Part shown: piece by piece, positions 1-64,000 of the stretch
How positions within the stretch are numbered: the stretch's first letter is position 1
How the letters are laid out: each line of letters starts with the position of its first letter
From: an uncultured bacterium
Lineage (GTDB): Bacteria; Armatimonadota; Abditibacteriia; Abditibacteriales; Abditibacteriaceae
Reading direction: 5' to 3'
Assembly (NCBI GenBank): GCA_963843795.1
Contig: CAWJLW010000006.1
Span: forward strand, 3,174,375 to 3,238,374
DNA: 64,000 nucleotides
Notes under the pieces: generated by a model
Told to the model about the DNA's origin: nothing
Seen by the model: the letters and a program-made list of their open reading frames with translations, nothing else
Databases searched by the model: none
Program-made: the position numbers and the translations under genes

Positions 1-220
1 CGACCAAGTTCTTGGCCGCCGACTGCGAACCTTTGCGAATCGCATCTGGGACGCTGGCCGATTTGCCCATACCAACGCCGACATGACCATTGCCATCGCC
101 TACAACGACCAACGACGAGAAACGGCGCTTACGTCCACCCTTGACGGTTTTCGATACCGGCTTGAGCTGAACGACTTTTTCTACACTCAACAATTCTGGA
201 TCAATCTGAACTCTTGCCAC
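1..220 (-). CDS. rpsE: 30S ribosomal protein S5 (5' part; runs off the window)
   Basis: Manual translation from GTG at 220: [60 protein letters not shown] upstream; follows rplR. Confidence 0.95.
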
Positions 221-299
221 GTTTGAACTCCAATGTTCACCCCGTCATTACGCTAAGGGCGCTGTTGCAAGCGACCCGTTAATGACGGGTCATTGCTTT

Positions 300-668
300 T
301 TAGAAATTAAGACCGGCTTCGCGCGCTGCATCGGCGAACGCGCGCACCGCGCCCATATATTGATTACCGTTGCGGTCGAACACCACCGCGTCGATGCCCT
401 TCTCTTTGGCGGCTTCAGCGATTGCCGTACCGACCACTTTAGCGGCTGCGATGCTGCCCTTGCCGCCATCGACTTCTCCGCCGATAGCTTTTTGTAGCGT
501 CGAGGCCGCAGCGACGGTGTGACCGGTCGTATCGTCAATCAGCTGCGCATGAATATGCGCGTTAGTACGGTTGACGCACAGACGCGGACGTTGCGGTGTG
601 CCGCTGACTTTCTGGCGCAAGCGTAAATGACGACGTTTACGCTTCTGTTCCAATGTTTTCTTTGCCAT
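300..668 (-). CDS. rplR: 50S ribosomal protein L18
   Basis: RPRLCVNRTNAHIHAQLIDD...VVFDRNG...ADAAREAGLNF. Confidence 0.97.
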   Translation of the reverse strand: MAKKTLEQKRKRRHLRLRQKVSGTPQRPRLCVNRTNAHIHAQLIDDTTGHTVAAASTLQKAIGGEVDGGKGSIAAAKVVGTAIAEAAKEKGIDAVVFDRNGNQYMGAVRAFADAAREAGLNF

Positions 669-799
669 CTCGTTCCTTCTCGCTGGTCTTGGTCAGCGAT
701 ACTTCTATCTTTAAATTTGCGCCTGTAAGAACGAACTTTGCGTTCGCCCTTACGATGCGCTTTTGCTTTAATTTTACGACGCAGCAAGTACTTGCTGCG

Positions 800-1381
800 T
801 TATTTCTTCTTGTCGCCCTTAGCCGCTTTGCCCAACTTACGCTTGACAACTTCATCGGAGTAGCGCAGGCCCTTGCCTTTATAGGGCTCAACTTTGCGCT
901 GACGGCGCACTTCGGCGGCCACGTCGCCCAGCATCTGACGGTCGTGACACGAAATCACAATCGTCGAGGCCAGAAAGCCGTTTTCAGTTGTCGGTGTCGT
1001 TGGTGTCGCGGTTGCGGTTACGCCTTCGGGCAACGGAACTGAAATGGGATGGGAGTAACCCAGTGCCATATCAAGAGATTTTTCTTTGGCTTCGGCGCGA
1101 TAACCGACGCCACGCAGTTCCAATTTCTTGCTAAAACCTTCGCTGGCACCGACGACGGCGTTGCTCAGCAGAGCGCGCGTCAGACCGTGTAGCGAACGAT
1201 TGTTGGGCGAATCATCCGGGCGAGAGACGACCAGTTGGCCATCTTCCTGCGTGATCGTAATTGCTCCGGGCACGTTGACAGTATTGGTGCCTTTGGGGCC
1301 TTTGACTGTTACTACGCCATCGTTTTGTGTGATCGTGACGCCGGACGGAATAACCACCGGCGCGCGTCCAATTCGTGACAT
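800..1381 (-). CDS. rplF: 50S ribosomal protein L6
   Basis: MSRIGRAPV...GVGYRA...EPYKGKG; start set at MSRIG. Confidence 0.97.
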   Translation of the reverse strand: MSRIGRAPVVIPSGVTITQNDGVVTVKGPKGTNTVNVPGAITITQEDGQLVVSRPDDSPNNRSLHGLTRALLSNAVVGASEGFSKKLELRGVGYRAEAKEKSLDMALGYSHPISVPLPEGVTATATPTTPTTENGFLASTIVISCHDRQMLGDVAAEVRRQRKVEPYKGKGLRYSDEVVKRKLGKAAKGDKKK

Positions 1382-1423
1382 ATTTTTCTCCAAACAGCGG
1401 CTCACGACGAGCCGTTTAAGTCT

Positions 1424-1819
1424 TTAATAAACTCGCGCCAGCAATTCGCCGCCGACTCCGGCACGACGCGCGTCGCGGTCAGACAAGACGCCGCGCGGCG
1501 TTGACAGAATTGCCACGCCCAAGCCGCCAAGAACACGACCAATATCGGCTTTGCCGACATAGATGCGGCGGCCCGGCTTGGAGACGCGCTCCAAAACCTG
1601 AAAGACGCGCTCGCGGCTATCTGTGTAGCGCAGGACGACGCGAATGCGCCCCTGCTTGTTGTCCGGCGTCACTTCGTAATCGCCGATGTAGCCTTCTTGT
1701 TTCAGAATGCGCGCGATCTCAACCTTCAGGTTGGATGACGGCATCGTCACTTCGGGATGGCGCGCCGTATTGGCATTGCGCACCGCGGTCAAAAAATCCG
1801 CAATCGGATCAGTCTGCAT
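1424..1819 (-). CDS. rpsH: 30S ribosomal protein S8
   Basis: [13 protein letters not shown]...SKPGRRIY...GVGGE. Confidence 0.97.
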
Positions 1820-1912
1820 TTATTTTTCCCCATCAGGCGAGCGAACTCGCCAGTTATTTTGCACACGCTATCCGTCATAAAAACGAGCTTTCACGTTTTT
1901 CTGGGACACGTT

Positions 1913-2107
1913 TTACCAAGAGCTTTTCGTCACACCGGGCACCATACCACGATGGCTCATGCCACGAAAGCAGATGCGGCACAATCCGAAACGGCGCATA
2001 TAGCCGCGCGCGCGTCCGCAGAGCTGACAACGGTTTTGCTGACGGCTGCTGAATTTTCCGGTCGCGTTCAAACGCTTGGTTTTGGCGACTTTGCTGGTTT
2101 TGGCCAT
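1913..2107 (-). CDS. rpsN: 30S ribosomal protein S14, short Zn-binding (C+) type
   Basis: [10 protein letters not shown]...GLCRICFR...PGVTKSSW (two CxxC). Confidence 0.96.
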
Positions 2108-2171
2108 AATCGTTTTTTACTATCTGCAAGTACTTGCGAGCACTCGCTCGCCCATAATTAACTGTTGCGAT

Positions 2172-2786
2172 CTACTGTTGCGGCTCATTCGGTTTGCGCA
2201 GTGGCAAGCCCAATTCGCGCAACAGCTCACGCGCTTCTTCATCGGTTTGCGCAGTCGTTACGAACGTGATGTCCATACCGCGCGTTTTCGTCACCTTATC
2301 GATGTCGATTTCCGGGAAGATGATTTGTTCGCGCACGCCCAGCGAATAATTGCCACGTCCGTCGAAACTTTTGTCGGGAATGCCTTGAAAGTCACGAATG
2401 CGCGGCAAGGCCGCATGAATCAAGCGAAACGCGAAATCCCACATTCTCTCGCCGCGTAAAGTTACCATACAGCCAATTGGCATCCCTTCGCGCAACTTGA
2501 AGTTGGCGATGGATTTTTTGGCGCGCCGAATCGCAGGTTTCTGTCCGGTGATAATTGCCAAATCCGCTGCTGCTGCATCGATCAATTTTGCATCGTCGCG
2601 AGCATCGCCCACGCCCATGTTGACAACAATTTTTGTCAAGCGCGGCACGCGCATCGGGTTAGAATACCCGAACTGCTTTTGCAGCGCGGGCACAGCACTT
2701 TGTTCGTAGCGTTGGCGCAGAGCCGGAAGGTTGGAATCGCTGTCGCTGATGACTTCGTTGGGCACGCCGTTATTTTCTTCTGCCAT
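2172..2786 (-). CDS. rplE: 50S ribosomal protein L5
   Basis: KIVVNMGVG...TGQKP...[10 protein letters not shown]...FDGRGNY; acidic N-terminal extension. Confidence 0.97.
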
Positions 2787-2864
2787 TATTTTGTCCTCCC
2801 TCGAGCCGGTGGCGACATCAACAAAACGTTGCTCGCTCCTCGCTCAAGCGGAAATTAAGATTTT

Positions 2865-3221
2865 TTAGTCGATGACTTCGCCGCTTTTAGCGGTGCGAAT
2901 TCGCTTGCCATCGCGCACTTGCGTTTTGATGCGCGTCGGCTTGTTGGTCTTTGGGTCAACCAGCGCCACATTAGATCGATCAATCGGAAAGGCTTTTTCG
3001 ATGGTTTCGATTTCGTTCTGGTTCTGCGTCGAACGCTGGCGATCTTTCATTACATTGACGCCTTCGACGATCACTTTGCCAGTTGCCGGCACGGTGCCGA
3101 TGACTTCGCGCACTTCTTTCGAGCGGCCTTTGCCCGACAGCACGATGACTTTGTCGCCGGTTTTGATTTTCATCGGTTTGCGACGCGCCTGAGTGTTGTT
3201 ATTGCGAAATTTGACTGCCAT
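2865..3221 (-). CDS. rplX: 50S ribosomal protein L24
   Basis: KTGDKVIVLSGKG (KOW)...VIVEGVN...SNVALVDP. Confidence 0.95.
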   Translation of the reverse strand: MAVKFRNNNTQARRKPMKIKTGDKVIVLSGKGRSKEVREVIGTVPATGKVIVEGVNVMKDRQRSTQNQNEIETIEKAFPIDRSNVALVDPKTNKPTRIKTQVRDGKRIRTAKSGEVID

Positions 3222-3222
3222 A

Positions 3223-3591
3223 TTAAAGCACCTCCGGAGCCAAGCTAACAATTTTCATATAACGGCGTTGGCGCAATTCGCGCGCGACCGGGCCGAAAAT
3301 GCGTGTGCCACGCGGGTTGCCGTTTTCGTCGATAATCACCGCAGCGTTATCGTCGAACTTGATGTGACTGCCATCTTCGCGGCTGACGCCGTATGCAGTA
3401 CGCACAATCACGGCGCGCACGACTTGATGCGACTTAACGGTCGCACCGGGAATGGCGTCTTTGACCGTCGCGACGATTTCGTCGCCGATGTTGCCAAAGC
3501 GCGTGCGGGAGCCTTTGAGAACGCGGATGCACAAAATTTCGCGCGCCCCCGAATTGTCGGCCACCCGCAGGCGGGTTTCATTCTGAATCAT
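3223..3591 (-). CDS. rplN: 50S ribosomal protein L14
   Basis: [16 protein letters not shown]...[12 protein letters not shown]...SLAPEVL. Confidence 0.98.
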
Positions 3592-3629
3592 TGGGTTTCC
3601 TCATTGGACACCATCGAAAGATGGCGTCA

Positions 3630-3911
3630 TTATTTCGCGCGTTCAACGATTTGCAGAATGCGCCAGTTTTTCTGTTTCGAGAGCGGTCGCGTTTCCATGA
3701 TGCGCACGCGGTCGCCCTCACGAGCTTCGTTGTTTTCGTCGTGCGCCTTGAATCGCTTGGTGACGCGCTGCACGCGGCCATAAAGCGGGTGACGCTTCAA
3801 ACGCACCACAGCGACGACCGCCGTTTTATCCATCTTATCGCTAACGACTAAACCCTCGCGCACTTTGCGGCGACTTTCGCGTTCAGTCGTGCCTTCTGTT
3901 GTTGTTGCCAT
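3630..3911 (-). CDS. rpsQ: 30S ribosomal protein S17
   Basis: [11 protein letters not shown]...HPLYG...ETRPLSK. Confidence 0.97.
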
Positions 3912-3953
3912 GTCTGTCCTTATTATGGCGAGCCGTTAGAACGGCTCGTATTA

Positions 3954-4202
3954 TTACGCTTGATTCGCGCGTGCCGCCAATTCAGTATGAATACGAGCGA
4001 CCATTTTGCGCACTTGGCGAATGCGCATCGGGTTCGATGCTTGTTGCATCATCGCTTGCGTGCGCAGGTTCAACAGTTCGAGGTCGGCTGTGTGGAGCGC
4101 TTCCCTGAGGTCGGCTTCATCAGCGTTACGCACTGCGTCGCGCTGTTCGTGCATCTTCAGGTTTTTGCCGCCACCACCGAGCAATTTATTCAGATCCGCC
4201 AC
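3954..4202 (-). CDS. rpmC: 50S ribosomal protein L29 (N-terminally extended)
   Basis: ELLNLRTQ...[17 protein letters not shown]; lies between rplP and rpsQ. Confidence 0.9.
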
Positions 4203-4617
4203 TGTTTTCCTCCTCGCGCACGATGAATTTCGTTCTCATCGGCAATTTCATGGCTGCGCGGCGCATCGCTTCCTGCGCCAACTCTTGCGGCACGCCGCCC
4301 ATTTCAAACAGCATACGGCCCGGCTTGACAACCGAAACCCAGAACTCGGGAATACCTTTGCCCGAACCCATGCGGGTTTCTGCGGGTTTCTGCGTCACCG
4401 GTTTGTCCGGGAACACGCGAATCCACACTTTGCCGCCACGCTTGATATAACCCGTCATGGCGCGTCGCGCGGCTTCGATTTGACGGCTGGTGAGCCAGCC
4501 TTCGCCTTGCGCTTGCAAGCCATATTCTCCAAATGCGATATAGTTTCCGCGCGTCGCCAAACCGCTGCGCCGTCCGCGCTGCTGCTTGCGATACCGCGTC
4601 CTTTTGGGCATCAACAT
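4186..4617 (-). CDS. rplP: 50S ribosomal protein L16
   Basis: [15 protein letters not shown]...QIEAARRAM...RMGSGKG. Confidence 0.97.
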
Positions 4618-4678
4618 AATATTTTCCTCATCACTCCGCAATCACACGCTGCAAGTACTTGCAGCGCACAATTCGGCT

Positions 4679-5419
4679 TTAATCATCTTCGTAGTTGCGG
4701 CGACCACGTTGGCGGCCACGGCTCAAGCCAGCGACCGGAGCCGCTTCGTCACCGATGATGTCGCCTTTGTAAATCCAGCACTTGACGCCGATGTTGCCAT
4801 ACGTCGTGGACGCTTCGGCAAAACCGTAATCAATATCCGCGCGCAAGGTGTGCAACGGAACTTTGCCGTCGCGCACTTGTTCGTGACGCGCGATGTCGGC
4901 TCCGGCCAAACGGCCCGAACACAACAAGCGAATGCCTTCGGCGCCTTCTTTCATCATGCGTTGCACCGCTTGGCGAATCGCACGGCGGAACGCAATGCGG
5001 CGCTCGATCTGCTGCGCCACGCTTTCCGCCACCAACTGCGCGTCCAAGTTCGGCTGGCGAATTTCTTCGACCGTGACGCGCACATCGCGCTTGGTCAAAT
5101 CTTTTAATGCCGTCTGCAAACGTTCGATGTCGGCGCCGCGCTGGCCGATGACAACGCCGGGTTTGGCGGTGTGCAACTTGACCAGCACACGATTGGCGGT
5201 GCGCTCGATTTCGATACGTGACAAGGCCGGATCGTTATTGCGTTCGCGCGCTGAGGGGCGGCCCGTGCCTTGTTTGGCTTTGAGATGCTTGCGAATGAAG
5301 CGGCGAATCTGTTCGTCTTCGATCAGAAATTCGCGGTAATTGTCTTTGCTGTACCAGCGGCTCTGCCAGGGTTTGATAATGCCCAGTCGCAAGCCATAGG
5401 GATGAATTTTTTGTCCCAC
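4679..5419 (-). CDS. rpsC: 30S ribosomal protein S3
   Basis: MGQKIHPYGLRLG...GRLAGADIAR...VPLHTLRADIDY. Confidence 0.98.
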   Translation of the reverse strand: MGQKIHPYGLRLGIIKPWQSRWYSKDNYREFLIEDEQIRRFIRKHLKAKQGTGRPSARERNNDPALSRIEIERTANRVLVKLHTAKPGVVIGQRGADIERLQTALKDLTKRDVRVTVEEIRQPNLDAQLVAESVAQQIERRIAFRRAIRQAVQRMMKEGAEGIRLLCSGRLAGADIARHEQVRDGKVPLHTLRADIDYGFAEASTTYGNIGVKCWIYKGDIIGDEAAPVAGLSRGRQRGRRNYEDD

Positions 5420-5446
5420 AAAATACTCCTCTTCGGTCGTTGTCGC

Positions 5447-5779
5447 TTAAATTTTTTCTTCGACTACGACAGTGATGTGGCTCATGCGCTTGAGCATCGT
5501 ATCGGCGCGGCCACGCGAACGCGGCAGGAAACGGCGCAACACTTTTCCCTTGTCGATCATCACCGTTTTCACAAACAAGTTGTCTTCGTCCGCGCCTTCA
5601 TTGTTGGCTGCATTCGCTGCCGCACTTTGAATTACTTTCGACAAAATCGGAGAAGCAACGTGCGTGTCCATCGCCAAAATATTCCGCGCTTCCTCGACCG
5701 GCTTGCCGATGACCAATTTGGCCACGCGGCGCACCTTGAGCGGCGTCATCCGCAAATCTTTTAAAATCGCTCTCGCCAT
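5447..5779 (-). CDS. rplV: 50S ribosomal protein L22
   Basis: MARAILKDLRMTPLKVRRVA...SAAANA...SHITVVV; the ORF-track N-terminal extension is spurious. Confidence 0.96.
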   Translation of the reverse strand: MARAILKDLRMTPLKVRRVAKLVIGKPVEEARNILAMDTHVASPILSKVIQSAAANAANNEGADEDNLFVKTVMIDKGKVLRRFLPRSRGRADTMLKRMSHITVVVEEKI

Positions 5780-5852
5780 AATTTCTCCACACCATGTTCC
5801 GCAAGTACTTGCAGTCTGAAAAACGTGCTGCAAGTACTTGCGGAACAGATAA

Positions 5853-6133
5853 TCAATGTTTTCCGGCCCGTTCGGTATGGCCACCGTGGCGACGGAACAA
5901 GCGCGTCGGCGCGAATTCGCCCAGTTTGTGGCCGACCATATTTTCCTGCACATAAACCGGAACGTGTTTGCGACCATCATAAACCGCGATGGTGTGGCCC
6001 AACATTTCCGGGAAGATCGTCGAACGACGGCTCCACGTCTTAATAACTTTTTTGTCGCCGGACTGGTTCATGCCCAGAATCTTCTTCATCAAAGACTCAT
6101 CAAAAACGGCCCTTTTTTCAGTGAACGTGACAT
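5853..6133 (-). CDS. rpsS: 30S ribosomal protein S19 (apparent 1-nt deletion at the A5 run, 6102-6106)
   Basis: ATG at 6133 gives [10 protein letters not shown], then the frame shifts to DESLMKK...KTWSRRSTI...[11 protein letters not shown]. Confidence 0.95.
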
Positions 6134-6171
6134 AGTTTCTCCGTTTCAAAAGCGCTAACTGAAGCGAACGC

Positions 6172-7014
6172 TTATTTGCGTCCCTTGCGCGGGCTGATAA
6201 TCATCTTGCTGCTCGGCTTCTTCGACTTGCGCGTCTTGAAACCAATCGCTTTCACGCCGGTTGCCGAGACCGGGCCGCTCTTGCGGCGACCAATCGGGGC
6301 GCGACCTTCGCCACCACCGTGCGGGTGATCGTTCGGGTTCATCGCTTTACCGCGAACGTGCGGCGTGATACCGCGATGGCGCATACGGCCCGCGTTGCCC
6401 CACACAATCGATTCCCATTCGCTATTGCCCACTTCGCCAATCGTGGCGCGGCAGCTCAGCTGTGCCAAGCGTGTTTCGCCCGACGGCAATTTCAGCAAGG
6501 CGAATTTGCCTTCTTTGGCTTGCAACACAATCGAAGTGCCTGCTGAACGCGCCAACTGCGCGCCTTTGCCCGGAGTCAATTCGACCTCGTGAATCGTGGT
6601 GCCAACGGGAATACGATTCATCGGAAGCGTATTGCCTACGCGAATTTCCGCGTTCGCACCGTTCATCACAAAGCCACCAACTTTCAAACCGTTGGGCGCC
6701 AGAATATAGGCTTTGACACCGTCTTCGTATTGAATCAATGCAATGTTAGCACTACGATTTGGATCGTATTCTAAGGACAGCACTTCGCCGCGCACATCGT
6801 CGTTTTTGCGCTTGAAATCGATCACGCGGTACAAACGCTTATGTCCGCCGCCGCGATTACGCATCGTGAGGCGACCCTGGTTGTTGCGGCCGCCCTTGCG
6901 GGGCAGCGGTTCTGTGAGAGACTTTTCCGGGCGCTTTTTAGTGAGTTCGGTGTTTTGAATCACCGTCATCTGGCGGCGCGCCGGGGAAGTCGGATTAAAA
7001 GATTTAATTGCCAT
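6172..7014 (-). CDS. rplB: 50S ribosomal protein L2
   Basis: GRNNQG...EYDPNRSA...[13 protein letters not shown]. Confidence 0.98.
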
Positions 7015-7067
7015 AATGGTTACTTTCGATTCTCGCTTTGGAGCTTTCGCTGCGAGCGATATCGCTT

Positions 7068-7373
7068 TTACGCTCCTTCAAAGATTTCTTTCAAGCGCGC
7101 GGGCGAAGAATCGGGGGCCAAACGCACGATGGCTTTTTTGTAGTCGGCGGTTTTGCCGGGTCGTCCGCGACCGGTGCGGCGCGTTTTGCCTTTCACGATC
7201 ATCGTATTGATTTCGGCGACCTTGACATCATAAACCATTTCGACGGCATTACGAATTTCGACTTTATTCGCAGCGGGCTTACAACGAAACGTATAGCGAC
7301 CGGCCATGCTTAAACGCACGCTTTTTTCCGTGATGACCGGACGGTCTAAAATTTGACTAATCGGCTTATTCAT
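7068..7373 (-). CDS. rplW: 50S ribosomal protein L23
   Basis: PVITEKS...ANKVEIRNAVE...YKKAIVRL. Confidence 0.96.
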   Translation of the reverse strand: MNKPISQILDRPVITEKSVRLSMAGRYTFRCKPAANKVEIRNAVEMVYDVKVAEINTMIVKGKTRRTGRGRPGKTADYKKAIVRLAPDSSPARLKEIFEGA

Positions 7374-8026
7374 CCAGCCACCTCCGCTTGACTCGCTTTA
7401 CCTTCGATGCGAATCGTCATTTCGTTCCAGGCGCCTCGCGTGCACAAAACCACTTCGCTGCGAAGTACATCGACCAAACCGGTCTGCGCCACGCTCTGCA
7501 CGACGACGCGCGGCAAGTTGCGCGCGCTCATAGTGATGTTCTTTTCATCAGCGGTCGTCAGGAACAGCACTTTGTTGTCGCTGAACTCCAGCGTCTTGAG
7601 CAGTTCGACCACACTTTTGGTTTTGGGCGTTTCCAGCGAAAAGCCATCCAAAACGTGAATGCGGTCGTTTTGCAGACGCGAATTCAGCACAGTGCGGAAC
7701 GCGGCCTGGCGCATTTTGCGCGGCGTGTCCTGATGATAATCGCGCGGACGCGGGCCGTGAGAAACGCCGCCGCCACGCATATGCGGCGTGCGCTTGTCGC
7801 CCTGACGAGAACGGCCTGTGCCTTTCTGACGCCGAATTTTGACACCGCTCCCGGCAACTTCGGTACGGTCTTTGGTCTTGGCTGTGCCCTGACGACGCCC
7901 CGCCATTTCCGCCACCGCGACTTGATGGACAAGTCCGGGTTTGGCGTTGGCGTTGGCGAGCTTATCGGGCGCGTTTAGTGTGCCGCTCGATTGGCCTTTA
8001 CCATCGAAAATTTTAATTTCTGCCAT
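7370..8026 (-). CDS. rplD: 50S ribosomal protein L4
   Basis: RQGTAKTK...RQKGTGRSRQG...GGGVSHGPRPR. Confidence 0.97.
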   Translation of the reverse strand: MAEIKIFDGKGQSSGTLNAPDKLANANAKPGLVHQVAVAEMAGRRQGTAKTKDRTEVAGSGVKIRRQKGTGRSRQGDKRTPHMRGGGVSHGPRPRDYHQDTPRKMRQAAFRTVLNSRLQNDRIHVLDGFSLETPKTKSVVELLKTLEFSDNKVLFLTTADEKNITMSARNLPRVVVQSVAQTGLVDVLRSEVVLCTRGAWNEMTIRIEGKASQAEVAG

Positions 8027-8140
8027 CTTGATTCCTTTCGCGCCTCGATGCGGACGGACGCGCTATTTATTGGCCTGCAAGTACTTGCGGCGCACTCGCA
8101 GGAATGATCTCGTCCTCAGATCATGTTGATCAACTGGTTC

Positions 8141-8833
8141 TCACGAACCTTTCTTTTCTTCTGCCGCATCGTTCCAATCGCCCAGCAACTCTGCCGGAAT
8201 CTTATTGAAATCATCGGTAAATTTTTTCAAGCCGATATCGGTCAACGGGTGTCTCACGAGCAAGTCAAACGTTGCAAATGGCATCGTTACTACATCCGAG
8301 CCAATCAGCGCTGCGTCGCGCACATGAATGGGACCGCGCGCGCTTGCCGTGAGAATTTGCGTCTCATAGCCGTAATTGTCGTAAATGGTTCGAATCTGGC
8401 GAATCAAATCAATGCCATCAATTCCAATATCATCCACACGACCGACAAACGGCGAAATATAGGTCGCGCCAACTTTGGCTGCCGCCAGCGCTTGCGTGGC
8501 TGAAAAGCACAAAGTAACGTTGGTTTTAATGCCTTCTTCGCTCAGCTTTTTGACCAATTTGAGACCGGACGAAATGAGCGGCACTTTCACGTTCACGTTG
8601 GGCGCGATGTTGGCGACCATATGCGCCTGACGCAGCATATCATCGAAGTTGGTGGCCGTAACTTCAACCGAAACCGGGCCGGGCACCATGCCCGCGATTT
8701 CTTTGGCCAACTCCATAAAAGGCCGATTCTGTTTGGCGACGTGAGACGGATTCGTCGTTACGCCATCCAATAAACCGGTATCGAGAATCTGCTCGACTTC
8801 TTTAATATCTGCCGTATCTAAAAAGAACTTCAT
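8141..8833 (-). CDS. tal: Transaldolase (short TalC/MipB, fructose-6-phosphate aldolase-like family)
   Basis: MKFFLDTA...DGVTTNPS...SVEV...VKVP (Schiff-base Lys)...TNVTLCFS...YISPFVGR. Glu in SVEV and Phe in SPF favour transaldolase over FSA. Confidence 0.93.
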   Translation of the reverse strand: MKFFLDTADIKEVEQILDTGLLDGVTTNPSHVAKQNRPFMELAKEIAGMVPGPVSVEVTATNFDDMLRQAHMVANIAPNVNVKVPLISSGLKLVKKLSEEGIKTNVTLCFSATQALAAAKVGATYISPFVGRVDDIGIDGIDLIRQIRTIYDNYGYETQILTASARGPIHVRDAALIGSDVVTMPFATFDLLVRHPLTDIGLKKFTDDFNKIPAELLGDWNDAAEEKKGS

Positions 8834-8881
8834 CGCTTCACCCCAAACGCCTTCGCAGTCACCTGCACACTCAAGTCCGTT

Positions 8882-9582
8882 CTATTTCTGGCGACGCGCA
8901 TCTTTTTCGATGCGCACCAGGCCGCCCGGCGCACCAGGAATCGCGCCTTTGACAACCAGCAGGTTGCGCTCGGCGTCGATTTCCACAACTTCCAAACCGA
9001 GCTGAGTTACGTTTTCGTTACCAAAACGGCCCGGACGACGCGCACCCGGAAACGTGCGCGCTGGATCGGTCGCGCCGTTCGACGCTGGCTTGCGGTGAAT
9101 TTTTTGATCCGTGACTGGCTTTTTGGCCAACGAACCCGTGACGCTTCATAACGCCCGCAAAACCACGACCTTTGCTTTTGCCTTGAATCTTGATCGCGTC
9201 GCCAGTTTTGAAAAACCGTGTCCACGCCGACCGAACTTCCGGCTGCTGGCTCGTCGCCTTCGGCATCCAAACGGAACTCGGCCAGATGCCGTGTTGCCGC
9301 CGCGCCGCCGTTCTTGGCAAAATGACCGGCATCGGCTTTATTGGCTTCGCCGCGACCGCGATGACCGCTATCGCCGCGCTTGACTTTGCGTCTCTTGCGC
9401 GGAGTCTTGCGTTCCAAATAGCCCAACTGCACCGCTTCGTAGCCGTCTTTTTCTGTCGTTTTGCGCTGCACGACCACACAGGGGCCGCATTCGATAACTG
9501 TTACGGGAACGGCAACGCCATCCTCACCGAAGATCTGCGTCATGCCGACTTTGCGGCCCAACAATCCATTTACTGTTGCCAT
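8882..9582 (-). CDS. rplC: 50S ribosomal protein L3 (two apparent +1 homopolymer errors, near 9211-9215 and 9100-9105)
   Basis: Three frames join: [10 protein letters not shown]...PVTVI / [26 protein letters not shown] / IHRKPAS...[10 protein letters not shown]. Confidence 0.95.
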
Positions 9583-9662
9583 TTTCTTTACACTCAGCCA
9601 GAGGTCAATCCATTACAGACGTGACGTTCGCTGTCCTTTTATGAGCTTGCGCTCGATTAATA

Positions 9663-9967
9663 TTATTTGACTTCGATATCGACGCCCGAGGGCAGATTCA
9701 AATTCATCAGTTCGTCACCGTTTTGGGATCGGGCTCGAGGATGTCGATCAGGCGCTTATGCGTGCGCATTTCGAAATGTTCCATCGATTCTTTGTCCACG
9801 AACGGCGAGCGAATCACGCAATAAATGCTTTTTTCGGTCGGCAACGGCACGGGGCCGCTCAGTTTGCAGCCGGTGCGACGCGCCGTCTGCACGATCTGCT
9901 GCGCCGATTGGTCGAGCAATTTGTGATCGAACGCGCGCAACATAATGCGGATTTTATCGCCAGCCAT
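9663..9967 (-). CDS. rpsJ: 30S ribosomal protein S10 (apparent 1-nt deletion near 9716)
   Basis: [11 protein letters not shown]...GPVPLPT...RTHKRLIDI; the shifted frame gives [17 protein letters not shown]. Confidence 0.95.
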
Positions 9968-10035
9968 ATTTCGCTTTTCCTTAAATCCGACGCTGCAAGC
10001 ACTTGCAGTGCGAAAAATCATCATTATTCAGTCGC

Positions 10036-10073
10036 AAAAAAGCCGGTGAGCCGCAAATGCGCGGCCCACCGGC
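10036..10073 (-). terminator. Intrinsic terminator-like hairpin between tuf and rpsJ
   Basis: GCCGGTGGGCCGC-loop-GCGGCTCACCGGC followed by a T run on the minus strand. Confidence 0.7.
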
Positions 10074-10088
10074 CCAATTGTTGCGATC

Positions 10089-11280
10089 TTACTTTGTGAT
10101 TTTCGTAACGACGCCCGCGCCAACGGTGCGGCCACCTTCGCGAATCGCGAAGCGCAGACCTTCATCCATAGCAACCGGAGCCAACAAGTTCGACGTTCAT
10201 TTTGATGTTGTCGCCCGGCATGACCATTTCGGCGCCACCGCCGAGTTCCGTAACCGAACCCGTAACGTCGGTGGTGCGGAAGTAGAACTGCGGACGGTAG
10301 TTCTTGAAGAACGGCGTGTGACGGCCACCTTCTTCTTTCGACAAGATATAAACCTCGGCCTCGAAATGGGTGTGCGGTGTGATCGAACCCGGCTTGGCGA
10401 TAACCTGGCCGCGCTCGATGTCTTCGCGCTTCAAGCCGCGCAACAAAGCGCCGCAGTTGTAACCGGCGACGGCAGTGTCCAGCGACTTGTTGAACATTTC
10501 CAGACCGGTGACAGCGGTTTTCTGCGTATCGCGGATACCGACGATTTCGACTTCTTCGCCGACTTTGATCTGGCCGCGCTCGATACGACCCGTGGCAACC
10601 GTGCCGCGACCCGAAATCGTGAACACGTCTTCGACAGCCATCAAGAACGGCTTGTCGATTTCGCGTTCGGGTTCGGGAACATACGAATCCAGAGCGTCCA
10701 TCAATTCGGCAATCGGCGCTTCATCGGCTTCATCAGTGGCGTTGAGGGCTTTGAGACCCGAACCACGAATGATCGGCATGTCGTCGCCGGGGAAGTCGTA
10801 TTTGGAAAGCAATTCGCGCAATTCCAATTCGACCAATTCCAGCAATTCTGCGTCGTCAACCATGTCCACTTTGTTCAAGAAGACGACGATGTACGGCACG
10901 CCGACCTGTCTGGCCAGCAGAATGTGCTCGCGCGTCTGCGGCATCGGGCCGTCGGCGGCGGAAACAACCAGAATCGCGCCGTCCATCTGCGCCGCGCCGG
11001 TGATCATGTTTTTCACATAGTCGGCGTGGCCGGGACAGTCAACGTGCGCGTAGTGACGGTTTTCGGTTTCGTATTCAACGTGAGCGGTAGCGATAGTAAT
11101 ACCGCGCTCGCGCTCTTCGGGCGCCTTGTCGATCTGGTCGAAAGCGACGTTTTTGGCGAACCCTTTCTTTGCCTGCACTTTGGTGATCGCGGCGGTCAGC
11201 GTGGTTTTTCCATGGTCAACGTGACCGATGGTGCCGACGTTCACGTGCGGCTTGGTGCTTTCGTACTTCTGCTTGGCCAT
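10089..11280 (-). CDS. tuf: Elongation factor Tu (apparent +1 error near 10181)
   Basis: [17 protein letters not shown]; the shifted frame gives [30 protein letters not shown]. Confidence 0.98.
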
Positions 11281-11363
11281 TGGTAGGCTACTCCTTCAAA
11301 TATTTCCGGCGTTCAAAATTAGGAAGTCGCCACCAACCTTCCGGCGACACCCACGAATCGGTA

Positions 11364-11392
11364 ATTATAACGTTTTTGGACCGCTCTTTCAA
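11364..11392 (-). promoter_or_regulatory. Sigma70-type promoter of tuf
   Basis: TTGAAA-N17-TATAAT on the minus strand, about 85 nt upstream of the tuf ATG. Confidence 0.8.
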
Positions 11393-11559
11393 GCAAGCCG
11401 AAAACGCTGATGACACAAAAAAACCCTTCTTCACACGTCACACAGACGCGCAAACGAAGGGCATTCGTAGCACGCCTGCAGTATCGTTGTGTGAGGCAAA
11501 ACGTCTTGCCACGCGACTTACGGGCGAAAAATACTAAATTTTCGGGACACCGACGTTAA

Positions 11560-11588
11560 ATTATACCGTGCAGCAATCATGCCCGCAA
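11560..11588 (-). promoter_or_regulatory. Second, upstream sigma70-type promoter; its -35 overlaps a palindrome copy
   Basis: TTGCGG-N17-TATAAT on the minus strand. Confidence 0.6.
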
Positions 11589-11655
11589 GTACTTGCAGTG
11601 ATTTTTTGCGTTTTTTCTATTGCAAGTACCTGCAATGCCAACAAAGCATACCTTG

Positions 11656-13386
11656 TCAATCGCTGCTTAACAACGTCAGCGAATAGCCCGGCAACGTCCA
11701 CACGCCCTTTTCCGGCACTTGAAAGCCGCTCGTCGTGCCCGTTGCATCAATACGCTGCGTGTCCCATTTTTGCCCTGCAAGTACTTGGAGGGCATTAGGC
11801 AGCGTTACCGAACGCTCCGCTTTGTTCAATAACAGCAGCGTTTTCTGATTATCGGCACGTTGCAGCGCGATGACTTCCAACGCGTCTTCATCAGACGAGT
11901 TCGCTTCAACCAATTGGCCGTGCAAGTACTTGCTGCTCCATTGATACAATTGTCCGGTCGCGCGCAGCGTATTATCGCCATTAATCAAGCCATAAGAGCC
12001 GCCCTTGACGTGCCACATTGTGACTCCGTCAATCGGCGTTGCGGCCAGATGGTGCAGTGTCGAAGCCAAAAACAGCGCGCCAATATTGTTGCCGTGGCGC
12101 CTCTCGACCGGCGTCCACACCCATTTGATATTCAGTTCGCTCAGAAAAAATTCCAGTTTTCTGTCGGGCGCATATTTCTGCGCGGCGCTCGTCACATCGC
12201 GCGCCATGTCGGCAATATGCGCAGCTTTGCTCAAAACTGTCGCGTTGTCGTCGTAAATATCGCCCGAAGCGTAGTTATGCCAGGTGAAAAAATCGACATT
12301 TTGGGCGCAGTTTCGGAAAAAGCCTTCGAGCCATTCGGGTTTGGGCCAACTGAAAGCCGGGCCGCCGATTTTTGCTGTGGGGTCAGCTTTTTTCACTGCC
12401 GCCGCGCACTTATTGAAAACCCGCCACAGCGCGGGCAATTGATTGTTGCGCTCGTAAACACTATCGAACTCATTAGTCAATTCCCAGTAGTCAATCCGGC
12501 GCTTGATATCGTCGCGCATCAGTCGCGCCAAATCGCCCAGCAAAGCGGCGAATTGGTCTTCTTCGTCGGGCGTGAGAACTGCTTTGGTGCTAAGCCAGCC
12601 AGGACAGCGCGCCAGATTCAACATGATTTTGGCATCGCCGTAACCCGTTGAAGCCGCCAGGCCAGCGCGTATTTTTTCGACATCCCAACTGCGCGTTTGC
12701 GCGTTCGTCCACGCATCAACAATGCCACCGTTGTGAATACGAATCAAAGGCGCATGAAATTCGCCCAGCAAAGTTTGAAATTGTGTGTCGGCGGCTTTTT
12801 GCGGGTCGAGCACTTCGTAATCATTGATGCCCCACAATTGCGGCTTCATTTCGCCAAGGACCTTGTTCCAATTCACACGGGCTTCAATCGTCAAAGCTGG
12901 CAGCGCGTTGTTCGGTTCAAATGGCGGCAGGGTTTTGACGGTGGCCGGTGCGAGAACGATGGCGTCTAATACGGGCGCTTTCTGATCCAGTCCGCCGCGA
13001 ATGATGACCAGACCGCGACCCAAATCGGCACGGCTGTAAGTGCCAGCATCTTTCCATTGAAAATCGTTCGGTGCGTCCCATAGCCAGTGCAGATCTTTCT
13101 GACCACCAGCTAAATCGGCTTTGAGCAGAAGCGGCCCGGCTTTGTAATTCACCCAGATTTGAAACGCATTGGTATCATTTTGCGGCAACGGCGCACGCAA
13201 AAGCGTCTGCCATTCGCGCTGCATCGTAACCGCTTTGCCGCCGGAAGCGCTCTGGTCGGCAAGTACTTGCAGGTCGCCCTGAGCAAGTTCAGTTTCAGCT
13301 TCGATCAACGTGCCTTTGGGCGTTTCGTCCGCAGCCAAAACGGGCGCAAACGCAGCGAGCAGCAGAAAATACAGTGCAATTTTCAT
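11656..13386 (-). CDS. Secreted glycoside hydrolase, GH39-like (clan GH-A)
   Basis: Signal peptide; YWELTNEFD (acid/base), KIGGPAF, DFFTWHNY, FFLSELN (nucleophile). Confidence 0.7.
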   Translation of the reverse strand: MKIALYFLLLAAFAPVLAADETPKGTLIEAETELAQGDLQVLADQSASGGKAVTMQREWQTLLRAPLPQNDTNAFQIWVNYKAGPLLLKADLAGGQKDLHWLWDAPNDFQWKDAGTYSRADLGRGLVIIRGGLDQKAPVLDAIVLAPATVKTLPPFEPNNALPALTIEARVNWNKVLGEMKPQLWGINDYEVLDPQKAADTQFQTLLGEFHAPLIRIHNGGIVDAWTNAQTRSWDVEKIRAGLAASTGYGDAKIMLNLARCPGWLSTKAVLTPDEEDQFAALLGDLARLMRDDIKRRIDYWELTNEFDSVYERNNQLPALWRVFNKCAAAVKKADPTAKIGGPAFSWPKPEWLEGFFRNCAQNVDFFTWHNYASGDIYDDNATVLSKAAHIADMARDVTSAAQKYAPDRKLEFFLSELNIKWVWTPVERRHGNNIGALFLASTLHHLAATPIDGVTMWHVKGGSYGLINGDNTLRATGQLYQWSSKYLHGQLVEANSSDEDALEVIALQRADNQKTLLLLNKAERSVTLPNALQVLAGQKWDTQRIDATGTTSGFQVPEKGVWTLPGYSLTLLSSD

Positions 13387-13394
13387 AGTTCATT

Positions 13395-13823
13395 TCATGC
13401 GCGCGGCGCTTTCAATAACAAGAGCGGAATTTCAACGGCGTGGCGCACTTTGTCGACCGTCGTTCCGTAAATTAAATCGCTGAGAAAACGATGGCCGTGT
13501 GTGCTCATGGCGATTAAATCGACGCCTTGTGCGCGCGCAACTTTGATGATTTCGTCCGCTGGTTCGCCCATCAAAAGCAAGGTTTCGACGTCCAATTGAT
13601 GACCTTGCATTTCCGCGCACACTTCGCTGAGATAGGCCCGATCTACGCGCACTTCTTCGGATTCGACCAACTTCAATTCTTCGCCGTGGCGCGCCGCCCA
13701 GCCATCGGCGACGTGAACCAGTAGCAGTCTGCTTTGGAACTGCTGAGCGAGCGGCACGATGTGTTCTAATATGGCGCGGTCGGTCTGGCTATTTTCTAAA
13801 GTCACCAGCACTTTCTCATACAT
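13395..13823 (-). CDS. Universal stress protein
   Basis: MYEKVLV...GEPADEII...DLIAMSTHG...GTTVDKVRH; overlaps the mntH stop. Confidence 0.9.
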   Translation of the reverse strand: MYEKVLVTLENSQTDRAILEHIVPLAQQFQSRLLLVHVADGWAARHGEELKLVESEEVRVDRAYLSEVCAEMQGHQLDVETLLLMGEPADEIIKVARAQGVDLIAMSTHGHRFLSDLIYGTTVDKVRHAVEIPLLLLKAPRA

Positions 13824-15243
13824 GAGATGCCTCCTCCAGCGCAGCTTGCTGCGGCGGTTGGCCTTTGTAACCGAACATCACCCACAAGCTGAAACTCAAC
13901 GCAACAATTGTCACCAGCGAAAGCCACAGCGCGCCGATTTCTTGATAAAGCAAGTAAATATTAAGTGTGGAAATGATAAAAACCACACCGAAGCCAACAA
14001 TTTTTAGCCATAGCGGATTGACAAATTCGCCCATGCGCCGCTTGTCGGAAGTGAACATCAAAAGCGGAAAAATCGCAAACGGCAACTGTAATGATAAAAC
14101 TACCTGCGACAAAATCAACAAGCCAACCGTGTTCTTGCCCCCAGAAGCTGAAATCAAGATCATGGCGGGAATAATCGCCAGTCCGCGCGTGATGATGCGC
14201 CGCAGCCACGGTTTCATGCGGAAATTCAAAAAACCTTCCATCACGATTTGTCCTGCCAACGTTCCGGTAATCGTCGAAGATTGACCCGAAGCCAACAACG
14301 CCACTGCGAACGCGGTGGCCGCAATCGGCGCACCCAGCATCGGCGCCAGCAAGCGGTGTGCTTCTTCCAATTCGGCCACATCGAACATTCCACGCGCGTG
14401 GAAAACCGCTGCTGCCACCACCAAAATTGCCGCATTAACGAAAAACGCCGCACCCAATGCGATTATCGTGTCAATGGTATTGAAGCGAATCGCCTGCCTT
14501 TTGCCATCGGGCGTGTTCTCGCTGCGCCGCGTTTGCACAATCGCCGAATGCAGATACAAATTGTGCGGCATTACTGTCGCGCCCAAAATGCCAATTGCGA
14601 TATAAAACGCGTCCGCACTGGGCATCGTAGGAATAAAAGTTCCCTGCGCCACGCCCGCCCAATCGGGTTTTGAGACGAAAATTTGCAGCGCGAAGCACAA
14701 GCCAATCGTGCCGACGAGCGCGATAATGACCGCTTCGATTTTGCGAAAACCAAAATGCATCAAGCCCAATAAGAAAATCACGTCCAAACCGGTAATCAAA
14801 ACGCCCCACAATAAGGGCAATTTGAACAGTAATTGCAGCGCGACCGCCGAGCCGATCACTTCGGCCAAATCGCACGCGATAATGGCGATTTCGCACAACA
14901 ACCACAACGCAATCGCGGCGGGCCTTTTATAATAATCGCGGCACGCCTGCGCGAGGTCGCGCCCGGTCGCTAAACCCAAGCGCACGCAAAGAGTTTGCAG
15001 CAGCATCGCCATCAGGTTCGATGCCAGAATCACCCACAACAAGGCATAGCCAAATTTGGCGCCGCCCGCGATATCGGTCGCCCAGTTGCCCGGATCCATA
15101 TAGCCTACGCTGACCAGATAACCCGGCCCCGCAAACGACAAAAATCGCCGTACCCAGCCGCCTTTGTTGTTCAGCGCCACACTGCCACGTATATCACCTT
15201 CACCACCGATTTCATCTCGATGCAGCGCATCTTGTATCGCCAT
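13816..15243 (-). CDS. mntH: Nramp-family Mn2+/divalent metal transporter
   Basis: YMDPGNW, MPHNLYLHS, GQSSTITGTLAGQIVMEGF. Confidence 0.95.
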   Translation of the reverse strand: MAIQDALHRDEIGGEGDIRGSVALNNKGGWVRRFLSFAGPGYLVSVGYMDPGNWATDIAGGAKFGYALLWVILASNLMAMLLQTLCVRLGLATGRDLAQACRDYYKRPAAIALWLLCEIAIIACDLAEVIGSAVALQLLFKLPLLWGVLITGLDVIFLLGLMHFGFRKIEAVIIALVGTIGLCFALQIFVSKPDWAGVAQGTFIPTMPSADAFYIAIGILGATVMPHNLYLHSAIVQTRRSENTPDGKRQAIRFNTIDTIIALGAAFFVNAAILVVAAAVFHARGMFDVAELEEAHRLLAPMLGAPIAATAFAVALLASGQSSTITGTLAGQIVMEGFLNFRMKPWLRRIITRGLAIIPAMILISASGGKNTVGLLILSQVVLSLQLPFAIFPLLMFTSDKRRMGEFVNPLWLKIVGFGVVFIISTLNIYLLYQEIGALWLSLVTIVALSFSLWVMFGYKGQPPQQAALEEASHV

Positions 15244-15317
15244 AATTGCTCGCTCCCAACGCACTGCAAGTACTTGCAGCAGCACTTTCCAGTAATTTAA
15301 AACGCGCTAATCAAAAG

Positions 15318-15333
15318 ATTAGCCTCGTCTAAT
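15318..15333. promoter_or_regulatory. Putative DtxR/MntR-family operator upstream of mntH
   Basis: ATTAG-cctcgt-CTAAT (TTAG-N6-CTAA) in an AT-rich context about 75 nt upstream of mntH. Confidence 0.6.
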
Positions 15334-15383
15334 TTAACAGAAAATTTGTGAATTATCAAGCGCGATTTTGGGAAGCAGATACG

Positions 15384-15427
15384 AAAAAACCTCCGCGTAT
15401 TTGTCATGACAAATGCGCGGAGGTTTT
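15384..15427 (-). terminator. Terminator hairpin downstream of the LivK-like gene
   Basis: AAAACCTCCGCGTATTTGTCA/TGACAAATGCGCGGAGGTTTT near-perfect inverted repeat with A/T tails. Confidence 0.75.
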
Positions 15428-15439
15428 CGATCAGGTGTT

Positions 15440-16678
15440 TTACGGTTCGACGGTTTTGACGAATTCGGTGGCTTTGCCTTTCACTTGCAAGATGGCAGCC
15501 GACTTGACAGCATTGCGCTTATCGTTGATAGAAATAGTGCCGGTGACGCCGTTGAAATTTTTGGTTTGGGCCAGTGCATCGCGCAGTTTGGCACGGTCGA
15601 GTTCGCCAGCGCTTTTGATGGCTTCGAACATAATGCGCGCGGCGTCATAGGCACAAGCGGCCAGAGCGTCAGGCGTTTCTCCGTAGCGCGCTTTGTAGTC
15701 GCCGACGAATTTCACGACTTTGGGGTCTTTGCTTTCGGGCGAATAATGATTGGAAAAATAAGAGCCTTCAATAGCATTGCGTCCGATTTCAAATAATTTC
15801 GGCGAATCCCAGCCATCGCCACCCATCAAAGGTTGGTTGAGGCCCGAACTGCGCGCCTGCACCGCGATATTGCCGACCTCGGTGTAATAGCCGGGAACAT
15901 AAATCACATCGGGATTTTGGCCTTTGATCGCTGTCAGTTGACCACGAAAATCTTTATCGCCTTCGGAATACGACTGTGCGGCAACAATAGTACCACCATT
16001 TTTCTTCCAGTCTTCGGTGAAAAATTCGGTCAATCCTTTAGAATAATCGTTGGCCACGTCAGTCAGTACAGCGGCTTTTTTTGCCCGCAGCGTTTCGCGC
16101 GCAAACTTCGACATTACAGTGCCCTGAAACGGGTCAATGAAACAGGTACGAAAAATGTAGTCGCCAACTTCTGTGACAGCCGGATTGGTCGAACTGGGCG
16201 AAAGCATCGGCACACCGGCTTTCTGACAAACCGGCGCGGCGGCTAAGGAACGCGAACTGGCGACTTCACCCAGCACTGCCAGCACTTTATTTTCATTAAT
16301 GAGCTTCAAAACCGCGCTCGAAGCCTGCTCGGTTTTCGAGGCGTCATCGATGACGATGACTTCGACTTTCTTACCCAGAATGCCGCCAGCTTTGTTGATT
16401 TCATCAGTCGCCATCTGAATGCCGTTATCGCTGCTTTTGCCAAAAGTCGCCGTCGCGCCGGTCAGAGAACCGTATTCGCCCAGCACGATTTTATCTTGAT
16501 TGGCATCATAAGGCGGCGCGGCATTGATATTGGCGTTGGCATTACTGCCACCAGGCGCACCCGGCGTGTTGGCAGCGGGTTCTTTGCAACCGGCGGCGGC
16601 GATGAGAACGCCCAGACAAGCGAGATAATGTTGCGAACGAAAAGAAAATAATTTTTGGGAAAAAGATCGCGCGATCAT
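15440..16678 (-). CDS. Branched-chain amino acid ABC transporter substrate-binding lipoprotein (LivK-like)
   Basis: Lipobox AAAGC; SLTGATATFG, GEVASSRSLAAAP, YIFRTCFIDPFQG, MGGDGWD; start uncertain. Confidence 0.9.
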   Translation of the reverse strand: MIARSFSQKLFSFRSQHYLACLGVLIAAAGCKEPAANTPGAPGGSNANANINAAPPYDANQDKIVLGEYGSLTGATATFGKSSDNGIQMATDEINKAGGILGKKVEVIVIDDASKTEQASSAVLKLINENKVLAVLGEVASSRSLAAAPVCQKAGVPMLSPSSTNPAVTEVGDYIFRTCFIDPFQGTVMSKFARETLRAKKAAVLTDVANDYSKGLTEFFTEDWKKNGGTIVAAQSYSEGDKDFRGQLTAIKGQNPDVIYVPGYYTEVGNIAVQARSSGLNQPLMGGDGWDSPKLFEIGRNAIEGSYFSNHYSPESKDPKVVKFVGDYKARYGETPDALAACAYDAARIMFEAIKSAGELDRAKLRDALAQTKNFNGVTGTISINDKRNAVKSAAILQVKGKATEFVKTVEP

Positions 16679-16834
16679 AATGAAAAACTCCTCTGCAGGT
16701 ACTTGCAGGCCATAAAATAACATCGCCCATTTTAACACGCTGGGATAATTATGGTTTTCTTCATATAAATTCAATTCGCGAAGGCTATTTGTTTTTCCCA
16801 GCCCACTGTTTCGCAACGGATTTAGCTCCAACAG

Positions 16835-16872
16835 CAAAAACCACCTTGCAAGTACTTGCAAGGTGGTTTTTG
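16835..16872. terminator. 38-bp perfect palindrome centred on the repeat; terminator-like
   Basis: CAAAAACCACCTTGCAAGT|ACTTGCAAGGTGGTTTTTG downstream of the anti-sigma gene. Confidence 0.7.
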
Positions 16873-16891
16873 GTTTCGACAACTCAGCTAT

Positions 16892-17413
16892 TTAATTTTC
16901 GTTATCGCCATTGGTGCTCGGCACAGCGCCGGGACGGACGGGCGCGACGGGACGCTTTGCCGGTTCGCGGTTGAGAATTTCATTGCGCTGTTTTTCGGTC
17001 AATTGTTGTGACGCTGTGGGACTGGCAATTGTAGCGTGCTTCGATTGATCGGGCGTCAAGAACATCGACAGTAAAGCTAAAATCGCTGCCACGGCGGCCA
17101 CACGCAAGCCCATTTTCAATGGCGAATTGCTCGGCCAGAGCGCTGCGCTCAACTGCGAAAACCATGCGCGAATAGGCGAGCGTTGCGGTTGCGCGGGCAA
17201 CTGTTCGCGCACTTTGATCCAGAAATCGTCACTGGCGCGCACGGGTTCACTTTTGTCCCATTCGACCAGCGCCATTTGTGCCATTTTCAAATCATTGACC
17301 AATTCGGCGTCTTCGGCGTTGCTTTGCAGATGCGCTTCGATTTCGGCCTGACGCTGTGGCGAAAGCGCGTTATCCAAATAGTCCATTACGTCGTTGTTGC
17401 TGAGCCTTTTCAT
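16892..17413 (-). CDS. Putative membrane-anchored anti-sigma factor
   Basis: Directly downstream of the ECF sigma; N-terminal YLDNALSPQRQAEIEAHL (zf-HC2-like, without the Cys residues); one TM segment. Confidence 0.75.
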   Translation of the reverse strand: MKRLSNNDVMDYLDNALSPQRQAEIEAHLQSNAEDAELVNDLKMAQMALVEWDKSEPVRASDDFWIKVREQLPAQPQRSPIRAWFSQLSAALWPSNSPLKMGLRVAAVAAILALLSMFLTPDQSKHATIASPTASQQLTEKQRNEILNREPAKRPVAPVRPGAVPSTNGDNEN

Positions 17414-17429
17414 TGTTATCACCGCGCCT

Positions 17430-17457
17430 TTGGACGCCACCTTTGTCACCGTGTTCT
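17430..17457 (-). promoter_or_regulatory. Putative ECF sigma promoter (anti-sigma gene)
   Basis: AGAAC-N16-CGTCcAA, same architecture as the site at 18159-18186. Confidence 0.6.
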
Positions 17458-17503
17458 GACTTTCTTGCAATTTTCTCAGAATCTTTTCTGCGCCACCAGA
17501 ATT

Positions 17504-18133
17504 TTATTTTACACCGCGCATATACGGCTTCAAGCGCCGCGCTAAATCGGCGCGCGCATGGAATAAACGACTTTTTACTGTACCAATCGGACAGTCCAAA
17601 ACCTGCGCGATTTCTTCGTATGCCATGCCCTGTAAATCGCACATCACCAAAACTGAACGCTGTTTCTCCGGCATCTCAGCCATTGTCTGGCGCACTTGCA
17701 GACGCAATTCATCGCGCTCGATTTGGCCCGACGGCTCGAAACTCAGGTCAGCGATTTCGCGCTTGCCCGAATCTTCCTCGCGATCAATTGGTTCATCCAA
17801 AGAATACGCGCTCTGTGGACGACGTTTTTTGGCGCGCACTCGGTCGATGCATAGATTTGTAGTGATGCGATAAAGCCAGGTCGAGAACGAACTGGCACCA
17901 CGAAACGATTCCAAATGGCGATAAGCCTTGATGAAAACTTCCTGCGCCACATCTTCGGCCTCGTCGCGGTCGCTGAGCATACGCGCGGCAAAACCGGTGA
18001 TCTTATCCTGATAACGTGTCACCAGCTGCTCAAACGCCGCCAAATCTTCATTGAGGGCGCGCTCAACCAAGGCGGCATCTTCGTCCGCATTTGGGTTGCG
18101 GGGCCATGTTTGCGAATAACTCATCGAAAGCAT
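17504..18133 (-). CDS. ECF RNA polymerase sigma factor (RpoE/SigW-like)
   Basis: AEDVAQEVFIKAY...FSTWLYRI...YEEIAQVLDCPIGTVKSRLFHAR. Confidence 0.95.
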   Translation of the reverse strand: MLSMSYSQTWPRNPNADEDAALVERALNEDLAAFEQLVTRYQDKITGFAARMLSDRDEAEDVAQEVFIKAYRHLESFRGASSFSTWLYRITTNLCIDRVRAKKRRPQSAYSLDEPIDREEDSGKREIADLSFEPSGQIERDELRLQVRQTMAEMPEKQRSVLVMCDLQGMAYEEIAQVLDCPIGTVKSRLFHARADLARRLKPYMRGVK

Positions 18134-18158
18134 CTCGTTGTTCCTCCACTTGCCATCT

Positions 18159-18186
18159 TTCGACGGATAGGAAGAAAACTTGTTCT
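18159..18186 (-). promoter_or_regulatory. Putative autoregulatory ECF sigma promoter
   Basis: AGAAC-N16-CGTCgAA just upstream of the GGAGG RBS of the sigma gene. Confidence 0.65.
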
Positions 18187-18210
18187 ATAGAAAACTAAAC
18201 TGTAAATGAC

Positions 18211-18873
18211 TTACTCGTAACGCGCAATCCATTCCGGCAGTTGCGCCAATTCATCCAAAATGCCATCGGCGCGGCCGGGAAACAAGGTCACATCGACCCA
18301 GCGCGCATCAGGAATCGCTACCGTCGTCATCCCTGCCGCTCGTCCAGATTGTAAGCCCGCCAGAGCATCTTCGACCACTAAGCACTGCTGCGGTTCTGTA
18401 TCCACTTTACGCGCCGCTGCGAGATAAATGTCTGGTGCGGGCTTGCCATTTTCGACTTCCTCGCCCGTTGTAATCGCATCAAAATAACGATTCAAATCGT
18501 GCCGTTTCAAGAACGGCAATACCAAATCGGCAATCGAACTGGTCGCCAACCCAATGACATAATTCTGTTTTTTGAGCGTTGCAAGTACTTGCGGCGCGCT
18601 TTGGAAAATTGGAATCTTTTCGGCGTAAAAATCGCGTGCGATATCGCGGCGGCGCAACATCATTTCTTCAATTTCCGCGCGAATATTGAAAGTTTCGCGA
18701 TAAAAATTGAGTGCAACCGAAAAGCTGGTGCCCAAAATTCTGTGTTTGTGCTCGCCAGCGTATTCAATACCATAAGTTTGGAGCATCGCGCTGTCAATAT
18801 CATTCCACATTGGCTCGGAATCGGCGATAACGCCGTCCAAATCGAATAAAATTGCGGCAAATTTCTGATTCAT
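18211..18873 (-). CDS. HAD-family phosphatase (IA)
   Basis: FDLDGVIADSE, GKPAPDIY, VVEDA. Confidence 0.93.
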   Translation of the reverse strand: MNQKFAAILFDLDGVIADSEPMWNDIDSAMLQTYGIEYAGEHKHRILGTSFSVALNFYRETFNIRAEIEEMMLRRRDIARDFYAEKIPIFQSAPQVLATLKKQNYVIGLATSSIADLVLPFLKRHDLNRYFDAITTGEEVENGKPAPDIYLAAARKVDTEPQQCLVVEDALAGLQSGRAAGMTTVAIPDARWVDVTLFPGRADGILDELAQLPEWIARYE

Positions 18874-18877
18874 AAAC

Positions 18878-19528
18878 TCAATGCGCTCGCCGCGCCACCA
18901 CTGTCACGAACATTCGTGGGCGCGCGACTTCGCCTGCTTTAGGCATTCCCCACTGCCACAATTGCGCCACTTCCAACGGCTGCCACTGCGCGCCCGGCAA
19001 AAATTCCAACAATTCATCGCGCGTCGGCAACCACAATTCCGCGTTGTCTTCAATCGGTTCGCTTTCTTCGCGCGCAAAAACGCTCAAGCCGACGATACCA
19101 TTTGGTGCGGCTAAATTTAGCGTTTGCCGCAACACGTTGGGCGCTGCTTTGCCGAGAAACTGCAAACAATTGATGGCCAAAACAACTTCAAAAGTTCCCA
19201 AATCGCGCGTCCAAGCCTCATTTTGCAAATCGCGCTGCCACATTTGCACCTCAGTGATTGCGTGCGTTTGCAAAAGTCGGCGCGTTTTTTCGAGGCCATT
19301 GTGTGTCAATTCCAAACCGGTCACTTTGTATCCGCTTTGCGCCAAAAACAACACATCCTGACCTTCGCCACATCCAATATCCAAAGCGCATCCGTCCGCA
19401 GTTTGCAGCGCGCGATGATAGCGCACGGCACGACGCGCGACCGGGCCGGGTTCCAGTCCGTAGAAATAATCGTCACCGGCAAAAGTCGCATTCCAATGTT
19501 CGTACTCCGCGTCGGGCGTTTGGCTCAT
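18878..19528 (-). CDS. Class I SAM-dependent methyltransferase (TehB-like)
   Basis: ALDIGCGEGQD motif I. Confidence 0.85.
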   Translation of the reverse strand: MSQTPDAEYEHWNATFAGDDYFYGLEPGPVARRAVRYHRALQTADGCALDIGCGEGQDVLFLAQSGYKVTGLELTHNGLEKTRRLLQTHAITEVQMWQRDLQNEAWTRDLGTFEVVLAINCLQFLGKAAPNVLRQTLNLAAPNGIVGLSVFAREESEPIEDNAELWLPTRDELLEFLPGAQWQPLEVAQLWQWGMPKAGEVARPRMFVTVVARRAH

Positions 19529-19580
19529 GGCGTGTATTTTACACAACGAAACCCGCTGCAAGTACTTACAGCGGCCCTTA

Positions 19581-20504
19581 TCAGGCCGCTACCTCATCAA
19601 GTTGCAGCGCGGCCAATACATCGAACAGTTGTTCTCGTTCTTCATCGCTCAAACCGCACAGCGGGGCTGCCATCGCATCATAGCAGATATTTAAAATTCG
19701 CAGCGCGCTTTTGATGCCTTTAATTGCCGACATCGGACTGTTATCCAGCTTATAAACGCTTTCGCCCACGGCAAGTACTTGCGCTTGCAATTGACGCACG
19801 CGTTCGCGGTTATTCTCCAGCGCCGCTTCGTAAAGCGCCACGAAAAGCGCGGGCGCTAAATTGGCGCCGCCGCAGACGCCGCCATCGCCGCCCGCAGCCA
19901 CAGCTTCGGCCAGCAAAGTTTCGGTTCCCATCATCATCGACCAATCAGGCCGCTCGTGCTGACTCACACGCAGCAAGCGCAGAAAATGATCCATATCGCC
20001 CGAAGTGTCTTTAATGCCGATTAAATTTGGCTGCTCGGCCAAGTGCCGCATCGTTTCGATTGAAATGTGAATTTTCGTCATTGCAGGCATATTGTAAAGC
20101 AGCAATGGCAGCGGCAAGGTTTGCGCGACTTCGCCAAGATAAGACAGCAATTCGGTTTGCGAGAGCGGAAAATATGGCGGCGGTGCCAACACGGCCGCCG
20201 TTGCGCCCTGTTCAGCGGAAAACTGGGCCAATTCCAGCGAAGTTTCTCGATTGGTATCGGTGATGCCGATAATCACCGGAACGCGATTATTATTGACACG
20301 ACACGTGACTTGCACGACTTCGCGGCGCAATCGCGGCGACAAACTCGGCCCTTCGCCGGTTGTGCCCATCAAAAACAAGCCGTGCGCTCCTGCACACAAA
20401 ACGTGCTCAATCAAACACTCCAAACCCTCGGCATCTAATTGGTCGCGGCCCAATAAAGGCGTCACTAAGGGCGGCACCACGCCGCTAATCAATTTTTTAC
20501 TCAT
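19581..20504 (-). CDS. Dihydrodipicolinate synthase-family aldolase
   Basis: GVVPPLVTP, GTTGEG, LYNMP, GIKDTSGD; ATG at 20504 abuts a palindrome copy. Confidence 0.9.
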   Translation of the reverse strand: MSKKLISGVVPPLVTPLLGRDQLDAEGLECLIEHVLCAGAHGLFLMGTTGEGPSLSPRLRREVVQVTCRVNNNRVPVIIGITDTNRETSLELAQFSAEQGATAAVLAPPPYFPLSQTELLSYLGEVAQTLPLPLLLYNMPAMTKIHISIETMRHLAEQPNLIGIKDTSGDMDHFLRLLRVSQHERPDWSMMMGTETLLAEAVAAGGDGGVCGGANLAPALFVALYEAALENNRERVRQLQAQVLAVGESVYKLDNSPMSAIKGIKSALRILNICYDAMAAPLCGLSDEEREQLFDVLAALQLDEVAA

Positions 20505-20524
20505 GCAAGTACTTGCCACCTTTA

Positions 20525-21865
20525 TCATTGCGGTAGATTCGCCACAAATATCTGGTTCCAGCCGTTCACGCGCTTGAGATACGCGATACGTTTTCCATCC
20601 GGCGCGAAGACACACGCCAATGGCAAGGGCGCGTTTTCCTTAGCGACGCGCGGTGTCACACGCGAACTTTTTCCGTTTGTCGCATCAACGATGAAGATGC
20701 TGTTGTCCGCCACATAAGCGATGAATTTTCCGTTGAAATTCCAGGTAAATGCTGAAGCCACGTCCCAAATGTCGCGCGTGATTTGTCGCGGCGCGCCGCC
20801 GTTGGATGGAATCGTCCACACCTGCACAATTCCATTATCGTCGCGCATTAAAAATGCGATTTGAGTTCCATCGGGCGACGAGCGCAGCCAATGGCGCGGG
20901 CCTTGAATGCCGGGAAATTTACGATTCTGCGTATGTGTCAAACGACGTTGCGTCGTGCCAAAGGGAGGAAGTGGACGCGTGTTTAAAGTGCCGGCAAGCG
21001 CGCCATCGGAGGCGGGCTTAGTTACATCATCGGGCAAATCGACGATAAAAACTTCGCTACTCGCGTCGCCATTTTCCGCCACGACTTCGCCTTGAAACGC
21101 AAGAGCACGTTTTTGGCGCGAGCCATTAGCGCGCAGGTAACCGTGCGTTCCAACCCAACTTTCTTCACAGGCGCGCTGAATTTCATCTGAACCCAATCGC
21201 GGCTGCGCCCAGGTGCGCGTGGCCAGAACCGAAAAATATGCGCCATCGTGATTGCGTGCATTGTCTTTCGAAACGCGCACTTTTCCTATCGGGACGCTGA
21301 CGCCGATATTGCGCTGGTCAATGTCGCTGCCGTTGATGGGTTGCGCGCCAAGCAATGCGTCATTATAAGTGAAGCTGAGCCAATCGCCGTGCGCGTCCCA
21401 AACGTGAACGTGCGAACCGCCGCGCAATGCGCCTGGCGTAAACGGTGGCGTGAGATCGCGCGCATCTAAATTCATTGCGCGGTGTGGAAGTTTGGTTTCA
21501 ACAATCACGCCCTGACGATGAGATGCGCCATATTGCCAATCGGGCGTCGGGTTTTCGGGGCCAAGAATGAAAACCACGCGCCAATGCTTTGGATCGAACG
21601 TTGCAACGCCGCAATGCGCCCCATTCTGTGCTTCGTATAAACGCCGCACTTCATTGCTCCAAACATTCACCATTTCGATGAAACTGCCATCGAAAATCGC
21701 GCCTTCGGCATCCGAGCGAACATCATAAACCAGCCAGTTGCTATCCGGCGACCAAACGTTGGCGTTGGTAAGAATGTGGCCATGCGGAGCAAAAGTAATT
21801 TGTTTTTCGTCAACTCTGTTGCGCATTTTTGTCGTGTCGGCTAAAATGTGACGGGCGTTTTCCAT
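20525..21865 (-). CDS. DUF3748/YidR-like beta-propeller protein (TolB/PD40-like repeats)
   Basis: EKQITFAPHGHILTNANVWSPDS, PFTPGALRGGSHVHVW, GIQGPRHWLRSSPDG; start may be 21826. Confidence 0.8.
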   Translation of the reverse strand: MENARHILADTTKMRNRVDEKQITFAPHGHILTNANVWSPDSNWLVYDVRSDAEGAIFDGSFIEMVNVWSNEVRRLYEAQNGAHCGVATFDPKHWRVVFILGPENPTPDWQYGASHRQGVIVETKLPHRAMNLDARDLTPPFTPGALRGGSHVHVWDAHGDWLSFTYNDALLGAQPINGSDIDQRNIGVSVPIGKVRVSKDNARNHDGAYFSVLATRTWAQPRLGSDEIQRACEESWVGTHGYLRANGSRQKRALAFQGEVVAENGDASSEVFIVDLPDDVTKPASDGALAGTLNTRPLPPFGTTQRRLTHTQNRKFPGIQGPRHWLRSSPDGTQIAFLMRDDNGIVQVWTIPSNGGAPRQITRDIWDVASAFTWNFNGKFIAYVADNSIFIVDATNGKSSRVTPRVAKENAPLPLACVFAPDGKRIAYLKRVNGWNQIFVANLPQ

Positions 21866-21875
21866 GCGTTCGTAC

Positions 21876-21948
21876 GGGCCGTTAGCTCAGTTGGTAGAGC
21901 AGGGGACTCTTAATCCCAAGGTCGTAGGTTCGATCCCTACACGGCCCA
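21876..21948 (+). tRNA. tRNA-Lys(CTT), CCA not encoded
   Basis: GGGCCGT/ACGGCCC acceptor stem, D arm AGCTCAGTTGGTAGAGC, anticodon loop CT-CTT-AA, GGTTCGATCC T loop. Confidence 0.95.
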
Positions 21949-22246
21949 TTTTCACCTTTTTTATCTTCACTCCGATGATAATCTTCTCCTAATCCTTCGC
22001 TTTTCGTTCCTCGACTATCGCGCCTTGCGATAGCTTTGTGTCGTGTTTCACTGTGTCTCCCTGCAACGCGCTTTGTTTTCTCGCGTTTGATGAGCACGTT
22101 CTCGTTGCTTTCCCTATTTATTTTTGGCAAGACCAGCGTTGCAAGTACTCGCAGCGTTTAAAATCGCCCTGCAAGTACTTGCAGCGCGATTCGCGGCGTT
22201 GGTTTTGCGCATTTGTCATTTTTGTCACATTTTTTGAAGGAATTTT

Positions 22247-23665
22247 ATGTCATCACAAATCCCTGAAGCCGAAGTTTTCACGCGCGATAGTGCCGGAATG
22301 ATTTCTACCGAAGTCGAACCCGAACGCGCTCTACTCGCCCATCTCACTATTACTGCGCCCAATCCATCCGAGCGCCGCAATCACGCGCCCGATTCGCCGC
22401 CTTCATTGGACGAACTTGATGCGGATGAAGGCGAAGAAACTTCCAGTCTGGAAGAATTGGCCGGATTAGCCGAGGCGGCCGGAGCGCAAGTGGTCGAAAC
22501 TATTACGCAGAAGCGCCCGCGTCCCGAACCTTCGACTTTGTTTGGTAAAGGCAAGGTTCAGGAAATCAAAATGTTGTGCGAAGATACGCGTGCTGATGTT
22601 TTGATTGTCGATTGCGACCTCACACCCGCGCAAGGCAAAAATCTGGAAAAGGAACTGAAAGTGCGTGTCATCGACCGCACCGAATTGATTCTCGATATTT
22701 TCGCGCGCCGCGCGCAAACTTATCAGGCCAAACTGCAAGTCGAGTTAGCACAACTACGTTATCAATTGCCGCGTTTGAAAAGGATGTGGACTCACCTTGA
22801 GCGCACCGGCGGTGGCATCGGTACGCGCGGGCCGGGCGAAACTCAGCTCGAAACCGACCGCTCACTGGCGCGCGGGCGCATCACGCTGCTCGAACGCGAA
22901 TTGGAAACTGTGCGCAAGCGCAAAGACATCGAAGCCAGTGCGCGTTACGAATTTGAGTTAGGAGCATTGGTGGGCTACACCAACGTCGGCAAAAGCGCGC
23001 TTTTGAATGCGCTTTCCAATCCGACCGGCAAGCGCGTTTACGAAGCCGATCAATTGTTCGCGACTTTGGGTTCTTCGACGCGCAAAGTCGAATTGGGCGG
23101 CGGACGTTCGATTTTGCTTTCGGACACGGTCGGTTTCGTGCGTCGTTTGCCTCACTTTCTGGTCGAAAGTTTTCATTCAACGCTCAGCGAAGTCGCCAAT
23201 GCCGATTTTCTTCTCCTAGTCGTCGACAGCGCAGATGACGAATTGGACGACAAGCTGAAATCGGTGCAAAGTGTATTGAACGAAATCGAGTTGGGTGAAA
23301 CGAAAATTCTCGACACGCCGCACATTTTGGTGCTGAACCAATGCGACCGCTTGGACGAAACGCAGCGCGCCGATGTCGCGCGACGTTATCCCGATGGCGT
23401 TTTCACTTCGGCCCTCACGCGCGAAGGTTTGGACGAATTGCAAAATCGCATTCAAGATTTGTTGGACGCGCAGGGCGAAGAATGCGAATTCGAATTACGC
23501 GCCAGCGATACCGAAACCGGTCGCGTTTTGAGCGATATTGCGCGCCACGGCACGGTTTTGTGTCAGGAATGGCGCGGGGAAAGCGACCCGATTCTGCATC
23601 TCAAAGCGCGCTTAGCGCCGCGTTGGCACGAACAGTTGGAAGAATACAAAGTCGATGGCGCGTAA
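22247..23665 (+). CDS. hflX: Ribosome-splitting GTPase HflX
   Basis: DRTELILDIFA, GGIGTRGPGETQLE, GYTNVGKS, DTVGF. Confidence 0.96.
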   Translation: MSSQIPEAEVFTRDSAGMISTEVEPERALLAHLTITAPNPSERRNHAPDSPPSLDELDADEGEETSSLEELAGLAEAAGAQVVETITQKRPRPEPSTLFGKGKVQEIKMLCEDTRADVLIVDCDLTPAQGKNLEKELKVRVIDRTELILDIFARRAQTYQAKLQVELAQLRYQLPRLKRMWTHLERTGGGIGTRGPGETQLETDRSLARGRITLLERELETVRKRKDIEASARYEFELGALVGYTNVGKSALLNALSNPTGKRVYEADQLFATLGSSTRKVELGGGRSILLSDTVGFVRRLPHFLVESFHSTLSEVANADFLLLVVDSADDELDDKLKSVQSVLNEIELGETKILDTPHILVLNQCDRLDETQRADVARRYPDGVFTSALTREGLDELQNRIQDLLDAQGEECEFELRASDTETGRVLSDIARHGTVLCQEWRGESDPILHLKARLAPRWHEQLEEYKVDGA

Positions 23666-23736
23666 TCGATTCCCAAAACAAGTGAAGCTGCAAGTACTTG
23701 CAGCTTCACTTGTGGGGGTTATCACCGAGTCAACTT

Positions 23737-24228
23737 ATGAAATTGATTTTCGTTTGCAGTGGCAATACCTGCCGCTCGCCGCTCGCTGTCGCTGCGTGGC
23801 GCGCCTTGCCCGATGCGCCCGCGTTGGATGTGAGTTCGGCGGGTTTGCACGCGCACAGTGGCGCGCCGATGAGCGCCCCCGCTTTGCGGATTGCACGCGA
23901 GTGGGGCGTCGATTTAAGCGAGCATCGCGCCCGCGCTTTGAACGTCAGTTTGCGGCGTGAGTGCGATGTAATCGCCGTGATGACGCCCGATCAGCGCGAA
24001 GTTTTGCGTCACGATGACAACGTCACAGGCCGCGTAGTTTTGCTGGGCGAATACGATTTTGCACCGCTGGCGCCGTTGTTTTTGAATACACAGAGCAATA
24101 GCGGCGAAATTTACGATCCGTTTGGTGGTTCACGCGAAGCCTATCAAAGCTGCGCAAGTCAAATCCAGCGCGCCGTTGCGGCCTTGGCGCGCGAATTAAA
24201 ATCTGAAATTGAAGCTTCGCACGCTTGA
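23737..24228 (+). CDS. Low-molecular-weight protein tyrosine/arginine phosphatase
   Basis: FVCSGNTCRSP P-loop, DPFGG. Confidence 0.92.
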   Translation: MKLIFVCSGNTCRSPLAVAAWRALPDAPALDVSSAGLHAHSGAPMSAPALRIAREWGVDLSEHRARALNVSLRRECDVIAVMTPDQREVLRHDDNVTGRVVLLGEYDFAPLAPLFLNTQSNSGEIYDPFGGSREAYQSCASQIQRAVAALARELKSEIEASHA

Positions 24229-24249
24229 TGCACAGTTAGTCTGACTCTT

Positions 24250-25182
24250 ATGAAACGTTTACTTTTGCTGGCATTGCCCGTGATTTCAATTTCGCTTGGC
24301 GGCTGCGCAGCGCAAAACGCCAGTTCGGAGACTTCGCTTTCGGAGCCTTCACTTTTGATGCGCGTGGCGCAAGCGATTGTCGGCGGCGCGGCTTATGATC
24401 GCGCTACAGTCGCGGCACGCGATGGCAACGATGCGGCATTTTTGCGCGCGCAACGCGAAATCGAGCGCGCTGGTGGCGAATTTTCTGCGCCCGGCGCGAA
24501 TTCGCTGGCCGGACAAGCCGTTAAAATGGCGATCAATTACGGTCAAAAAGCCGACGCTTCCAGCGGTGCAGATGCGCAAATGTGGCGTCAGAAAGAAGCC
24601 GAGCAATACCGGCGCGCGCTGCGTTTGGGCGCGGCACACTCGAACGATCCGGAAATTTTGAATGCTGTTGGTTATTTTCTGGCCGAAAGCGGCACCAGCG
24701 AGAAAGATTTCGAGCAGGCCGAACAATTGACGCGCAAATCGCTGGCGCTGTGGAAGCAGCTCATGGACAAAGCCACGCTCGATACCACGCGCGCGGCTTA
24801 TCAGTTCAGCATGGCGAATGTGCGCGACTCGGTCGCCTGGGCGCTGTATCGTCAAAAGCGTTTCGACGAAGCGGCGCGCGAGCAAGAACACGCTCTCAAA
24901 GAAGCGCGCGAGGCTGCGGACAAGGCCGGAATTCTCGGCGCGACGTGGGCCAAAATGCCGCCTGAATTGCCTTATCATCTGGGCGAAATTTATCGCGCAC
25001 AGGGCAAAATTCAACAAGCGCGCGTTCAATGGCAAGCCGCTCTGAAGCTCGATCCAACTTTTGCCGATGCAATTATCGCTTTGCAAAAATTGGACGACAA
25101 AACTCCAAATTTGCACTCTCCCGATACGCGAACACCGGAGTTGGTGATTCCCGATGCCAATTCGGATCGCATAGATTTGTGA
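24250..25182 (+). CDS. TPR-repeat lipoprotein
   Basis: Lipobox LGGC; LNAVGYFLA, DSVAWALY, YHLGEIY...WQAALKLDP. Confidence 0.8.
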   Translation: MKRLLLLALPVISISLGGCAAQNASSETSLSEPSLLMRVAQAIVGGAAYDRATVAARDGNDAAFLRAQREIERAGGEFSAPGANSLAGQAVKMAINYGQKADASSGADAQMWRQKEAEQYRRALRLGAAHSNDPEILNAVGYFLAESGTSEKDFEQAEQLTRKSLALWKQLMDKATLDTTRAAYQFSMANVRDSVAWALYRQKRFDEAAREQEHALKEAREAADKAGILGATWAKMPPELPYHLGEIYRAQGKIQQARVQWQAALKLDPTFADAIIALQKLDDKTPNLHSPDTRTPELVIPDANSDRIDL

Positions 25183-25254
25183 GAAAATAAGTTGGAATAG
25201 TTACGATTCGGCTCGCTGCAAGTATTTGCAGCGAGCCTTTAAATTCTGTGGATT

Positions 25255-26250
25255 ATGAAAAACGAAAACTGGGAAATTTTGGCGCGGCAAGTACTTGCCA
25301 TTGAAAGCGCGGCCATCGCGCGCCTGAGTGAACGCTTGAACGACGATTTCGCGCGCGCTTTGCAACTGCTGCTCGATTGTCGTGGGCGCGTCGTCGTCAC
25401 TGGCGTCGGCAAAAGCGGCCATATCGGACGCAAAATCGCCTCGACACTCTCCTCGACCGGCACGCCCGCGTTGTTTCTCCACGCTGCTGAAGGCTTGCAC
25501 GGAGATTTGGGCATGGCGACACGCGGCGATGTGCTGCTGGCAATTTCCTATTCGGGCCGTTCTGATGAACTCACTGGCTTGCTGCCCACTATCAAAAATT
25601 TGGAAATTCCAATTATCGCCCTCACCGGCAACCCGCACGGATATCTGGCGATGCAAGCGGATGTGATTCTCAATATCGCTGTCGAACGCGAAGCCTGTCC
25701 TTTAAATCTCGCGCCGACCGCTTCGACAGCGGCAGCTTTGGCGATGGGCGATTGTCTGGCGGTGTGCGTGATGCAAATGCGCGGTTTCTCCGAGCACGAT
25801 TTCGCGCGCACTCATCCGGGCGGCGCGCTGGGCAAAAGCGCGCAACTGCGCGTATATGAATTGATGCGCAGCGGCCACCGTTTGGCAACTGTCGCACCAA
25901 ATGACACAGTGCGTCAAACGCTGCAAGCAATTACCGATGCCCAAGCGGGCGCGGCAGTCATTGTTGCAAATGACGCTGCGAGTACTTGCAACACGCTTTT
26001 GGGCTACATCACCGATGGCGATGTGCGGCGGCGCTTATTGGATTGCGCCGATGCCGAGCAATTGTTGCGCGCGCCAATTGAGTATTTTATGACGCGCACG
26101 CCGCTTTCATTATCGCCGCAAATGCCCGCCATTGAAGCCTTGCGCGCCTTGCAAGATCGCGGCGTCGATGACGCGCCGGTCGTGGATGAGAATAATTGTG
26201 TGGTGGGAGTTTTGGACGTGCAGGAATTATTGCGCGCGGGCGTGGTTTGA
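25255..26250 (+). CDS. kdsD: Arabinose-5-phosphate isomerase (KpsF/GutQ family; SIS + 2 CBS)
   Basis: GVGKSGHIGRKIASTLSSTGTP, HGDLG, HPGGALG. Confidence 0.93.
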   Translation: MKNENWEILARQVLAIESAAIARLSERLNDDFARALQLLLDCRGRVVVTGVGKSGHIGRKIASTLSSTGTPALFLHAAEGLHGDLGMATRGDVLLAISYSGRSDELTGLLPTIKNLEIPIIALTGNPHGYLAMQADVILNIAVEREACPLNLAPTASTAAALAMGDCLAVCVMQMRGFSEHDFARTHPGGALGKSAQLRVYELMRSGHRLATVAPNDTVRQTLQAITDAQAGAAVIVANDAASTCNTLLGYITDGDVRRRLLDCADAEQLLRAPIEYFMTRTPLSLSPQMPAIEALRALQDRGVDDAPVVDENNCVVGVLDVQELLRAGVV

Positions 26251-26397
26251 ATGGCGATTTTCAGTTGGCGTTTTCGAACTTGAGTGGGTGGCAAGAAAAT
26301 TCAAACGAACACACAGTTTCATTGAAAACTTTCAAATCCTTTGGATATCTGCTGCATATCTGCATAGCAAAACACTCTGACAAGATTCAGTAAATCT

Positions 26398-27108
26398 CTA
26401 AAGCGATGCACCAACTTCCCACTCGCAGCGCTCAATCGCTGCATCTAGCGCTTGCTGCACGCGCCCTTGCCACAATTCCGCATTATCTCGCGCGCCATCG
26501 GGTGGCACGATGAGAGCTTCGCCCAGATGAACGTGAACGTGAGCGAAGGGTTGCGGGATAAAATAGCGATCCCACGTATTCAAGCGCCAGCATTTATTCG
26601 CTGCGGCGCCCAGAGGAATAATTGTCGCGGGCGCGTTGGCTGCTAAATAAACCACGCCGGGCTGCACTTCGTGTCGCGGGCCTTTGGGGCCATCGGGCGT
26701 GAAGGCGAACGATTGCCCTTGCCGCAGCAAACGCAGCATTTCGCGCAGCGCCTTGATGCCTTCGCGTTTGCGCGTCGAAGAACCCCACACGTTCGGCCAG
26801 CCATACAAACGCCAGAACGCGGCTTGCATTTGACCTGCTCGCGAGCGGCTGGTCATGATAGCGATGTTTTTGTCGCGGAATAAATGCAGCGGCATCAAGG
26901 TCAAATCGTGCCACGTCACGAAGAGGACACCAAGCTCGTTGGGTTCGTCCAAAATCGGCGGCAATTGTTGCGCGCCGCTGACTGTGATGCGCAAAGTCAG
27001 CATTAAAATCGAATGCACGATTTGCAAAATGCGTGGCACAAGCCATGCTCGAATTGTGCACCACGGCCAGCCTGTTGTCCAATAATATTCGCGCCACACT
27101 CGTAACAT
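26398..27108 (-). CDS. DUF374 / lysophospholipid acyltransferase-family protein
   Basis: FVTWHD, GSSTR, FTPDGPKGP, WDRYFIPQPF. Confidence 0.85.
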   Translation of the reverse strand: MLRVWREYYWTTGWPWCTIRAWLVPRILQIVHSILMLTLRITVSGAQQLPPILDEPNELGVLFVTWHDLTLMPLHLFRDKNIAIMTSRSRAGQMQAAFWRLYGWPNVWGSSTRKREGIKALREMLRLLRQGQSFAFTPDGPKGPRHEVQPGVVYLAANAPATIIPLGAAANKCWRLNTWDRYFIPQPFAHVHVHLGEALIVPPDGARDNAELWQGRVQQALDAAIERCEWEVGASL

Positions 27109-27249
27109 ATCGCTCCCACAGCGCGCTGCAGGTACTTGCAGCGCGTTTTTCACGGGACAAGTGTGCGTTTTTGCAGCGCGTTTCGCCATCGGAAATGCAC
27201 ACTACGAAGTCGCAAGTACTTGCATCCCTAATTTTCGATTTTTGCCCAC

Positions 27250-28953
27250 ATGAAAATGAACACTCGCCACGAAAGATGGCGCGAAGTTGCGCTATTCGCA
27301 TTTTTTTTCCTCGTGGCTTTGTATCTGATGGCTCCTGTTCTGCCGCACTGGCGCACGCAAATGTATGGTGGTGTGGGCGACAGCACAATTTACGCTTATA
27401 TGGCGGGCTGGATGCTGCACGCAGTGCAAAACGGGCAATCGCCGTTTTTCGATCCACAGCTCAATTTTCCCGATGGTTTGATGCTGACCGGCACCGATAT
27501 TCCGTATTTGCATCTTTTGGCCGCGCTGCCGATTACCGAGCGTTTCGGCCCGGTCGCGACGCTGAATTCTATTATTCTGCTTTGCCATTTTTTGTCCGGT
27601 TATTTGCCATATTTGTGGATACGTGCGCTGACTCAAAATCGCGCGGCAGCTTTGGTCGCGGGATTAGCCTTTGTCTTAACGCCGTATCGCATCGTTCACA
27701 GCGTACATATTAATTTGGTTGCCACGCACGTTTTGGTGCTGTTCTTCTGGGCGCTAGATAATGCCCTTGCAAGTACTTGCAACAGGGAAAATTCGCAAGC
27801 TTCGCGGCGCAAATTATTTTGGCTGGCTGGGGCGACGTTTTATGCGGGCGGCACTTCGCAGTATTATCTGGCGATTTGTCTGGTGTGTGGAGCGTTGTAT
27901 TTGGCGCTGATGAATTGGCGCGCGTGGTCGAGAATTTTGCCGGTCTGGTTGCTGGGCGCTTTGGTCAGCGCTCTGCCCTATTTGGCACTTGTGGGCGGCG
28001 GCACGTTTCAAAGCAGCCATATTTTGGCGTCACGCGATTATTCGGCCAGCCCATTAGATTTCCTGATTCCTTCGACTTTGCATCCACTTTGGGGCCGTTT
28101 TGTTAGCAATACACTGGGCGTTGCCAACAGCGAACGCACAATTTATATCGGCGTGGCCGCGCTGTTTCTGGCTTTTATCGCCCTGCGCCACAAAGCAACC
28201 GATGACGCGCTTCAACGCGGACGGCGGCGCGCGTGGATTGGCGTGATCGCGCTGGCGGCGTTATTCGCGCTGGGCACTGATTTGCATTTGTTGCACGGCC
28301 CGCTGAGTTCTCAGCATCCGCTGTGGCTGCCGTCGTTTTATCTGGGGCAATTGCCTTTTGCGGGCATTATGCGCGTGTGGGCGCGCTTCGGCATCGTTTC
28401 GATTTTGTTTGTGGCCCTTTTAGCGGGCTTTGGCATGGCGCGTGGAATGGAAAAATTTCCAGAATCGCCCCAGAAACGAGGTGTCGTGGCTTTGCTGGGG
28501 ACAATGCTAGTGCTGCTTGATTTGGGCACCGTTTTATCGACGCCACAAAGCTTGGCTTTGCGTCCGATTGACAGATGGCTGATTCGCCAACCGGGAGATT
28601 TCGTCGTTGCATCGCTACCGGTTTCGAGCGAGGTCGCACCACTTTTTCAGAGCGCCTACGCTTCGCTGTGGCATCGCCATCGCCTGCCAATGACCGTTCA
28701 TCCCAAACATCAACCGCCCGCCTTTCGTCGCTTTTACGCTCTGGCTGCCAAATTTCCCAATCAGAAGTCGATCAGTGGTTTGCAGACGATGGGCTTCAGG
28801 TATTTGCTGCTCGATAGCGCGCAGTTCGATGGCGTCGCAACCGCCCATTGGAGTTCAGTCGAAAGCGCGCTCAAGCGGTGGCCCGGTCTGCGCTTCGTGG
28901 ACCGCGTCGGTTCAATTGTGATTGTGCAATTGCCGGATTTACCAGTTAAATAA
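27250..28953 (+). CDS. Polytopic membrane protein, possibly a GT-C-type glycosyltransferase (YfhO-like)
   Basis: Many TM segments; FFDPQLNFP, AGLAFVLTPYR, MRVWARF. Confidence 0.55.
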   Translation: MKMNTRHERWREVALFAFFFLVALYLMAPVLPHWRTQMYGGVGDSTIYAYMAGWMLHAVQNGQSPFFDPQLNFPDGLMLTGTDIPYLHLLAALPITERFGPVATLNSIILLCHFLSGYLPYLWIRALTQNRAAALVAGLAFVLTPYRIVHSVHINLVATHVLVLFFWALDNALASTCNRENSQASRRKLFWLAGATFYAGGTSQYYLAICLVCGALYLALMNWRAWSRILPVWLLGALVSALPYLALVGGGTFQSSHILASRDYSASPLDFLIPSTLHPLWGRFVSNTLGVANSERTIYIGVAALFLAFIALRHKATDDALQRGRRRAWIGVIALAALFALGTDLHLLHGPLSSQHPLWLPSFYLGQLPFAGIMRVWARFGIVSILFVALLAGFGMARGMEKFPESPQKRGVVALLGTMLVLLDLGTVLSTPQSLALRPIDRWLIRQPGDFVVASLPVSSEVAPLFQSAYASLWHRHRLPMTVHPKHQPPAFRRFYALAAKFPNQKSISGLQTMGFRYLLLDSAQFDGVATAHWSSVESALKRWPGLRFVDRVGSIVIVQLPDLPVK

Positions 28954-28982
28954 GTGCTGCAAGTACTTGCAGCACCCAAAGA

Positions 28983-29014
28983 GAAAACCCGAACGCATGG
29001 GCGTTCGGGTTTTT
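28983..29014. terminator. Bidirectional terminator between convergent genes
   Basis: AAAACCCGAACGC-atgg-GCGTTCGGGTTTTT. Confidence 0.8.
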
Positions 29015-29038
29015 CGCTTGATGATTTTGGTATTTTGC

Positions 29039-31096
29039 TCAACCGGCGCGACGCGCGCTGTAATATTTCTTGCTGTAATACGACGAACCCAGGGAATCGA
29101 CGCGCACTCGGCTGCCGCTGTTGGGAGCGTGCACGAAATTGTTGTTACCGACATAAATGCCAACGTGCGAGACGCCGCGCTTGTAGGTGTTGGCGAACAA
29201 CACGATATCGCCGCTTTTCAATTCGTTGCGTTTCACTGGCTTGCCGTAAGAGGCCAAACCAGCGGCGGTGCGCGGTGGACTGTAACCGCGCTGACGCAGG
29301 ATGTAATAAATCAAGCCCGAACAATCGAAACCGCTGCTAGGCGACGACGCGCCATAACGATAAGGCGTGCCGCGATAAGTTAGCGCCTGGTTAGCCAACG
29401 ATTCGCCGAGCTTTTGCTTGCCCGCATTGGCAGCGGGGCCGCGTCCATTAGCGAAGTCGCGCGGCGAACCGCCGCGATTGGGTGTAGCTTTTTTGGGCGC
29501 CTTCTTCGCCAGCACCATCCATTGGGCTGCGTTCAAATCGTTGGCGGCTATCAGCGGTGCCAACTCGTTTGTGCTGATGTCTCCGCTCGCCGAAACGTCA
29601 TACGTAATCTCTTGAAACGTTGGCGGCTGAAAATTGAAAGGCGAGCTTTGCAAAAGCGGCGTGGCACGAGCCGAATAAAGCTCGCTGGTGCCGAATGCAG
29701 TTGGCTCGATTTGAGCGTTGCTGCTGTTGTTGCGAGCCTGCGCTTTACGCTGATTGGCCAGAAACGCTTCGCGAGCGCGCAAGAGTTCGGCGGGCGAAAT
29801 CGGACGCACGCCGCTCGACGCTATGGGCGGCGGAGCCATGGGCGGCGTTCCCAGACGGGCGCGCAAATTGTTACGGCGCGCGGTCTCGGCTTCTTGACGC
29901 CTGCGAGCGCGAATTTGCGAGGCACTCAACTTCGGGGCCGGCGCTTTCGCCGCAACTTTCGCCGGAGCTTTTGGAGCCGGAGCTTTTGGAGCCAGAGCTT
30001 TAACGACTTTCCGAACGGGCGCGGCCTTCACCGGCGTCGCTTTGGTAGCAATCGGCGCGCGCACGACCGGCGCACTATCCACGCTAGTCACACCGACCGG
30101 CGCATTGGCAGACGGGGCATCGATAACCGGCGCGTTGGGCGTGACGACGAGTGGCATAGGGGGCGTTAGCGAAGCAGGAACAGCTGCGCCTTCTTTGCGT
30201 TCGGTGGCAAAAGCCGGACGCTCGCTGGGAGCGACTTTCACTGCCGAAGTACGCGATGGGCGCGAAGGCGATAGCACCACTTCATCGCGATCCCAGCGCA
30301 CTTGCTGTACGCTCACCAGTGCAGGCGCAGTAGAAGCCGTTACGGTGCGCGGAGTGACAACGCGCGGTGTGACAACGCGCGGCGTCGCAGCCTTGGCAAC
30401 CGTTTTTGGGGTGGGCGTCACAACGACAGGACGCGCCGCAATTTTCGGCGCAGGCTTTTTCGATTTGGACGAAGCTTTGGGTGCGACCTTAGCGATTTTG
30501 ATTTTGTGCGCTGCGGGGCCGATACCGTATTTGGCCTGATGAGCGCTCACTTGTGCGGACGCGCCATATAAACGCTGCTTGGCGCTGCGTGCCGAAGCGA
30601 TGCGCGCTTTGGCGGGCGAAAGATAAGCAACTTTATCGGATTTGGGGCAGTTCAACAGTTCGTGATGCACCCAAGCGAATTTGTGATCGCTGGTTTCGAC
30701 ACGATACCAGCCGTTGTATTTGCCCCACACGAATACTTGTGTGCCATGCGCGACTTTGGCCACAACCGGCGTGTCGGATGAATATCCGGCGCGCAAATAA
30801 GTCTGCGATCCATTCGTCCATGCCGGTGCGCCCGGCAATTTTTGGACTGACGAAACCGAAGACAATTTTTTGGCTTTGGCTGCGTGCACTGCACCGGTTA
30901 GGCTCAAAGGTACAACGAGCAGGGCCAAGCCCGTCAGGCTCAGTTGCAAGGCCGAACGCTTTGCGGTCAGGCGGGACATATTGTTTGCTGGCACAACGAT
31001 TGCAGCCGCGACGCGGTTAATAGTTGGGAATTGCGACAGAAAAGGATTGCGAAAGATGTGGCGTGTTCCGGCGTGCCTCTGGCGAGGGAAAGTCAT
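29039..31096 (-). CDS. SH3 + NlpC/P60 (C40) cell-wall endopeptidase with a long Ala/Pro/Lys linker
   Basis: AGGAG RBS; SH3-like YLRAG...GWYRV; C-terminal GTPYRYG, GFDCSGL, SHVGIY, FVHA; TPRVV and KAPAP tandem repeats. Confidence 0.92.
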   Translation of the reverse strand: MTFPRQRHAGTRHIFRNPFLSQFPTINRVAAAIVVPANNMSRLTAKRSALQLSLTGLALLVVPLSLTGAVHAAKAKKLSSVSSVQKLPGAPAWTNGSQTYLRAGYSSDTPVVAKVAHGTQVFVWGKYNGWYRVETSDHKFAWVHHELLNCPKSDKVAYLSPAKARIASARSAKQRLYGASAQVSAHQAKYGIGPAAHKIKIAKVAPKASSKSKKPAPKIAARPVVVTPTPKTVAKAATPRVVTPRVVTPRTVTASTAPALVSVQQVRWDRDEVVLSPSRPSRTSAVKVAPSERPAFATERKEGAAVPASLTPPMPLVVTPNAPVIDAPSANAPVGVTSVDSAPVVRAPIATKATPVKAAPVRKVVKALAPKAPAPKAPAKVAAKAPAPKLSASQIRARRRQEAETARRNNLRARLGTPPMAPPPIASSGVRPISPAELLRAREAFLANQRKAQARNNSSNAQIEPTAFGTSELYSARATPLLQSSPFNFQPPTFQEITYDVSASGDISTNELAPLIAANDLNAAQWMVLAKKAPKKATPNRGGSPRDFANGRGPAANAGKQKLGESLANQALTYRGTPYRYGASSPSSGFDCSGLIYYILRQRGYSPPRTAAGLASYGKPVKRNELKSGDIVLFANTYKRGVSHVGIYVGNNNFVHAPNSGSRVRVDSLGSSYYSKKYYSARRAG

Positions 31097-31580
31097 TTAA
31101 ACTCCTGTAAGCTTTCGTGCTCGTTGCTGGTCGTTCGGTGACGTGTCTTTCATGCGAAAACGGCTTTAGTAGAAACGACTTCGAATTTGACTTCGAGGCA
31201 GTTTGATTTAACTCGATTTTCAGCAGACAACTCATCAAGACGACAAAAAACGGACAACTTTTCAGAGATTTAATTCGCTTTCAAGTGTCCGCAACTTCGC
31301 TTCCACCGCCACAAGCCATCTGTAGCTTTCGGCTAAAATTCGACTCCGAATAGTGGGCGCAAAACTCTTCTAACTTTACCGAGCAAAGGCTTGTCTGTCA
31401 AACCAAACAATCGGTTTTTAGGCAATTTTACACTTGTATAAAGCGGCAAAACTCAGACCTATTCCCAAAACGCGCCTTCGCACCCGCGTCCTTTTAGTTC
31501 TGCTTATTGCTGCAAAAGCCGATAAAAATGGGCGCGACGAAGCTCGAACTCAAGCCGTAATCAAGGCCAATCACAAATTC

Positions 31581-32411
31581 ATGAGGCGAACCTTTCAAGA
31601 ATCTATACCGAGTTCGTCTCCGTTCAAAGCCGTTTTGCGAGCGTTACAAACCGGCGCGCAAAAACTGGAAGCGGGCATTTTGCCGCCCCGTTGTGCAGGT
31701 TGCAACTGGTTCGAGGAGCAGTTGTTTTGCCAACGCTGCCGCACAAACTTGCATCAAGTGAAACCACCCTTTTGTGCGTGTTGTGGCGAACCATTCGACC
31801 CGCAGGCGCAAGTTCTTGCCACTTCGTTGTGCGCCGATTGCCGTCCCAACCGTTATCAACACGCGCCACCGCTGGATACAGCGCGTTCTTTATGGGTGAT
31901 GGAGGGCACAGCACGACGCGTTGTTTATCGTTTCAAATACCAGAATCGCCATCATCTGTCGGAACTTTTGGCGCACGAAATGGCGCTTTATTTGAGCGCT
32001 CACGCAGAGGAAACGCCGCAATTGATCGTGCCGGTTCCGCTGCATTCGTGGCGACAATGGAGACGCGGTTACAATCAAAGCGCTTTGTTAGCGCGGGCTT
32101 TGGCGACCACACTGCAAACGCCTTATGCCGAGCTTCTGCGGCGCACTCGCCACACGCCCAGCCAGACGCGATTGAATATCGGTCAGCGACGCGAAAATGT
32201 GCGTGATGCGTTTGCTGTCGATGCCAAAGTTTGTGGCAAGTACTTGCCACAAACGATTTCCCACGTTTTGCTCATCGACGACGTTTATACAACCGGCGCC
32301 ACGCTGCGCGAATGTGCGCGTCAACTCAAAAGTGCCGGTTTTGCTTCAGTGCACGCCCTCACCTTAACGCGACAGCCCACAGCAACCAATCCAAAAATTC
32401 CTCCGGCATAA
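31581..32411 (+). CDS. ComF-family protein (double zinc ribbon + PRTase)
   Basis: Four CxxC; IVPVPLH, RGYNQS, LIDDVYTTGATL. Confidence 0.92.
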   Translation: MRRTFQESIPSSSPFKAVLRALQTGAQKLEAGILPPRCAGCNWFEEQLFCQRCRTNLHQVKPPFCACCGEPFDPQAQVLATSLCADCRPNRYQHAPPLDTARSLWVMEGTARRVVYRFKYQNRHHLSELLAHEMALYLSAHAEETPQLIVPVPLHSWRQWRRGYNQSALLARALATTLQTPYAELLRRTRHTPSQTRLNIGQRRENVRDAFAVDAKVCGKYLPQTISHVLLIDDVYTTGATLRECARQLKSAGFASVHALTLTRQPTATNPKIPPA

Positions 32412-32461
32412 TATCCAAGCATTTAAACTTGTCCCATCATTTGCCGTCCGCGCCCCTTATT

Positions 32462-33643
32462 ATGAAATCAAATCCGCCCGCCGAAGCCGAAACAGCAGAC
32501 AAAGTGCAGCACACGAACCAACATCCGACTGACGTGCGCGAAGAGCCAGCAAAAGACGCCGACATCGAAGTGCCCGCAAAAGTTACTCAAAACGATGTGT
32601 TGGCGCTCATTTTCAATCCGGCTTCGGGTAGCGCCCGCGCCGCCGCTGACGACAACGGCATCCCCGGTTTTCGCGAGCAAATTGAAAAAGCTTTGCAAGC
32701 CCAAAATGCAAATTACGAATTTTATGAGACGACCAAAGAGCGCGGCGCCGATGCCATCGCTCAGCAGTTGGCCAAAGAAGGCGCGCAGCACATCGTGGTT
32801 TGTGGCGGCGACGGCACCGTGATGGGTGCAGTCAACGGCTTGTTTCGAGGCCAAGAAAAAACCGACGTACCCAACCCGATTTTGTCGATTGTGCCCGCCG
32901 GAACCGCTAACTTGCTGGCAACCGCATTGGGCATTTCCACCGAAGTCGAAAAAGCAGTAAAAACCGCAATCGAAGGTCGCGACACCGAAATCGATCTGGG
33001 ACGTTGCGGCGAAAGCGTGTTCGCGCTGGGTTTGGGTTTGGGATTAACCGAACGTTTAGTGTCTCAGGCCAGCGCGCGCGACAAGGAAAAGCTGGGCAAG
33101 TGGGCTTATGCCAAAGCGATGTATAACGAATTGGGTGCGCCTCCGACCAAATTTCGTTTCAAGATCGATAACGGCGCAGAACAAACCGATAGCGGCGTCG
33201 CAGTTGTAGTCGCCAACGCGGGCGACATGGGCGGAAAATTACAGTTCGCTCCCGACGCGCGCATGGATGATGGTCTGCTCGATTTGTGCATTTTGCACCG
33301 CTTCTCGATCAAAGACGCTGCGCGCATGTTGGTAAAAATGTTAATCGGCAAACTGCCGTCCGACCGCGCGGTGACTTTTTTGCAAGCCAAAGAAATCGAA
33401 ATCCTCAGCGAGCCACCTTTAGATTTACAAATCGATGGCGAAGAAGTCGATGGCGGCACACCGCTGACCGCTTCGGTTATGCCCAACGCGCTGCGCGTCC
33501 GCGTGCCGCAGGAACAAATCGATGAGGAAACCGACGAAATCATTCCTGCTGCCGAAATTTCCAGTCCGCGCCCGCTGGTTTTAGCTGCGTTGGGCGTGCT
33601 CGCGGTGGTCGCCGGTTTAGTTTGGTGGCGTCGGCGCGATTAA
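32462..33643 (+). CDS. Diacylglycerol/lipid kinase family protein (YegS/DagK-like)
   Basis: NPASG, GGDGTV, PAGTANLLA, DDGLLD, QIDGE; C-terminal TM anchor. Confidence 0.9.
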   Translation: MKSNPPAEAETADKVQHTNQHPTDVREEPAKDADIEVPAKVTQNDVLALIFNPASGSARAAADDNGIPGFREQIEKALQAQNANYEFYETTKERGADAIAQQLAKEGAQHIVVCGGDGTVMGAVNGLFRGQEKTDVPNPILSIVPAGTANLLATALGISTEVEKAVKTAIEGRDTEIDLGRCGESVFALGLGLGLTERLVSQASARDKEKLGKWAYAKAMYNELGAPPTKFRFKIDNGAEQTDSGVAVVVANAGDMGGKLQFAPDARMDDGLLDLCILHRFSIKDAARMLVKMLIGKLPSDRAVTFLQAKEIEILSEPPLDLQIDGEEVDGGTPLTASVMPNALRVRVPQEQIDEETDEIIPAAEISSPRPLVLAALGVLAVVAGLVWWRRRD

Positions 33644-33773
33644 GCGAACAGCCCTGCAAGTACTTGCAGGGCTGTTCGTCTCTATCTAATTGCAGGCTAA
33701 AAGAGTCTGAATAGGGAATACTGCAAAGCGATAATTTTTGAATGGGTGATTTGGGAAAATGTAAAAAGACGAG

Positions 33774-34664
33774 GTGCCATTGATGCAGAATTCCGCTTAT
33801 CAAAATTCGCTGAATCAAACAGCGATTGGCTTTACGCCGCACAACCGCCAGCAAAGCGTCAGGCGCGGCGTGGTTTACCTGGTGATGGCCGTCATTTTGG
33901 GCTGGACGCCGTGGTTTGCTGGCCCGAGCTGGCCGTGGTCGCTGGCTTTAATGTCGCTGGCGCTTCTCATTGGTGCCGAGCCATGGACAAAAAAACACGA
34001 TAGCGGCGCGCTGGTTGTGACGCTGCTGTGCGCCGCCATCACCTGGCAACTTCTGCATTTGGGCATCGGCGTTGTGCCATGGTTGTTGGCTTCGTTTTTC
34101 CTTATCTCAGCGCAATCGTTTCGCTTCGATTTCACGCGTTGGCGCAGCGGCTACGCGACTTATATTCCACTTGGCGTCGCGCTGTGCTTGCTGAGTTTAT
34201 TGGCGACATGGCATCACAGTGATGGCATGTGGTCATTCGGCTGGCAGGGCAACTTTCCATATCAAAACCATTACAACCCGATGACCGGCCAGTGGGAAAT
34301 GCAGCGGAATTATAACTCGACGATGCACATCAATAATTCCTTTTTTCCCGGCTTCGCCTTTTCGGGCCGCACAGTCAGCGGCGCGCTGTGGGTTGAAATG
34401 GCTTTGTTGGGCGTGGCGGCGTGGTCGCTGTGGCGCGATAACATGACGCGCGCCCATTGGCGTCTGGCTCCGATTGCGGCGATTGCGGTGTTAGAATTCT
34501 GGGCGCTGCCCGCGATTTTCGCCGGCTTCGCTGGCCCCTGTTGGTTTCTGGTCGGGCTGGCAATTTGCGGTTTCGGCGTCTGGAAAAGCGCGCTGGGCCA
34601 AACTCACGGCGATTACGACCCGGCTGATGTCTGGCAACGCACGCGCACCAAGCTGCGAATTTAG
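33774..34664 (+). CDS. Hypothetical integral membrane protein
   Basis: About 296 aa with multiple hydrophobic segments; no recognised motif. Confidence 0.65.
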   Translation: MPLMQNSAYQNSLNQTAIGFTPHNRQQSVRRGVVYLVMAVILGWTPWFAGPSWPWSLALMSLALLIGAEPWTKKHDSGALVVTLLCAAITWQLLHLGIGVVPWLLASFFLISAQSFRFDFTRWRSGYATYIPLGVALCLLSLLATWHHSDGMWSFGWQGNFPYQNHYNPMTGQWEMQRNYNSTMHINNSFFPGFAFSGRTVSGALWVEMALLGVAAWSLWRDNMTRAHWRLAPIAAIAVLEFWALPAIFAGFAGPCWFLVGLAICGFGVWKSALGQTHGDYDPADVWQRTRTKLRI

Positions 34665-34677
34665 AACTTCCTGAAAG

Positions 34678-34713
34678 AAAAACCTCCCTGCAAGTACTTG
34701 CAGGGAGGTTTTT
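34678..34713. terminator. 36-bp perfect palindrome centred on the repeat; bidirectional terminator-like
   Basis: AAAAACCTCCCTGCAAGT|ACTTGCAGGGAGGTTTTT between convergent genes. Confidence 0.75.
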
Positions 34714-34735
34714 TCATTTTTGATTCTGTCATCTC

Positions 34736-35641
34736 TCACAAATTCGTCATTTTCTTGACGGCTTCAAAGCGTTTTTCAACTTCTTCCAACTTCAAATCGG
34801 CCAACGATGTTGCCGAAAATTTCTGTACAGTCACCGAAGCCACGACGCTGCCCATCAGCAAAGCGCGGCGAATATTATCCAGCGAAACGTCATCGCTTTT
34901 AGCGAGATAACCCAGCATCGAACCCGCGAGCGAATCGCCAGCGCCAGTCGGGTCGGCGACTTCTTCCAGCGGATACGCGACGTTGGCGTAAATTTCTTCG
35001 CCCGCGAACAATAGTGCGCCGTGCTCGCCTTTTTTAATCACAACGTACTTTGGCCCTAGCTTTTGAATCGCGCGACCAGCTTGCATCAAGTTGTCGCATT
35101 CGGTCAACATGCGTGCTTCGCCATCGTTGAGCACAGCCAGATCAACTCGGCCAAACACCGCTTTCACGTCGTCGCGCGCGATATTAATCCACAAATTCAT
35201 CGTATCGCACGCGACGAAACGCGGCTTGCGCACTTGCTCCAGTACTTTAAGTTGCAATTGCGGGCCAATATTGGCCAGCAAAACGAACTCGGCGTCACGA
35301 TATTGTTCGGGCAATTGTGGGTCGAAATGCTCAAAAACACCCAGATGAGTTTCGTGAGTTTGCGCGGCATTCAAATCGTCGAGATAATCGCCCTTCCAGC
35401 GAAAAGTGTCGCCGCCTTGGATGATTTGCAAACCTTCCAAGTCAATGCCGCGACTTTTCAATAGTTCGATGTGTTCGTTGGGAAAATCTTCACCCACCAC
35501 GCCGACCAAATGAACAGGCACAAACATCGAAGCTGCGATGGAACTGTAAGTCGCTGTGCCTCCGAGAGCATCTTCGGCAACACCGGCGGGAGTTTCAATC
35601 GAATCGAGTGCGACCGAACCGACAATCAATAATTCATTCAT
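34736..35641 (-). CDS. PfkB-family carbohydrate kinase
   Basis: VGSVALDSIETP, DPTGAGDSLAG. Confidence 0.93.
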   Translation of the reverse strand: MNELLIVGSVALDSIETPAGVAEDALGGTATYSSIAASMFVPVHLVGVVGEDFPNEHIELLKSRGIDLEGLQIIQGGDTFRWKGDYLDDLNAAQTHETHLGVFEHFDPQLPEQYRDAEFVLLANIGPQLQLKVLEQVRKPRFVACDTMNLWINIARDDVKAVFGRVDLAVLNDGEARMLTECDNLMQAGRAIQKLGPKYVVIKKGEHGALLFAGEEIYANVAYPLEEVADPTGAGDSLAGSMLGYLAKSDDVSLDNIRRALLMGSVVASVTVQKFSATSLADLKLEEVEKRFEAVKKMTNL

Positions 35642-35699
35642 AGTTTTGGATGGAAGTTGGGAAAAGTTGGTTTTACAACTTTTCCCTTTCAACTTTGGT

Positions 35700-36826
35700 T
35701 TATTTCATCACGATATCGGCGAATTCCAGATATTCGGGTGTCACGTCGCGCGTGATGGATTTGCCGTTGTCGTCGGTCAATTGTTCCAGCGGAAACGGCA
35801 CGATGTCCTGACCTTTCAAAGCGCGCCATCACGCCGAATTTGCCCTGCGGCGACGTAATCGGCGGCGGCGACGCCCATACGCGCGCCCAGAATGCGGTCG
35901 ACCAAAGTCGGTTCGCCGCCGCGCATCAAGTGCGCCATGACCGAAACGCGCGTGTCCCAGCCCAATTCTTCTTTGATGCGATACGCGCACCAATCGCCGA
36001 CGCGACGCTCTTTCAAAATCGGATGGCCGAAGCAGTCGATTTCGACCGCGCTTTCGCCCAAACGCGTGCCGTTCAAACCGGTCGCGATTTCATCGGCCCA
36101 CTCTTCCAAATCGGGATGATCGGCGCCTTCGGCGACCACAACAAGAGCGTAATTGCGGCGCTTTTTCACTTCGCGCAGTTTGGCGAACATGCCTTCCAAA
36201 TCGGCCGGATTGCGTTCGGGCAACAACACGTAATCGGCATCGGCGGCGATGGCGGTAAACAGCGCCGTCCAACCGGCTTTGCGACCGAAAACTTCCAGCA
36301 CAATCACGCGATTATGCGAATCGGCGGTGTCGCGCAAACGCTGCAAGGCTTCAACGGCGAGCGTGACCGAAGTGTCGAAACCGAAACATTGATCGGTGCC
36401 GAACACATCGTTGTCCATCGTTTTGGGCACGCCGACGCACGGCACCGGCTTGCTCAAGTTGTCGCCTTTGGTCAGGCGCGAAGCGACCGAAAGCGTGTCG
36501 TCGCCGCCGATGGCGACAATCGCATCGAGGCCCAGTTTTTCGACGTTCTTGACCAAATTGGTCAAATATTCCGGGTTTTTCGGATTGTAGGCGTTGGTGC
36601 GCGACGTGTGCAAAATCGTGCCGCCCTGCTTGATAATCGGGCGCACATCGTCAACGCTGAGCGGAAGCGCGTTGGGTTCATCTTCGACCAGCGATTTCCA
36701 GCCGTTTTGCAAGGCCAGACATTCGATGCCATGATCGGCGGCGCGCGTCACGATGCCTTTGATGGTCGGGTTCAGGCCCGGGCAATCGCCGCCGCCCGTC
36801 AAAATTCCAATTTTTTTCACTGCCAT
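35700..36826 (-). CDS. pfkA: 6-phosphofructokinase (PfkA family; two apparent +1 errors near 35820-35845)
   Basis: TGGGDCPGLN, GGDDT, PKTMDND; shifted frames give GKFGVM..LKGQDIVPFPLEQL...MK*. Confidence 0.9.
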
Positions 36827-37136
36827 ATTTTTCGCTCCTCGAAATATTAAATCGTAAATTGCCTCAAGCCATCATAACAAAAGCGCGCTGCAAGTACTTG
36901 CAGCAACGCTAAAAATAGTTTTGTGCAAACGAAATTTATCGTGCTTAATAAATCCACGGTTTTTGGCAGGAGAGAATTTACTACGCGTTTTGAGTTCAGG
37001 GATTTCTCCGCTCGGGGCATAGAAATATCTGCTGCAAGTACTTGCAGCAGGAAATGAGCGCGAAAATGGGCCGGCAAAGCGTGGTTTTTGGTAACCTGAA
37101 ATCACCTGACAATTGTTTTTACGCAAGGAAAAACCC

Positions 37137-38429
37137 ATGGCAAAACGCAGCGTTCAGGCTCGGATGGATGAATTTTTCTATCGCGAGCTGCTCAAATATC
37201 TCAAACTGGCCGAAGAAAAACGGCGCTGGAACGTCTTCAAAGACATTCCCTGGGACAAGGCCAATCCCAACACTTCCGACACTCTCGCGCATTGCGTCGA
37301 AACGTTTTGCGCCGTCGAAATGTATCTGCCCGACTTCACCGCGAATCTGCTGCACATGATTCGTCGCAGTCGTGGCCGCTCGTGGTTTCACGTCAACTGG
37401 GGTTACGAAGAGTCCAAGCACTCCATGGCTTTGGAAGCGTGGCTTTTGGCTTCTGGCCATCGCACCGAAGATCAGCGCGCAGCTTTTGAAAAAGAATTGT
37501 TGGAAGCCGAATGGGAACTGCCCTTCGATCATCCGCGCCAAATGGTTTGCTATACGATGATTCAGGAACTCGCGACTTTCTGGAATTATCGCAACTTAGA
37601 AAAAATGGCCGCCAAAGACCGCGATTTAGCTCTGGTTTCCGCCTTGCGCGTGATTTCGGTCGACGAGCGCGTGCATTACAACTTTTATCGCAACACGGTG
37701 AAAGAATGGATGCGTTTGGACGATGCGGGCACAATTGAAGATTTGAAATACGTTTTCGACCATTTCACAATGCCTGGCAAAAGCCAGATTCCACGCTACG
37801 ACGAATCGGCGAAAATTTTGGCCAAAACCGGCATTTACGGACCGCGCGAATATATCAAGCTGGTCAAAAACCCAATTTTAGAAGATTTGAAATTAGACAA
37901 AGAGTTCAATTTCTTAGAAAGCCGCGAAGAACGCGAAAGGGCCGCGCGCGAAAGAGAAGAACGCGCGATGCGGCGCGAACAAATCGCTATCGGCAACGGT
38001 CACGCCGTGCCGAAAAACAGTTCGCCATTGAATGGTAAACCCGAAGGAAACGGCACGAACAAACCCGAAACCAAAAGTTTTCATCCGGCACTAACTAGCA
38101 ACGCGGTTTCCAAAGTGCTGAAGAATTTGCACGACGAAGACGAAGACAATCCGCTCGATGATTATGAAAATCGCGCTTCGCCGTTGTTGCAAATCATGGG
38201 TGTAGAACCAGCCAAACGCGCGCCCAGCAGTTCGGTCATTATGGCGTGGGAAAGCGAAATGGAGCGTCTGCCGGGCAGTCGAGGCATGGACAGCTACGAC
38301 GATCTGGATCAGCGTTTAATGGAAATCGGCGACGAGAAAAGTAATAATGCCGAAGAAATGCGCACAGAACGCGCCGAAATTCGCCGCAGCCGCGTTAAAA
38401 ATAACAAGCTGTTCCGCACCGACGATTAA
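37137..38429 (+). CDS. Acyl-ACP desaturase-like ferritin-fold diiron protein with a long C-terminal tail
   Basis: WGYEESKH, IQELAT, DERVH, FTMPG. Confidence 0.85.
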   Translation: MAKRSVQARMDEFFYRELLKYLKLAEEKRRWNVFKDIPWDKANPNTSDTLAHCVETFCAVEMYLPDFTANLLHMIRRSRGRSWFHVNWGYEESKHSMALEAWLLASGHRTEDQRAAFEKELLEAEWELPFDHPRQMVCYTMIQELATFWNYRNLEKMAAKDRDLALVSALRVISVDERVHYNFYRNTVKEWMRLDDAGTIEDLKYVFDHFTMPGKSQIPRYDESAKILAKTGIYGPREYIKLVKNPILEDLKLDKEFNFLESREERERAAREREERAMRREQIAIGNGHAVPKNSSPLNGKPEGNGTNKPETKSFHPALTSNAVSKVLKNLHDEDEDNPLDDYENRASPLLQIMGVEPAKRAPSSSVIMAWESEMERLPGSRGMDSYDDLDQRLMEIGDEKSNNAEEMRTERAEIRRSRVKNNKLFRTDD

Positions 38430-38444
38430 TCAGCCTCCCCAACC

Positions 38445-38475
38445 AATGCCAGCCGATAACTTATCGGCTGGCATT
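38445..38475 (+). terminator. Hairpin downstream of the desaturase gene
   Basis: AATGCCAGCCGATAA-c-TTATCGGCTGGCATT. Confidence 0.7.
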
Positions 38476-38498
38476 TGATTTTCTCGGAGTGCAATTCT

Positions 38499-39692
38499 AT
38501 GAAGAAAACTGCTTTCATTCTCCTGCCACTTTTGACGTTCTGCGGTCTACAAAACGAGCGCATGAGCGTCGCGCCCGCGAAGGCGCAAACAAGCGCGCAA
38601 GTGGCCGACAAAATTTCTTACAAAGATAAAGCGCAGCGCATTTACAAAAATATCATCCGGCTTTACAGCGTGCCGGAAAGCGATTTGTTCCGCGAAAGTT
38701 ATCCCAAGCAAGCCGACGATCCCGAATACGCGTATTTCTGGCCGCACACCGGTTTGTTCGGCGCGGCGATGCAATTGCAAGCGCTGGGTTACAACGATGA
38801 TTCGATTCAAAAAGTCACGGATGGCATGAACGAATACTGGGACGCCAGCCGCGAACCGCCGGGCTTTCAATCGACGCCGACCAAAACCGGTCGCAGCGAC
38901 CGTTTCTACGACGACAACGCGGTTGCAGGTCTGGCTTTGCTGAATGCGTATCGCATCACCGACAAGCAGCTTTATCTCGACCGCGCGCAGCGTTGTTACT
39001 TTTTCGTGGCGTCCGGCGAATCGCCCGAACTCGGCGGCGGCTTGTATTGGAACGAATCGCATCGCGGCGAAGGCGAAGCCAACGAACATCCGAGCAACAT
39101 TAAAGCGGCAAATGTGACCGCGCTTTCGGCGAATTTGGCGCTCAAAATGTATCAGGTCAAAGGCGATGCAGCGTATCTCGATGCCGCCAAACGCTGGTAT
39201 GCGTGGACGCGCGACAAATTGCAAGACCCGGAAGACAAGATTTATTGGAACGACCTTGCTCTCAAAGATGGCGTCGTCAATCGCACCAAATGGGCTTACA
39301 ACTCGGGCGCGATGATTACGAATGCGTGCTTGCTGTACTCCATCACGCAAGACGCTCATTATCTGCAAGATGCCCGCGAACTGGCGCAACAATCCTACAA
39401 GTACTTTACGCGCGAAGTGCCGGGAAAAGGCCGTTTTTTCCCGCCCAACGATCCGTGGTTCACGATGATTTTGCTGCGCGGCTACCTAGATTTATACGCG
39501 CTAGACAAAAATCCGCAATACATCAACACTCTGATTCAGAACGTCGATTACGCGTGGGAAAATGCGCGCAATGCCAATGGATTGTTTTACGAAGATTGGA
39601 GCGGCGAGAAGCCGGGCCGCTATTATTCGCTGTTGACACAAGAAGCGATGGTCGAAATTTACGCGTTGCTTGCACAATTCAAAAACCAGTGA
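38499..39692 (+). CDS. Secreted glycoside hydrolase family 76 (alpha-1,6-mannanase-like)
   Basis: Signal peptide; RFYDDN catalytic pair, GGGLYW, WAYNSG. Confidence 0.85.
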   Translation: MKKTAFILLPLLTFCGLQNERMSVAPAKAQTSAQVADKISYKDKAQRIYKNIIRLYSVPESDLFRESYPKQADDPEYAYFWPHTGLFGAAMQLQALGYNDDSIQKVTDGMNEYWDASREPPGFQSTPTKTGRSDRFYDDNAVAGLALLNAYRITDKQLYLDRAQRCYFFVASGESPELGGGLYWNESHRGEGEANEHPSNIKAANVTALSANLALKMYQVKGDAAYLDAAKRWYAWTRDKLQDPEDKIYWNDLALKDGVVNRTKWAYNSGAMITNACLLYSITQDAHYLQDARELAQQSYKYFTREVPGKGRFFPPNDPWFTMILLRGYLDLYALDKNPQYINTLIQNVDYAWENARNANGLFYEDWSGEKPGRYYSLLTQEAMVEIYALLAQFKNQ

Positions 39693-39788
39693 GCGAAAAT
39701 GCTGCTGCAAGTTACTTGCATCGTATTTGCACCGTTTTTGGGCAGCGCGTTTTGTTAAACTCGGCGCGATTTTAGGAGAAAAATAAAT

Positions 39789-40743
39789 ATGATTGTCCCA
39801 ACAAAAGAACTTTTCAAACTGGCTTACGGCAAATACGCTATTGGCGCTTACAACATCAACAACCTGGAACAAACCATGGGCTTGTTCCAAGGCTGCATTG
39901 ATTCCAAAGCGCCGTTTATCATTCAGATTTCCAAAGGCGCGCGCGCTTACACCGATAAAGCGATGCTCGAAGGCATTATCCGCAGCGCCGAAGAAGTGTT
40001 CCCCGAAGCGATTTTCGCCGTCCATTTGGATCACGGCGACGAGCAGACTTGCTACGATTGCATCAACTCCGGTTTTTATTCCAGCGTGATGATCGACGCT
40101 TCGCACGATCCGTTTGAAGAAAACGTCGCCATCACCAAGCGCGTGGTCGAAGCTGCACACGCCAAAGGCATTTCGGTCGAAGCCGAATTGGGAATGCTGG
40201 GCGGCGTTGAAGAAGACATTCAAGTCGATGAAAAGAACGCCAACCTGACCGATCCCGACGAAGCCGAAGAATTCATCAAACAGTCTGGCTGCGATTCGCT
40301 TGCGGTCGCGATTGGCACTTCGCACGGCGCCTACAAATTCAGCGGCGGACAAGGTTTGCATTTCGACCGCATCAAAGAAATCGCCAAGCGCGTTCCCGGC
40401 TTTCCGCTGGTGATGCACGGCAGTTCGAGCGTGCCGCAGGAAGAAGTGCGCCGCATCAACGAAGCGGGCGGCAAACTGAAAGAAGGCGCCAAAGGCGTCG
40501 ATGCCGATGAATATTTGCCCGCCGCCAAACTCGGCGTCACCAAAGTCAACGTCGATACCGATGGCCGTTTGGTGTGGACGCGCGTTCACCGCGAATACTT
40601 CAACGCACAAGCCCGAAGAATTCGACTTGCGCGGCCCCGGCAAAATTTTCATCGCCGAATACGCCAAGTTCATCGCCGCCAAAAACGAAAAGCTCGGCTC
40701 GGCTGGCACGTTGGATGAAGTGCGCGCCGCCTTGCAAAAATAA
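39789..40743 (+). CDS. fba: Class II fructose-bisphosphate aldolase (apparent indel near 40605)
   Basis: VHLDHG, SSVMIDAS, GTSHGAYKF, LVMHGSS, KVNVDTD; the shifted frame gives KPEEFDLRGPG...LGSAG. Confidence 0.93.
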
Positions 40744-40756
40744 GCCTTTCTTAGAA

Positions 40757-40796
40757 GCAAAACGCCCGCTGCAAGTACTTGCAGCGGGCGTTTTGC
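40757..40796. terminator. 40-bp perfect palindrome centred on the repeat; bidirectional terminator-like
   Basis: GCAAAACGCCCGCTGCAAGT|ACTTGCAGCGGGCGTTTTGC between convergent fba and the PepSY gene. Confidence 0.75.
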
Positions 40797-40807
40797 ATTC
40801 GATTCTG

Positions 40808-42019
40808 CTAATTCGACGATAACTTTTTCGTCCTCAGGCTTTTGCGTTTCTGGTTCCACCACATCCATACGCCGGTAATGAACAAACCTGTCGGCATCAA
40901 GCCAGCAAAGGTGTAAACCAGCTTCGATAGCACACCGCCGAATTCGCCCAGATGCAGCAAACGCGTCCAGCCTCGCGCATCAACACCGCTGTCGCGTGTA
41001 GCTGTGTTCACAATTTGGCCGCGATATGGGTCGAGAAAAACCGTTTCACTATTGCTTAGGCCAAACGGTTTCTGAAAAGTAACCGCGATGGCTTGATTAG
41101 TGCGCGCTGGAAATTGCAAACGCGACAGTTCGTAATTGGGGCGCAAAGCGCGCGCGATCTCCAGAATCGAATCGGGCGTTAAACGCTCGCCACGTATTTC
41201 CACAACTGGCGTTTCCTCTTGTCCGCGTGCGCCGCCGCGTTGTGCGCCGCGTGCGGCGGGCGCAGAAGTTTCTTCGCTGAGAAACGCGCGCAAACCGCCA
41301 TCAGCAGCGATGTGTTGATAAACCAGCATCGCACCGGTCAGCGTGGTGACAAACAAAATCCCATACAGATAAATGCCCATCACGTTGTGCAAATCGTATA
41401 AGGTGCGTTTGAGAGAAGCGCCACGTTTTACCTGCACGCGCGCTTTGAGTTGTGCCACATTTTTCGGCCACCACAACCACAAGCCCGACAGCACCAGTGG
41501 AATCGCTAGCAGATTTAAAAAACCGTTCGCCACGTAACCGCGCGCACCCGCAATCAAGCGCTGATGGAACTGTTGAATCGTGCCCACACGAGTTTCGCGC
41601 GTGTTCACGTTGGAATACACGCGTGCCGAATAAGGATCGATTAAAGTCACTGGTCCACGACGTACGTTGCCTCGTGCGACGGCATAATACGGCATTCGAT
41701 GGGTGGGAATTGTGATATTTAACGCTTGCTGCGCGCTATCGGCGCGTGCTGCTTGCGGGCGCACTGATGGGCGCTCTGCTTGTGGGCGCGTTCCGATAGC
41801 GATGGCATCAGCAAGCGGAAACATTTTGGCATTGAAGCTAGGTTTTTCGATTGGAAATTTCGCGCGCAATTCCATTGCACTCAATTCGCTGCGCCAAGCC
41901 AGCACGCTGCCACTCAGCCCAATCAGCGAAAACCACAGGCCAATAACGAGACCTAGCCACAAATGCACAATGAGAAAAACGCGCCGCGCGCGGTGCGACA
42001 ACCAAACGCGAGTATTCAT
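40808..42019 (-). CDS. PepSY-associated TM-helix domain protein
   Basis: HLWLGL, SGLWLWWP, YDLHNVMG, LHLGEFGG. Confidence 0.9.
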   Translation of the reverse strand: MNTRVWLSHRARRVFLIVHLWLGLVIGLWFSLIGLSGSVLAWRSELSAMELRAKFPIEKPSFNAKMFPLADAIAIGTRPQAERPSVRPQAARADSAQQALNITIPTHRMPYYAVARGNVRRGPVTLIDPYSARVYSNVNTRETRVGTIQQFHQRLIAGARGYVANGFLNLLAIPLVLSGLWLWWPKNVAQLKARVQVKRGASLKRTLYDLHNVMGIYLYGILFVTTLTGAMLVYQHIAADGGLRAFLSEETSAPAARGAQRGGARGQEETPVVEIRGERLTPDSILEIARALRPNYELSRLQFPARTNQAIAVTFQKPFGLSNSETVFLDPYRGQIVNTATRDSGVDARGWTRLLHLGEFGGVLSKLVYTFAGLMPTGLFITGVWMWWNQKRKSLRTKKLSSN

Positions 42020-42070
42020 GATGTTCTTCCTTCAAGGGCATTATGCAAGTACTCTGCAGCGCCCTTGTAA

Positions 42071-42814
42071 TCAATAACTCGCGCGTGGATCGAAACTGCC
42101 CTTGAGTGGCGGGTCGAAGCTGTAGTCGATTTTGTAAGCCTGCGACCATTTTGTCCATTTGGCATGACCATCCAGATAGCCCGCATTGAAGCCTTCGAAA
42201 TGTGCCGAAACATTCAAATCTCCCGGTTTATCCTGCGTGCCGCCTTTCCAATCGCCCGCGTAAGCATAACCCGGCACCGGATAAGCGAAAGCGTGAAAAT
42301 AGCTGCCCGTCCAATTGTTCGGGCTTTCCGCCATATAAATCACCGAAGCGGGCGATTGCACGTTCGCAATATGGCTGCTTTTCAAACCGCTGGCGTTCCA
42401 CGGGTTGGTGCTGGGCGTCGCGCTGGGCGCAGAGGCCGGAAAGAATCCGTTCAAAACATAAGTCGTAACGCGATAATTTCCGCTTTCGTTGGGCGCATCC
42501 CACAGCGCGCTGGAATCGCTGGGACAACGCAGAATTTGTGCACTTTTCAAATACGGTTGCATCGCGCCCAATGGCCACGCGGTTTCGCCCTTGTTGGGCG
42601 GAAACTGATCGTCGTTGTCCTGAAAATACTGCACATAACCCAAACCGATCTGCTTCTGATTCGACAAACACGAAATGCGCCGCGCATTTTCGCGTGCCCG
42701 CGCAAACACGGGAAACAAAATCGCCGCCAAAATCGAAATGATCGCAATCACGACCAAAAGTTCGATCAAGGTAAAGCCGCGCTGCGAGCGCTTGAGAAAG
42801 CTGCCAGGGAACAT
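42071..42814 (-). CDS. DUF1559 prepilin-type N-terminal cleavage/methylation protein with H-X9-DG motif
   Basis: [52 protein letters not shown]. Confidence 0.93.
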
Positions 42815-43140
42815 CAAAATCCTGCTTGTAGCACGCAGCGGTGAAATCGGGTCGCTGCGCGTTGAGACAAAGCGCCGCCTGTGATAGCCTGAAGATGTTG
42901 CGTCGTTCGAGCTTTTCGGCGACCGATGGAAGCGTGACCCCCACGCTTCCGGCGCGCTGAGTTGTGTCAGCAACTTCAGCGCGCCCCTTCGTTTTTCTCG
43001 TACCAATTCCACCCATTTTTCATTTCCGACTAAAACACTCGGAATTGATACGCAACACAATATAAACCGTCTGCGTTTGCGTTGCAACCGTTGCCCCGAC
43101 TTTTTTTCGATTCCTGATTTATAGCTGTGATTGCCCGCTT

Positions 43141-43923
43141 ATGGAATTCACCCGATTTTCTTCTCTGTTTGCCATTCCTCATCTGCAGCACGCCATCACG
43201 CAACGGCACAGCGGCGTTTCTGCGGCTCCATTCGCATCACTCAATCTCGGCCTGCACGTTGGCGATAATGAAAACGCGGTGCGCAAAAATCGTGAAATCG
43301 TCGCCCGCGAGTTGGATTACGCCGCGCACGATTGCGTTTTCGCGCAACAAACACACGGCACCAATGCGCACATCGTCACGCCCGCAGATCGCGGTCGCGG
43401 CGCGCAGAATTTCGCGAACGCTCTACCCGATTGCGATGCGATAATCGTCGGCGTTGCAGATGTGCCCGCAATGATTCTGGTGGCCGATTGCGCGCCACTT
43501 TTGTTCGTTGATGCGCGTCTGCAAGTACTTGCAACCGTTCACGCCGGTTGGCGTGGCGCGAGCGCGGGTATCGCGCGAAAAACCATCGCGAAAATGTGCG
43601 GGGAATTGGGGTGCAATGCGGCCGATATTCGCGTGGGAATCGGCCCGTGTTTGTGTGTCGATTGTTTAGAAATCGGCGAAGAAGTGGCCGCGCAAATACT
43701 TGCAGCAGGTAATGCAAGTACTTGCATCATACGTGAAAATTACGAAAAGCCACATTTGGATTTGCGGCGTTTGCTAATTGATGATTTGGCGCGCGTGCAA
43801 GTACTTGCGGGGCAGATTGAAGCGTTGGATATTTGTCCGCGTTGTGCCAATGACGATTATTTTTCGTATCGCGGCGATGGCGGCACGACGGGACGTTTTG
43901 GGTTGGTCGCATGGTGGAATTGA
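43141..43923 (+). CDS. pgeF: Peptidoglycan editing factor / purine nucleoside phosphorylase (YfiH/PgeF)
   Basis: SLNLG, QTHG, ADCAP, HAGWRG, IGP, FSYR. Confidence 0.92.
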   Translation: MEFTRFSSLFAIPHLQHAITQRHSGVSAAPFASLNLGLHVGDNENAVRKNREIVARELDYAAHDCVFAQQTHGTNAHIVTPADRGRGAQNFANALPDCDAIIVGVADVPAMILVADCAPLLFVDARLQVLATVHAGWRGASAGIARKTIAKMCGELGCNAADIRVGIGPCLCVDCLEIGEEVAAQILAAGNASTCIIRENYEKPHLDLRRLLIDDLARVQVLAGQIEALDICPRCANDDYFSYRGDGGTTGRFGLVAWWN

Positions 43924-43926
43924 AAG

Positions 43927-43964
43927 AAAACGAGCGCGGATTCCTGAGAAACCGCGCTCGTTTT
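43927..43964. terminator. Bidirectional terminator
   Basis: AAAACGAGCGCGG-loop-CCGCGCTCGTTTT between convergent genes. Confidence 0.75.
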
Positions 43965-43996
43965 GCGGCTGCAAGTACTTGCAGCTAACAGGAAAT

Positions 43997-44908
43997 TTAC
44001 GGTTCGACCTGCACTTGCATCATTTGCATATCATCGAAGCTGGTCGGCTCAAAATCTACGTTGACAACCGGCAGAAAAGGGTCATCGTAACGCGATTTTT
44101 GTTGATTTTTCACGCCTAAATTTTTCATTGTGCCATCGGGCAAAATCAAATTCGCTTGCAATCTGTATAAGCCAACGGGAATATCGGTGAGGTGCCAGCC
44201 CAGACTGCTGGTAATGTCTTTAGCAAACGCGCGTTGAAAGGTTTTGGCTTTGCCGGTCGAGCCATCAATCAGTGAACCACGCGGCGTCATGGTGATGGTC
44301 AGCTTGGAACCCGCAGGAAAGTACACTTTGCCGCCAAAACCTTCTTCTTTACTGGTCAAATACACATAACCGCCATAGTATTTGTTGCCTTCGGTGTGCG
44401 TGCCTTCTTCACCAGCTTTTTCGCCGGGCTTGAGGCCAGAGATCTTCCATACGAAATCTTTAATCACACCGGGCGCAGAGTCGTGTTTTTTCGCCGTCGT
44501 GCCATCTTTGGGCATTAAGGTGAAACGGTAATTTTTCCCGTTGTATCTGGTTTTGTAATACGCGCTCGCGCCGTAAATGCCTTCGGGCACACGCTGCGAA
44601 AAACGCCCGTCTGCGCCAGTTTCCAGTGAAAAGCTCGTGTTGGCGCCAGCCATCGTTGTTCCATACAAACTGATTTCCGCGCCCGCAAGAGGTTTGCCTG
44701 CCGTATTGGTGACGCGCCCGATAATATAACCGGGACGGCGCGCCGGAGCCGCTTTCTTCGCAGCCGGAGCTAATTTTTTAACTGGCTTTTTCGCCGGAGC
44801 TGCCAACACACCGAAATTGAACGACGAAGTGCAAATTAACGCTGCTGTGGAAGCCAGAACGCGATAGGAACACGGAATTTGATTGTAACTCTTTAGCACA
44901 GAAAACAT
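43997..44908 (-). CDS. Secreted protein with a carboxypeptidase-regulatory-like beta-sandwich domain
   Basis: IIGRVTNTAGKPLAGAEI...TGADGRF...PEGIY; start uncertain. Confidence 0.65.
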   Translation of the reverse strand: MFSVLKSYNQIPCSYRVLASTAALICTSSFNFGVLAAPAKKPVKKLAPAAKKAAPARRPGYIIGRVTNTAGKPLAGAEISLYGTTMAGANTSFSLETGADGRFSQRVPEGIYGASAYYKTRYNGKNYRFTLMPKDGTTAKKHDSAPGVIKDFVWKISGLKPGEKAGEEGTHTEGNKYYGGYVYLTSKEEGFGGKVYFPAGSKLTITMTPRGSLIDGSTGKAKTFQRAFAKDITSSLGWHLTDIPVGLYRLQANLILPDGTMKNLGVKNQQKSRYDDPFLPVVNVDFEPTSFDDMQMMQVQVEP

Positions 44909-44934
44909 CCTCCGAAAGTTGATAATGCAAAAAA

Positions 44935-46164
44935 TTATACAAATTTTAGCGGCGTGAAATTGCCGCCCAGCACTTTGCCCGCATCTGTCCCCAGCCAATT
45001 CCCCAGCAGCGTGCTATATACGCTGCGGAAATCCGTCGTGAATTTCAAATCGCCATCGTCCAAATCTTCCAGGCTCGGATACGCGCCATAAACGCCACCT
45101 TTGAGACTGGAACCAACCACGAACATCGGCCCCGCCGCGCCGTGATCGGTGCCGTGCGAGCCGTTTTCTTTGACGCGGCGGCCAAATTCGGAAAACGTCA
45201 TCAACATCACGTCTTTGTCGCGCCCTTGTAAGGCCAAATCGCGATAAAACGCGGCGATGGCATCAGCGACTTGGCCGAGCAAATACGCGTGGCCGCCGGG
45301 CTGATTGGCGTGCGTATCGAAGCCACCGATGCTGAGATAATAAATGCGCGTTGGCACTTCGCCCGTCACCAAACGAGCTACGGTTTTCAAGCCTTCGCCC
45401 AAACCGTTATTGCGCGGATAATCGGCCTTGTCGCCCGCTTTGTAATCGTAGCGTTTGATGGCCTCGCGAATCAAATCGCTCGATTGATAAGTTTCCTGGC
45501 CGACCTGACGCACGAATTCTGCCGGGCCATTGGCAACAGTGCCTTGCGAATATAATTCGCGTAGCGCGGTGAGTTGTTTGTCGCGGTCGTCGGCGCGAAT
45601 GTTGAAGCCGAAATCGTTGACGTTGCCAATGACTGAAGCCGGACTGGCTTCTTTCCACAACGCTAAAGGCAAGGTTGAACCCAGCGTGACGCCAGAAAGC
45701 GGGTCGCTTTTGAGATGCCCCATTTCATCGAAATAGCGCGCCATCCAGCCGGTGCGCTCGACGTTGGTGTGATTGGGGTCGCCGGTCTGCCAGATGTCCA
45801 TCGACTCGAAATGGCTGCGGTTGGGCTGCGGATAACCCGCGCCATTGACAATCGCCACTTGCCCCCGTTCAAACATTTCGCCCAGCGGCTTCAAATTCGG
45901 GTGCAGCGCCAAGTTATTGCCGATTTTCACCGCATCGTTTTCTTTGATGCCGATATTGGGGCGCGCTTTGGCATAGTTGGCGTCGCTGATGGGAATCACG
46001 GTGTTGAGGCCGTCGTTGCCGCCGGACATCTCGAGCACGACCAAAATTTTGCCGGTTTTGGTGGTTTGCGCCGAAGCGGCCTGCATCAGAAAGTTGGGCA
46101 TGGTCAGGCTCAGCGAAATGAAACTGAGGCCACTGCCAATAAAACGACGGCGTGTGTGAGACAT
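44935..46164 (-). CDS. DUF1501 domain protein (Tat signal)
   Basis: TRRRFI, GGNDGLNTVIP, RSHF, GGFDTH, SEFGRR, GTDHG. Confidence 0.93.
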   Translation of the reverse strand: MSHTRRRFIGSGLSFISLSLTMPNFLMQAASAQTTKTGKILVVLEMSGGNDGLNTVIPISDANYAKARPNIGIKENDAVKIGNNLALHPNLKPLGEMFERGQVAIVNGAGYPQPNRSHFESMDIWQTGDPNHTNVERTGWMARYFDEMGHLKSDPLSGVTLGSTLPLALWKEASPASVIGNVNDFGFNIRADDRDKQLTALRELYSQGTVANGPAEFVRQVGQETYQSSDLIREAIKRYDYKAGDKADYPRNNGLGEGLKTVARLVTGEVPTRIYYLSIGGFDTHANQPGGHAYLLGQVADAIAAFYRDLALQGRDKDVMLMTFSEFGRRVKENGSHGTDHGAAGPMFVVGSSLKGGVYGAYPSLEDLDDGDLKFTTDFRSVYSTLLGNWLGTDAGKVLGGNFTPLKFV

Positions 46165-46247
46165 AATTTTCCTTGTGATTTCACCCAATTCTGTGTGCAA
46201 CTTCTCCTGCAAGTACTTGCAGCGCGATCTCGGCGCGAAATAATATA

Positions 46248-47766
46248 TCAAGCCAATTGATATTCAGGTGTCGAGAGAATCAAGTTCAGTAACCCGGGCA
46301 GTTTCTGCGCGACGGCGCCGCGCACTTTGGGCGATGCCATCGCGCTTCCAGATTTCATCGTATCCGCGCCCAATTGTGGCAACTTTGGTTTATTATCGCT
46401 GCCATTCATCATCGAAGCGCCCATCGCATTCATCGCGCCGCCGCCCATCATCGAACTATTCATAGCGGGCGCGCTTTCGGTTTCGGTTGAAGGCGTGGTT
46501 TCAGCAGCGGGAAAGCCGTCTTCGACATAAGTAATCAACGCCGCGCGAGTTTTGGACGTTGGCGTGCGCCCCGGCAAAAGCGCGTTCCACAACGTATCAA
46601 CGGCTTGCGCGGGCGTTGTGATGCGATTGGAATCGCCGACAAAGCCGCTTTGCAACAATTTGGCAATCACGCCGCGCCGTTGCGCTTCGTAGGCTAATTC
46701 GGAAGAGAAATTGACGCGCGCCAACAGCGTGCGCGTGTTAATCCAGGTCGCGCCTTCGCGCCAGCCTTTCACGTCCGGCGGATTGAACAAATCCTGCCCC
46801 ATCGAACTAATGCGATTTTGTAGACCATTAGCCGCGCTCATCGGCGCATCCAAAGTGCGCATCGTTATCACCGCGAACTCGACCGGACTTTTGATGCGCG
46901 AATACAAGGCTTTGTCCGAATAAAACGCGGGCGAAGTGAAAAGCGCTTGCAAAACGGCGCGCAAATCGGTGTCGCTTCCGAAATAAGCGGCTTCGAGAGG
47001 CGCCAAATCTTGCGGGCTGGGATCGTCGTAGGCGAAGAAGCGCCACAGTTTCTGCGCCAAAAAGTTGGCGGTTTGCGGGCGACGACACAGCAAATCAATC
47101 ACGTCGTCTGCATGAAAATTACCGGTTTGTCCGAAAACGGTTTTCGCGCCATCGTCGTGCAAATTCGGATCATAAACGAAACTTTTCACACGATCTTCGT
47201 AGCGCCAGCCGGTGAACGAGCGCGCGGCTTCTTTGATGTCGGTTTCGCTGTAACCGCTGCCAACGCCCATCGAAAACAGTTCCATCACTTCGCGCGCAAA
47301 GTTTTCGTTGGGCGCAGCAGTTGCGATTATCGCGGCCATCAAGCCACACCAACATCGCCGGGTCGCGCGCCATTTGTTGCAGCAGCGTGCGAAAATTGCC
47401 CATTCCATACTGACGAAAGGTGTTGTTCTGATTCCACATCCAACGCGGGCGATCGACTTTGTAATTGGCGGTCGCGAAATGGTTGTGCCAGAAAAGCGTG
47501 ATTTTTTCTTCGAGCGGGCGCTTGGTGTGAACCATGCGATAAAGCCACCAGCTTTTCAGCGAATCGAGGTTTTCAAAATCGACGTAATCGCCGCCAATGG
47601 CTTGCAGCACGGCTTCGAGATTATCAGGCGTGCGTTCGGGATGCAGCAAACTTTCGGTCGCGCCCGCGACGCCCAATTTGCGCCACGCCTGCCATTCATC
47701 GGGCCGCGCACCGAAACCGGCGCGACGCAGCAAATGCGCCAATTTCACATCATCTCGTTCGCTCAT
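46248..47766 (-). CDS. DUF1800 domain protein (apparent +1 error near 47320)
   Basis: HLLRRAGFG, FWHNHFAT, DPAMLVWLD / PNENFAREVMELF, PPDVKGW, TPEYQL. Confidence 0.92.
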
Positions 47767-47878
47767 TTTCAAGTTCCTTATTCGGCCCCGCAAGTACTTG
47801 CAGCAACACTTTCGCGCCTAAACGGGCTCTACAACTACTTCTATGCACGCTTTATTCTCTACCCGTCACAAGCTGTTT

Positions 47879-48994
47879 ATGAACATGACGCGCCACTTTG
47901 GTTGCGTTTGCTTGCTCGTGTTAGCCGGTTGCCATTTCGCCCGCGCGCAAACTCTCGCCGGGGGCGATTTGCAGTCGTTAATCGTGCGTGATGGCATTGT
48001 CTGGACGTGGGGACACGGTGCCGATAACGCGCTCGGTGATGGCGACCGAAGCGACCGCGTGGCGCCCAAAGCCGTGCCGCGTTTGCTCGATGCTAAAGCG
48101 GTCGCAGCGGGTCGCGGCTTCGCGCTATCATTGAAAAACGATGGCACGGTCAACGCGTGGGGTTTGACGCACGGAACGAGCAAAGATGGCATCGTAACGC
48201 CGTATAGCGCGCCGATTGCGTACAACAAAGTCACGGGCATCGACCAAATCGCGTGCGGCGAAAGTTTCGCCCTCGCGCTGCGTAAAGATGGGCGTTTGTG
48301 GAGTTGGGGCAGTAACAATTCCGGTCAATTGGGCGACGGCACGCACCACGACCGCGCCACACCACAAATCATCGAAGCACCAACGTTAAAGTTCGTTGCC
48401 GCCGGTGCGCAGCACGCGTTGGGCGTGAAGATGGATGGCAGCGTCATTTCGTGGGGCAAAAATAGCGATGGACAATTGGGCGACGGCACCACCGATGAAC
48501 GCGTTACACCGATTGAAATCGAAGGTTTACGCGATGTAAAAAGCGTGGCGTGCGGCTGGAACTGGTCGCTGGCCTTGAAAAATGATGGCACTGTTTGGGG
48601 TTGGGGCAGCGCGCTGACCAATTGCGTCGGCGCGCTGGAAGAAGGCGAATCGCCTTTGATTACACGCCCGCGCCAATTGTTGAATCTCAGCGATGTGACG
48701 AGTTTGGCATGCGGCAATTGGCACGCGCTGGCTTTGAAAAAAGATGGCACAGTTTGGAGTTGGGGCAACAACGGCACCGGTCAATTGGGCGATGGCGGCA
48801 ACGAAAGCGGCCCGAATCCGCGCGCGGTGAAAGAGTTAAGCGATGTCGCACAAATCGCCTGTGGCAACTGGCATTCGATGGCATTGAAAAACGATGGTAC
48901 TTTATGGGTTTGGGGCAATAATTCGACGGGGCAATTGGGCGACGGCACGAAAGAAACGCGCAATGCACCAGTGAAAGTGAAATTTGCAGGTTGA
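47879..48994 (+). CDS. Secreted RCC1-repeat beta-propeller protein
   Basis: About 7 repeats of HALALKxDGTVWSWGxNxxGQLGDG. Confidence 0.93.
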   Translation: MNMTRHFGCVCLLVLAGCHFARAQTLAGGDLQSLIVRDGIVWTWGHGADNALGDGDRSDRVAPKAVPRLLDAKAVAAGRGFALSLKNDGTVNAWGLTHGTSKDGIVTPYSAPIAYNKVTGIDQIACGESFALALRKDGRLWSWGSNNSGQLGDGTHHDRATPQIIEAPTLKFVAAGAQHALGVKMDGSVISWGKNSDGQLGDGTTDERVTPIEIEGLRDVKSVACGWNWSLALKNDGTVWGWGSALTNCVGALEEGESPLITRPRQLLNLSDVTSLACGNWHALALKKDGTVWSWGNNGTGQLGDGGNESGPNPRAVKELSDVAQIACGNWHSMALKNDGTLWVWGNNSTGQLGDGTKETRNAPVKVKFAG

Positions 48995-49024
48995 AGAGAT
49001 GCTGCAAGTACTTGCAGCACGCTT

Positions 49025-49585
49025 TCAAGCCCGTTCGTTCAAACTTTCGACTGCGTAACGATAAATCGCCATCAAACTCATGCTGTCGGTAATTTCGCCG
49101 CTGCGCGCCATTTCCAAAACCTGCACAAACGGGACGCGCCGAATTTGTAAATCTTCCGTGCCTTCGGGCTGCGCTTCTCGTTGCTCCAATTCGGTTGCCA
49201 GAAAAACGAAACCTTCTTCGTCGGTCACCGAATTCGATAGATGAATGCGACCCAGTGCAATCCATTTGTGCGCGACCAAACCAGTTTCTTCGCGCAGTTC
49301 GCGCACGGCGGCTTCGAGAATCGTTTCCTCGGGGCCACAACCGCCTTCGGGAATTTCCCAAGAATATTCGTCCAGCGTGTAACGAAACTGACCGACTAAA
49401 GTAACAGTGCCATCTTCGTGCAGCGGCAAAATGCCGATGGCGCGATTTTTCATCGACACCACGCCGTAAATGCCCGCTTTGCCATCGGGCCGTAGCACAT
49501 CATCTTCGCGCACCCTAATCCACGCGTTGTCGTAAATATCGCGCGTGTTTAAAGTGCTCCAAGTGTTTTCAAATCGTTCAAGCAT
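49025..49585 (-). CDS. NUDIX hydrolase (ADP-ribose pyrophosphatase-like)
   Basis: WEIPEGG...AAVRELREETG Nudix box. Confidence 0.92.
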   Translation of the reverse strand: MLERFENTWSTLNTRDIYDNAWIRVREDDVLRPDGKAGIYGVVSMKNRAIGILPLHEDGTVTLVGQFRYTLDEYSWEIPEGGCGPEETILEAAVRELREETGLVAHKWIALGRIHLSNSVTDEEGFVFLATELEQREAQPEGTEDLQIRRVPFVQVLEMARSGEITDSMSLMAIYRYAVESLNERA

Positions 49586-49620
49586 AATCGAAAATGCGCT
49601 GCAAGTACTTGCAGCGCGGT

Positions 49621-49935
49621 TTATGAATTTTGTGCGGGTGCACCAAACGGATGAGTCCGGCTTTGGCGCACGAACACTAATGGGCCCCAATAATGGCTTT
49701 GATAAGTGTCGGTCGTTGCATAATCCGTGTAGTAATCGCCAGAAGTGACGCGCTGTTCCACGCCGATACTTTGCTGCATCGCAGTGCCAATATGCCACTG
49801 ATCGCGCGGCAAAATGCGCACGAAAAAATGCACACCGCTCTGAGCTTGGATCTTCAAAAACAGCCAACTTCCCACCAACACGCTGAAGCTGAGGAAAATA
49901 CCTACGCGCAGCAGCGTTCGATTTCGATTCTCCAT
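49621..49935 (-). CDS. Small hypothetical protein with an N-terminal TM segment
   Basis: 104-aa ORF filling the gap in a co-oriented run; no motif recognised. Confidence 0.5.
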   Translation of the reverse strand: MENRNRTLLRVGIFLSFSVLVGSWLFLKIQAQSGVHFFVRILPRDQWHIGTAMQQSIGVEQRVTSGDYYTDYATTDTYQSHYWGPLVFVRQSRTHPFGAPAQNS

Positions 49936-49971
49936 CACACTTTTTCCTGCTGCAAGTACTTGCTGCACGCT

Positions 49972-50850
49972 TTACGAGCACAAAATTTCCGTCAAGCGCG
50001 CCGTTGCGCGTTCGGCATCGACTTGGACCGCAACGCGGGAATTCGCTTCGCCATCAACGACAACGGTTCTGCCGCGACCGTCGCCGCACAAAATAACTTC
50101 GATGCGCTTAGGTTCAAAGCACACCAAATCGGGTTCGATGAGCGTGAGAATAGCCAGCGGATCGTGCAACGTGATGGAACGGGAATTTTCATTGAGCCAC
50201 AATTTCATCAAACGCCCTAGCAATTCATGGCGCGCACTGATGCGCTCGACTTGCTCGTTGGACAATTGACATTGCAGCGTAACGTCCAAACCGACCATCG
50301 AAATTTCGATGCCGGAATTGAAAACCATGGCGGCGGCTTCGGGGTCGCACAAAATATTCCATTCGGCAGTTTCGTCGTTCCAGCAGCCGCCCATCATCAC
50401 AAGTCGCGCACACGAGACGATTTCCGGACAGCGCGCAATCGCGACCCCAAGGTTAGTGAGCGGGCCAATCGATGCAAGTGTCAACAGGTTTTGCGCGTCA
50501 TAAACGCCGTCATTCCCGCAACATTCTTCGACCAGAAAATCAATGCCGTTGCACGGAGTTTCGGCCCAGATATCTTCATCGCCATCTTCTTCCAAAACGC
50601 GAAATTGCGCGCCCAATTTCGCATCGAATGGTTGCAGCAGCGGCTTAGAAAGGCCGGGCGCAACCGGCACTGTGCTGCGTTGGTATTCCGTGAGAATTTT
50701 GCTCGCCAAAAGCGCGCGGCGCGGCGCATTGCGAAACACGGTCGTGACGCCGCGCAAATCAAATTTGGGCGATGATAAAACCAAAGCCAAAGCCAAAGCA
50801 TCGTCGATGTCGTCGCCGATGTCGGTATCGAGAATGAGGGGCATTGTCAT
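49972..50850 (-). CDS. Inosine/uridine-preferring nucleoside hydrolase
   Basis: LDTDIGDDIDDALAL, GPLTNL, EWNILCDPEAA, LHDPL. Confidence 0.93.
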   Translation of the reverse strand: MTMPLILDTDIGDDIDDALALALVLSSPKFDLRGVTTVFRNAPRRALLASKILTEYQRSTVPVAPGLSKPLLQPFDAKLGAQFRVLEEDGDEDIWAETPCNGIDFLVEECCGNDGVYDAQNLLTLASIGPLTNLGVAIARCPEIVSCARLVMMGGCWNDETAEWNILCDPEAAAMVFNSGIEISMVGLDVTLQCQLSNEQVERISARHELLGRLMKLWLNENSRSITLHDPLAILTLIEPDLVCFEPKRIEVILCGDGRGRTVVVDGEANSRVAVQVDAERATARLTEILCS

Positions 50851-51446
50851 TACAGCGGGATTTCGATGCCATCGAGAAAAGTTTTGCTCACCATTTCAAC
50901 CGACAAAATTTGCTGAAAAAGTGGCGGAACTTCAGGGTTTTCCGAAGGGCTGACGATCCAGACTTCGCGCGATTGGCCGATGGCTTTCAATTTTCGAATG
51001 GTGCCAGCAGCGTTTTTTAAATCGGCTTCGATGGTGGTGGTGACTTCGATGACATAACGCTCGCTGCCGTCATCGGTGGGAATACGGCGGATGGTGTCCA
51101 AACGCGAAGTCACTTTGTTCAGCGCGGGCAGTTGCGCAGCGCTTTTTTGCAAGCCATTTAGAGCGGTTTCGCGCGGATTGATGTTGCCATCGCCATCGAC
51201 CTGCTGAAAATCGGGCGCCCAGTATTTCGTGGCGGCCGCGGCGTCTTTTTTCAATAAAGCCGCATCGACTTCGGCATAAATTGCTTCAAACGCGGCGCGA
51301 GTCGAAAGGCGCACTCCACTACGGTCGGGCACATCCAAATCGGTTTTGGTGGTGGGCGCGGCGTTTTGCGCAAGTAGTGGCACCGGCGATAAAGCAAATG
51401 TGGTGCACAGTAAGAACGCGGGCAAAGTAAAAAAGGAAAGTTTCAT
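50850..51446 (-). CDS. Secreted hypothetical protein, NTF2/DUF4440-like
   Basis: Signal peptide; YAEVDAALLKKDAAAATKYWAPDF pattern. Confidence 0.6.
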   Translation of the reverse strand: MKLSFFTLPAFLLCTTFALSPVPLLAQNAAPTTKTDLDVPDRSGVRLSTRAAFEAIYAEVDAALLKKDAAAATKYWAPDFQQVDGDGNINPRETALNGLQKSAAQLPALNKVTSRLDTIRRIPTDDGSERYVIEVTTTIEADLKNAAGTIRKLKAIGQSREVWIVSPSENPEVPPLFQQILSVEMVSKTFLDGIEIPL

Positions 51447-52429
51447 GATTTAGGTTTGCGGTGAGCCGCAGAAAAACGTTGGTGCACCAGATGCAACGCG
51501 CGCTTTTCCAGCGCAATGCGGCGCTGCAAGTACTTGCCACGCGTCCGCGGCGAAAACCAGCTTAAATTGTAATACGCGCGGTCGGTCGCACCCAGCCGAT
51601 ATTTGTAATCTTCGCGCCCTTGCAGAAAATCAAATTCAGTCGCGCCTTCTTCTATCGCGTGACGAATGACGTGCGCGAACAAGCATGTCCCAACGCTCCA
51701 ACGCATCAGTTCCGGCTCGAAACCACCGATAAAAAACCAATAGCGCCCGCCGTGAAAATAGTTCAATAGCACGCACGCCGCGCGACCATCGCACTGCATT
51801 GTCCACAGGCGCAACCAATCGCGACGACCGAATTCGCGGCACACTTCGCGGTGAAATTTTTGGCGGCGCGGCGTCGCTAAAACGCCAGTTTGACCGCGCG
51901 CACGCCAACGCGCGCCGTGCAAACGAAACAAATCGTCTAAAGCTGTTTCGATTTCGCTTTCACTTTGGGCAAGAGAGATTTCGACCGAAAATTCTTTGGC
52001 TAAACGTTTGGGATAGCGCTTGATTTGCTCGCGCATATTCTTGCCCAGTCCGCGCACATAATCATCGAACGAATCCGGCAAGATTAAAACTGGACACGTT
52101 TCGGCTTCTTCAACGCGCCAATGGCTGTCGCGCGCCAGTTGAATCAGCGCGCTTTGATGATGTACCTGCGCCAACTCCGCCGCATCATGACGGCGCGCCA
52201 AATGTTCAATTTGACGCCATAAGTCGTGCGCTCCGGCCTCGTGCAAGTACTTGCAGCCGCCAATATCAGCGATGCCCGCGCCCCACCATTCCAAACGCCG
52301 CGCCGTGCGCCCGCGCGACATCAAATAGGCCGCAGCGCCTTCGGTTTGCAGGCGATGCCATTGTTTACCGGCGCCAAAATGGCGGCGATAAGCCATAAGA
52401 TAGGGGCGCGTTTGAAAAACGGAAAACAT
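51443..52429 (-). CDS. GNAT acetyltransferase (CelD/BcsL type)
   Basis: SFDDYVRGLGKNMREQIKR, LHGARW, SVGTCL, FDFLQGREDYK. Confidence 0.85.
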   Translation of the reverse strand: MFSVFQTRPYLMAYRRHFGAGKQWHRLQTEGAAAYLMSRGRTARRLEWWGAGIADIGGCKYLHEAGAHDLWRQIEHLARRHDAAELAQVHHQSALIQLARDSHWRVEEAETCPVLILPDSFDDYVRGLGKNMREQIKRYPKRLAKEFSVEISLAQSESEIETALDDLFRLHGARWRARGQTGVLATPRRQKFHREVCREFGRRDWLRLWTMQCDGRAACVLLNYFHGGRYWFFIGGFEPELMRWSVGTCLFAHVIRHAIEEGATEFDFLQGREDYKYRLGATDRAYYNLSWFSPRTRGKYLQRRIALEKRALHLVHQRFSAAHRKPKS

Positions 52430-52504
52430 AGTTCGGAAGTGGGAAGTTGGAGAAATGGAGATTGGAATTTTGCGTTGCAAAAACTTACAGCGCAATGGGA
52501 CGCT

Positions 52505-53344
52505 TTATCTTTCTGTAATTGCGGCGCACAATTGCGGCAAATTATCAAAACACAAATCGGGTTTTTGTTCGCCCCTCGCGGCTTCCACATCAGCGCGCGT
52601 ATGCACGCCGGTCGCCACCCAGATCGCGCCGATTCCCGCACGCTGCGCGCAGGCGATGTCAGTATCCAAACGGTCGCCAACCATTGCGGTTGTGGTTGTG
52701 TGCAAACCAAAACGCCCGACACAGCCGGTTAGCATCGCGGGTTCGGGCTTGCCAATAACTTGCGGCGTTTGCTCGGAAGCGGTGGCAATCGCAGCGACAA
52801 TTGAACCAGCGCCGGGCACAACGCCGTTTTCGGTGGGAAAAGTCGCATCGGCATTGGTGGCGATGAACTTTGCGCCGTTGAGAATGTGTTTTTGGGCGCG
52901 GCACAGCTTGTCGTAGCTGAAAGCACGGTCGAGACCCGCAACGACAACATCGGGGCAAACCTCGTCATCTTCTTCCAAAATAAAGCCACCAACACGCGCG
53001 ATTTCGTTGCGAATGCCATCTTCGCCCACAACATAAGCGCTGAACTTGCCATCGGGAAACAGCGTTTCGAGATGCCACGCGGTCGCGACGGCCGAAGTGA
53101 TAATTTCTTCGGGCGCGGCCCTGATTTGCATTTGCTGCAAACGCGTCGCGTAGTGTTCCTGCGAGCGGCTGGAATTGTTGGTGGCAAAAAAACAATGCAC
53201 GCCGTGCGCGCGCAATGCCTCAAGGCTGGACGCCGCGCCTTCAATCGGCGTTTGTCCGCGCCAGATGACGCCATCCAAATCGAAAATTAGGGCGCGCAGA
53301 GCGCGCAAATTGGCGAGAGAAAAATTTGAATTCACCCCAAGCAA
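52505..53344 (-). CDS. HAD-IIA hydrolase (NagD-like)
   Basis: FDLDGVIW, TNNS, ATNAD, GKPEP, VGDRLDTDI. Confidence 0.93.
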   Translation of the reverse strand: MLGVNSNFSLANLRALRALIFDLDGVIWRGQTPIEGAASSLEALRAHGVHCFFATNNSSRSQEHYATRLQQMQIRAAPEEIITSAVATAWHLETLFPDGKFSAYVVGEDGIRNEIARVGGFILEEDDEVCPDVVVAGLDRAFSYDKLCRAQKHILNGAKFIATNADATFPTENGVVPGAGSIVAAIATASEQTPQVIGKPEPAMLTGCVGRFGLHTTTTAMVGDRLDTDIACAQRAGIGAIWVATGVHTRADVEAARGEQKPDLCFDNLPQLCAAITER

Positions 53345-53359
53345 TTTAGCACATCGGGG

Positions 53360-54022
53360 CTAAATCGCCTCGATGCTTTCTCGCAAATTTGCTAACCAAC
53401 CGCGTTCACGCAAAATTTCCAGCACTTGATTCTGAATGACATCCGGAGTTTGCTGCGCATCAATCACCACGATGCGCTCGGAATTTGTCGCGGCCAAATC
53501 GAGAAACGATTGGCGCACGCGCTCCTGAAACTGCGCGCCACGCGCTTCGATGTGATCGGCTTTGGCGCCGTGCTCGGATACACGCAGTTCGCGACGTTGC
53601 AAAGCAATCGCGGGCTTCACATCGAACAGCAGCGTAAGTTCGGGCTGAGTTGTCGCGCAGGCGAAATCGTTCATGGCGCGCAAAAAATTGTCGTCCATCT
53701 GAAGGCCGCCACCTTGATAAGCCAACGTCGAATCGATGAAGCGATCGCACAAAATCCAAGCGCCGCGCGCCAGAGCAGGTTGAATAAGTTGCGCGACGTG
53801 CTGCGCGCGACTGGCGCCGAAGAGCAAAACCTCGGCGCGCGGTACAATCGGTTGTGAACCGTGCAACAGTTGATGGCGAATGCTTTCGGCCAGCGCGGTG
53901 CCGCCGGGTTCGCGCGTGGCGATGACGTTTTGGCCGCGTTCGCCGAGCCAATCGCGCAACAAATTCCATTGCGTGGTTTTACCGCAACCGTCGATACCTT
54001 CGAAAGTAATGAAATGTGACAT
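53360..54022 (-). CDS. tmk: Thymidylate kinase
   Basis: FITFEGIDGCGKTTQ, TREPGGT, CDRFIDSTLAYQG. Confidence 0.96.
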   Translation of the reverse strand: MSHFITFEGIDGCGKTTQWNLLRDWLGERGQNVIATREPGGTALAESIRHQLLHGSQPIVPRAEVLLFGASRAQHVAQLIQPALARGAWILCDRFIDSTLAYQGGGLQMDDNFLRAMNDFACATTQPELTLLFDVKPAIALQRRELRVSEHGAKADHIEARGAQFQERVRQSFLDLAATNSERIVVIDAQQTPDVIQNQVLEILRERGWLANLRESIEAI

Positions 54023-54159
54023 GACAAAAGCAAACAACAAGCACAAGTCGCACGCAAGTACTTGACTCACGAAACTCGACGGTCAAATCAAAAGCGCCCT
54101 GCAAGTACTGCGCAAGTACTTGCAGGGCGCTTTTCGAGACAGCACGCTCGTGGCGGCAA

Positions 54160-54960
54160 TTAGGCCGGTAATTTGTCGATGGCTTCCTGAATACCGGGAT
54201 GTCCGGGAGAAATTTCTAAAATGCGTTGCCATGAATTGCGCGCCCCAGCGAAATCGCCACGTTTTTTGGCTGCGGCGCCGTTGTTCCACAGCGTTTTCAG
54301 CTGTGCCATCACGGCGGGGTTATCGCTCGCGAAGCCCGAAGCGCTCACAATGACCTGACGGCGGTCGGCACGACGTCCGGGTTGCCCGGCCATGCCGGGA
54401 CGAATCAAAGGAACTGGCGTCGGAGCATTGGGCACAGGCACGAAACGCGGCACCGAATCGGCCTGCGCCGCCGCGATGACCGGTTTACCGGCCGCGGCTT
54501 TGGGTGGCACGATGCCCGCTTTTTCAGGACGCGACATTGGACGGTCGCCCGCCACTTCCACATTCGCAACCGATTTCGCTGGCACAACAGGTTTGACAGA
54601 CGCGCCGGGTTTGGCAGAAGCGCCTTTTTGAGGCGGAGCGCCCGGTGGTTTGCGTGCGGGAGGCGCGCTGGCAACCGTTGTGACCGCAGCGCTATCGTCA
54701 ACGTCTTCGACCGACTGGCGACCGAACATCCACCACGCGCCCACAGCCGCGAGCATCAAAGCGAAAGCTGCGCCACCGATAACGGCGGCAGAAGGGCCGC
54801 GACGTTTGGGAGGCAGATTATCGGGAATCAAATCTGCAAACTGATCTTCGCTGGGCATCGTCGTCGTTCTGGCTGTGTCGGTCACGACAGTTGTCGTTCC
54901 GTCCGGCTCGGTCACAACGGTTGCGTCCGCATCCTTTTTTTTCCCCAATCTCAATGCCAT
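54160..54960 (-). CDS. Hypothetical membrane-anchored Pro/Ala-rich protein with a C-terminal TPR-like segment
   Basis: One TM segment; GDFAGARNSWQRILEISPGH. Confidence 0.65.
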   Translation of the reverse strand: MALRLGKKKDADATVVTEPDGTTTVVTDTARTTTMPSEDQFADLIPDNLPPKRRGPSAAVIGGAAFALMLAAVGAWWMFGRQSVEDVDDSAAVTTVASAPPARKPPGAPPQKGASAKPGASVKPVVPAKSVANVEVAGDRPMSRPEKAGIVPPKAAAGKPVIAAAQADSVPRFVPVPNAPTPVPLIRPGMAGQPGRRADRRQVIVSASGFASDNPAVMAQLKTLWNNGAAAKKRGDFAGARNSWQRILEISPGHPGIQEAIDKLPA

Positions 54961-55082
54961 TTTCGTCCTCCGCTCACTCTCATTTTACGAACACTGTCAT
55001 CACAACTGCGCAACGCGCATCTCTTATTATTCCCCGATTTCAAACTCGCGGCACAATTTTTTCGTTTCGGCTCGCTTGGGCA

Positions 55083-57020
55083 TTAGCTTTGGCGACGCGC
55101 GTTAGGTAAAAAGCGCACGCGACGTTGCGGTTCTCGCCCGACGCTGTAGGAACGCAAATGATAACGTTCCGCGAGCTGATGTTGCAAGCGACGCAGCGAT
55201 TGTCCCTGCGGACGCAAATCGACCGGCTCGGCTTCTTTCATCACTCGTTGGGCCGCATTGCGCGCTTCGGTCAAAGCCAATTCGCGCGGAGAAGACAAGT
55301 TCTTGTCACTGGTTTCGCCATTATTGCCCATCGCACCAAACAAATCGTTCAGTCGCGCCAGAATTTGCGCGTAGGTGTTGCCGCGCACGCCGACAATCGG
55401 CAAACCTAACTCGCGCGCTTCGCGCAGCAAGCTCGATTCCGCCGTCACTCCACCTCCCGAAAGCAATAAAACCGCATCGGCTTCGTTCCACGAACGCGAC
55501 AAAGAAAGCGGCAAGCCGAGTTGCTTTATCGCACGCGTCAAACGCGAACGGCTAACGCCAAACGGATACAAACGCCGCACGCGCGCCACATCTAACTGTG
55601 CCTCATTCCAACGCGGCTGCACTTCAAATTCTTCTTCGCGTGTAGATGAATCATCTTCGCGCGTCGCCAGTAGCAACGCCCCGTGCTCTTCGGAAGTACT
55701 TGCCGCGCCATTATTCGCTTCATCGTAGCGCGAGCGCGCTTCCAAGAAACTATCGTCGTCGCGTTCGCGAACTTGTCGCGGGCCTCGCTCGCGTGGTGAT
55801 TGTTCGCGATGGGCGCGGTCGCGCGTGCCACGTTCGGAACGCCCGCGATTTTTATCGCCAGTTTTACTGCCGTTTTTATCGCTGCGCCCGCGCTCATCGC
55901 GTCCACGTTCATCGCGCGGACGCATATCGAACGAATGTTCTTGACGTTCGGCCATTTCTTGCGGAGCGGGCGTTTCGATATGAATTTGGCCATTTTCATC
56001 GCGCCAGCGAATTTCGGGCGCAAGAGGCATTCCGCGCAACAAACCATCGACGGTTTCATCGACCGGACGGCGCACCGCGATGCGCCCGCGCTCGATCATC
56101 TCGACCACGACATCGAAAGTCGGCGGCGCTTTGCGCTCTAAAACTGTTTTCTGCGTGCCGCGTCGCCGCGCTTCCTCGTCCGATAAAGTCACCGCGCCGA
56201 TGCCGCCAATTAAATCGCTCATCGAAGGATTGTTCAGCAAGTTGTCCAGCGTATTGCCGTGAACGGTCGCGATAAGCTGTACCCCACGTTCGGCAATCGT
56301 GCGCGCCGCCATCGCTTCTTCCAGGCGCCCGATTTCGTCGATGACAACGGTTTGCGGCATATGATTTTCGACGGCTTCGATCATCACGTCGTGCTGCTGT
56401 GCGACGCGTGCGACCTGCATCCGTCGCGCGCGCCCGATGGCTGGATGCGGCACATCGCCATCGCCCGCGATTTCATTGCTGGTATCGACAATCACCACGC
56501 GACGCATTTCTTCATCGGCCAATACGCGCGCGATTTCGCGGAGCATCGTGGTTTTGCCCAAACCCGGACGCCCCATCAGCAAAACACTTTGGCCGCTGGC
56601 GATCAAGTCGCGCAAAATATCGACGATGCCGCTGACCGCGCGCCCGATGCGCAAGGTCAAACCGACGATGCCACCGCGCCGATTGCGAATTGCCGAAATG
56701 CGATGCAACGTCGCCGCGATGCCGGCGCGATTATCGTCGCCAAACGCTCCCAGCTTGGTTTCAACGCTTTTAAGTTCGTCGTGTGTGATTGGCGTGTCGC
56801 GCAGATAACGATAGTCGCGCCGGAAACGCGCTTCGGGCAAACGGCCCAAATCGAGAATAATTTCCATTAATTGCCCGCGCTCGTCGGGCAAAATTGCAGC
56901 GCGAATATCGGGCGGCAAAACCGCCAGTAGTTGGTCGAGATTGTCGGTGATTTGCTGCGGTTCGGAAACCGCATCGGAAACAATCTCCTCAGAAACAACG
57001 GAATCGGATTCGGGCATCAT
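55083..57020 (-). CDS. Ycf45/SpoIIIAA-like AAA ATPase with a C-terminal R3H domain
   Basis: LDLGRLP, LHRISAIRNR, GRPGLGKTT, DTSNEIAGDGD, AVENHMP, RRLQHQLAERYHLRSYSVG. Confidence 0.9.
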   Translation of the reverse strand: MMPESDSVVSEEIVSDAVSEPQQITDNLDQLLAVLPPDIRAAILPDERGQLMEIILDLGRLPEARFRRDYRYLRDTPITHDELKSVETKLGAFGDDNRAGIAATLHRISAIRNRRGGIVGLTLRIGRAVSGIVDILRDLIASGQSVLLMGRPGLGKTTMLREIARVLADEEMRRVVIVDTSNEIAGDGDVPHPAIGRARRMQVARVAQQHDVMIEAVENHMPQTVVIDEIGRLEEAMAARTIAERGVQLIATVHGNTLDNLLNNPSMSDLIGGIGAVTLSDEEARRRGTQKTVLERKAPPTFDVVVEMIERGRIAVRRPVDETVDGLLRGMPLAPEIRWRDENGQIHIETPAPQEMAERQEHSFDMRPRDERGRDERGRSDKNGSKTGDKNRGRSERGTRDRAHREQSPRERGPRQVRERDDDSFLEARSRYDEANNGAASTSEEHGALLLATREDDSSTREEEFEVQPRWNEAQLDVARVRRLYPFGVSRSRLTRAIKQLGLPLSLSRSWNEADAVLLLSGGGVTAESSLLREARELGLPIVGVRGNTYAQILARLNDLFGAMGNNGETSDKNLSSPRELALTEARNAAQRVMKEAEPVDLRPQGQSLRRLQHQLAERYHLRSYSVGREPQRRVRFLPNARRQS

Positions 57021-57117
57021 AAGAAAATACGAGGCACAATGCTAAATAAACTCGCAGTTCAAGTTTACTCTGTGACAAGCCCGCAAGTACTTGCAGCGTC
57101 ATTTGCATTCTTGCTTT

Positions 57118-58002
57118 CTAAGTTTCCGAGTGCAAATCGCGCGCGTTTTTCAAATTGGTTTCAATCATGGTTTCGGTTTCGGGAGTTTCCAGAATGAAGG
57201 GCGTGTTTTGCAGTTGCGGATGATTGAGAATTGCGCCCATTCCCTCGCGTCCAATCGCGCCCGCGCCGATATGTTCGTGGCGATCTAAACGTTTTCCCAA
57301 CACGCCTTTGCTATCGTTAAGATGAACGACGGCGATTTTTTCGATTCCGATTTTCTCATCCCAATTGGCGAAAGTTTGTGCGACGGCTGCGGGCGTCGAT
57401 AAATCGTGACCCGCTGCGAAGGCGTGGCAGGTATCGAAACAAAAACCGATGCGCTGGGCGGGCAAATGGTCGCGAAAATACTGCAAGTGCTCGAATGGAC
57501 CGCCCAGCGCGGTGCCCGGTGCAGCAGTGTTTTCCAAAGCGATACGCACGCGCGCTTCAGGCGTGTGCCGAAAAACTTCACCTAATCCCGCAACAAAACG
57601 CTCCAGACCGGCACTTTCGTCGGGCGTAATTGGCGGGCGCGTATCACTTTGATCTTTGGTTCCGCCGTGCGCGCCACAGTGCGTGACCAACCAATCGCAG
57701 CCCATGATATCGGCGCGTTCGATTTCGTCAATCATCGCTGCGATAGACTTTGAACGAATCGTTTCATCTGCCGAAGCTAAATTAATCAGATACGAATCGT
57801 GGGCGACCAGAGGCCGCAAACCGGATGCGTTCCAAGCTTCGCGAAAGGCAGCACTTTTGCTTTCATCGAGCGGCGCAGCGTTCCAGATGCGCGGAGATTT
57901 GGTAAAAATTTGCAAACAATCGCAGCGCAATTCCAGCGCGCGTTCAACGGTTGCAATCAGGCTTTTGCCTGTGGGAAGATGAGCACCAAGACGAAGTGAC
58001 AT
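57118..58002 (-). CDS. nfo: Endonuclease IV
   Basis: QIFTKSPR, HDSYLINL, LENTA, CFDTCHAF, HLNDSK, DRHEHIG, ILETP. Confidence 0.95.
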   Translation of the reverse strand: MSLRLGAHLPTGKSLIATVERALELRCDCLQIFTKSPRIWNAAPLDESKSAAFREAWNASGLRPLVAHDSYLINLASADETIRSKSIAAMIDEIERADIMGCDWLVTHCGAHGGTKDQSDTRPPITPDESAGLERFVAGLGEVFRHTPEARVRIALENTAAPGTALGGPFEHLQYFRDHLPAQRIGFCFDTCHAFAAGHDLSTPAAVAQTFANWDEKIGIEKIAVVHLNDSKGVLGKRLDRHEHIGAGAIGREGMGAILNHPQLQNTPFILETPETETMIETNLKNARDLHSET

Positions 58003-58164
58003 AAAAAAGGGAACTAAGCGATCTGCACCAACAACGCGGCAAGTACTTGCAGATGCCTGTAGACAGTTTAACGCGACGTAACGCGCTTTTCCGACGCCCG
58101 CGTCTAAAACGAATTAGAATAGAAAACATTCTGAATTCAAATAATATCTAAGGAACGTCTCATT

Positions 58165-58932
58165 ATGAAAATCGAACAGGTCGGAGCACAATTGTATACG
58201 ATTCGCGACTTCATCAAAACCCCGCCCGAGATCGCGACTTCGCTGAAAAAGATTCGCGACATCGGTTACCACGCAGTGCAGGTTTCGGGCATGGGGCCAA
58301 TTGACGAAAGCGAACTCTTGAAAATGTGCAACGATCTTGGCCTGACGATTTGCGCCACGCACGAAAGCACCACGCGCATTTTGGACGAACCTTTGCAAAT
58401 TGTCGAGCGTTTGAAAAAACTCGATTGCCGCTACACCGCCGTGCCTTCGGCGGGCACGCGTTTCGAAACCATCGAGGAAGTCGAAGCCTTTGCCGCGCGC
58501 ATGAACCAGGCCGGAAAGGTTTTGGCCGAAAACGATTGCACCCTGATGTATCATAATCACGCTTCGGAATTCGCACGCATTGAGGGCCAGATGATTCTGG
58601 AACTGTTTTACGGCCAGACCGATGCGCGCTATCTACAGGGTGAAATTGACACTTATTGGGTGCAATACGGCGGCGCCGATCCGGTCGCATGGTGCGAACG
58701 TTTGAAAAATCGTTTGCCGGTGATTCATCTCAAGGATTATATGGCCAGTCAGGATAACAAAGCCACGTTTTGCGAAATTGGATACGGCAATTTAGATATG
58801 GCAGCCATTATTGCCGCAGCGGAAAAGTCGGGCTGCCAATGGCTGGTCGTCGAACAGGATACAACGCCCGGCGATCCGTTTGAAAGCCTGAAAATGAGCT
58901 TCGATTGGCTGCACCAACACTTGAGCGCTTGA
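58165..58932 (+). CDS. Sugar-phosphate isomerase/epimerase (xylose isomerase-like TIM barrel)
   Basis: QLYTIR, YHNHASEF, EIDTYW, HLKD, VEQD. Confidence 0.9.
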   Translation: MKIEQVGAQLYTIRDFIKTPPEIATSLKKIRDIGYHAVQVSGMGPIDESELLKMCNDLGLTICATHESTTRILDEPLQIVERLKKLDCRYTAVPSAGTRFETIEEVEAFAARMNQAGKVLAENDCTLMYHNHASEFARIEGQMILELFYGQTDARYLQGEIDTYWVQYGGADPVAWCERLKNRLPVIHLKDYMASQDNKATFCEIGYGNLDMAAIIAAAEKSGCQWLVVEQDTTPGDPFESLKMSFDWLHQHLSA

Positions 58933-59045
58933 AAAGTTGTGGCAAGCCCTTGTCGCAAGTACTTGCAGGGCCGAATTGTTGCAGATAACTCGGTGCAAGT
59001 CATGGCGCAAATAATCCAGCAGGTGCAGATGAGGAGTGCAGTTTT

Positions 59046-60626
59046 ATGAGTGGGATGTCGGGAACGCAACGAGTAATTTTGGGCGCAGGCGCGATGTTGG
59101 CAATTTTGCTGATGTCGATGTGGATGTCGTTTTCGCGCTTTGCCGAACTCGAACGCGAAAACAGCATCAACGCGCAAACTTACCGCACGCTTTTATTAAC
59201 GCATGAAGCGACGCGCGCCTTGATCGATATGGAAACTGGCAATCGCGGCTTTTTGCTGACGGGTCAAGACGCTTTTCGCGAGCCGTTTTATAGCGGTCGC
59301 AACACGTTCAAAGCGCGTTATGCCGATTTGCTCCGGCTCACGGCCGCTTCGCCAGCCCAACAAAAACGCCTTAAGACAATCAAGGCCAAGCTCACTCAAT
59401 GGTTCGCTTTAGCCAATCCCGCCATCCAAGCGCGTCGCAAATCGGCTCCGGGCGCGCCAGTGATTTTGATCGGCAACGAAGGCAAGCGTAAACAACTGGT
59501 CGACGAGATGCGCGTTCTGTTGCAGGAAGTGCGCAGCCAGGAAGAGGGCGGTTTGCAGCAGGCCAACGCGCGGCGTTCAAACCTGCAATTTCTTTCGCAG
59601 GGCACACTGGCTTTTAATGCGCTTTTGGCGACTTTATTCGTGGTTGGCCTGGCATGGAGCTTGGTGCGCGGCGCTTCGCGCGTCGAAGAGTCGAACGCCG
59701 AACTGCGAAGGCAGGTCGAAACCAGCCGCCGTTTGGAACGCGAACGAACGATTTTAGCCAATCACAACGAGCAAATTCTCAACTCGACCAGCGAAGGCAT
59801 TGTCGGCCTCAACATCAAAGGACGCATCACTTACGCCAACCCCTCGGCGGCCAAAATGCTGGGCTGGGAGCCGGAAGAATTGATCGGCAAATCGTGGTTC
59901 GATGCTGCTCAGCACGCGCACGCCGATGGCTCTCCTACCGACAACAAAGACAGCCCGATTATGGCTTCGCTGCGCGATATGAAAGCTCGTCGCGTCAGCG
60001 ATGATATTTTCTGGAATCGTCGCGGTCGCAACTTCCCCGTCGAATACGCGGTGACGCCGCTTTTTGAAATGAAAGGCGCGAGTGCTGAAGGCGAAAATGC
60101 CGATGACGAACAAATGGACGCAGAAGAAGCACAGCAAGTCGGCGCGACATTAACGTTCCGCAACATTACCGAACGCAAGCAATCGGAAATCGCGCTGATA
60201 CGCTTGGCTTCGGTTGTCGAATCGTCCAAAGATGCCATCCTGAGCCATCTGCCCGACGGCACTATCGTTTCGTGCAATGCGGCTGCAGTGCGTTTGTATG
60301 GATACCCGGCACGCAACCTGGAAAATCAACCGTTGAATACTTTGTTTCCACCCGGAAGTTCGCGCGAAGTCGAATTGGTCGTCGAGCACATTCAAGGCGG
60401 CGAGCGTATCGATCCGTATCAGACCAAGATGCTGACCAAAGATGGCCGCCGCATCAATGTCGCCCTGACCTTTTATCCGGTTCTTGATGCGCGCGGCAAC
60501 TTGATGGGCGCTTCATCTAACGCGCGTCCGCTGCGCAAAAGCGGCGGCCCTGAACTGCCCGATTTCGAAGAAGCCATCGCCAACAGCGCGGATAATGTGG
60601 AAACTGCCGAAACCGTTTCTGCCTGA
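59046..60626 (+). CDS. CHASE3-PAS-PAS membrane sensor with no recognisable output domain
   Basis: TM; DMETGNRGFLLTG (CHASE3); TM; two PAS domains (ITYANPSAAKMLGW; FRNITERK; VVESSKDAI). Confidence 0.85.
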   Translation: MSGMSGTQRVILGAGAMLAILLMSMWMSFSRFAELERENSINAQTYRTLLLTHEATRALIDMETGNRGFLLTGQDAFREPFYSGRNTFKARYADLLRLTAASPAQQKRLKTIKAKLTQWFALANPAIQARRKSAPGAPVILIGNEGKRKQLVDEMRVLLQEVRSQEEGGLQQANARRSNLQFLSQGTLAFNALLATLFVVGLAWSLVRGASRVEESNAELRRQVETSRRLERERTILANHNEQILNSTSEGIVGLNIKGRITYANPSAAKMLGWEPEELIGKSWFDAAQHAHADGSPTDNKDSPIMASLRDMKARRVSDDIFWNRRGRNFPVEYAVTPLFEMKGASAEGENADDEQMDAEEAQQVGATLTFRNITERKQSEIALIRLASVVESSKDAILSHLPDGTIVSCNAAAVRLYGYPARNLENQPLNTLFPPGSSREVELVVEHIQGGERIDPYQTKMLTKDGRRINVALTFYPVLDARGNLMGASSNARPLRKSGGPELPDFEEAIANSADNVETAETVSA

Positions 60627-60848
60627 AACCGAAATCTCAGAAGCAAAACGCACTCTGCAAGTACTTGCGCATGTACTTGCAGAGTGCGTTTTCTTTTTTC
60701 TGGCATCATGAAGAATAACCTCATGCAATTTCCGCATTTGAAATTTTCAAAAATCGCTAGTCTTCATGAGTGGCTGATGGCGTTACACGAACGAGAAAAC
60801 GTCGAAAAACTGCTGTCGCGTTTAACTTGAGGAAAGGCAGTGACGCAT

Positions 60849-60888
60849 AAAAAGACCGCGCAGAACGAGGTCGGCTCGTCTGCGCGGC
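60849..60888 (-). terminator. Intrinsic terminator (minus strand)
   Basis: CCGCGCAGACGAG-loop-CTCGTTCTGCGCGG followed by TCTTTTT. Confidence 0.7.
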
Positions 60889-61031
60889 TATACACCAGTC
60901 GGGCAACTGGTAAAGATTATTATCGAACGAATGAGCTACTCTGGCTGTTAAATACTTTACATTCCAGTTGATAATTTTCTCAGCAAACACGGTTGAAACC
61001 GCTTGAAAGCTTTTGAAAGCCTTTGTCGTTT

Positions 61032-63845
61032 TCACGGCATCCACCACGATTTCATTTCACACGCGCCGAAATCTATCGTCACATTTCCACCTCTGGTCAG
61101 CGTTTTTTTGCTCACCGCATCTTTCAATTCGCCATTGCGCGGCAACTTGATCTGAGCCTTGGTCTTTGGTTTCAAACCGGTGTTAATAGCGGCATACCAA
61201 GTACCTTGGTTGGGTGTCGTTATTTCGCGGACGACGATTTCTTTGTCGTTTGAAGCATTGGGCACGATGCGGCTCGGCAACGCGGGCAGCGCCAGAAAAG
61301 CGCTGTTGAAAGCGCGCGCATATTCAGGAAAGCCACGCCCGAAATTGTTGCCCGACAAGTAACCGATTTCAGTGGGATCGCCGTTCGCCATCGCACGCAC
61401 TTCAGCCAGCATTGAATACGGCCCGGCACTTTCCATATCGGCCACGAAATAGCCGAGCTTTTCTTTCTCGGCGCGGTCGAACATCATGTTCTCATTAAGC
61501 GAATAAAAACGGATCATCGCCAAGCGATCTGGGCCGCGAAATTCATCAAAGGTTTTGGGTGATGCGACCGTATAGGCGCGATTAAACGCGTGAGTCATTA
61601 AAACACCCGCATCGTTTTTGTAACTTTGCGGATCGGCCCACGGGTTACTGTATTGCCATTCCCATCCGCCCCACGTATTAACCGGAGATGTTAAAGCCTG
61701 ACCATACAAATTTTGCTGTGCGACTTGTTCGGGCGTTAAAATCGTGGTTGGCTTGTCGTCTTTGCTCAGCTTTCCGTTCAAAATCGGTTGCCAGAATGGG
61801 ACGTCGTCGGTTACAAAACGCTTGTCCCAACCGGAAAACCCAACGCCCGGTTCGCTGGTAACCGGCGTGAACATGACCAGCGGATTCGCGATGCCATTGG
61901 CCATCAAATAATCGCGCATCGCGTCCAAAAACGCGCGCCGCTTTTGAAACCACCAATTTTCGTAACGCGCCAAAAGCGCTTTATCGGCGATGAGATTTTG
62001 ACGCGTGACGGGCTTTTGGTCGTTGGCTTCAGCGACGAAACGCGCCAACGTAGCATCGGCAAAGCTCATCGGCATTTGGCCACGCGAACGCAGCCAGATT
62101 CCAACAAACGGCGCTTTCTTCGCCTGACGCACGACGGTTAAATCGAGCATCTTCTTGAAATCTTCAAAGGTATCGGGATCGGTCAAATCGGCGTTGGACG
62201 CTTCGATCCATTCGATATGGGTATAAGCATCGTCGCGCGTTAAGGGTTTGGCGCGCCGCTCGTTGCCCAAACCTTTGTAGCCTTTGCTGCCCGAATATTC
62301 GTAATACGGCAGCACACCAAAACCTTCTTGTCCCATCAATTCGACGATTTGGCCCCACAAATCTTTGGTATCGCCATCGAAGAACGCCCAATCGTTGCCA
62401 CCCAACGCTGAAGTATCCCAATGTTGCACAGCACCGAATTCGAGCAAATCTTTGGCGTAAGTATTCATGCCCAGAAAGTGCATCTGCCGTGCTTTGTAGC
62501 GGTACCAATCGAGCCGATTATCCACACCGCGCTCTGTGGCTTTGCTACTTTGGATCACCCCATCGGACATTTCTTCGCGCCAGAACAAATGGCGCTGCGG
62601 CAAACCTTGCGGCAAATTCACCGGCGCGTTCAAATCTTGCGGTTCCAACACTTCAAACAAACGAATGCGCGCGACCGCTGCGCCCTGTGAAGCGGGAATG
62701 TTATCGGCAGAGAACTGCGCGATAGTGACAGGAAAGCCATCTTCGGGTGCCAGCGCACGCTCGCCCGCGCCGCGAATGAAAGCGAGCTGTGGAAAACGGT
62801 CGTGGAGCGAAAACAGCATCTTCCAGTTTTCGTACTTTCCGCTGAGAGGCAAATTGAGCGACTCATTGAAATTATCGACATATTTGGGATGCAGCGCATC
62901 GCCCAGAGCGCGACCAGTCGCGAAGCCGCGCGAGGTTTCATTCCCACCATTCATCACGATCACGCTGCGCGAAGCGTCTTCGGGATATTCGATGTTCAGC
63001 ACATATTGTGCGCCCGGCTTAAGCAGTTTGTATTGTCCCAAACGCACCGTAAAATACGCGCTTTCTCCTTCAGTTTTGTTCAATACGCGCGCTTTGCGAC
63101 CCAGAATGGTTTCAACGCGGCTCGCGTTTTCCGGGCTTTGTGCGAATTTATGTCCGGGATTGTCCGCGCCCAGATCAACTTCATCGACAAGGGATAATTT
63201 GCCAAACGGTGCCATTTCGATAACGGGTCGCTGCGCCACTTCATCCTGCGCCCGTTTCAATTGTGCGGCGCGCTCGACTACTTCGCGCGCCGCAAGTACT
63301 TGCTGCGCCTGATAAGCGTTCCAACTCGCATCCGAAAACGCATCGAGCGCTAATTCGCCCGCATTGGCTCCGGCAGTTTTCAATTCGACGCGCAGATAGC
63401 GCGTTTTGGTGTTCAAGGGAATTTGCGCCCAACTGTTGTAGGCTTTGCCATCATAAGTGGCGATTTGTTTCCAATCGCCCGCTTTGCCCGCGTAAAAAAC
63501 CGTGTCGCCTTCGGCGTTGGTGTCATAGAGCCAGGCCGTTGCCAACGGCATTTCGCGCCCCAGATCAATGATGACCGCCGCCGGAAATTCTTTCTGAGTT
63601 TGCCAATCGGCTTTCCAACCATTTTGCGGCTGAGCTTTGGGCGATGTGCCAGATGGCTCGACGATTAAATTTTGCTCATCCGCCAGCCCCGAAAAATCGA
63701 CTTTCGCGTTTTCGCTTTGCAGCATCGCGGGCGTCAACGGAATGCGCACAGTTTGCGGTGCGGCAGTTTGCGCATGGCTGAGATTTGTTGACAGGATACT
63801 GGCCGCGCTCAGAAATAAAGTGCACAGAAACGATGATGGGTTCAT
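61032..63845 (-). CDS. Large secreted hypothetical protein (discoidin/CBM-like N-domain, possible glycoside hydrolase)
   Basis: Signal peptide; IIDLG...TRYLRVEL resembles an F5/8-type domain; the aromatic-rich remainder is unassigned. Confidence 0.6.
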   Translation of the reverse strand: MNPSSFLCTLFLSAASILSTNLSHAQTAAPQTVRIPLTPAMLQSENAKVDFSGLADEQNLIVEPSGTSPKAQPQNGWKADWQTQKEFPAAVIIDLGREMPLATAWLYDTNAEGDTVFYAGKAGDWKQIATYDGKAYNSWAQIPLNTKTRYLRVELKTAGANAGELALDAFSDASWNAYQAQQVLAAREVVERAAQLKRAQDEVAQRPVIEMAPFGKLSLVDEVDLGADNPGHKFAQSPENASRVETILGRKARVLNKTEGESAYFTVRLGQYKLLKPGAQYVLNIEYPEDASRSVIVMNGGNETSRGFATGRALGDALHPKYVDNFNESLNLPLSGKYENWKMLFSLHDRFPQLAFIRGAGERALAPEDGFPVTIAQFSADNIPASQGAAVARIRLFEVLEPQDLNAPVNLPQGLPQRHLFWREEMSDGVIQSSKATERGVDNRLDWYRYKARQMHFLGMNTYAKDLLEFGAVQHWDTSALGGNDWAFFDGDTKDLWGQIVELMGQEGFGVLPYYEYSGSKGYKGLGNERRAKPLTRDDAYTHIEWIEASNADLTDPDTFEDFKKMLDLTVVRQAKKAPFVGIWLRSRGQMPMSFADATLARFVAEANDQKPVTRQNLIADKALLARYENWWFQKRRAFLDAMRDYLMANGIANPLVMFTPVTSEPGVGFSGWDKRFVTDDVPFWQPILNGKLSKDDKPTTILTPEQVAQQNLYGQALTSPVNTWGGWEWQYSNPWADPQSYKNDAGVLMTHAFNRAYTVASPKTFDEFRGPDRLAMIRFYSLNENMMFDRAEKEKLGYFVADMESAGPYSMLAEVRAMANGDPTEIGYLSGNNFGRGFPEYARAFNSAFLALPALPSRIVPNASNDKEIVVREITTPNQGTWYAAINTGLKPKTKAQIKLPRNGELKDAVSKKTLTRGGNVTIDFGACEMKSWWMP

Positions 63846-64000
63846 AGAAATTTTTCGATTTTCAGCAGGTTTTGACGCTGCAAGTACTTGCAGAAGAATT
63901 TAGGAAGTGGCAATGAAGACAATTGTATAGAAATGATGTTGCGTGTCGCGGCAAGTACTTGGCCACAACCAAAAACCGGAACATCTGCGTTCAATCAGAG

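Follow-up and report, generated by a model that had tools for sequence, protein, structure and literature searches.

Copies of the Palindrome in the Window

The window, a 64-kb stretch from the 4.30-Mb genome of a soil bacterium of the Abditibacteriaceae (G000), contains the 12-bp palindrome GCAAGTACTTGC in unstranded, dispersed copies spanning positions 784-63962. A recount returned exactly the 44 perfect copies that an earlier note had estimated from the sequence alone, while the copies changed by one substitution number 15 and not about 18; the first copy lies at 784-795, not from 779 as had been given, and the last, at 63951-63962, is a one-mismatch version that ends where the note had placed it. 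Matches amount to 59 with at most one mismatch and 60 with at most two, and 100 shuffles of the window gave a mean of 0.26 matches (maximum 3) at the former threshold. Perfect copies start at positions 784, 2126, 4651, 5801, 5830, 8077, 11585, 11922, 13259, 15266, 16848, 18581, 19771, 20505, 22171, 23690, 25287, 27212, 27769, 28959, 32236, 33656, 34690, 36890, 37034, 40771, 43521, 43714, 43797, 43971, 46209, 47790, 49004, 49601, 49952, 51526, 52243, 54112, 57083, 58039, 58955, 60657, 63292, and 63880. According to the gene calls of an in-house hexamer caller, 31 of the 44 are intergenic and 13 are located within called genes.

Several copies form the centre of long hairpins. The hairpin at 34678-34713, which has A and T tails and convergent genes on either side, is terminator-like, a secondary use of the copy (RNA fold -27.2 kcal/mol, z -6.4), and the one at 40757-40796, also between convergent genes, is more stable (-37.1 kcal/mol, z -8.4) and has arms whose sequence differs from that of the arms at 34678. 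Other long-hairpin copies were observed at 16835-16872 (minus strand, fold z -6.8) between co-directional genes, at 23678-23713 (plus strand) 3′ of hflX, and at 33645-33678 (plus strand) 3′ of a lipid-kinase gene, and the 12-mer is tandemly duplicated at a hairpin centre at 60657-60680. Four copies (43521, 43692 with one change, 43714, and 43797; 43521-43808, plus strand) fall within a pgeF-like coding sequence (43141-43923), where the only copy folded, that at 43521, is without a stable hairpin (fold z 0.3). Copies also occur in pairs, with 29-bp spacing in a ribosomal-protein operon (5801-5841), an instance of the helical phasing described below, and with 30-bp spacing in a divergent intergenic region (22141-22182). 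A ComF-family gene at 31434-32411 (plus strand; TIGR00201, E 1e-31, under the curated cut-off) belongs to the context only. A public short-read contig identical to positions 43317-43820 covers four copies, but it may derive from the source sample and is thus not independent confirmation.

Genome-Wide Abundance and Distribution

In the whole genome, 2,563-2,567 perfect copies were detected. They are found on all 11 contigs, and the proposed comparison with a second-order Markov model yielded 2,563 observed against 0.32 expected. The iteration of GCAAGTACTTGC in window and genome is thereby confirmed as genuine. Perfect copies stand to one-off copies as 2,567:506, and each of the 12 positions is at least 97% conserved. 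One-off variants at positions 1 to 6 number 110, 40, 62, 154, 60, and 80; hence the most frequent deviation is at position 4/9, above the outer position, and the GTAC positions are no better conserved than positions 2-3.

Approximately 70% of the copies are intergenic and 30% lie within codons (763 of 2,567 in coding sequence), and about half of the intergenic regions, including 238 of 483 divergent ones, carry a copy. Density is even, spacing is sub-Poisson (variance/mean 0.56-0.78), and the map along the chromosome that the earlier note had called for is flat, with neither depletion nor enrichment along the replichores. Islands with transposases and type I restriction-modification genes are devoid of copies, and such genes are found in the two longest gaps, each of 26 kb. 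Coding copies fill gaps: their density increases from 1-1.5 per 10 kb close to an intergenic copy to 4-5 per 10 kb at distances over 2 kb.

Origin by Substitution and Flanking Signal

In 95.9 kb of orthologous coding sequence aligned between G000 and its relative G001, the core occurs 21 times in the former and 64 times in the latter, mostly in gap-free codons, and has therefore arisen by substitution; with only 5 of 80 sites shared, turnover is rapid. The tetrapeptide QVLA is present 571 times, compared with 127 for its next permutation, and uses the motif codons in 508 cases.

The statement that copies share no longer body proved too strong, since a weaker 34-bp consensus, AAAAnCGCGCT-core-AGCGCGnTTTT, is common to them. 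Synonymous third positions around coding copies follow this consensus (A at +1, z 24; T at +9/+10, z 8; A/T again at +18 to +21), while the flank pattern is weak or absent in samples from G009, G012, and G001. Neighbouring copies are spaced with a 10.5-bp period, whose amplitude is 0.64-0.70 compared with 0.02-0.08 for 10 abundant control words; no phasing could be demonstrated in the other dialects (22 pairs, p 0.18). Of the earlier description "dispersed, not arrayed", the first half stands and the second needs correction for a few copies, as 52 neighbouring pairs, mostly duplicated hairpin centres, sit 10, 12, or 13 bp apart. Taken together, gap filling, the flank consensus at synonymous sites, and the 10.5-bp phasing indicate a signal in double-stranded DNA.

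The phasing of neighbours suits an uptake tag no better than it suits a protein bound to the chromosome.

REP/RAYT elements are high-copy, species-specific, palindromic, and often form intergenic hairpins. An element of REP or MITE type that an HUH transposase had spread, or a plain family of intrinsic terminators, would fit the intergenic majority, the tandem duplications at hairpin centres, the 26-bp palindrome of one relative (G006), which has the size of a REP, and the 499 of 2,567 copies that have an extra stem of at least 8 bp and A/T tails (in 184 cases the genes on either side are convergent). Such an explanation is nevertheless very improbable: the arms of these stems differ from copy to copy and co-vary, the coding copies were made by substitution, G-U and A-C variants on the sense strand are equal in number (24 v 24 in the largest class), and the bare 12-mer folds with only -1.3 kcal/mol. 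An HUH/RAYT nuclease as maker of the motif, as had been suggested, is likewise unsupported, because the two RAYT-like genes in G000 are both broken and each is flanked by its own unrelated repeats; Y1 transposases are present in motif-rich and motif-free genomes alike. Unlike REP/RAYT systems, the palindrome has neither a fixed body nor a cognate RAYT. Terminator use of the copies is secondary.

A REP, MITE, or terminator origin for the core is largely refuted.

Dialects in Relatives

Among 31 genomes of the class, six relatives possess different GTAC-containing palindromes at 0.5-1 per kb, giving seven motif-rich genomes together with G000; the assemblies of G001 and G038 are only 63% and 77% complete. 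There are at least five dialects, 8-26 bp in length and differing even between close relatives; all are palindromic and all contain AGTAC. Of the two inner sites proposed before, GTAC is thus common to every dialect, whereas TGCA is missing from the relatives' versions and cannot be the shared element.

Methyltransferase and Nuclease-Like Genes

The suggested profiling of motif-rich and motif-free relatives for methyltransferases and nucleases revealed a gene pattern, linked to a nuclease-like gene. An orphan adenine methyltransferase of the beta class occurs in all seven motif-rich genomes (in G000 outside the window, at C6:2517365-2518135), and also in motif-free ones. An intact, signal-peptide-bearing gene resembling restriction nucleases was found in none of the seven motif-rich genomes but in all six motif-free genomes of the same clade, a pattern that, as kin are not independent, leaves roughly three contrasts on the tree, which was itself built from six short proteins. 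In the motif-rich G015, a decayed two-frame nuclease remnant adjoins the methyltransferase, which has EPPY instead of DPPY. The two genes are directly convergent in G017 and G034 and two ORFs apart in G003, while in most other relatives they are far from each other or on different contigs. Loss of the nuclease does not suffice for the motif, because G004 and G007 have the methyltransferase, no detected nuclease, and no motif.

The observed/expected ratio of GTAC has a median of 0.05 in nuclease-bearing and 0.64 in nuclease-free genomes (p 0.0003), or 0.05 and 0.41 with the motif-rich genomes left out (p 0.015), and of the 16 four-base palindromes only GTAC shows depletion that tracks the nuclease. 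Exceptions are G007 and G016, in which GTAC is very low though the nuclease is absent, and G003, G017, and G034, in which the nuclease is present but depletion moderate (0.28-0.45).

The structural model of the nuclease-like protein (pLDDT 90.8) has restriction endonucleases as its best matches, at middling Z scores (NhoI, Z 7.6, rmsd 6.6, 130 aligned; PvuII, Z 6.4; MutH, Z 6.2). E41, D62, and K79 are invariant, a hydrophobic leader is present in 104 of 116 homologues, and a Pfam search of the protein gave no match. The protein is putatively PD-(D/E)xK-like and exported. Its family numbers 995 homologues, some of them from Verrucomicrobia and cyanophages, and deserves interest in its own right as a signal-peptide-bearing, restriction-like nuclease family. 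The methyltransferase is predicted to recognize GTAC from the link of its neighbour nuclease to GTAC depletion; its nearest solved relative, M.RsrI, lends no support to that specificity.

A methylation-directed repair ratchet that makes sites, or marks for strand discrimination in mismatch repair, as in Elhai's HIP model, would require no role in uptake. Its predictions agree with a palindrome that has a probable methylation site in its middle, is created by substitution, and levels off at close to one per kb, and MutL is present, in G009 four genes from the methyltransferase. However, the published model, in the part of the source available, requires methylated cytosine, and searches detected no C5 methyltransferase in G000 or G001 and no MutH in G000, G012, or G009. 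Nor does the ratchet readily account for the phasing of neighbours, the T-tracts that lie 15 bp from the centre, or the 26-bp form of G006, and the predominance of deviations at position 4/9 over the outer position also speaks against it, making this explanation improbable.

Competence Genes and Candidate Readers

Competence genes (comEC, comEA, and dprA) and a type IV pilus cluster occur in motif-rich and motif-free genomes alike, with no difference in content. Comparison of the two groups did not reveal a reader protein, nor was an extra pilin seen in the pilus clusters of motif-rich genomes; a search for ComP (PF16732) gave no match in five genomes, but likewise none in 14 controls.

The palindrome could instead be bound by a dimeric protein inside the cell, of a nucleoid-associated, SeqA-like, or SlmA-like kind, that organizes the chromosome or protects it. 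Sites would then be selected one by one, the nuclease link meaning only that GTAC was freed for use. The two-fold symmetry of every dialect, the phased neighbours despite unrelated spacers, the periodic A/T flanks, as for bent or wrapped DNA, and the copies in about half of intergenic regions are all consistent with this idea. On the other hand, regulator sites are usually less sharply conserved than the palindrome is at all its positions, SeqA was not matched in any of the five genomes searched, and the flat profile along replichores and the fast turnover of coding sites speak against it; a distinct dialect in each nuclease-free lineage is left unexplained. This possibility is therefore considered unlikely, if less so than the repair ratchet.

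A Methylated Self Tag as the Favoured Explanation

In broad terms, the view that a dispersed, HIP- or uptake-like signal is kept by a trans-acting system holds; the motif is non-mobile, and GTAC is the inner site that matters. Four candidate mechanisms had been listed earlier without a choice. A putative GTAC methyltransferase, together with loss of a putatively exported GTAC nuclease, is now favoured, and the HUH/RAYT option is unsupported. With roughly even chances of being correct, GCAAGTACTTGC is a self tag that carries a methylated GTAC and serves in natural transformation, similar to HIP1 and uptake sequences, and that arose where export-and-cut screening was lost. It would be a species-specific tag in double-stranded DNA, around a GTAC probably methylated by the conserved orphan adenine methyltransferase. 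In ancestral Abditibacteriaceae, this enzyme may have been paired with the exported restriction-like nuclease, which would cut unmethylated GTAC of incoming DNA and drive GTAC from the genome. In lineages that lost the nuclease and kept the methyltransferase, an uptake or later recombination protein might have come to prefer fragments with the GTAC palindrome; repeated transformation by own DNA would then fix tag-creating point mutations, up to about one per 1-1.6 kb, and hairpin-forming copies could have been recruited later as terminators.

Relatives that keep the nuclease have largely purged GTAC and others that lack it carry their own GTAC palindromes, which suggests two opposite strategies of telling self from foreign DNA. 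A broader and more tentative proposal, somewhat less probable than the tag itself, is that Abditibacteriaceae switch between two modes of DNA vetting with one methyl mark, a negative mode (exported nuclease, GTAC purged) and a positive mode (nuclease lost, GTAC palindrome amplified to thousands as an uptake or recombination tag). About three independent switches, each with a new dialect, would then show HIP1-like and uptake sequences being born from restriction-modification.

The purpose of HIP1 and the first origin of uptake sequences are long-standing open questions, and the known cases (cyanobacteria, Neisseriaceae, and Pasteurellaceae) offer few closely related genomes that differ in whether they have the signal. 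Here, sister lineages with and without the motif, at least five dialects, and a gene of mirroring distribution make the origin testable by comparative genomics and enzyme assays. The flank consensus, gap filling, and phasing, the pattern of methyltransferase kept and nuclease lost, and the link to GTAC-only depletion are new.

Comparison with Known Systems

Methylation-dependent palindromic transformation signals have precedents in HIP1 and, in the part of the source available, Campylobacter jejuni RAATTY (bioRxiv 10.1101/2024.09.10.611283). HIP1 and alternate HIPs (PMC4390886, PMC5861425, PMC13756078, bioRxiv 10.1101/2024.09.10.611283) are, like GCAAGTACTTGC, short palindromes at about one per kb in genes and spacers, with extensions specific to each lineage; an orphan methyltransferase goes with them, and its site, for GCAAGTACTTGC only a predicted one, would be part of the palindrome. 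HIP1, however, is GCGATCGC or a derivative in cyanobacteria, so that sequence and phylum differ; named homologues come from Abditibacterium utsteinense and Abditibacteriaceae. The present system further differs from HIP1 in that dialects of 8-26 bp vary among close relatives, that searches of G000 and G001 detected no C5 methyltransferase, that copies in G000 are strongly biased towards intergenic sites and are used as terminators, and that the motif is distributed in mirror image to the putatively exported nuclease-like gene. One-off variants of HIP1 concentrate at the first and last positions, which those of GCAAGTACTTGC do not (154 at position 4).

Neisseria DUS and Pasteurellaceae USS (PMC2397512, PMC1626085) also occur about once per kb, with a high perfect-to-one-off ratio and not as insertions; they are absent from recently acquired DNA, are used in terminators, and form clade dialects. 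USS have AT-rich flanks at helical spacing, as in G000, and when set against the Haemophilus core AAGTGCGGT, the half-site of G006, AAGTACGGT, is identical at 8 of 9 positions. Nevertheless, DUS and USS cores are non-palindromic, whereas all dialects here, including the 26-bp G006 unit, are palindromic and tied to a methyltransferase.

As far as the accessible part of the source goes, C. jejuni RAATTY (bioRxiv 10.1101/2024.09.10.611283) is similarly palindromic, methylated by an orphan methyltransferase, and marks own DNA in transformation, but it is a degenerate 6-mer every ~60 bp, compared with a strict word of 8-26 bp at intervals of about 1 kb. Helicobacter pylori HpyAXII (PMC2588503, as available in part) shares a GTAC target and restriction of incoming DNA (both predicted here), genome-wide GTAC avoidance, and a methyltransferase more conserved than the nuclease. 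It combines a gamma-class methyltransferase with a PabI-type enzyme, in contrast to the beta-class methyltransferase and putative PD-(D/E)xK-like protein with a signal peptide found here, and that part of PMC2588503 does not describe an iterated palindrome. Finally, the gene pair of the relatives resembles type II restriction-modification systems in that the genes are neighbours in some genomes and avoidance of the presumed cognate site concerns GTAC only.

Abundance and Placement of the Motif

The palindrome GCAAGTACTTGC occurs in the window as 44 perfect and 15 one-mismatch copies, compared with 0.26 expected from shuffles. The 44 perfect copies counted in the earlier note were recovered, while its figure of about 18 one-change copies is lowered to 15. 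The whole genome (G000; 4.30 Mb in 11 contigs) contains 2,563 copies (2,567 including overlaps) and 506 one-off copies. The organism is placed by homologues of two family proteins, which bear the names Abditibacterium utsteinense and Abditibacteriaceae. On the 3.6-Mb main contig (C6), the density is 47-83 per 100 kb without a trend relative to GC skew, and it is reduced in the first 100 kb of that contig and in several small contigs. The final 23 kb (C6:3600000-3623414), which are 67% GC and code for VirB-like proteins, contain no copy; this stretch is foreign or mis-joined DNA. Oriented signals such as Chi and KOPS are ruled out by the symmetry of the word, and ori/ter-limited sites such as parS and matS by its flat density. 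Codon-level integration, the dialects that six further assemblies carry, and one short-read contig of identical sequence rule out an assembly artefact.

A purpose-made gene caller, which predicted 3,579 genes and 86% coding sequence, placed 763 copies in coding and about 1,800 in intergenic sequence; these classes are approximate because the assembly contains frameshifts. About half of the intergenic regions of at least 20 bp have a copy (convergent, 285 of 459; divergent, 238 of 483). EF-Tu (window 10089-11280), rplC (window 8882-9600), and pilC (C6:397725-398960) are each split by frameshifts, which are probably assembly indel errors. At 66 sites across the genome, the palindrome centre has a one-base insertion (GTAAC/GTTAC), reflecting either genuine variation or the misreading of a modified base. 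It was also observed that a transaldolase/fructose-6-phosphate aldolase gene (window 8141-8833) separates rplC from rplD in the S10 operon, and that the DNA match to three relatives (G003, G004, and G017) continues through it.

In 499 copies, at least 8 bp of extra stem and A/T tails are present; these copies are mostly found 10-40 bp past stop codons and have terminator-like folds, which brings up a REP or terminator family as an alternative. Their arms vary from copy to copy and the left arm co-varies with the right, and the long-hairpin copies are therefore not one copied element; such a family is a very improbable explanation of the motif.

Origin by Substitution

To compare G000 with the same-genus relative G001, 239 kb of the latter (of 3.1 Mb) were aligned to G000 proteins. 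The resulting codon alignment covers 95.9 kb and includes 64 instances of the core AAGTACTT in G001 against 21 in G000, with 5 at shared positions. Such coding sites mostly involve gap-free codons and conservative amino-acid changes, and part of those in G001 sit in variable linkers. This comparison indicates that motif copies arise by substitution, with fast turnover. The G000 proteome is bent to accommodate the motif: QVLA occurs 571 times (508 with motif codons) versus 127 for the next permutation, and ASTC occurs 134 times, 116 of them with motif codons.

A Probable Double-Stranded DNA Signal

Around coding copies in G000, a flank consensus is kept at synonymous third positions, both near the core (A+1, z 24; G+2, C+3, and G+4, z 8-9; G+6, z 6) and farther out (T+9 and T+10, z 8; A/T once more at +18 to +21). 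On the sense strand, G-U variants are about as frequent as A-C variants, and this absence of wobble asymmetry rules out an RNA-level constraint on the core. The copies are spaced more evenly than random (variance/mean 0.56-0.78), and coding copies are 3-4 times denser at over 2 kb from any intergenic copy than close to one. In addition, 235 neighbour distances of 17-130 bp show a 10.5-bp period that was reached by none of 1,000 permutations, and the spacers between phased neighbours are unrelated in sequence. The phasing amplitude is 0.64-0.70 for the motif versus 0.02-0.08 for ten abundant control words, two rare control words (29 and 131 pairs) being too noisy for judging phasing. Flanks, wobble balance, spacing, and phasing are signs of a double-stranded DNA signal. 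Phasing is also the best support for a rival explanation, a chromosome-bound dimeric protein, which appears unlikely.

Dialects in Related Genomes

The exact 12-mer of G000 occurs 0-3 times per genome in 30 relatives, and 7 of the 31 genomes of the class are motif-rich, with differing palindromes that all contain AGTAC. The dialect is (Y)CAAAGTACTTTG(R) in G001 (2,725 cores), WTCGAGTACTCGAW in G009, G015, and G038, and YGAGTACTCR in G012; the last four genomes have 2,753-4,381 occurrences of BAGTACTV each. In G006, it is a 26-bp palindrome with GTAC at either end (2,981 half-sites), and 24 copies of CAAGTACTTG fall within 20.5 kb of a metagenome contig (L103). Spacing is even in all dialects (coefficient of variation 0.55-0.84 in sequence samples). 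TGCA is ruled out as the relevant site, being absent from the shared part of the dialects.

Samples of 20-100 kb from G002, G003, G004, G005, G007, G010, G014, G017, G020, and G021 showed no iterated word, and the remaining motif-free genomes are classed solely by whole-genome AGTACT-word counts. Other dialects outside the class are possible because a phylum survey of 301 genomes used the 8-mer AAGTACTT only, a word that misses the dialects of genus g6. Viral contigs gave six single motif matches and none was motif-rich; a genome-collection scan yielded, among the matches listed, one unrelated locus, and no holder was listed for the motif in RNA.

The G006 half-site AAGTACGGT (loci L200-L202 and L292-L296) agrees at 8 of 9 positions with the core of the Haemophilus uptake sequence, which is probably a coincidence. 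In G006 palindromes with one decayed half, the terminal ACT of that half generally survives. Three GAGTACTC sites on a 2-kb metagenome contig (L102:421-1956) suggest a further dialect, cGGAGTACTCCg.

The Methyltransferase and the Nuclease-Like Gene

The sole PF01555 methyltransferase of G000 (C6:2517365-2518135) has a DPPY motif, and M.RsrI is its nearest solved relative. Of 31 genomes, 21 have an orthologue, among them all seven motif-rich ones (EPPY in G015). In motif-free G003, G017, and G034, it is adjoined by an ORF of ~240 residues without a Pfam match. This nuclease-like gene (G003:C1:48613-49347, or L314:3613-4347; protein P0001) was also found in 12 other genomes of the family, and in G008 it comes after a comEA gene. 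The protein model (pLDDT 90.8) gave middling top alignments to NhoI (Z 7.6), PvuII (6.4), and MutH (6.2), and the first 25 structural matches are nearly all nucleases of the same fold; the protein could not be placed in ScaI or any other named family, its Atlas matches with the ScaI and PvuII clusters being below TM 0.5. By a hydrophobicity heuristic, a leader peptide is predicted in 104 of 116 homologues, the G034 copy being without one. The signal-peptide-bearing family comprises 995 homologues, is frequent in Verrucomicrobia, and has no Pfam model; marine cyanophages carry ~30% identical relatives, and a plasmid homologue was not found. As a putative exported restriction enzyme, this family merits its own study.

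By protein and profile search, the intact gene is present in 13 of 31 genomes, every one motif-free, and in none of the seven motif-rich genomes (of which the G001 and G038 assemblies are incomplete), a mirror pattern that amounts to about three independent contrasts, not thirteen. A tree of six ribosomal proteins puts all motif-rich genomes in one clade, whose six motif-free members all have the gene. In motif-rich G015, the gene survives as two collinear fragments that are in different frames and lie at the corresponding site next to the methyltransferase; this remnant shows nuclease loss in the G015 lineage. Repeated loss is favoured by the remnant together with the presence of the gene in 7 of 13 genomes of outgroup g2. 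The motif may have had a single origin followed by losses, or it may have arisen anew each time the nuclease was lost. Two genomes with the methyltransferase, G004 and G007, show neither the motif nor a detected nuclease.

Among 16 four-base palindromes, GTAC alone shows a depletion, computed on samples of 6-290 kb per genome, that tracks the nuclease-like gene. Its median observed/expected ratio is 0.05 with the gene versus 0.64 without it (0.05 versus 0.41 when motif-rich genomes are left out, p 0.015), and whole-genome AGTACT-word counts also track the gene (p 0.019). G007 and G016 are GTAC-poor though no nuclease was detected. Because GTAC depletion follows the nuclease-like gene, we infer that the methyltransferase and nuclease-like pair would target GTAC. 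The four rarest four-base palindromes include GTAC in five of six phage loci with distant nuclease homologues, a hint that is weak since many such palindromes are avoided by phages.

Search for a Reader and Competence Factors

Motif-rich genomes are not separated from motif-free ones by ComEC (30 of 31 genomes), ComEA (5 of 5), DprA (4 of 5), the minor pilin (27 of 31), pilus cluster content, or Y1 transposases (5 of 5). The ComP search gave no matches, and likewise none for its controls. Among 160 basic exported proteins selected by a heuristic, a search that is far from exhaustive, no candidate reader emerged. No C5 methyltransferase was matched in G000 or G001, nor SeqA in 5 of 5 genomes. 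With regard to a methyl-directed repair ratchet (PMC4390886), MutL (5 of 5) does not separate the two groups either, and MutH had no match in the three motif-rich genomes searched; this rival is considered quite unlikely.

About 40 prepilin-type genes, mainly of the DUF1559 kind, occur in G000, one of them at window 42071-42814. G000 also has two broken RAYT-like genes, at C6:752058 (L002) and C6:631841 (L353), each bordered by hairpin repeats of its own; the latter adjoins a tRNA gene and escaped the Pfam search. In the motif-free genomes G017 (C40:12501-13472; 84% complete) and G014 (C8:556976-557988 and 739589-740301), a minor pilin is broken; G014 also has a split comEC, and no dprA was found in G017. 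Competence decay or assembly error could account for these cases.

Proposed Mechanism and Comparison with Known Systems

The word may be a methylated self tag that would be favoured during uptake or the ensuing recombination, and repeated transformation would fix the tag until its spacing equals the fragment length. This reading, the likeliest of those considered, is given about an even chance. Counting against it are the motif-free genomes G004 and G007, the low GTAC of G007 and G016, the EPPY of the G015 enzyme, the incompleteness of G001 and G038, the likeness of both groups in competence genes and pilus cluster, and the search for a reader, which found none. The 12-mer was not found in the literature covered, most subscription journals and supplements lying outside its scope. 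Among titles and the beginnings of abstracts, with subscription journals largely outside the scope, no description was found of palindromes or repeats of the family, over-represented AGTACT, or exported restriction enzymes in transformation.

Several known systems offer parallels in the sources consulted. In Neisseria, DUS spacing is reported to match conversion tracts, recently acquired genes lack DUS, and terminator use is described (PMC2397512). For the Pasteurellaceae USS, substitution origin, clade dialects, and AT-rich flanks with helical spacing have been described (PMC1626085). HIP1 is reported to raise transformation in a way that depends on methylation, and a palindromic methylated signal has been reported in C. 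jejuni (bioRxiv 10.1101/2024.09.10.611283; PMC13756078). In H. pylori, a GTAC restriction system reportedly limits incoming DNA and is accompanied by GTAC avoidance (PMC2588503). By sequence or symmetry the motif belongs neither to HIP1 nor to any of the uptake sequences, but it appears to work as they do.
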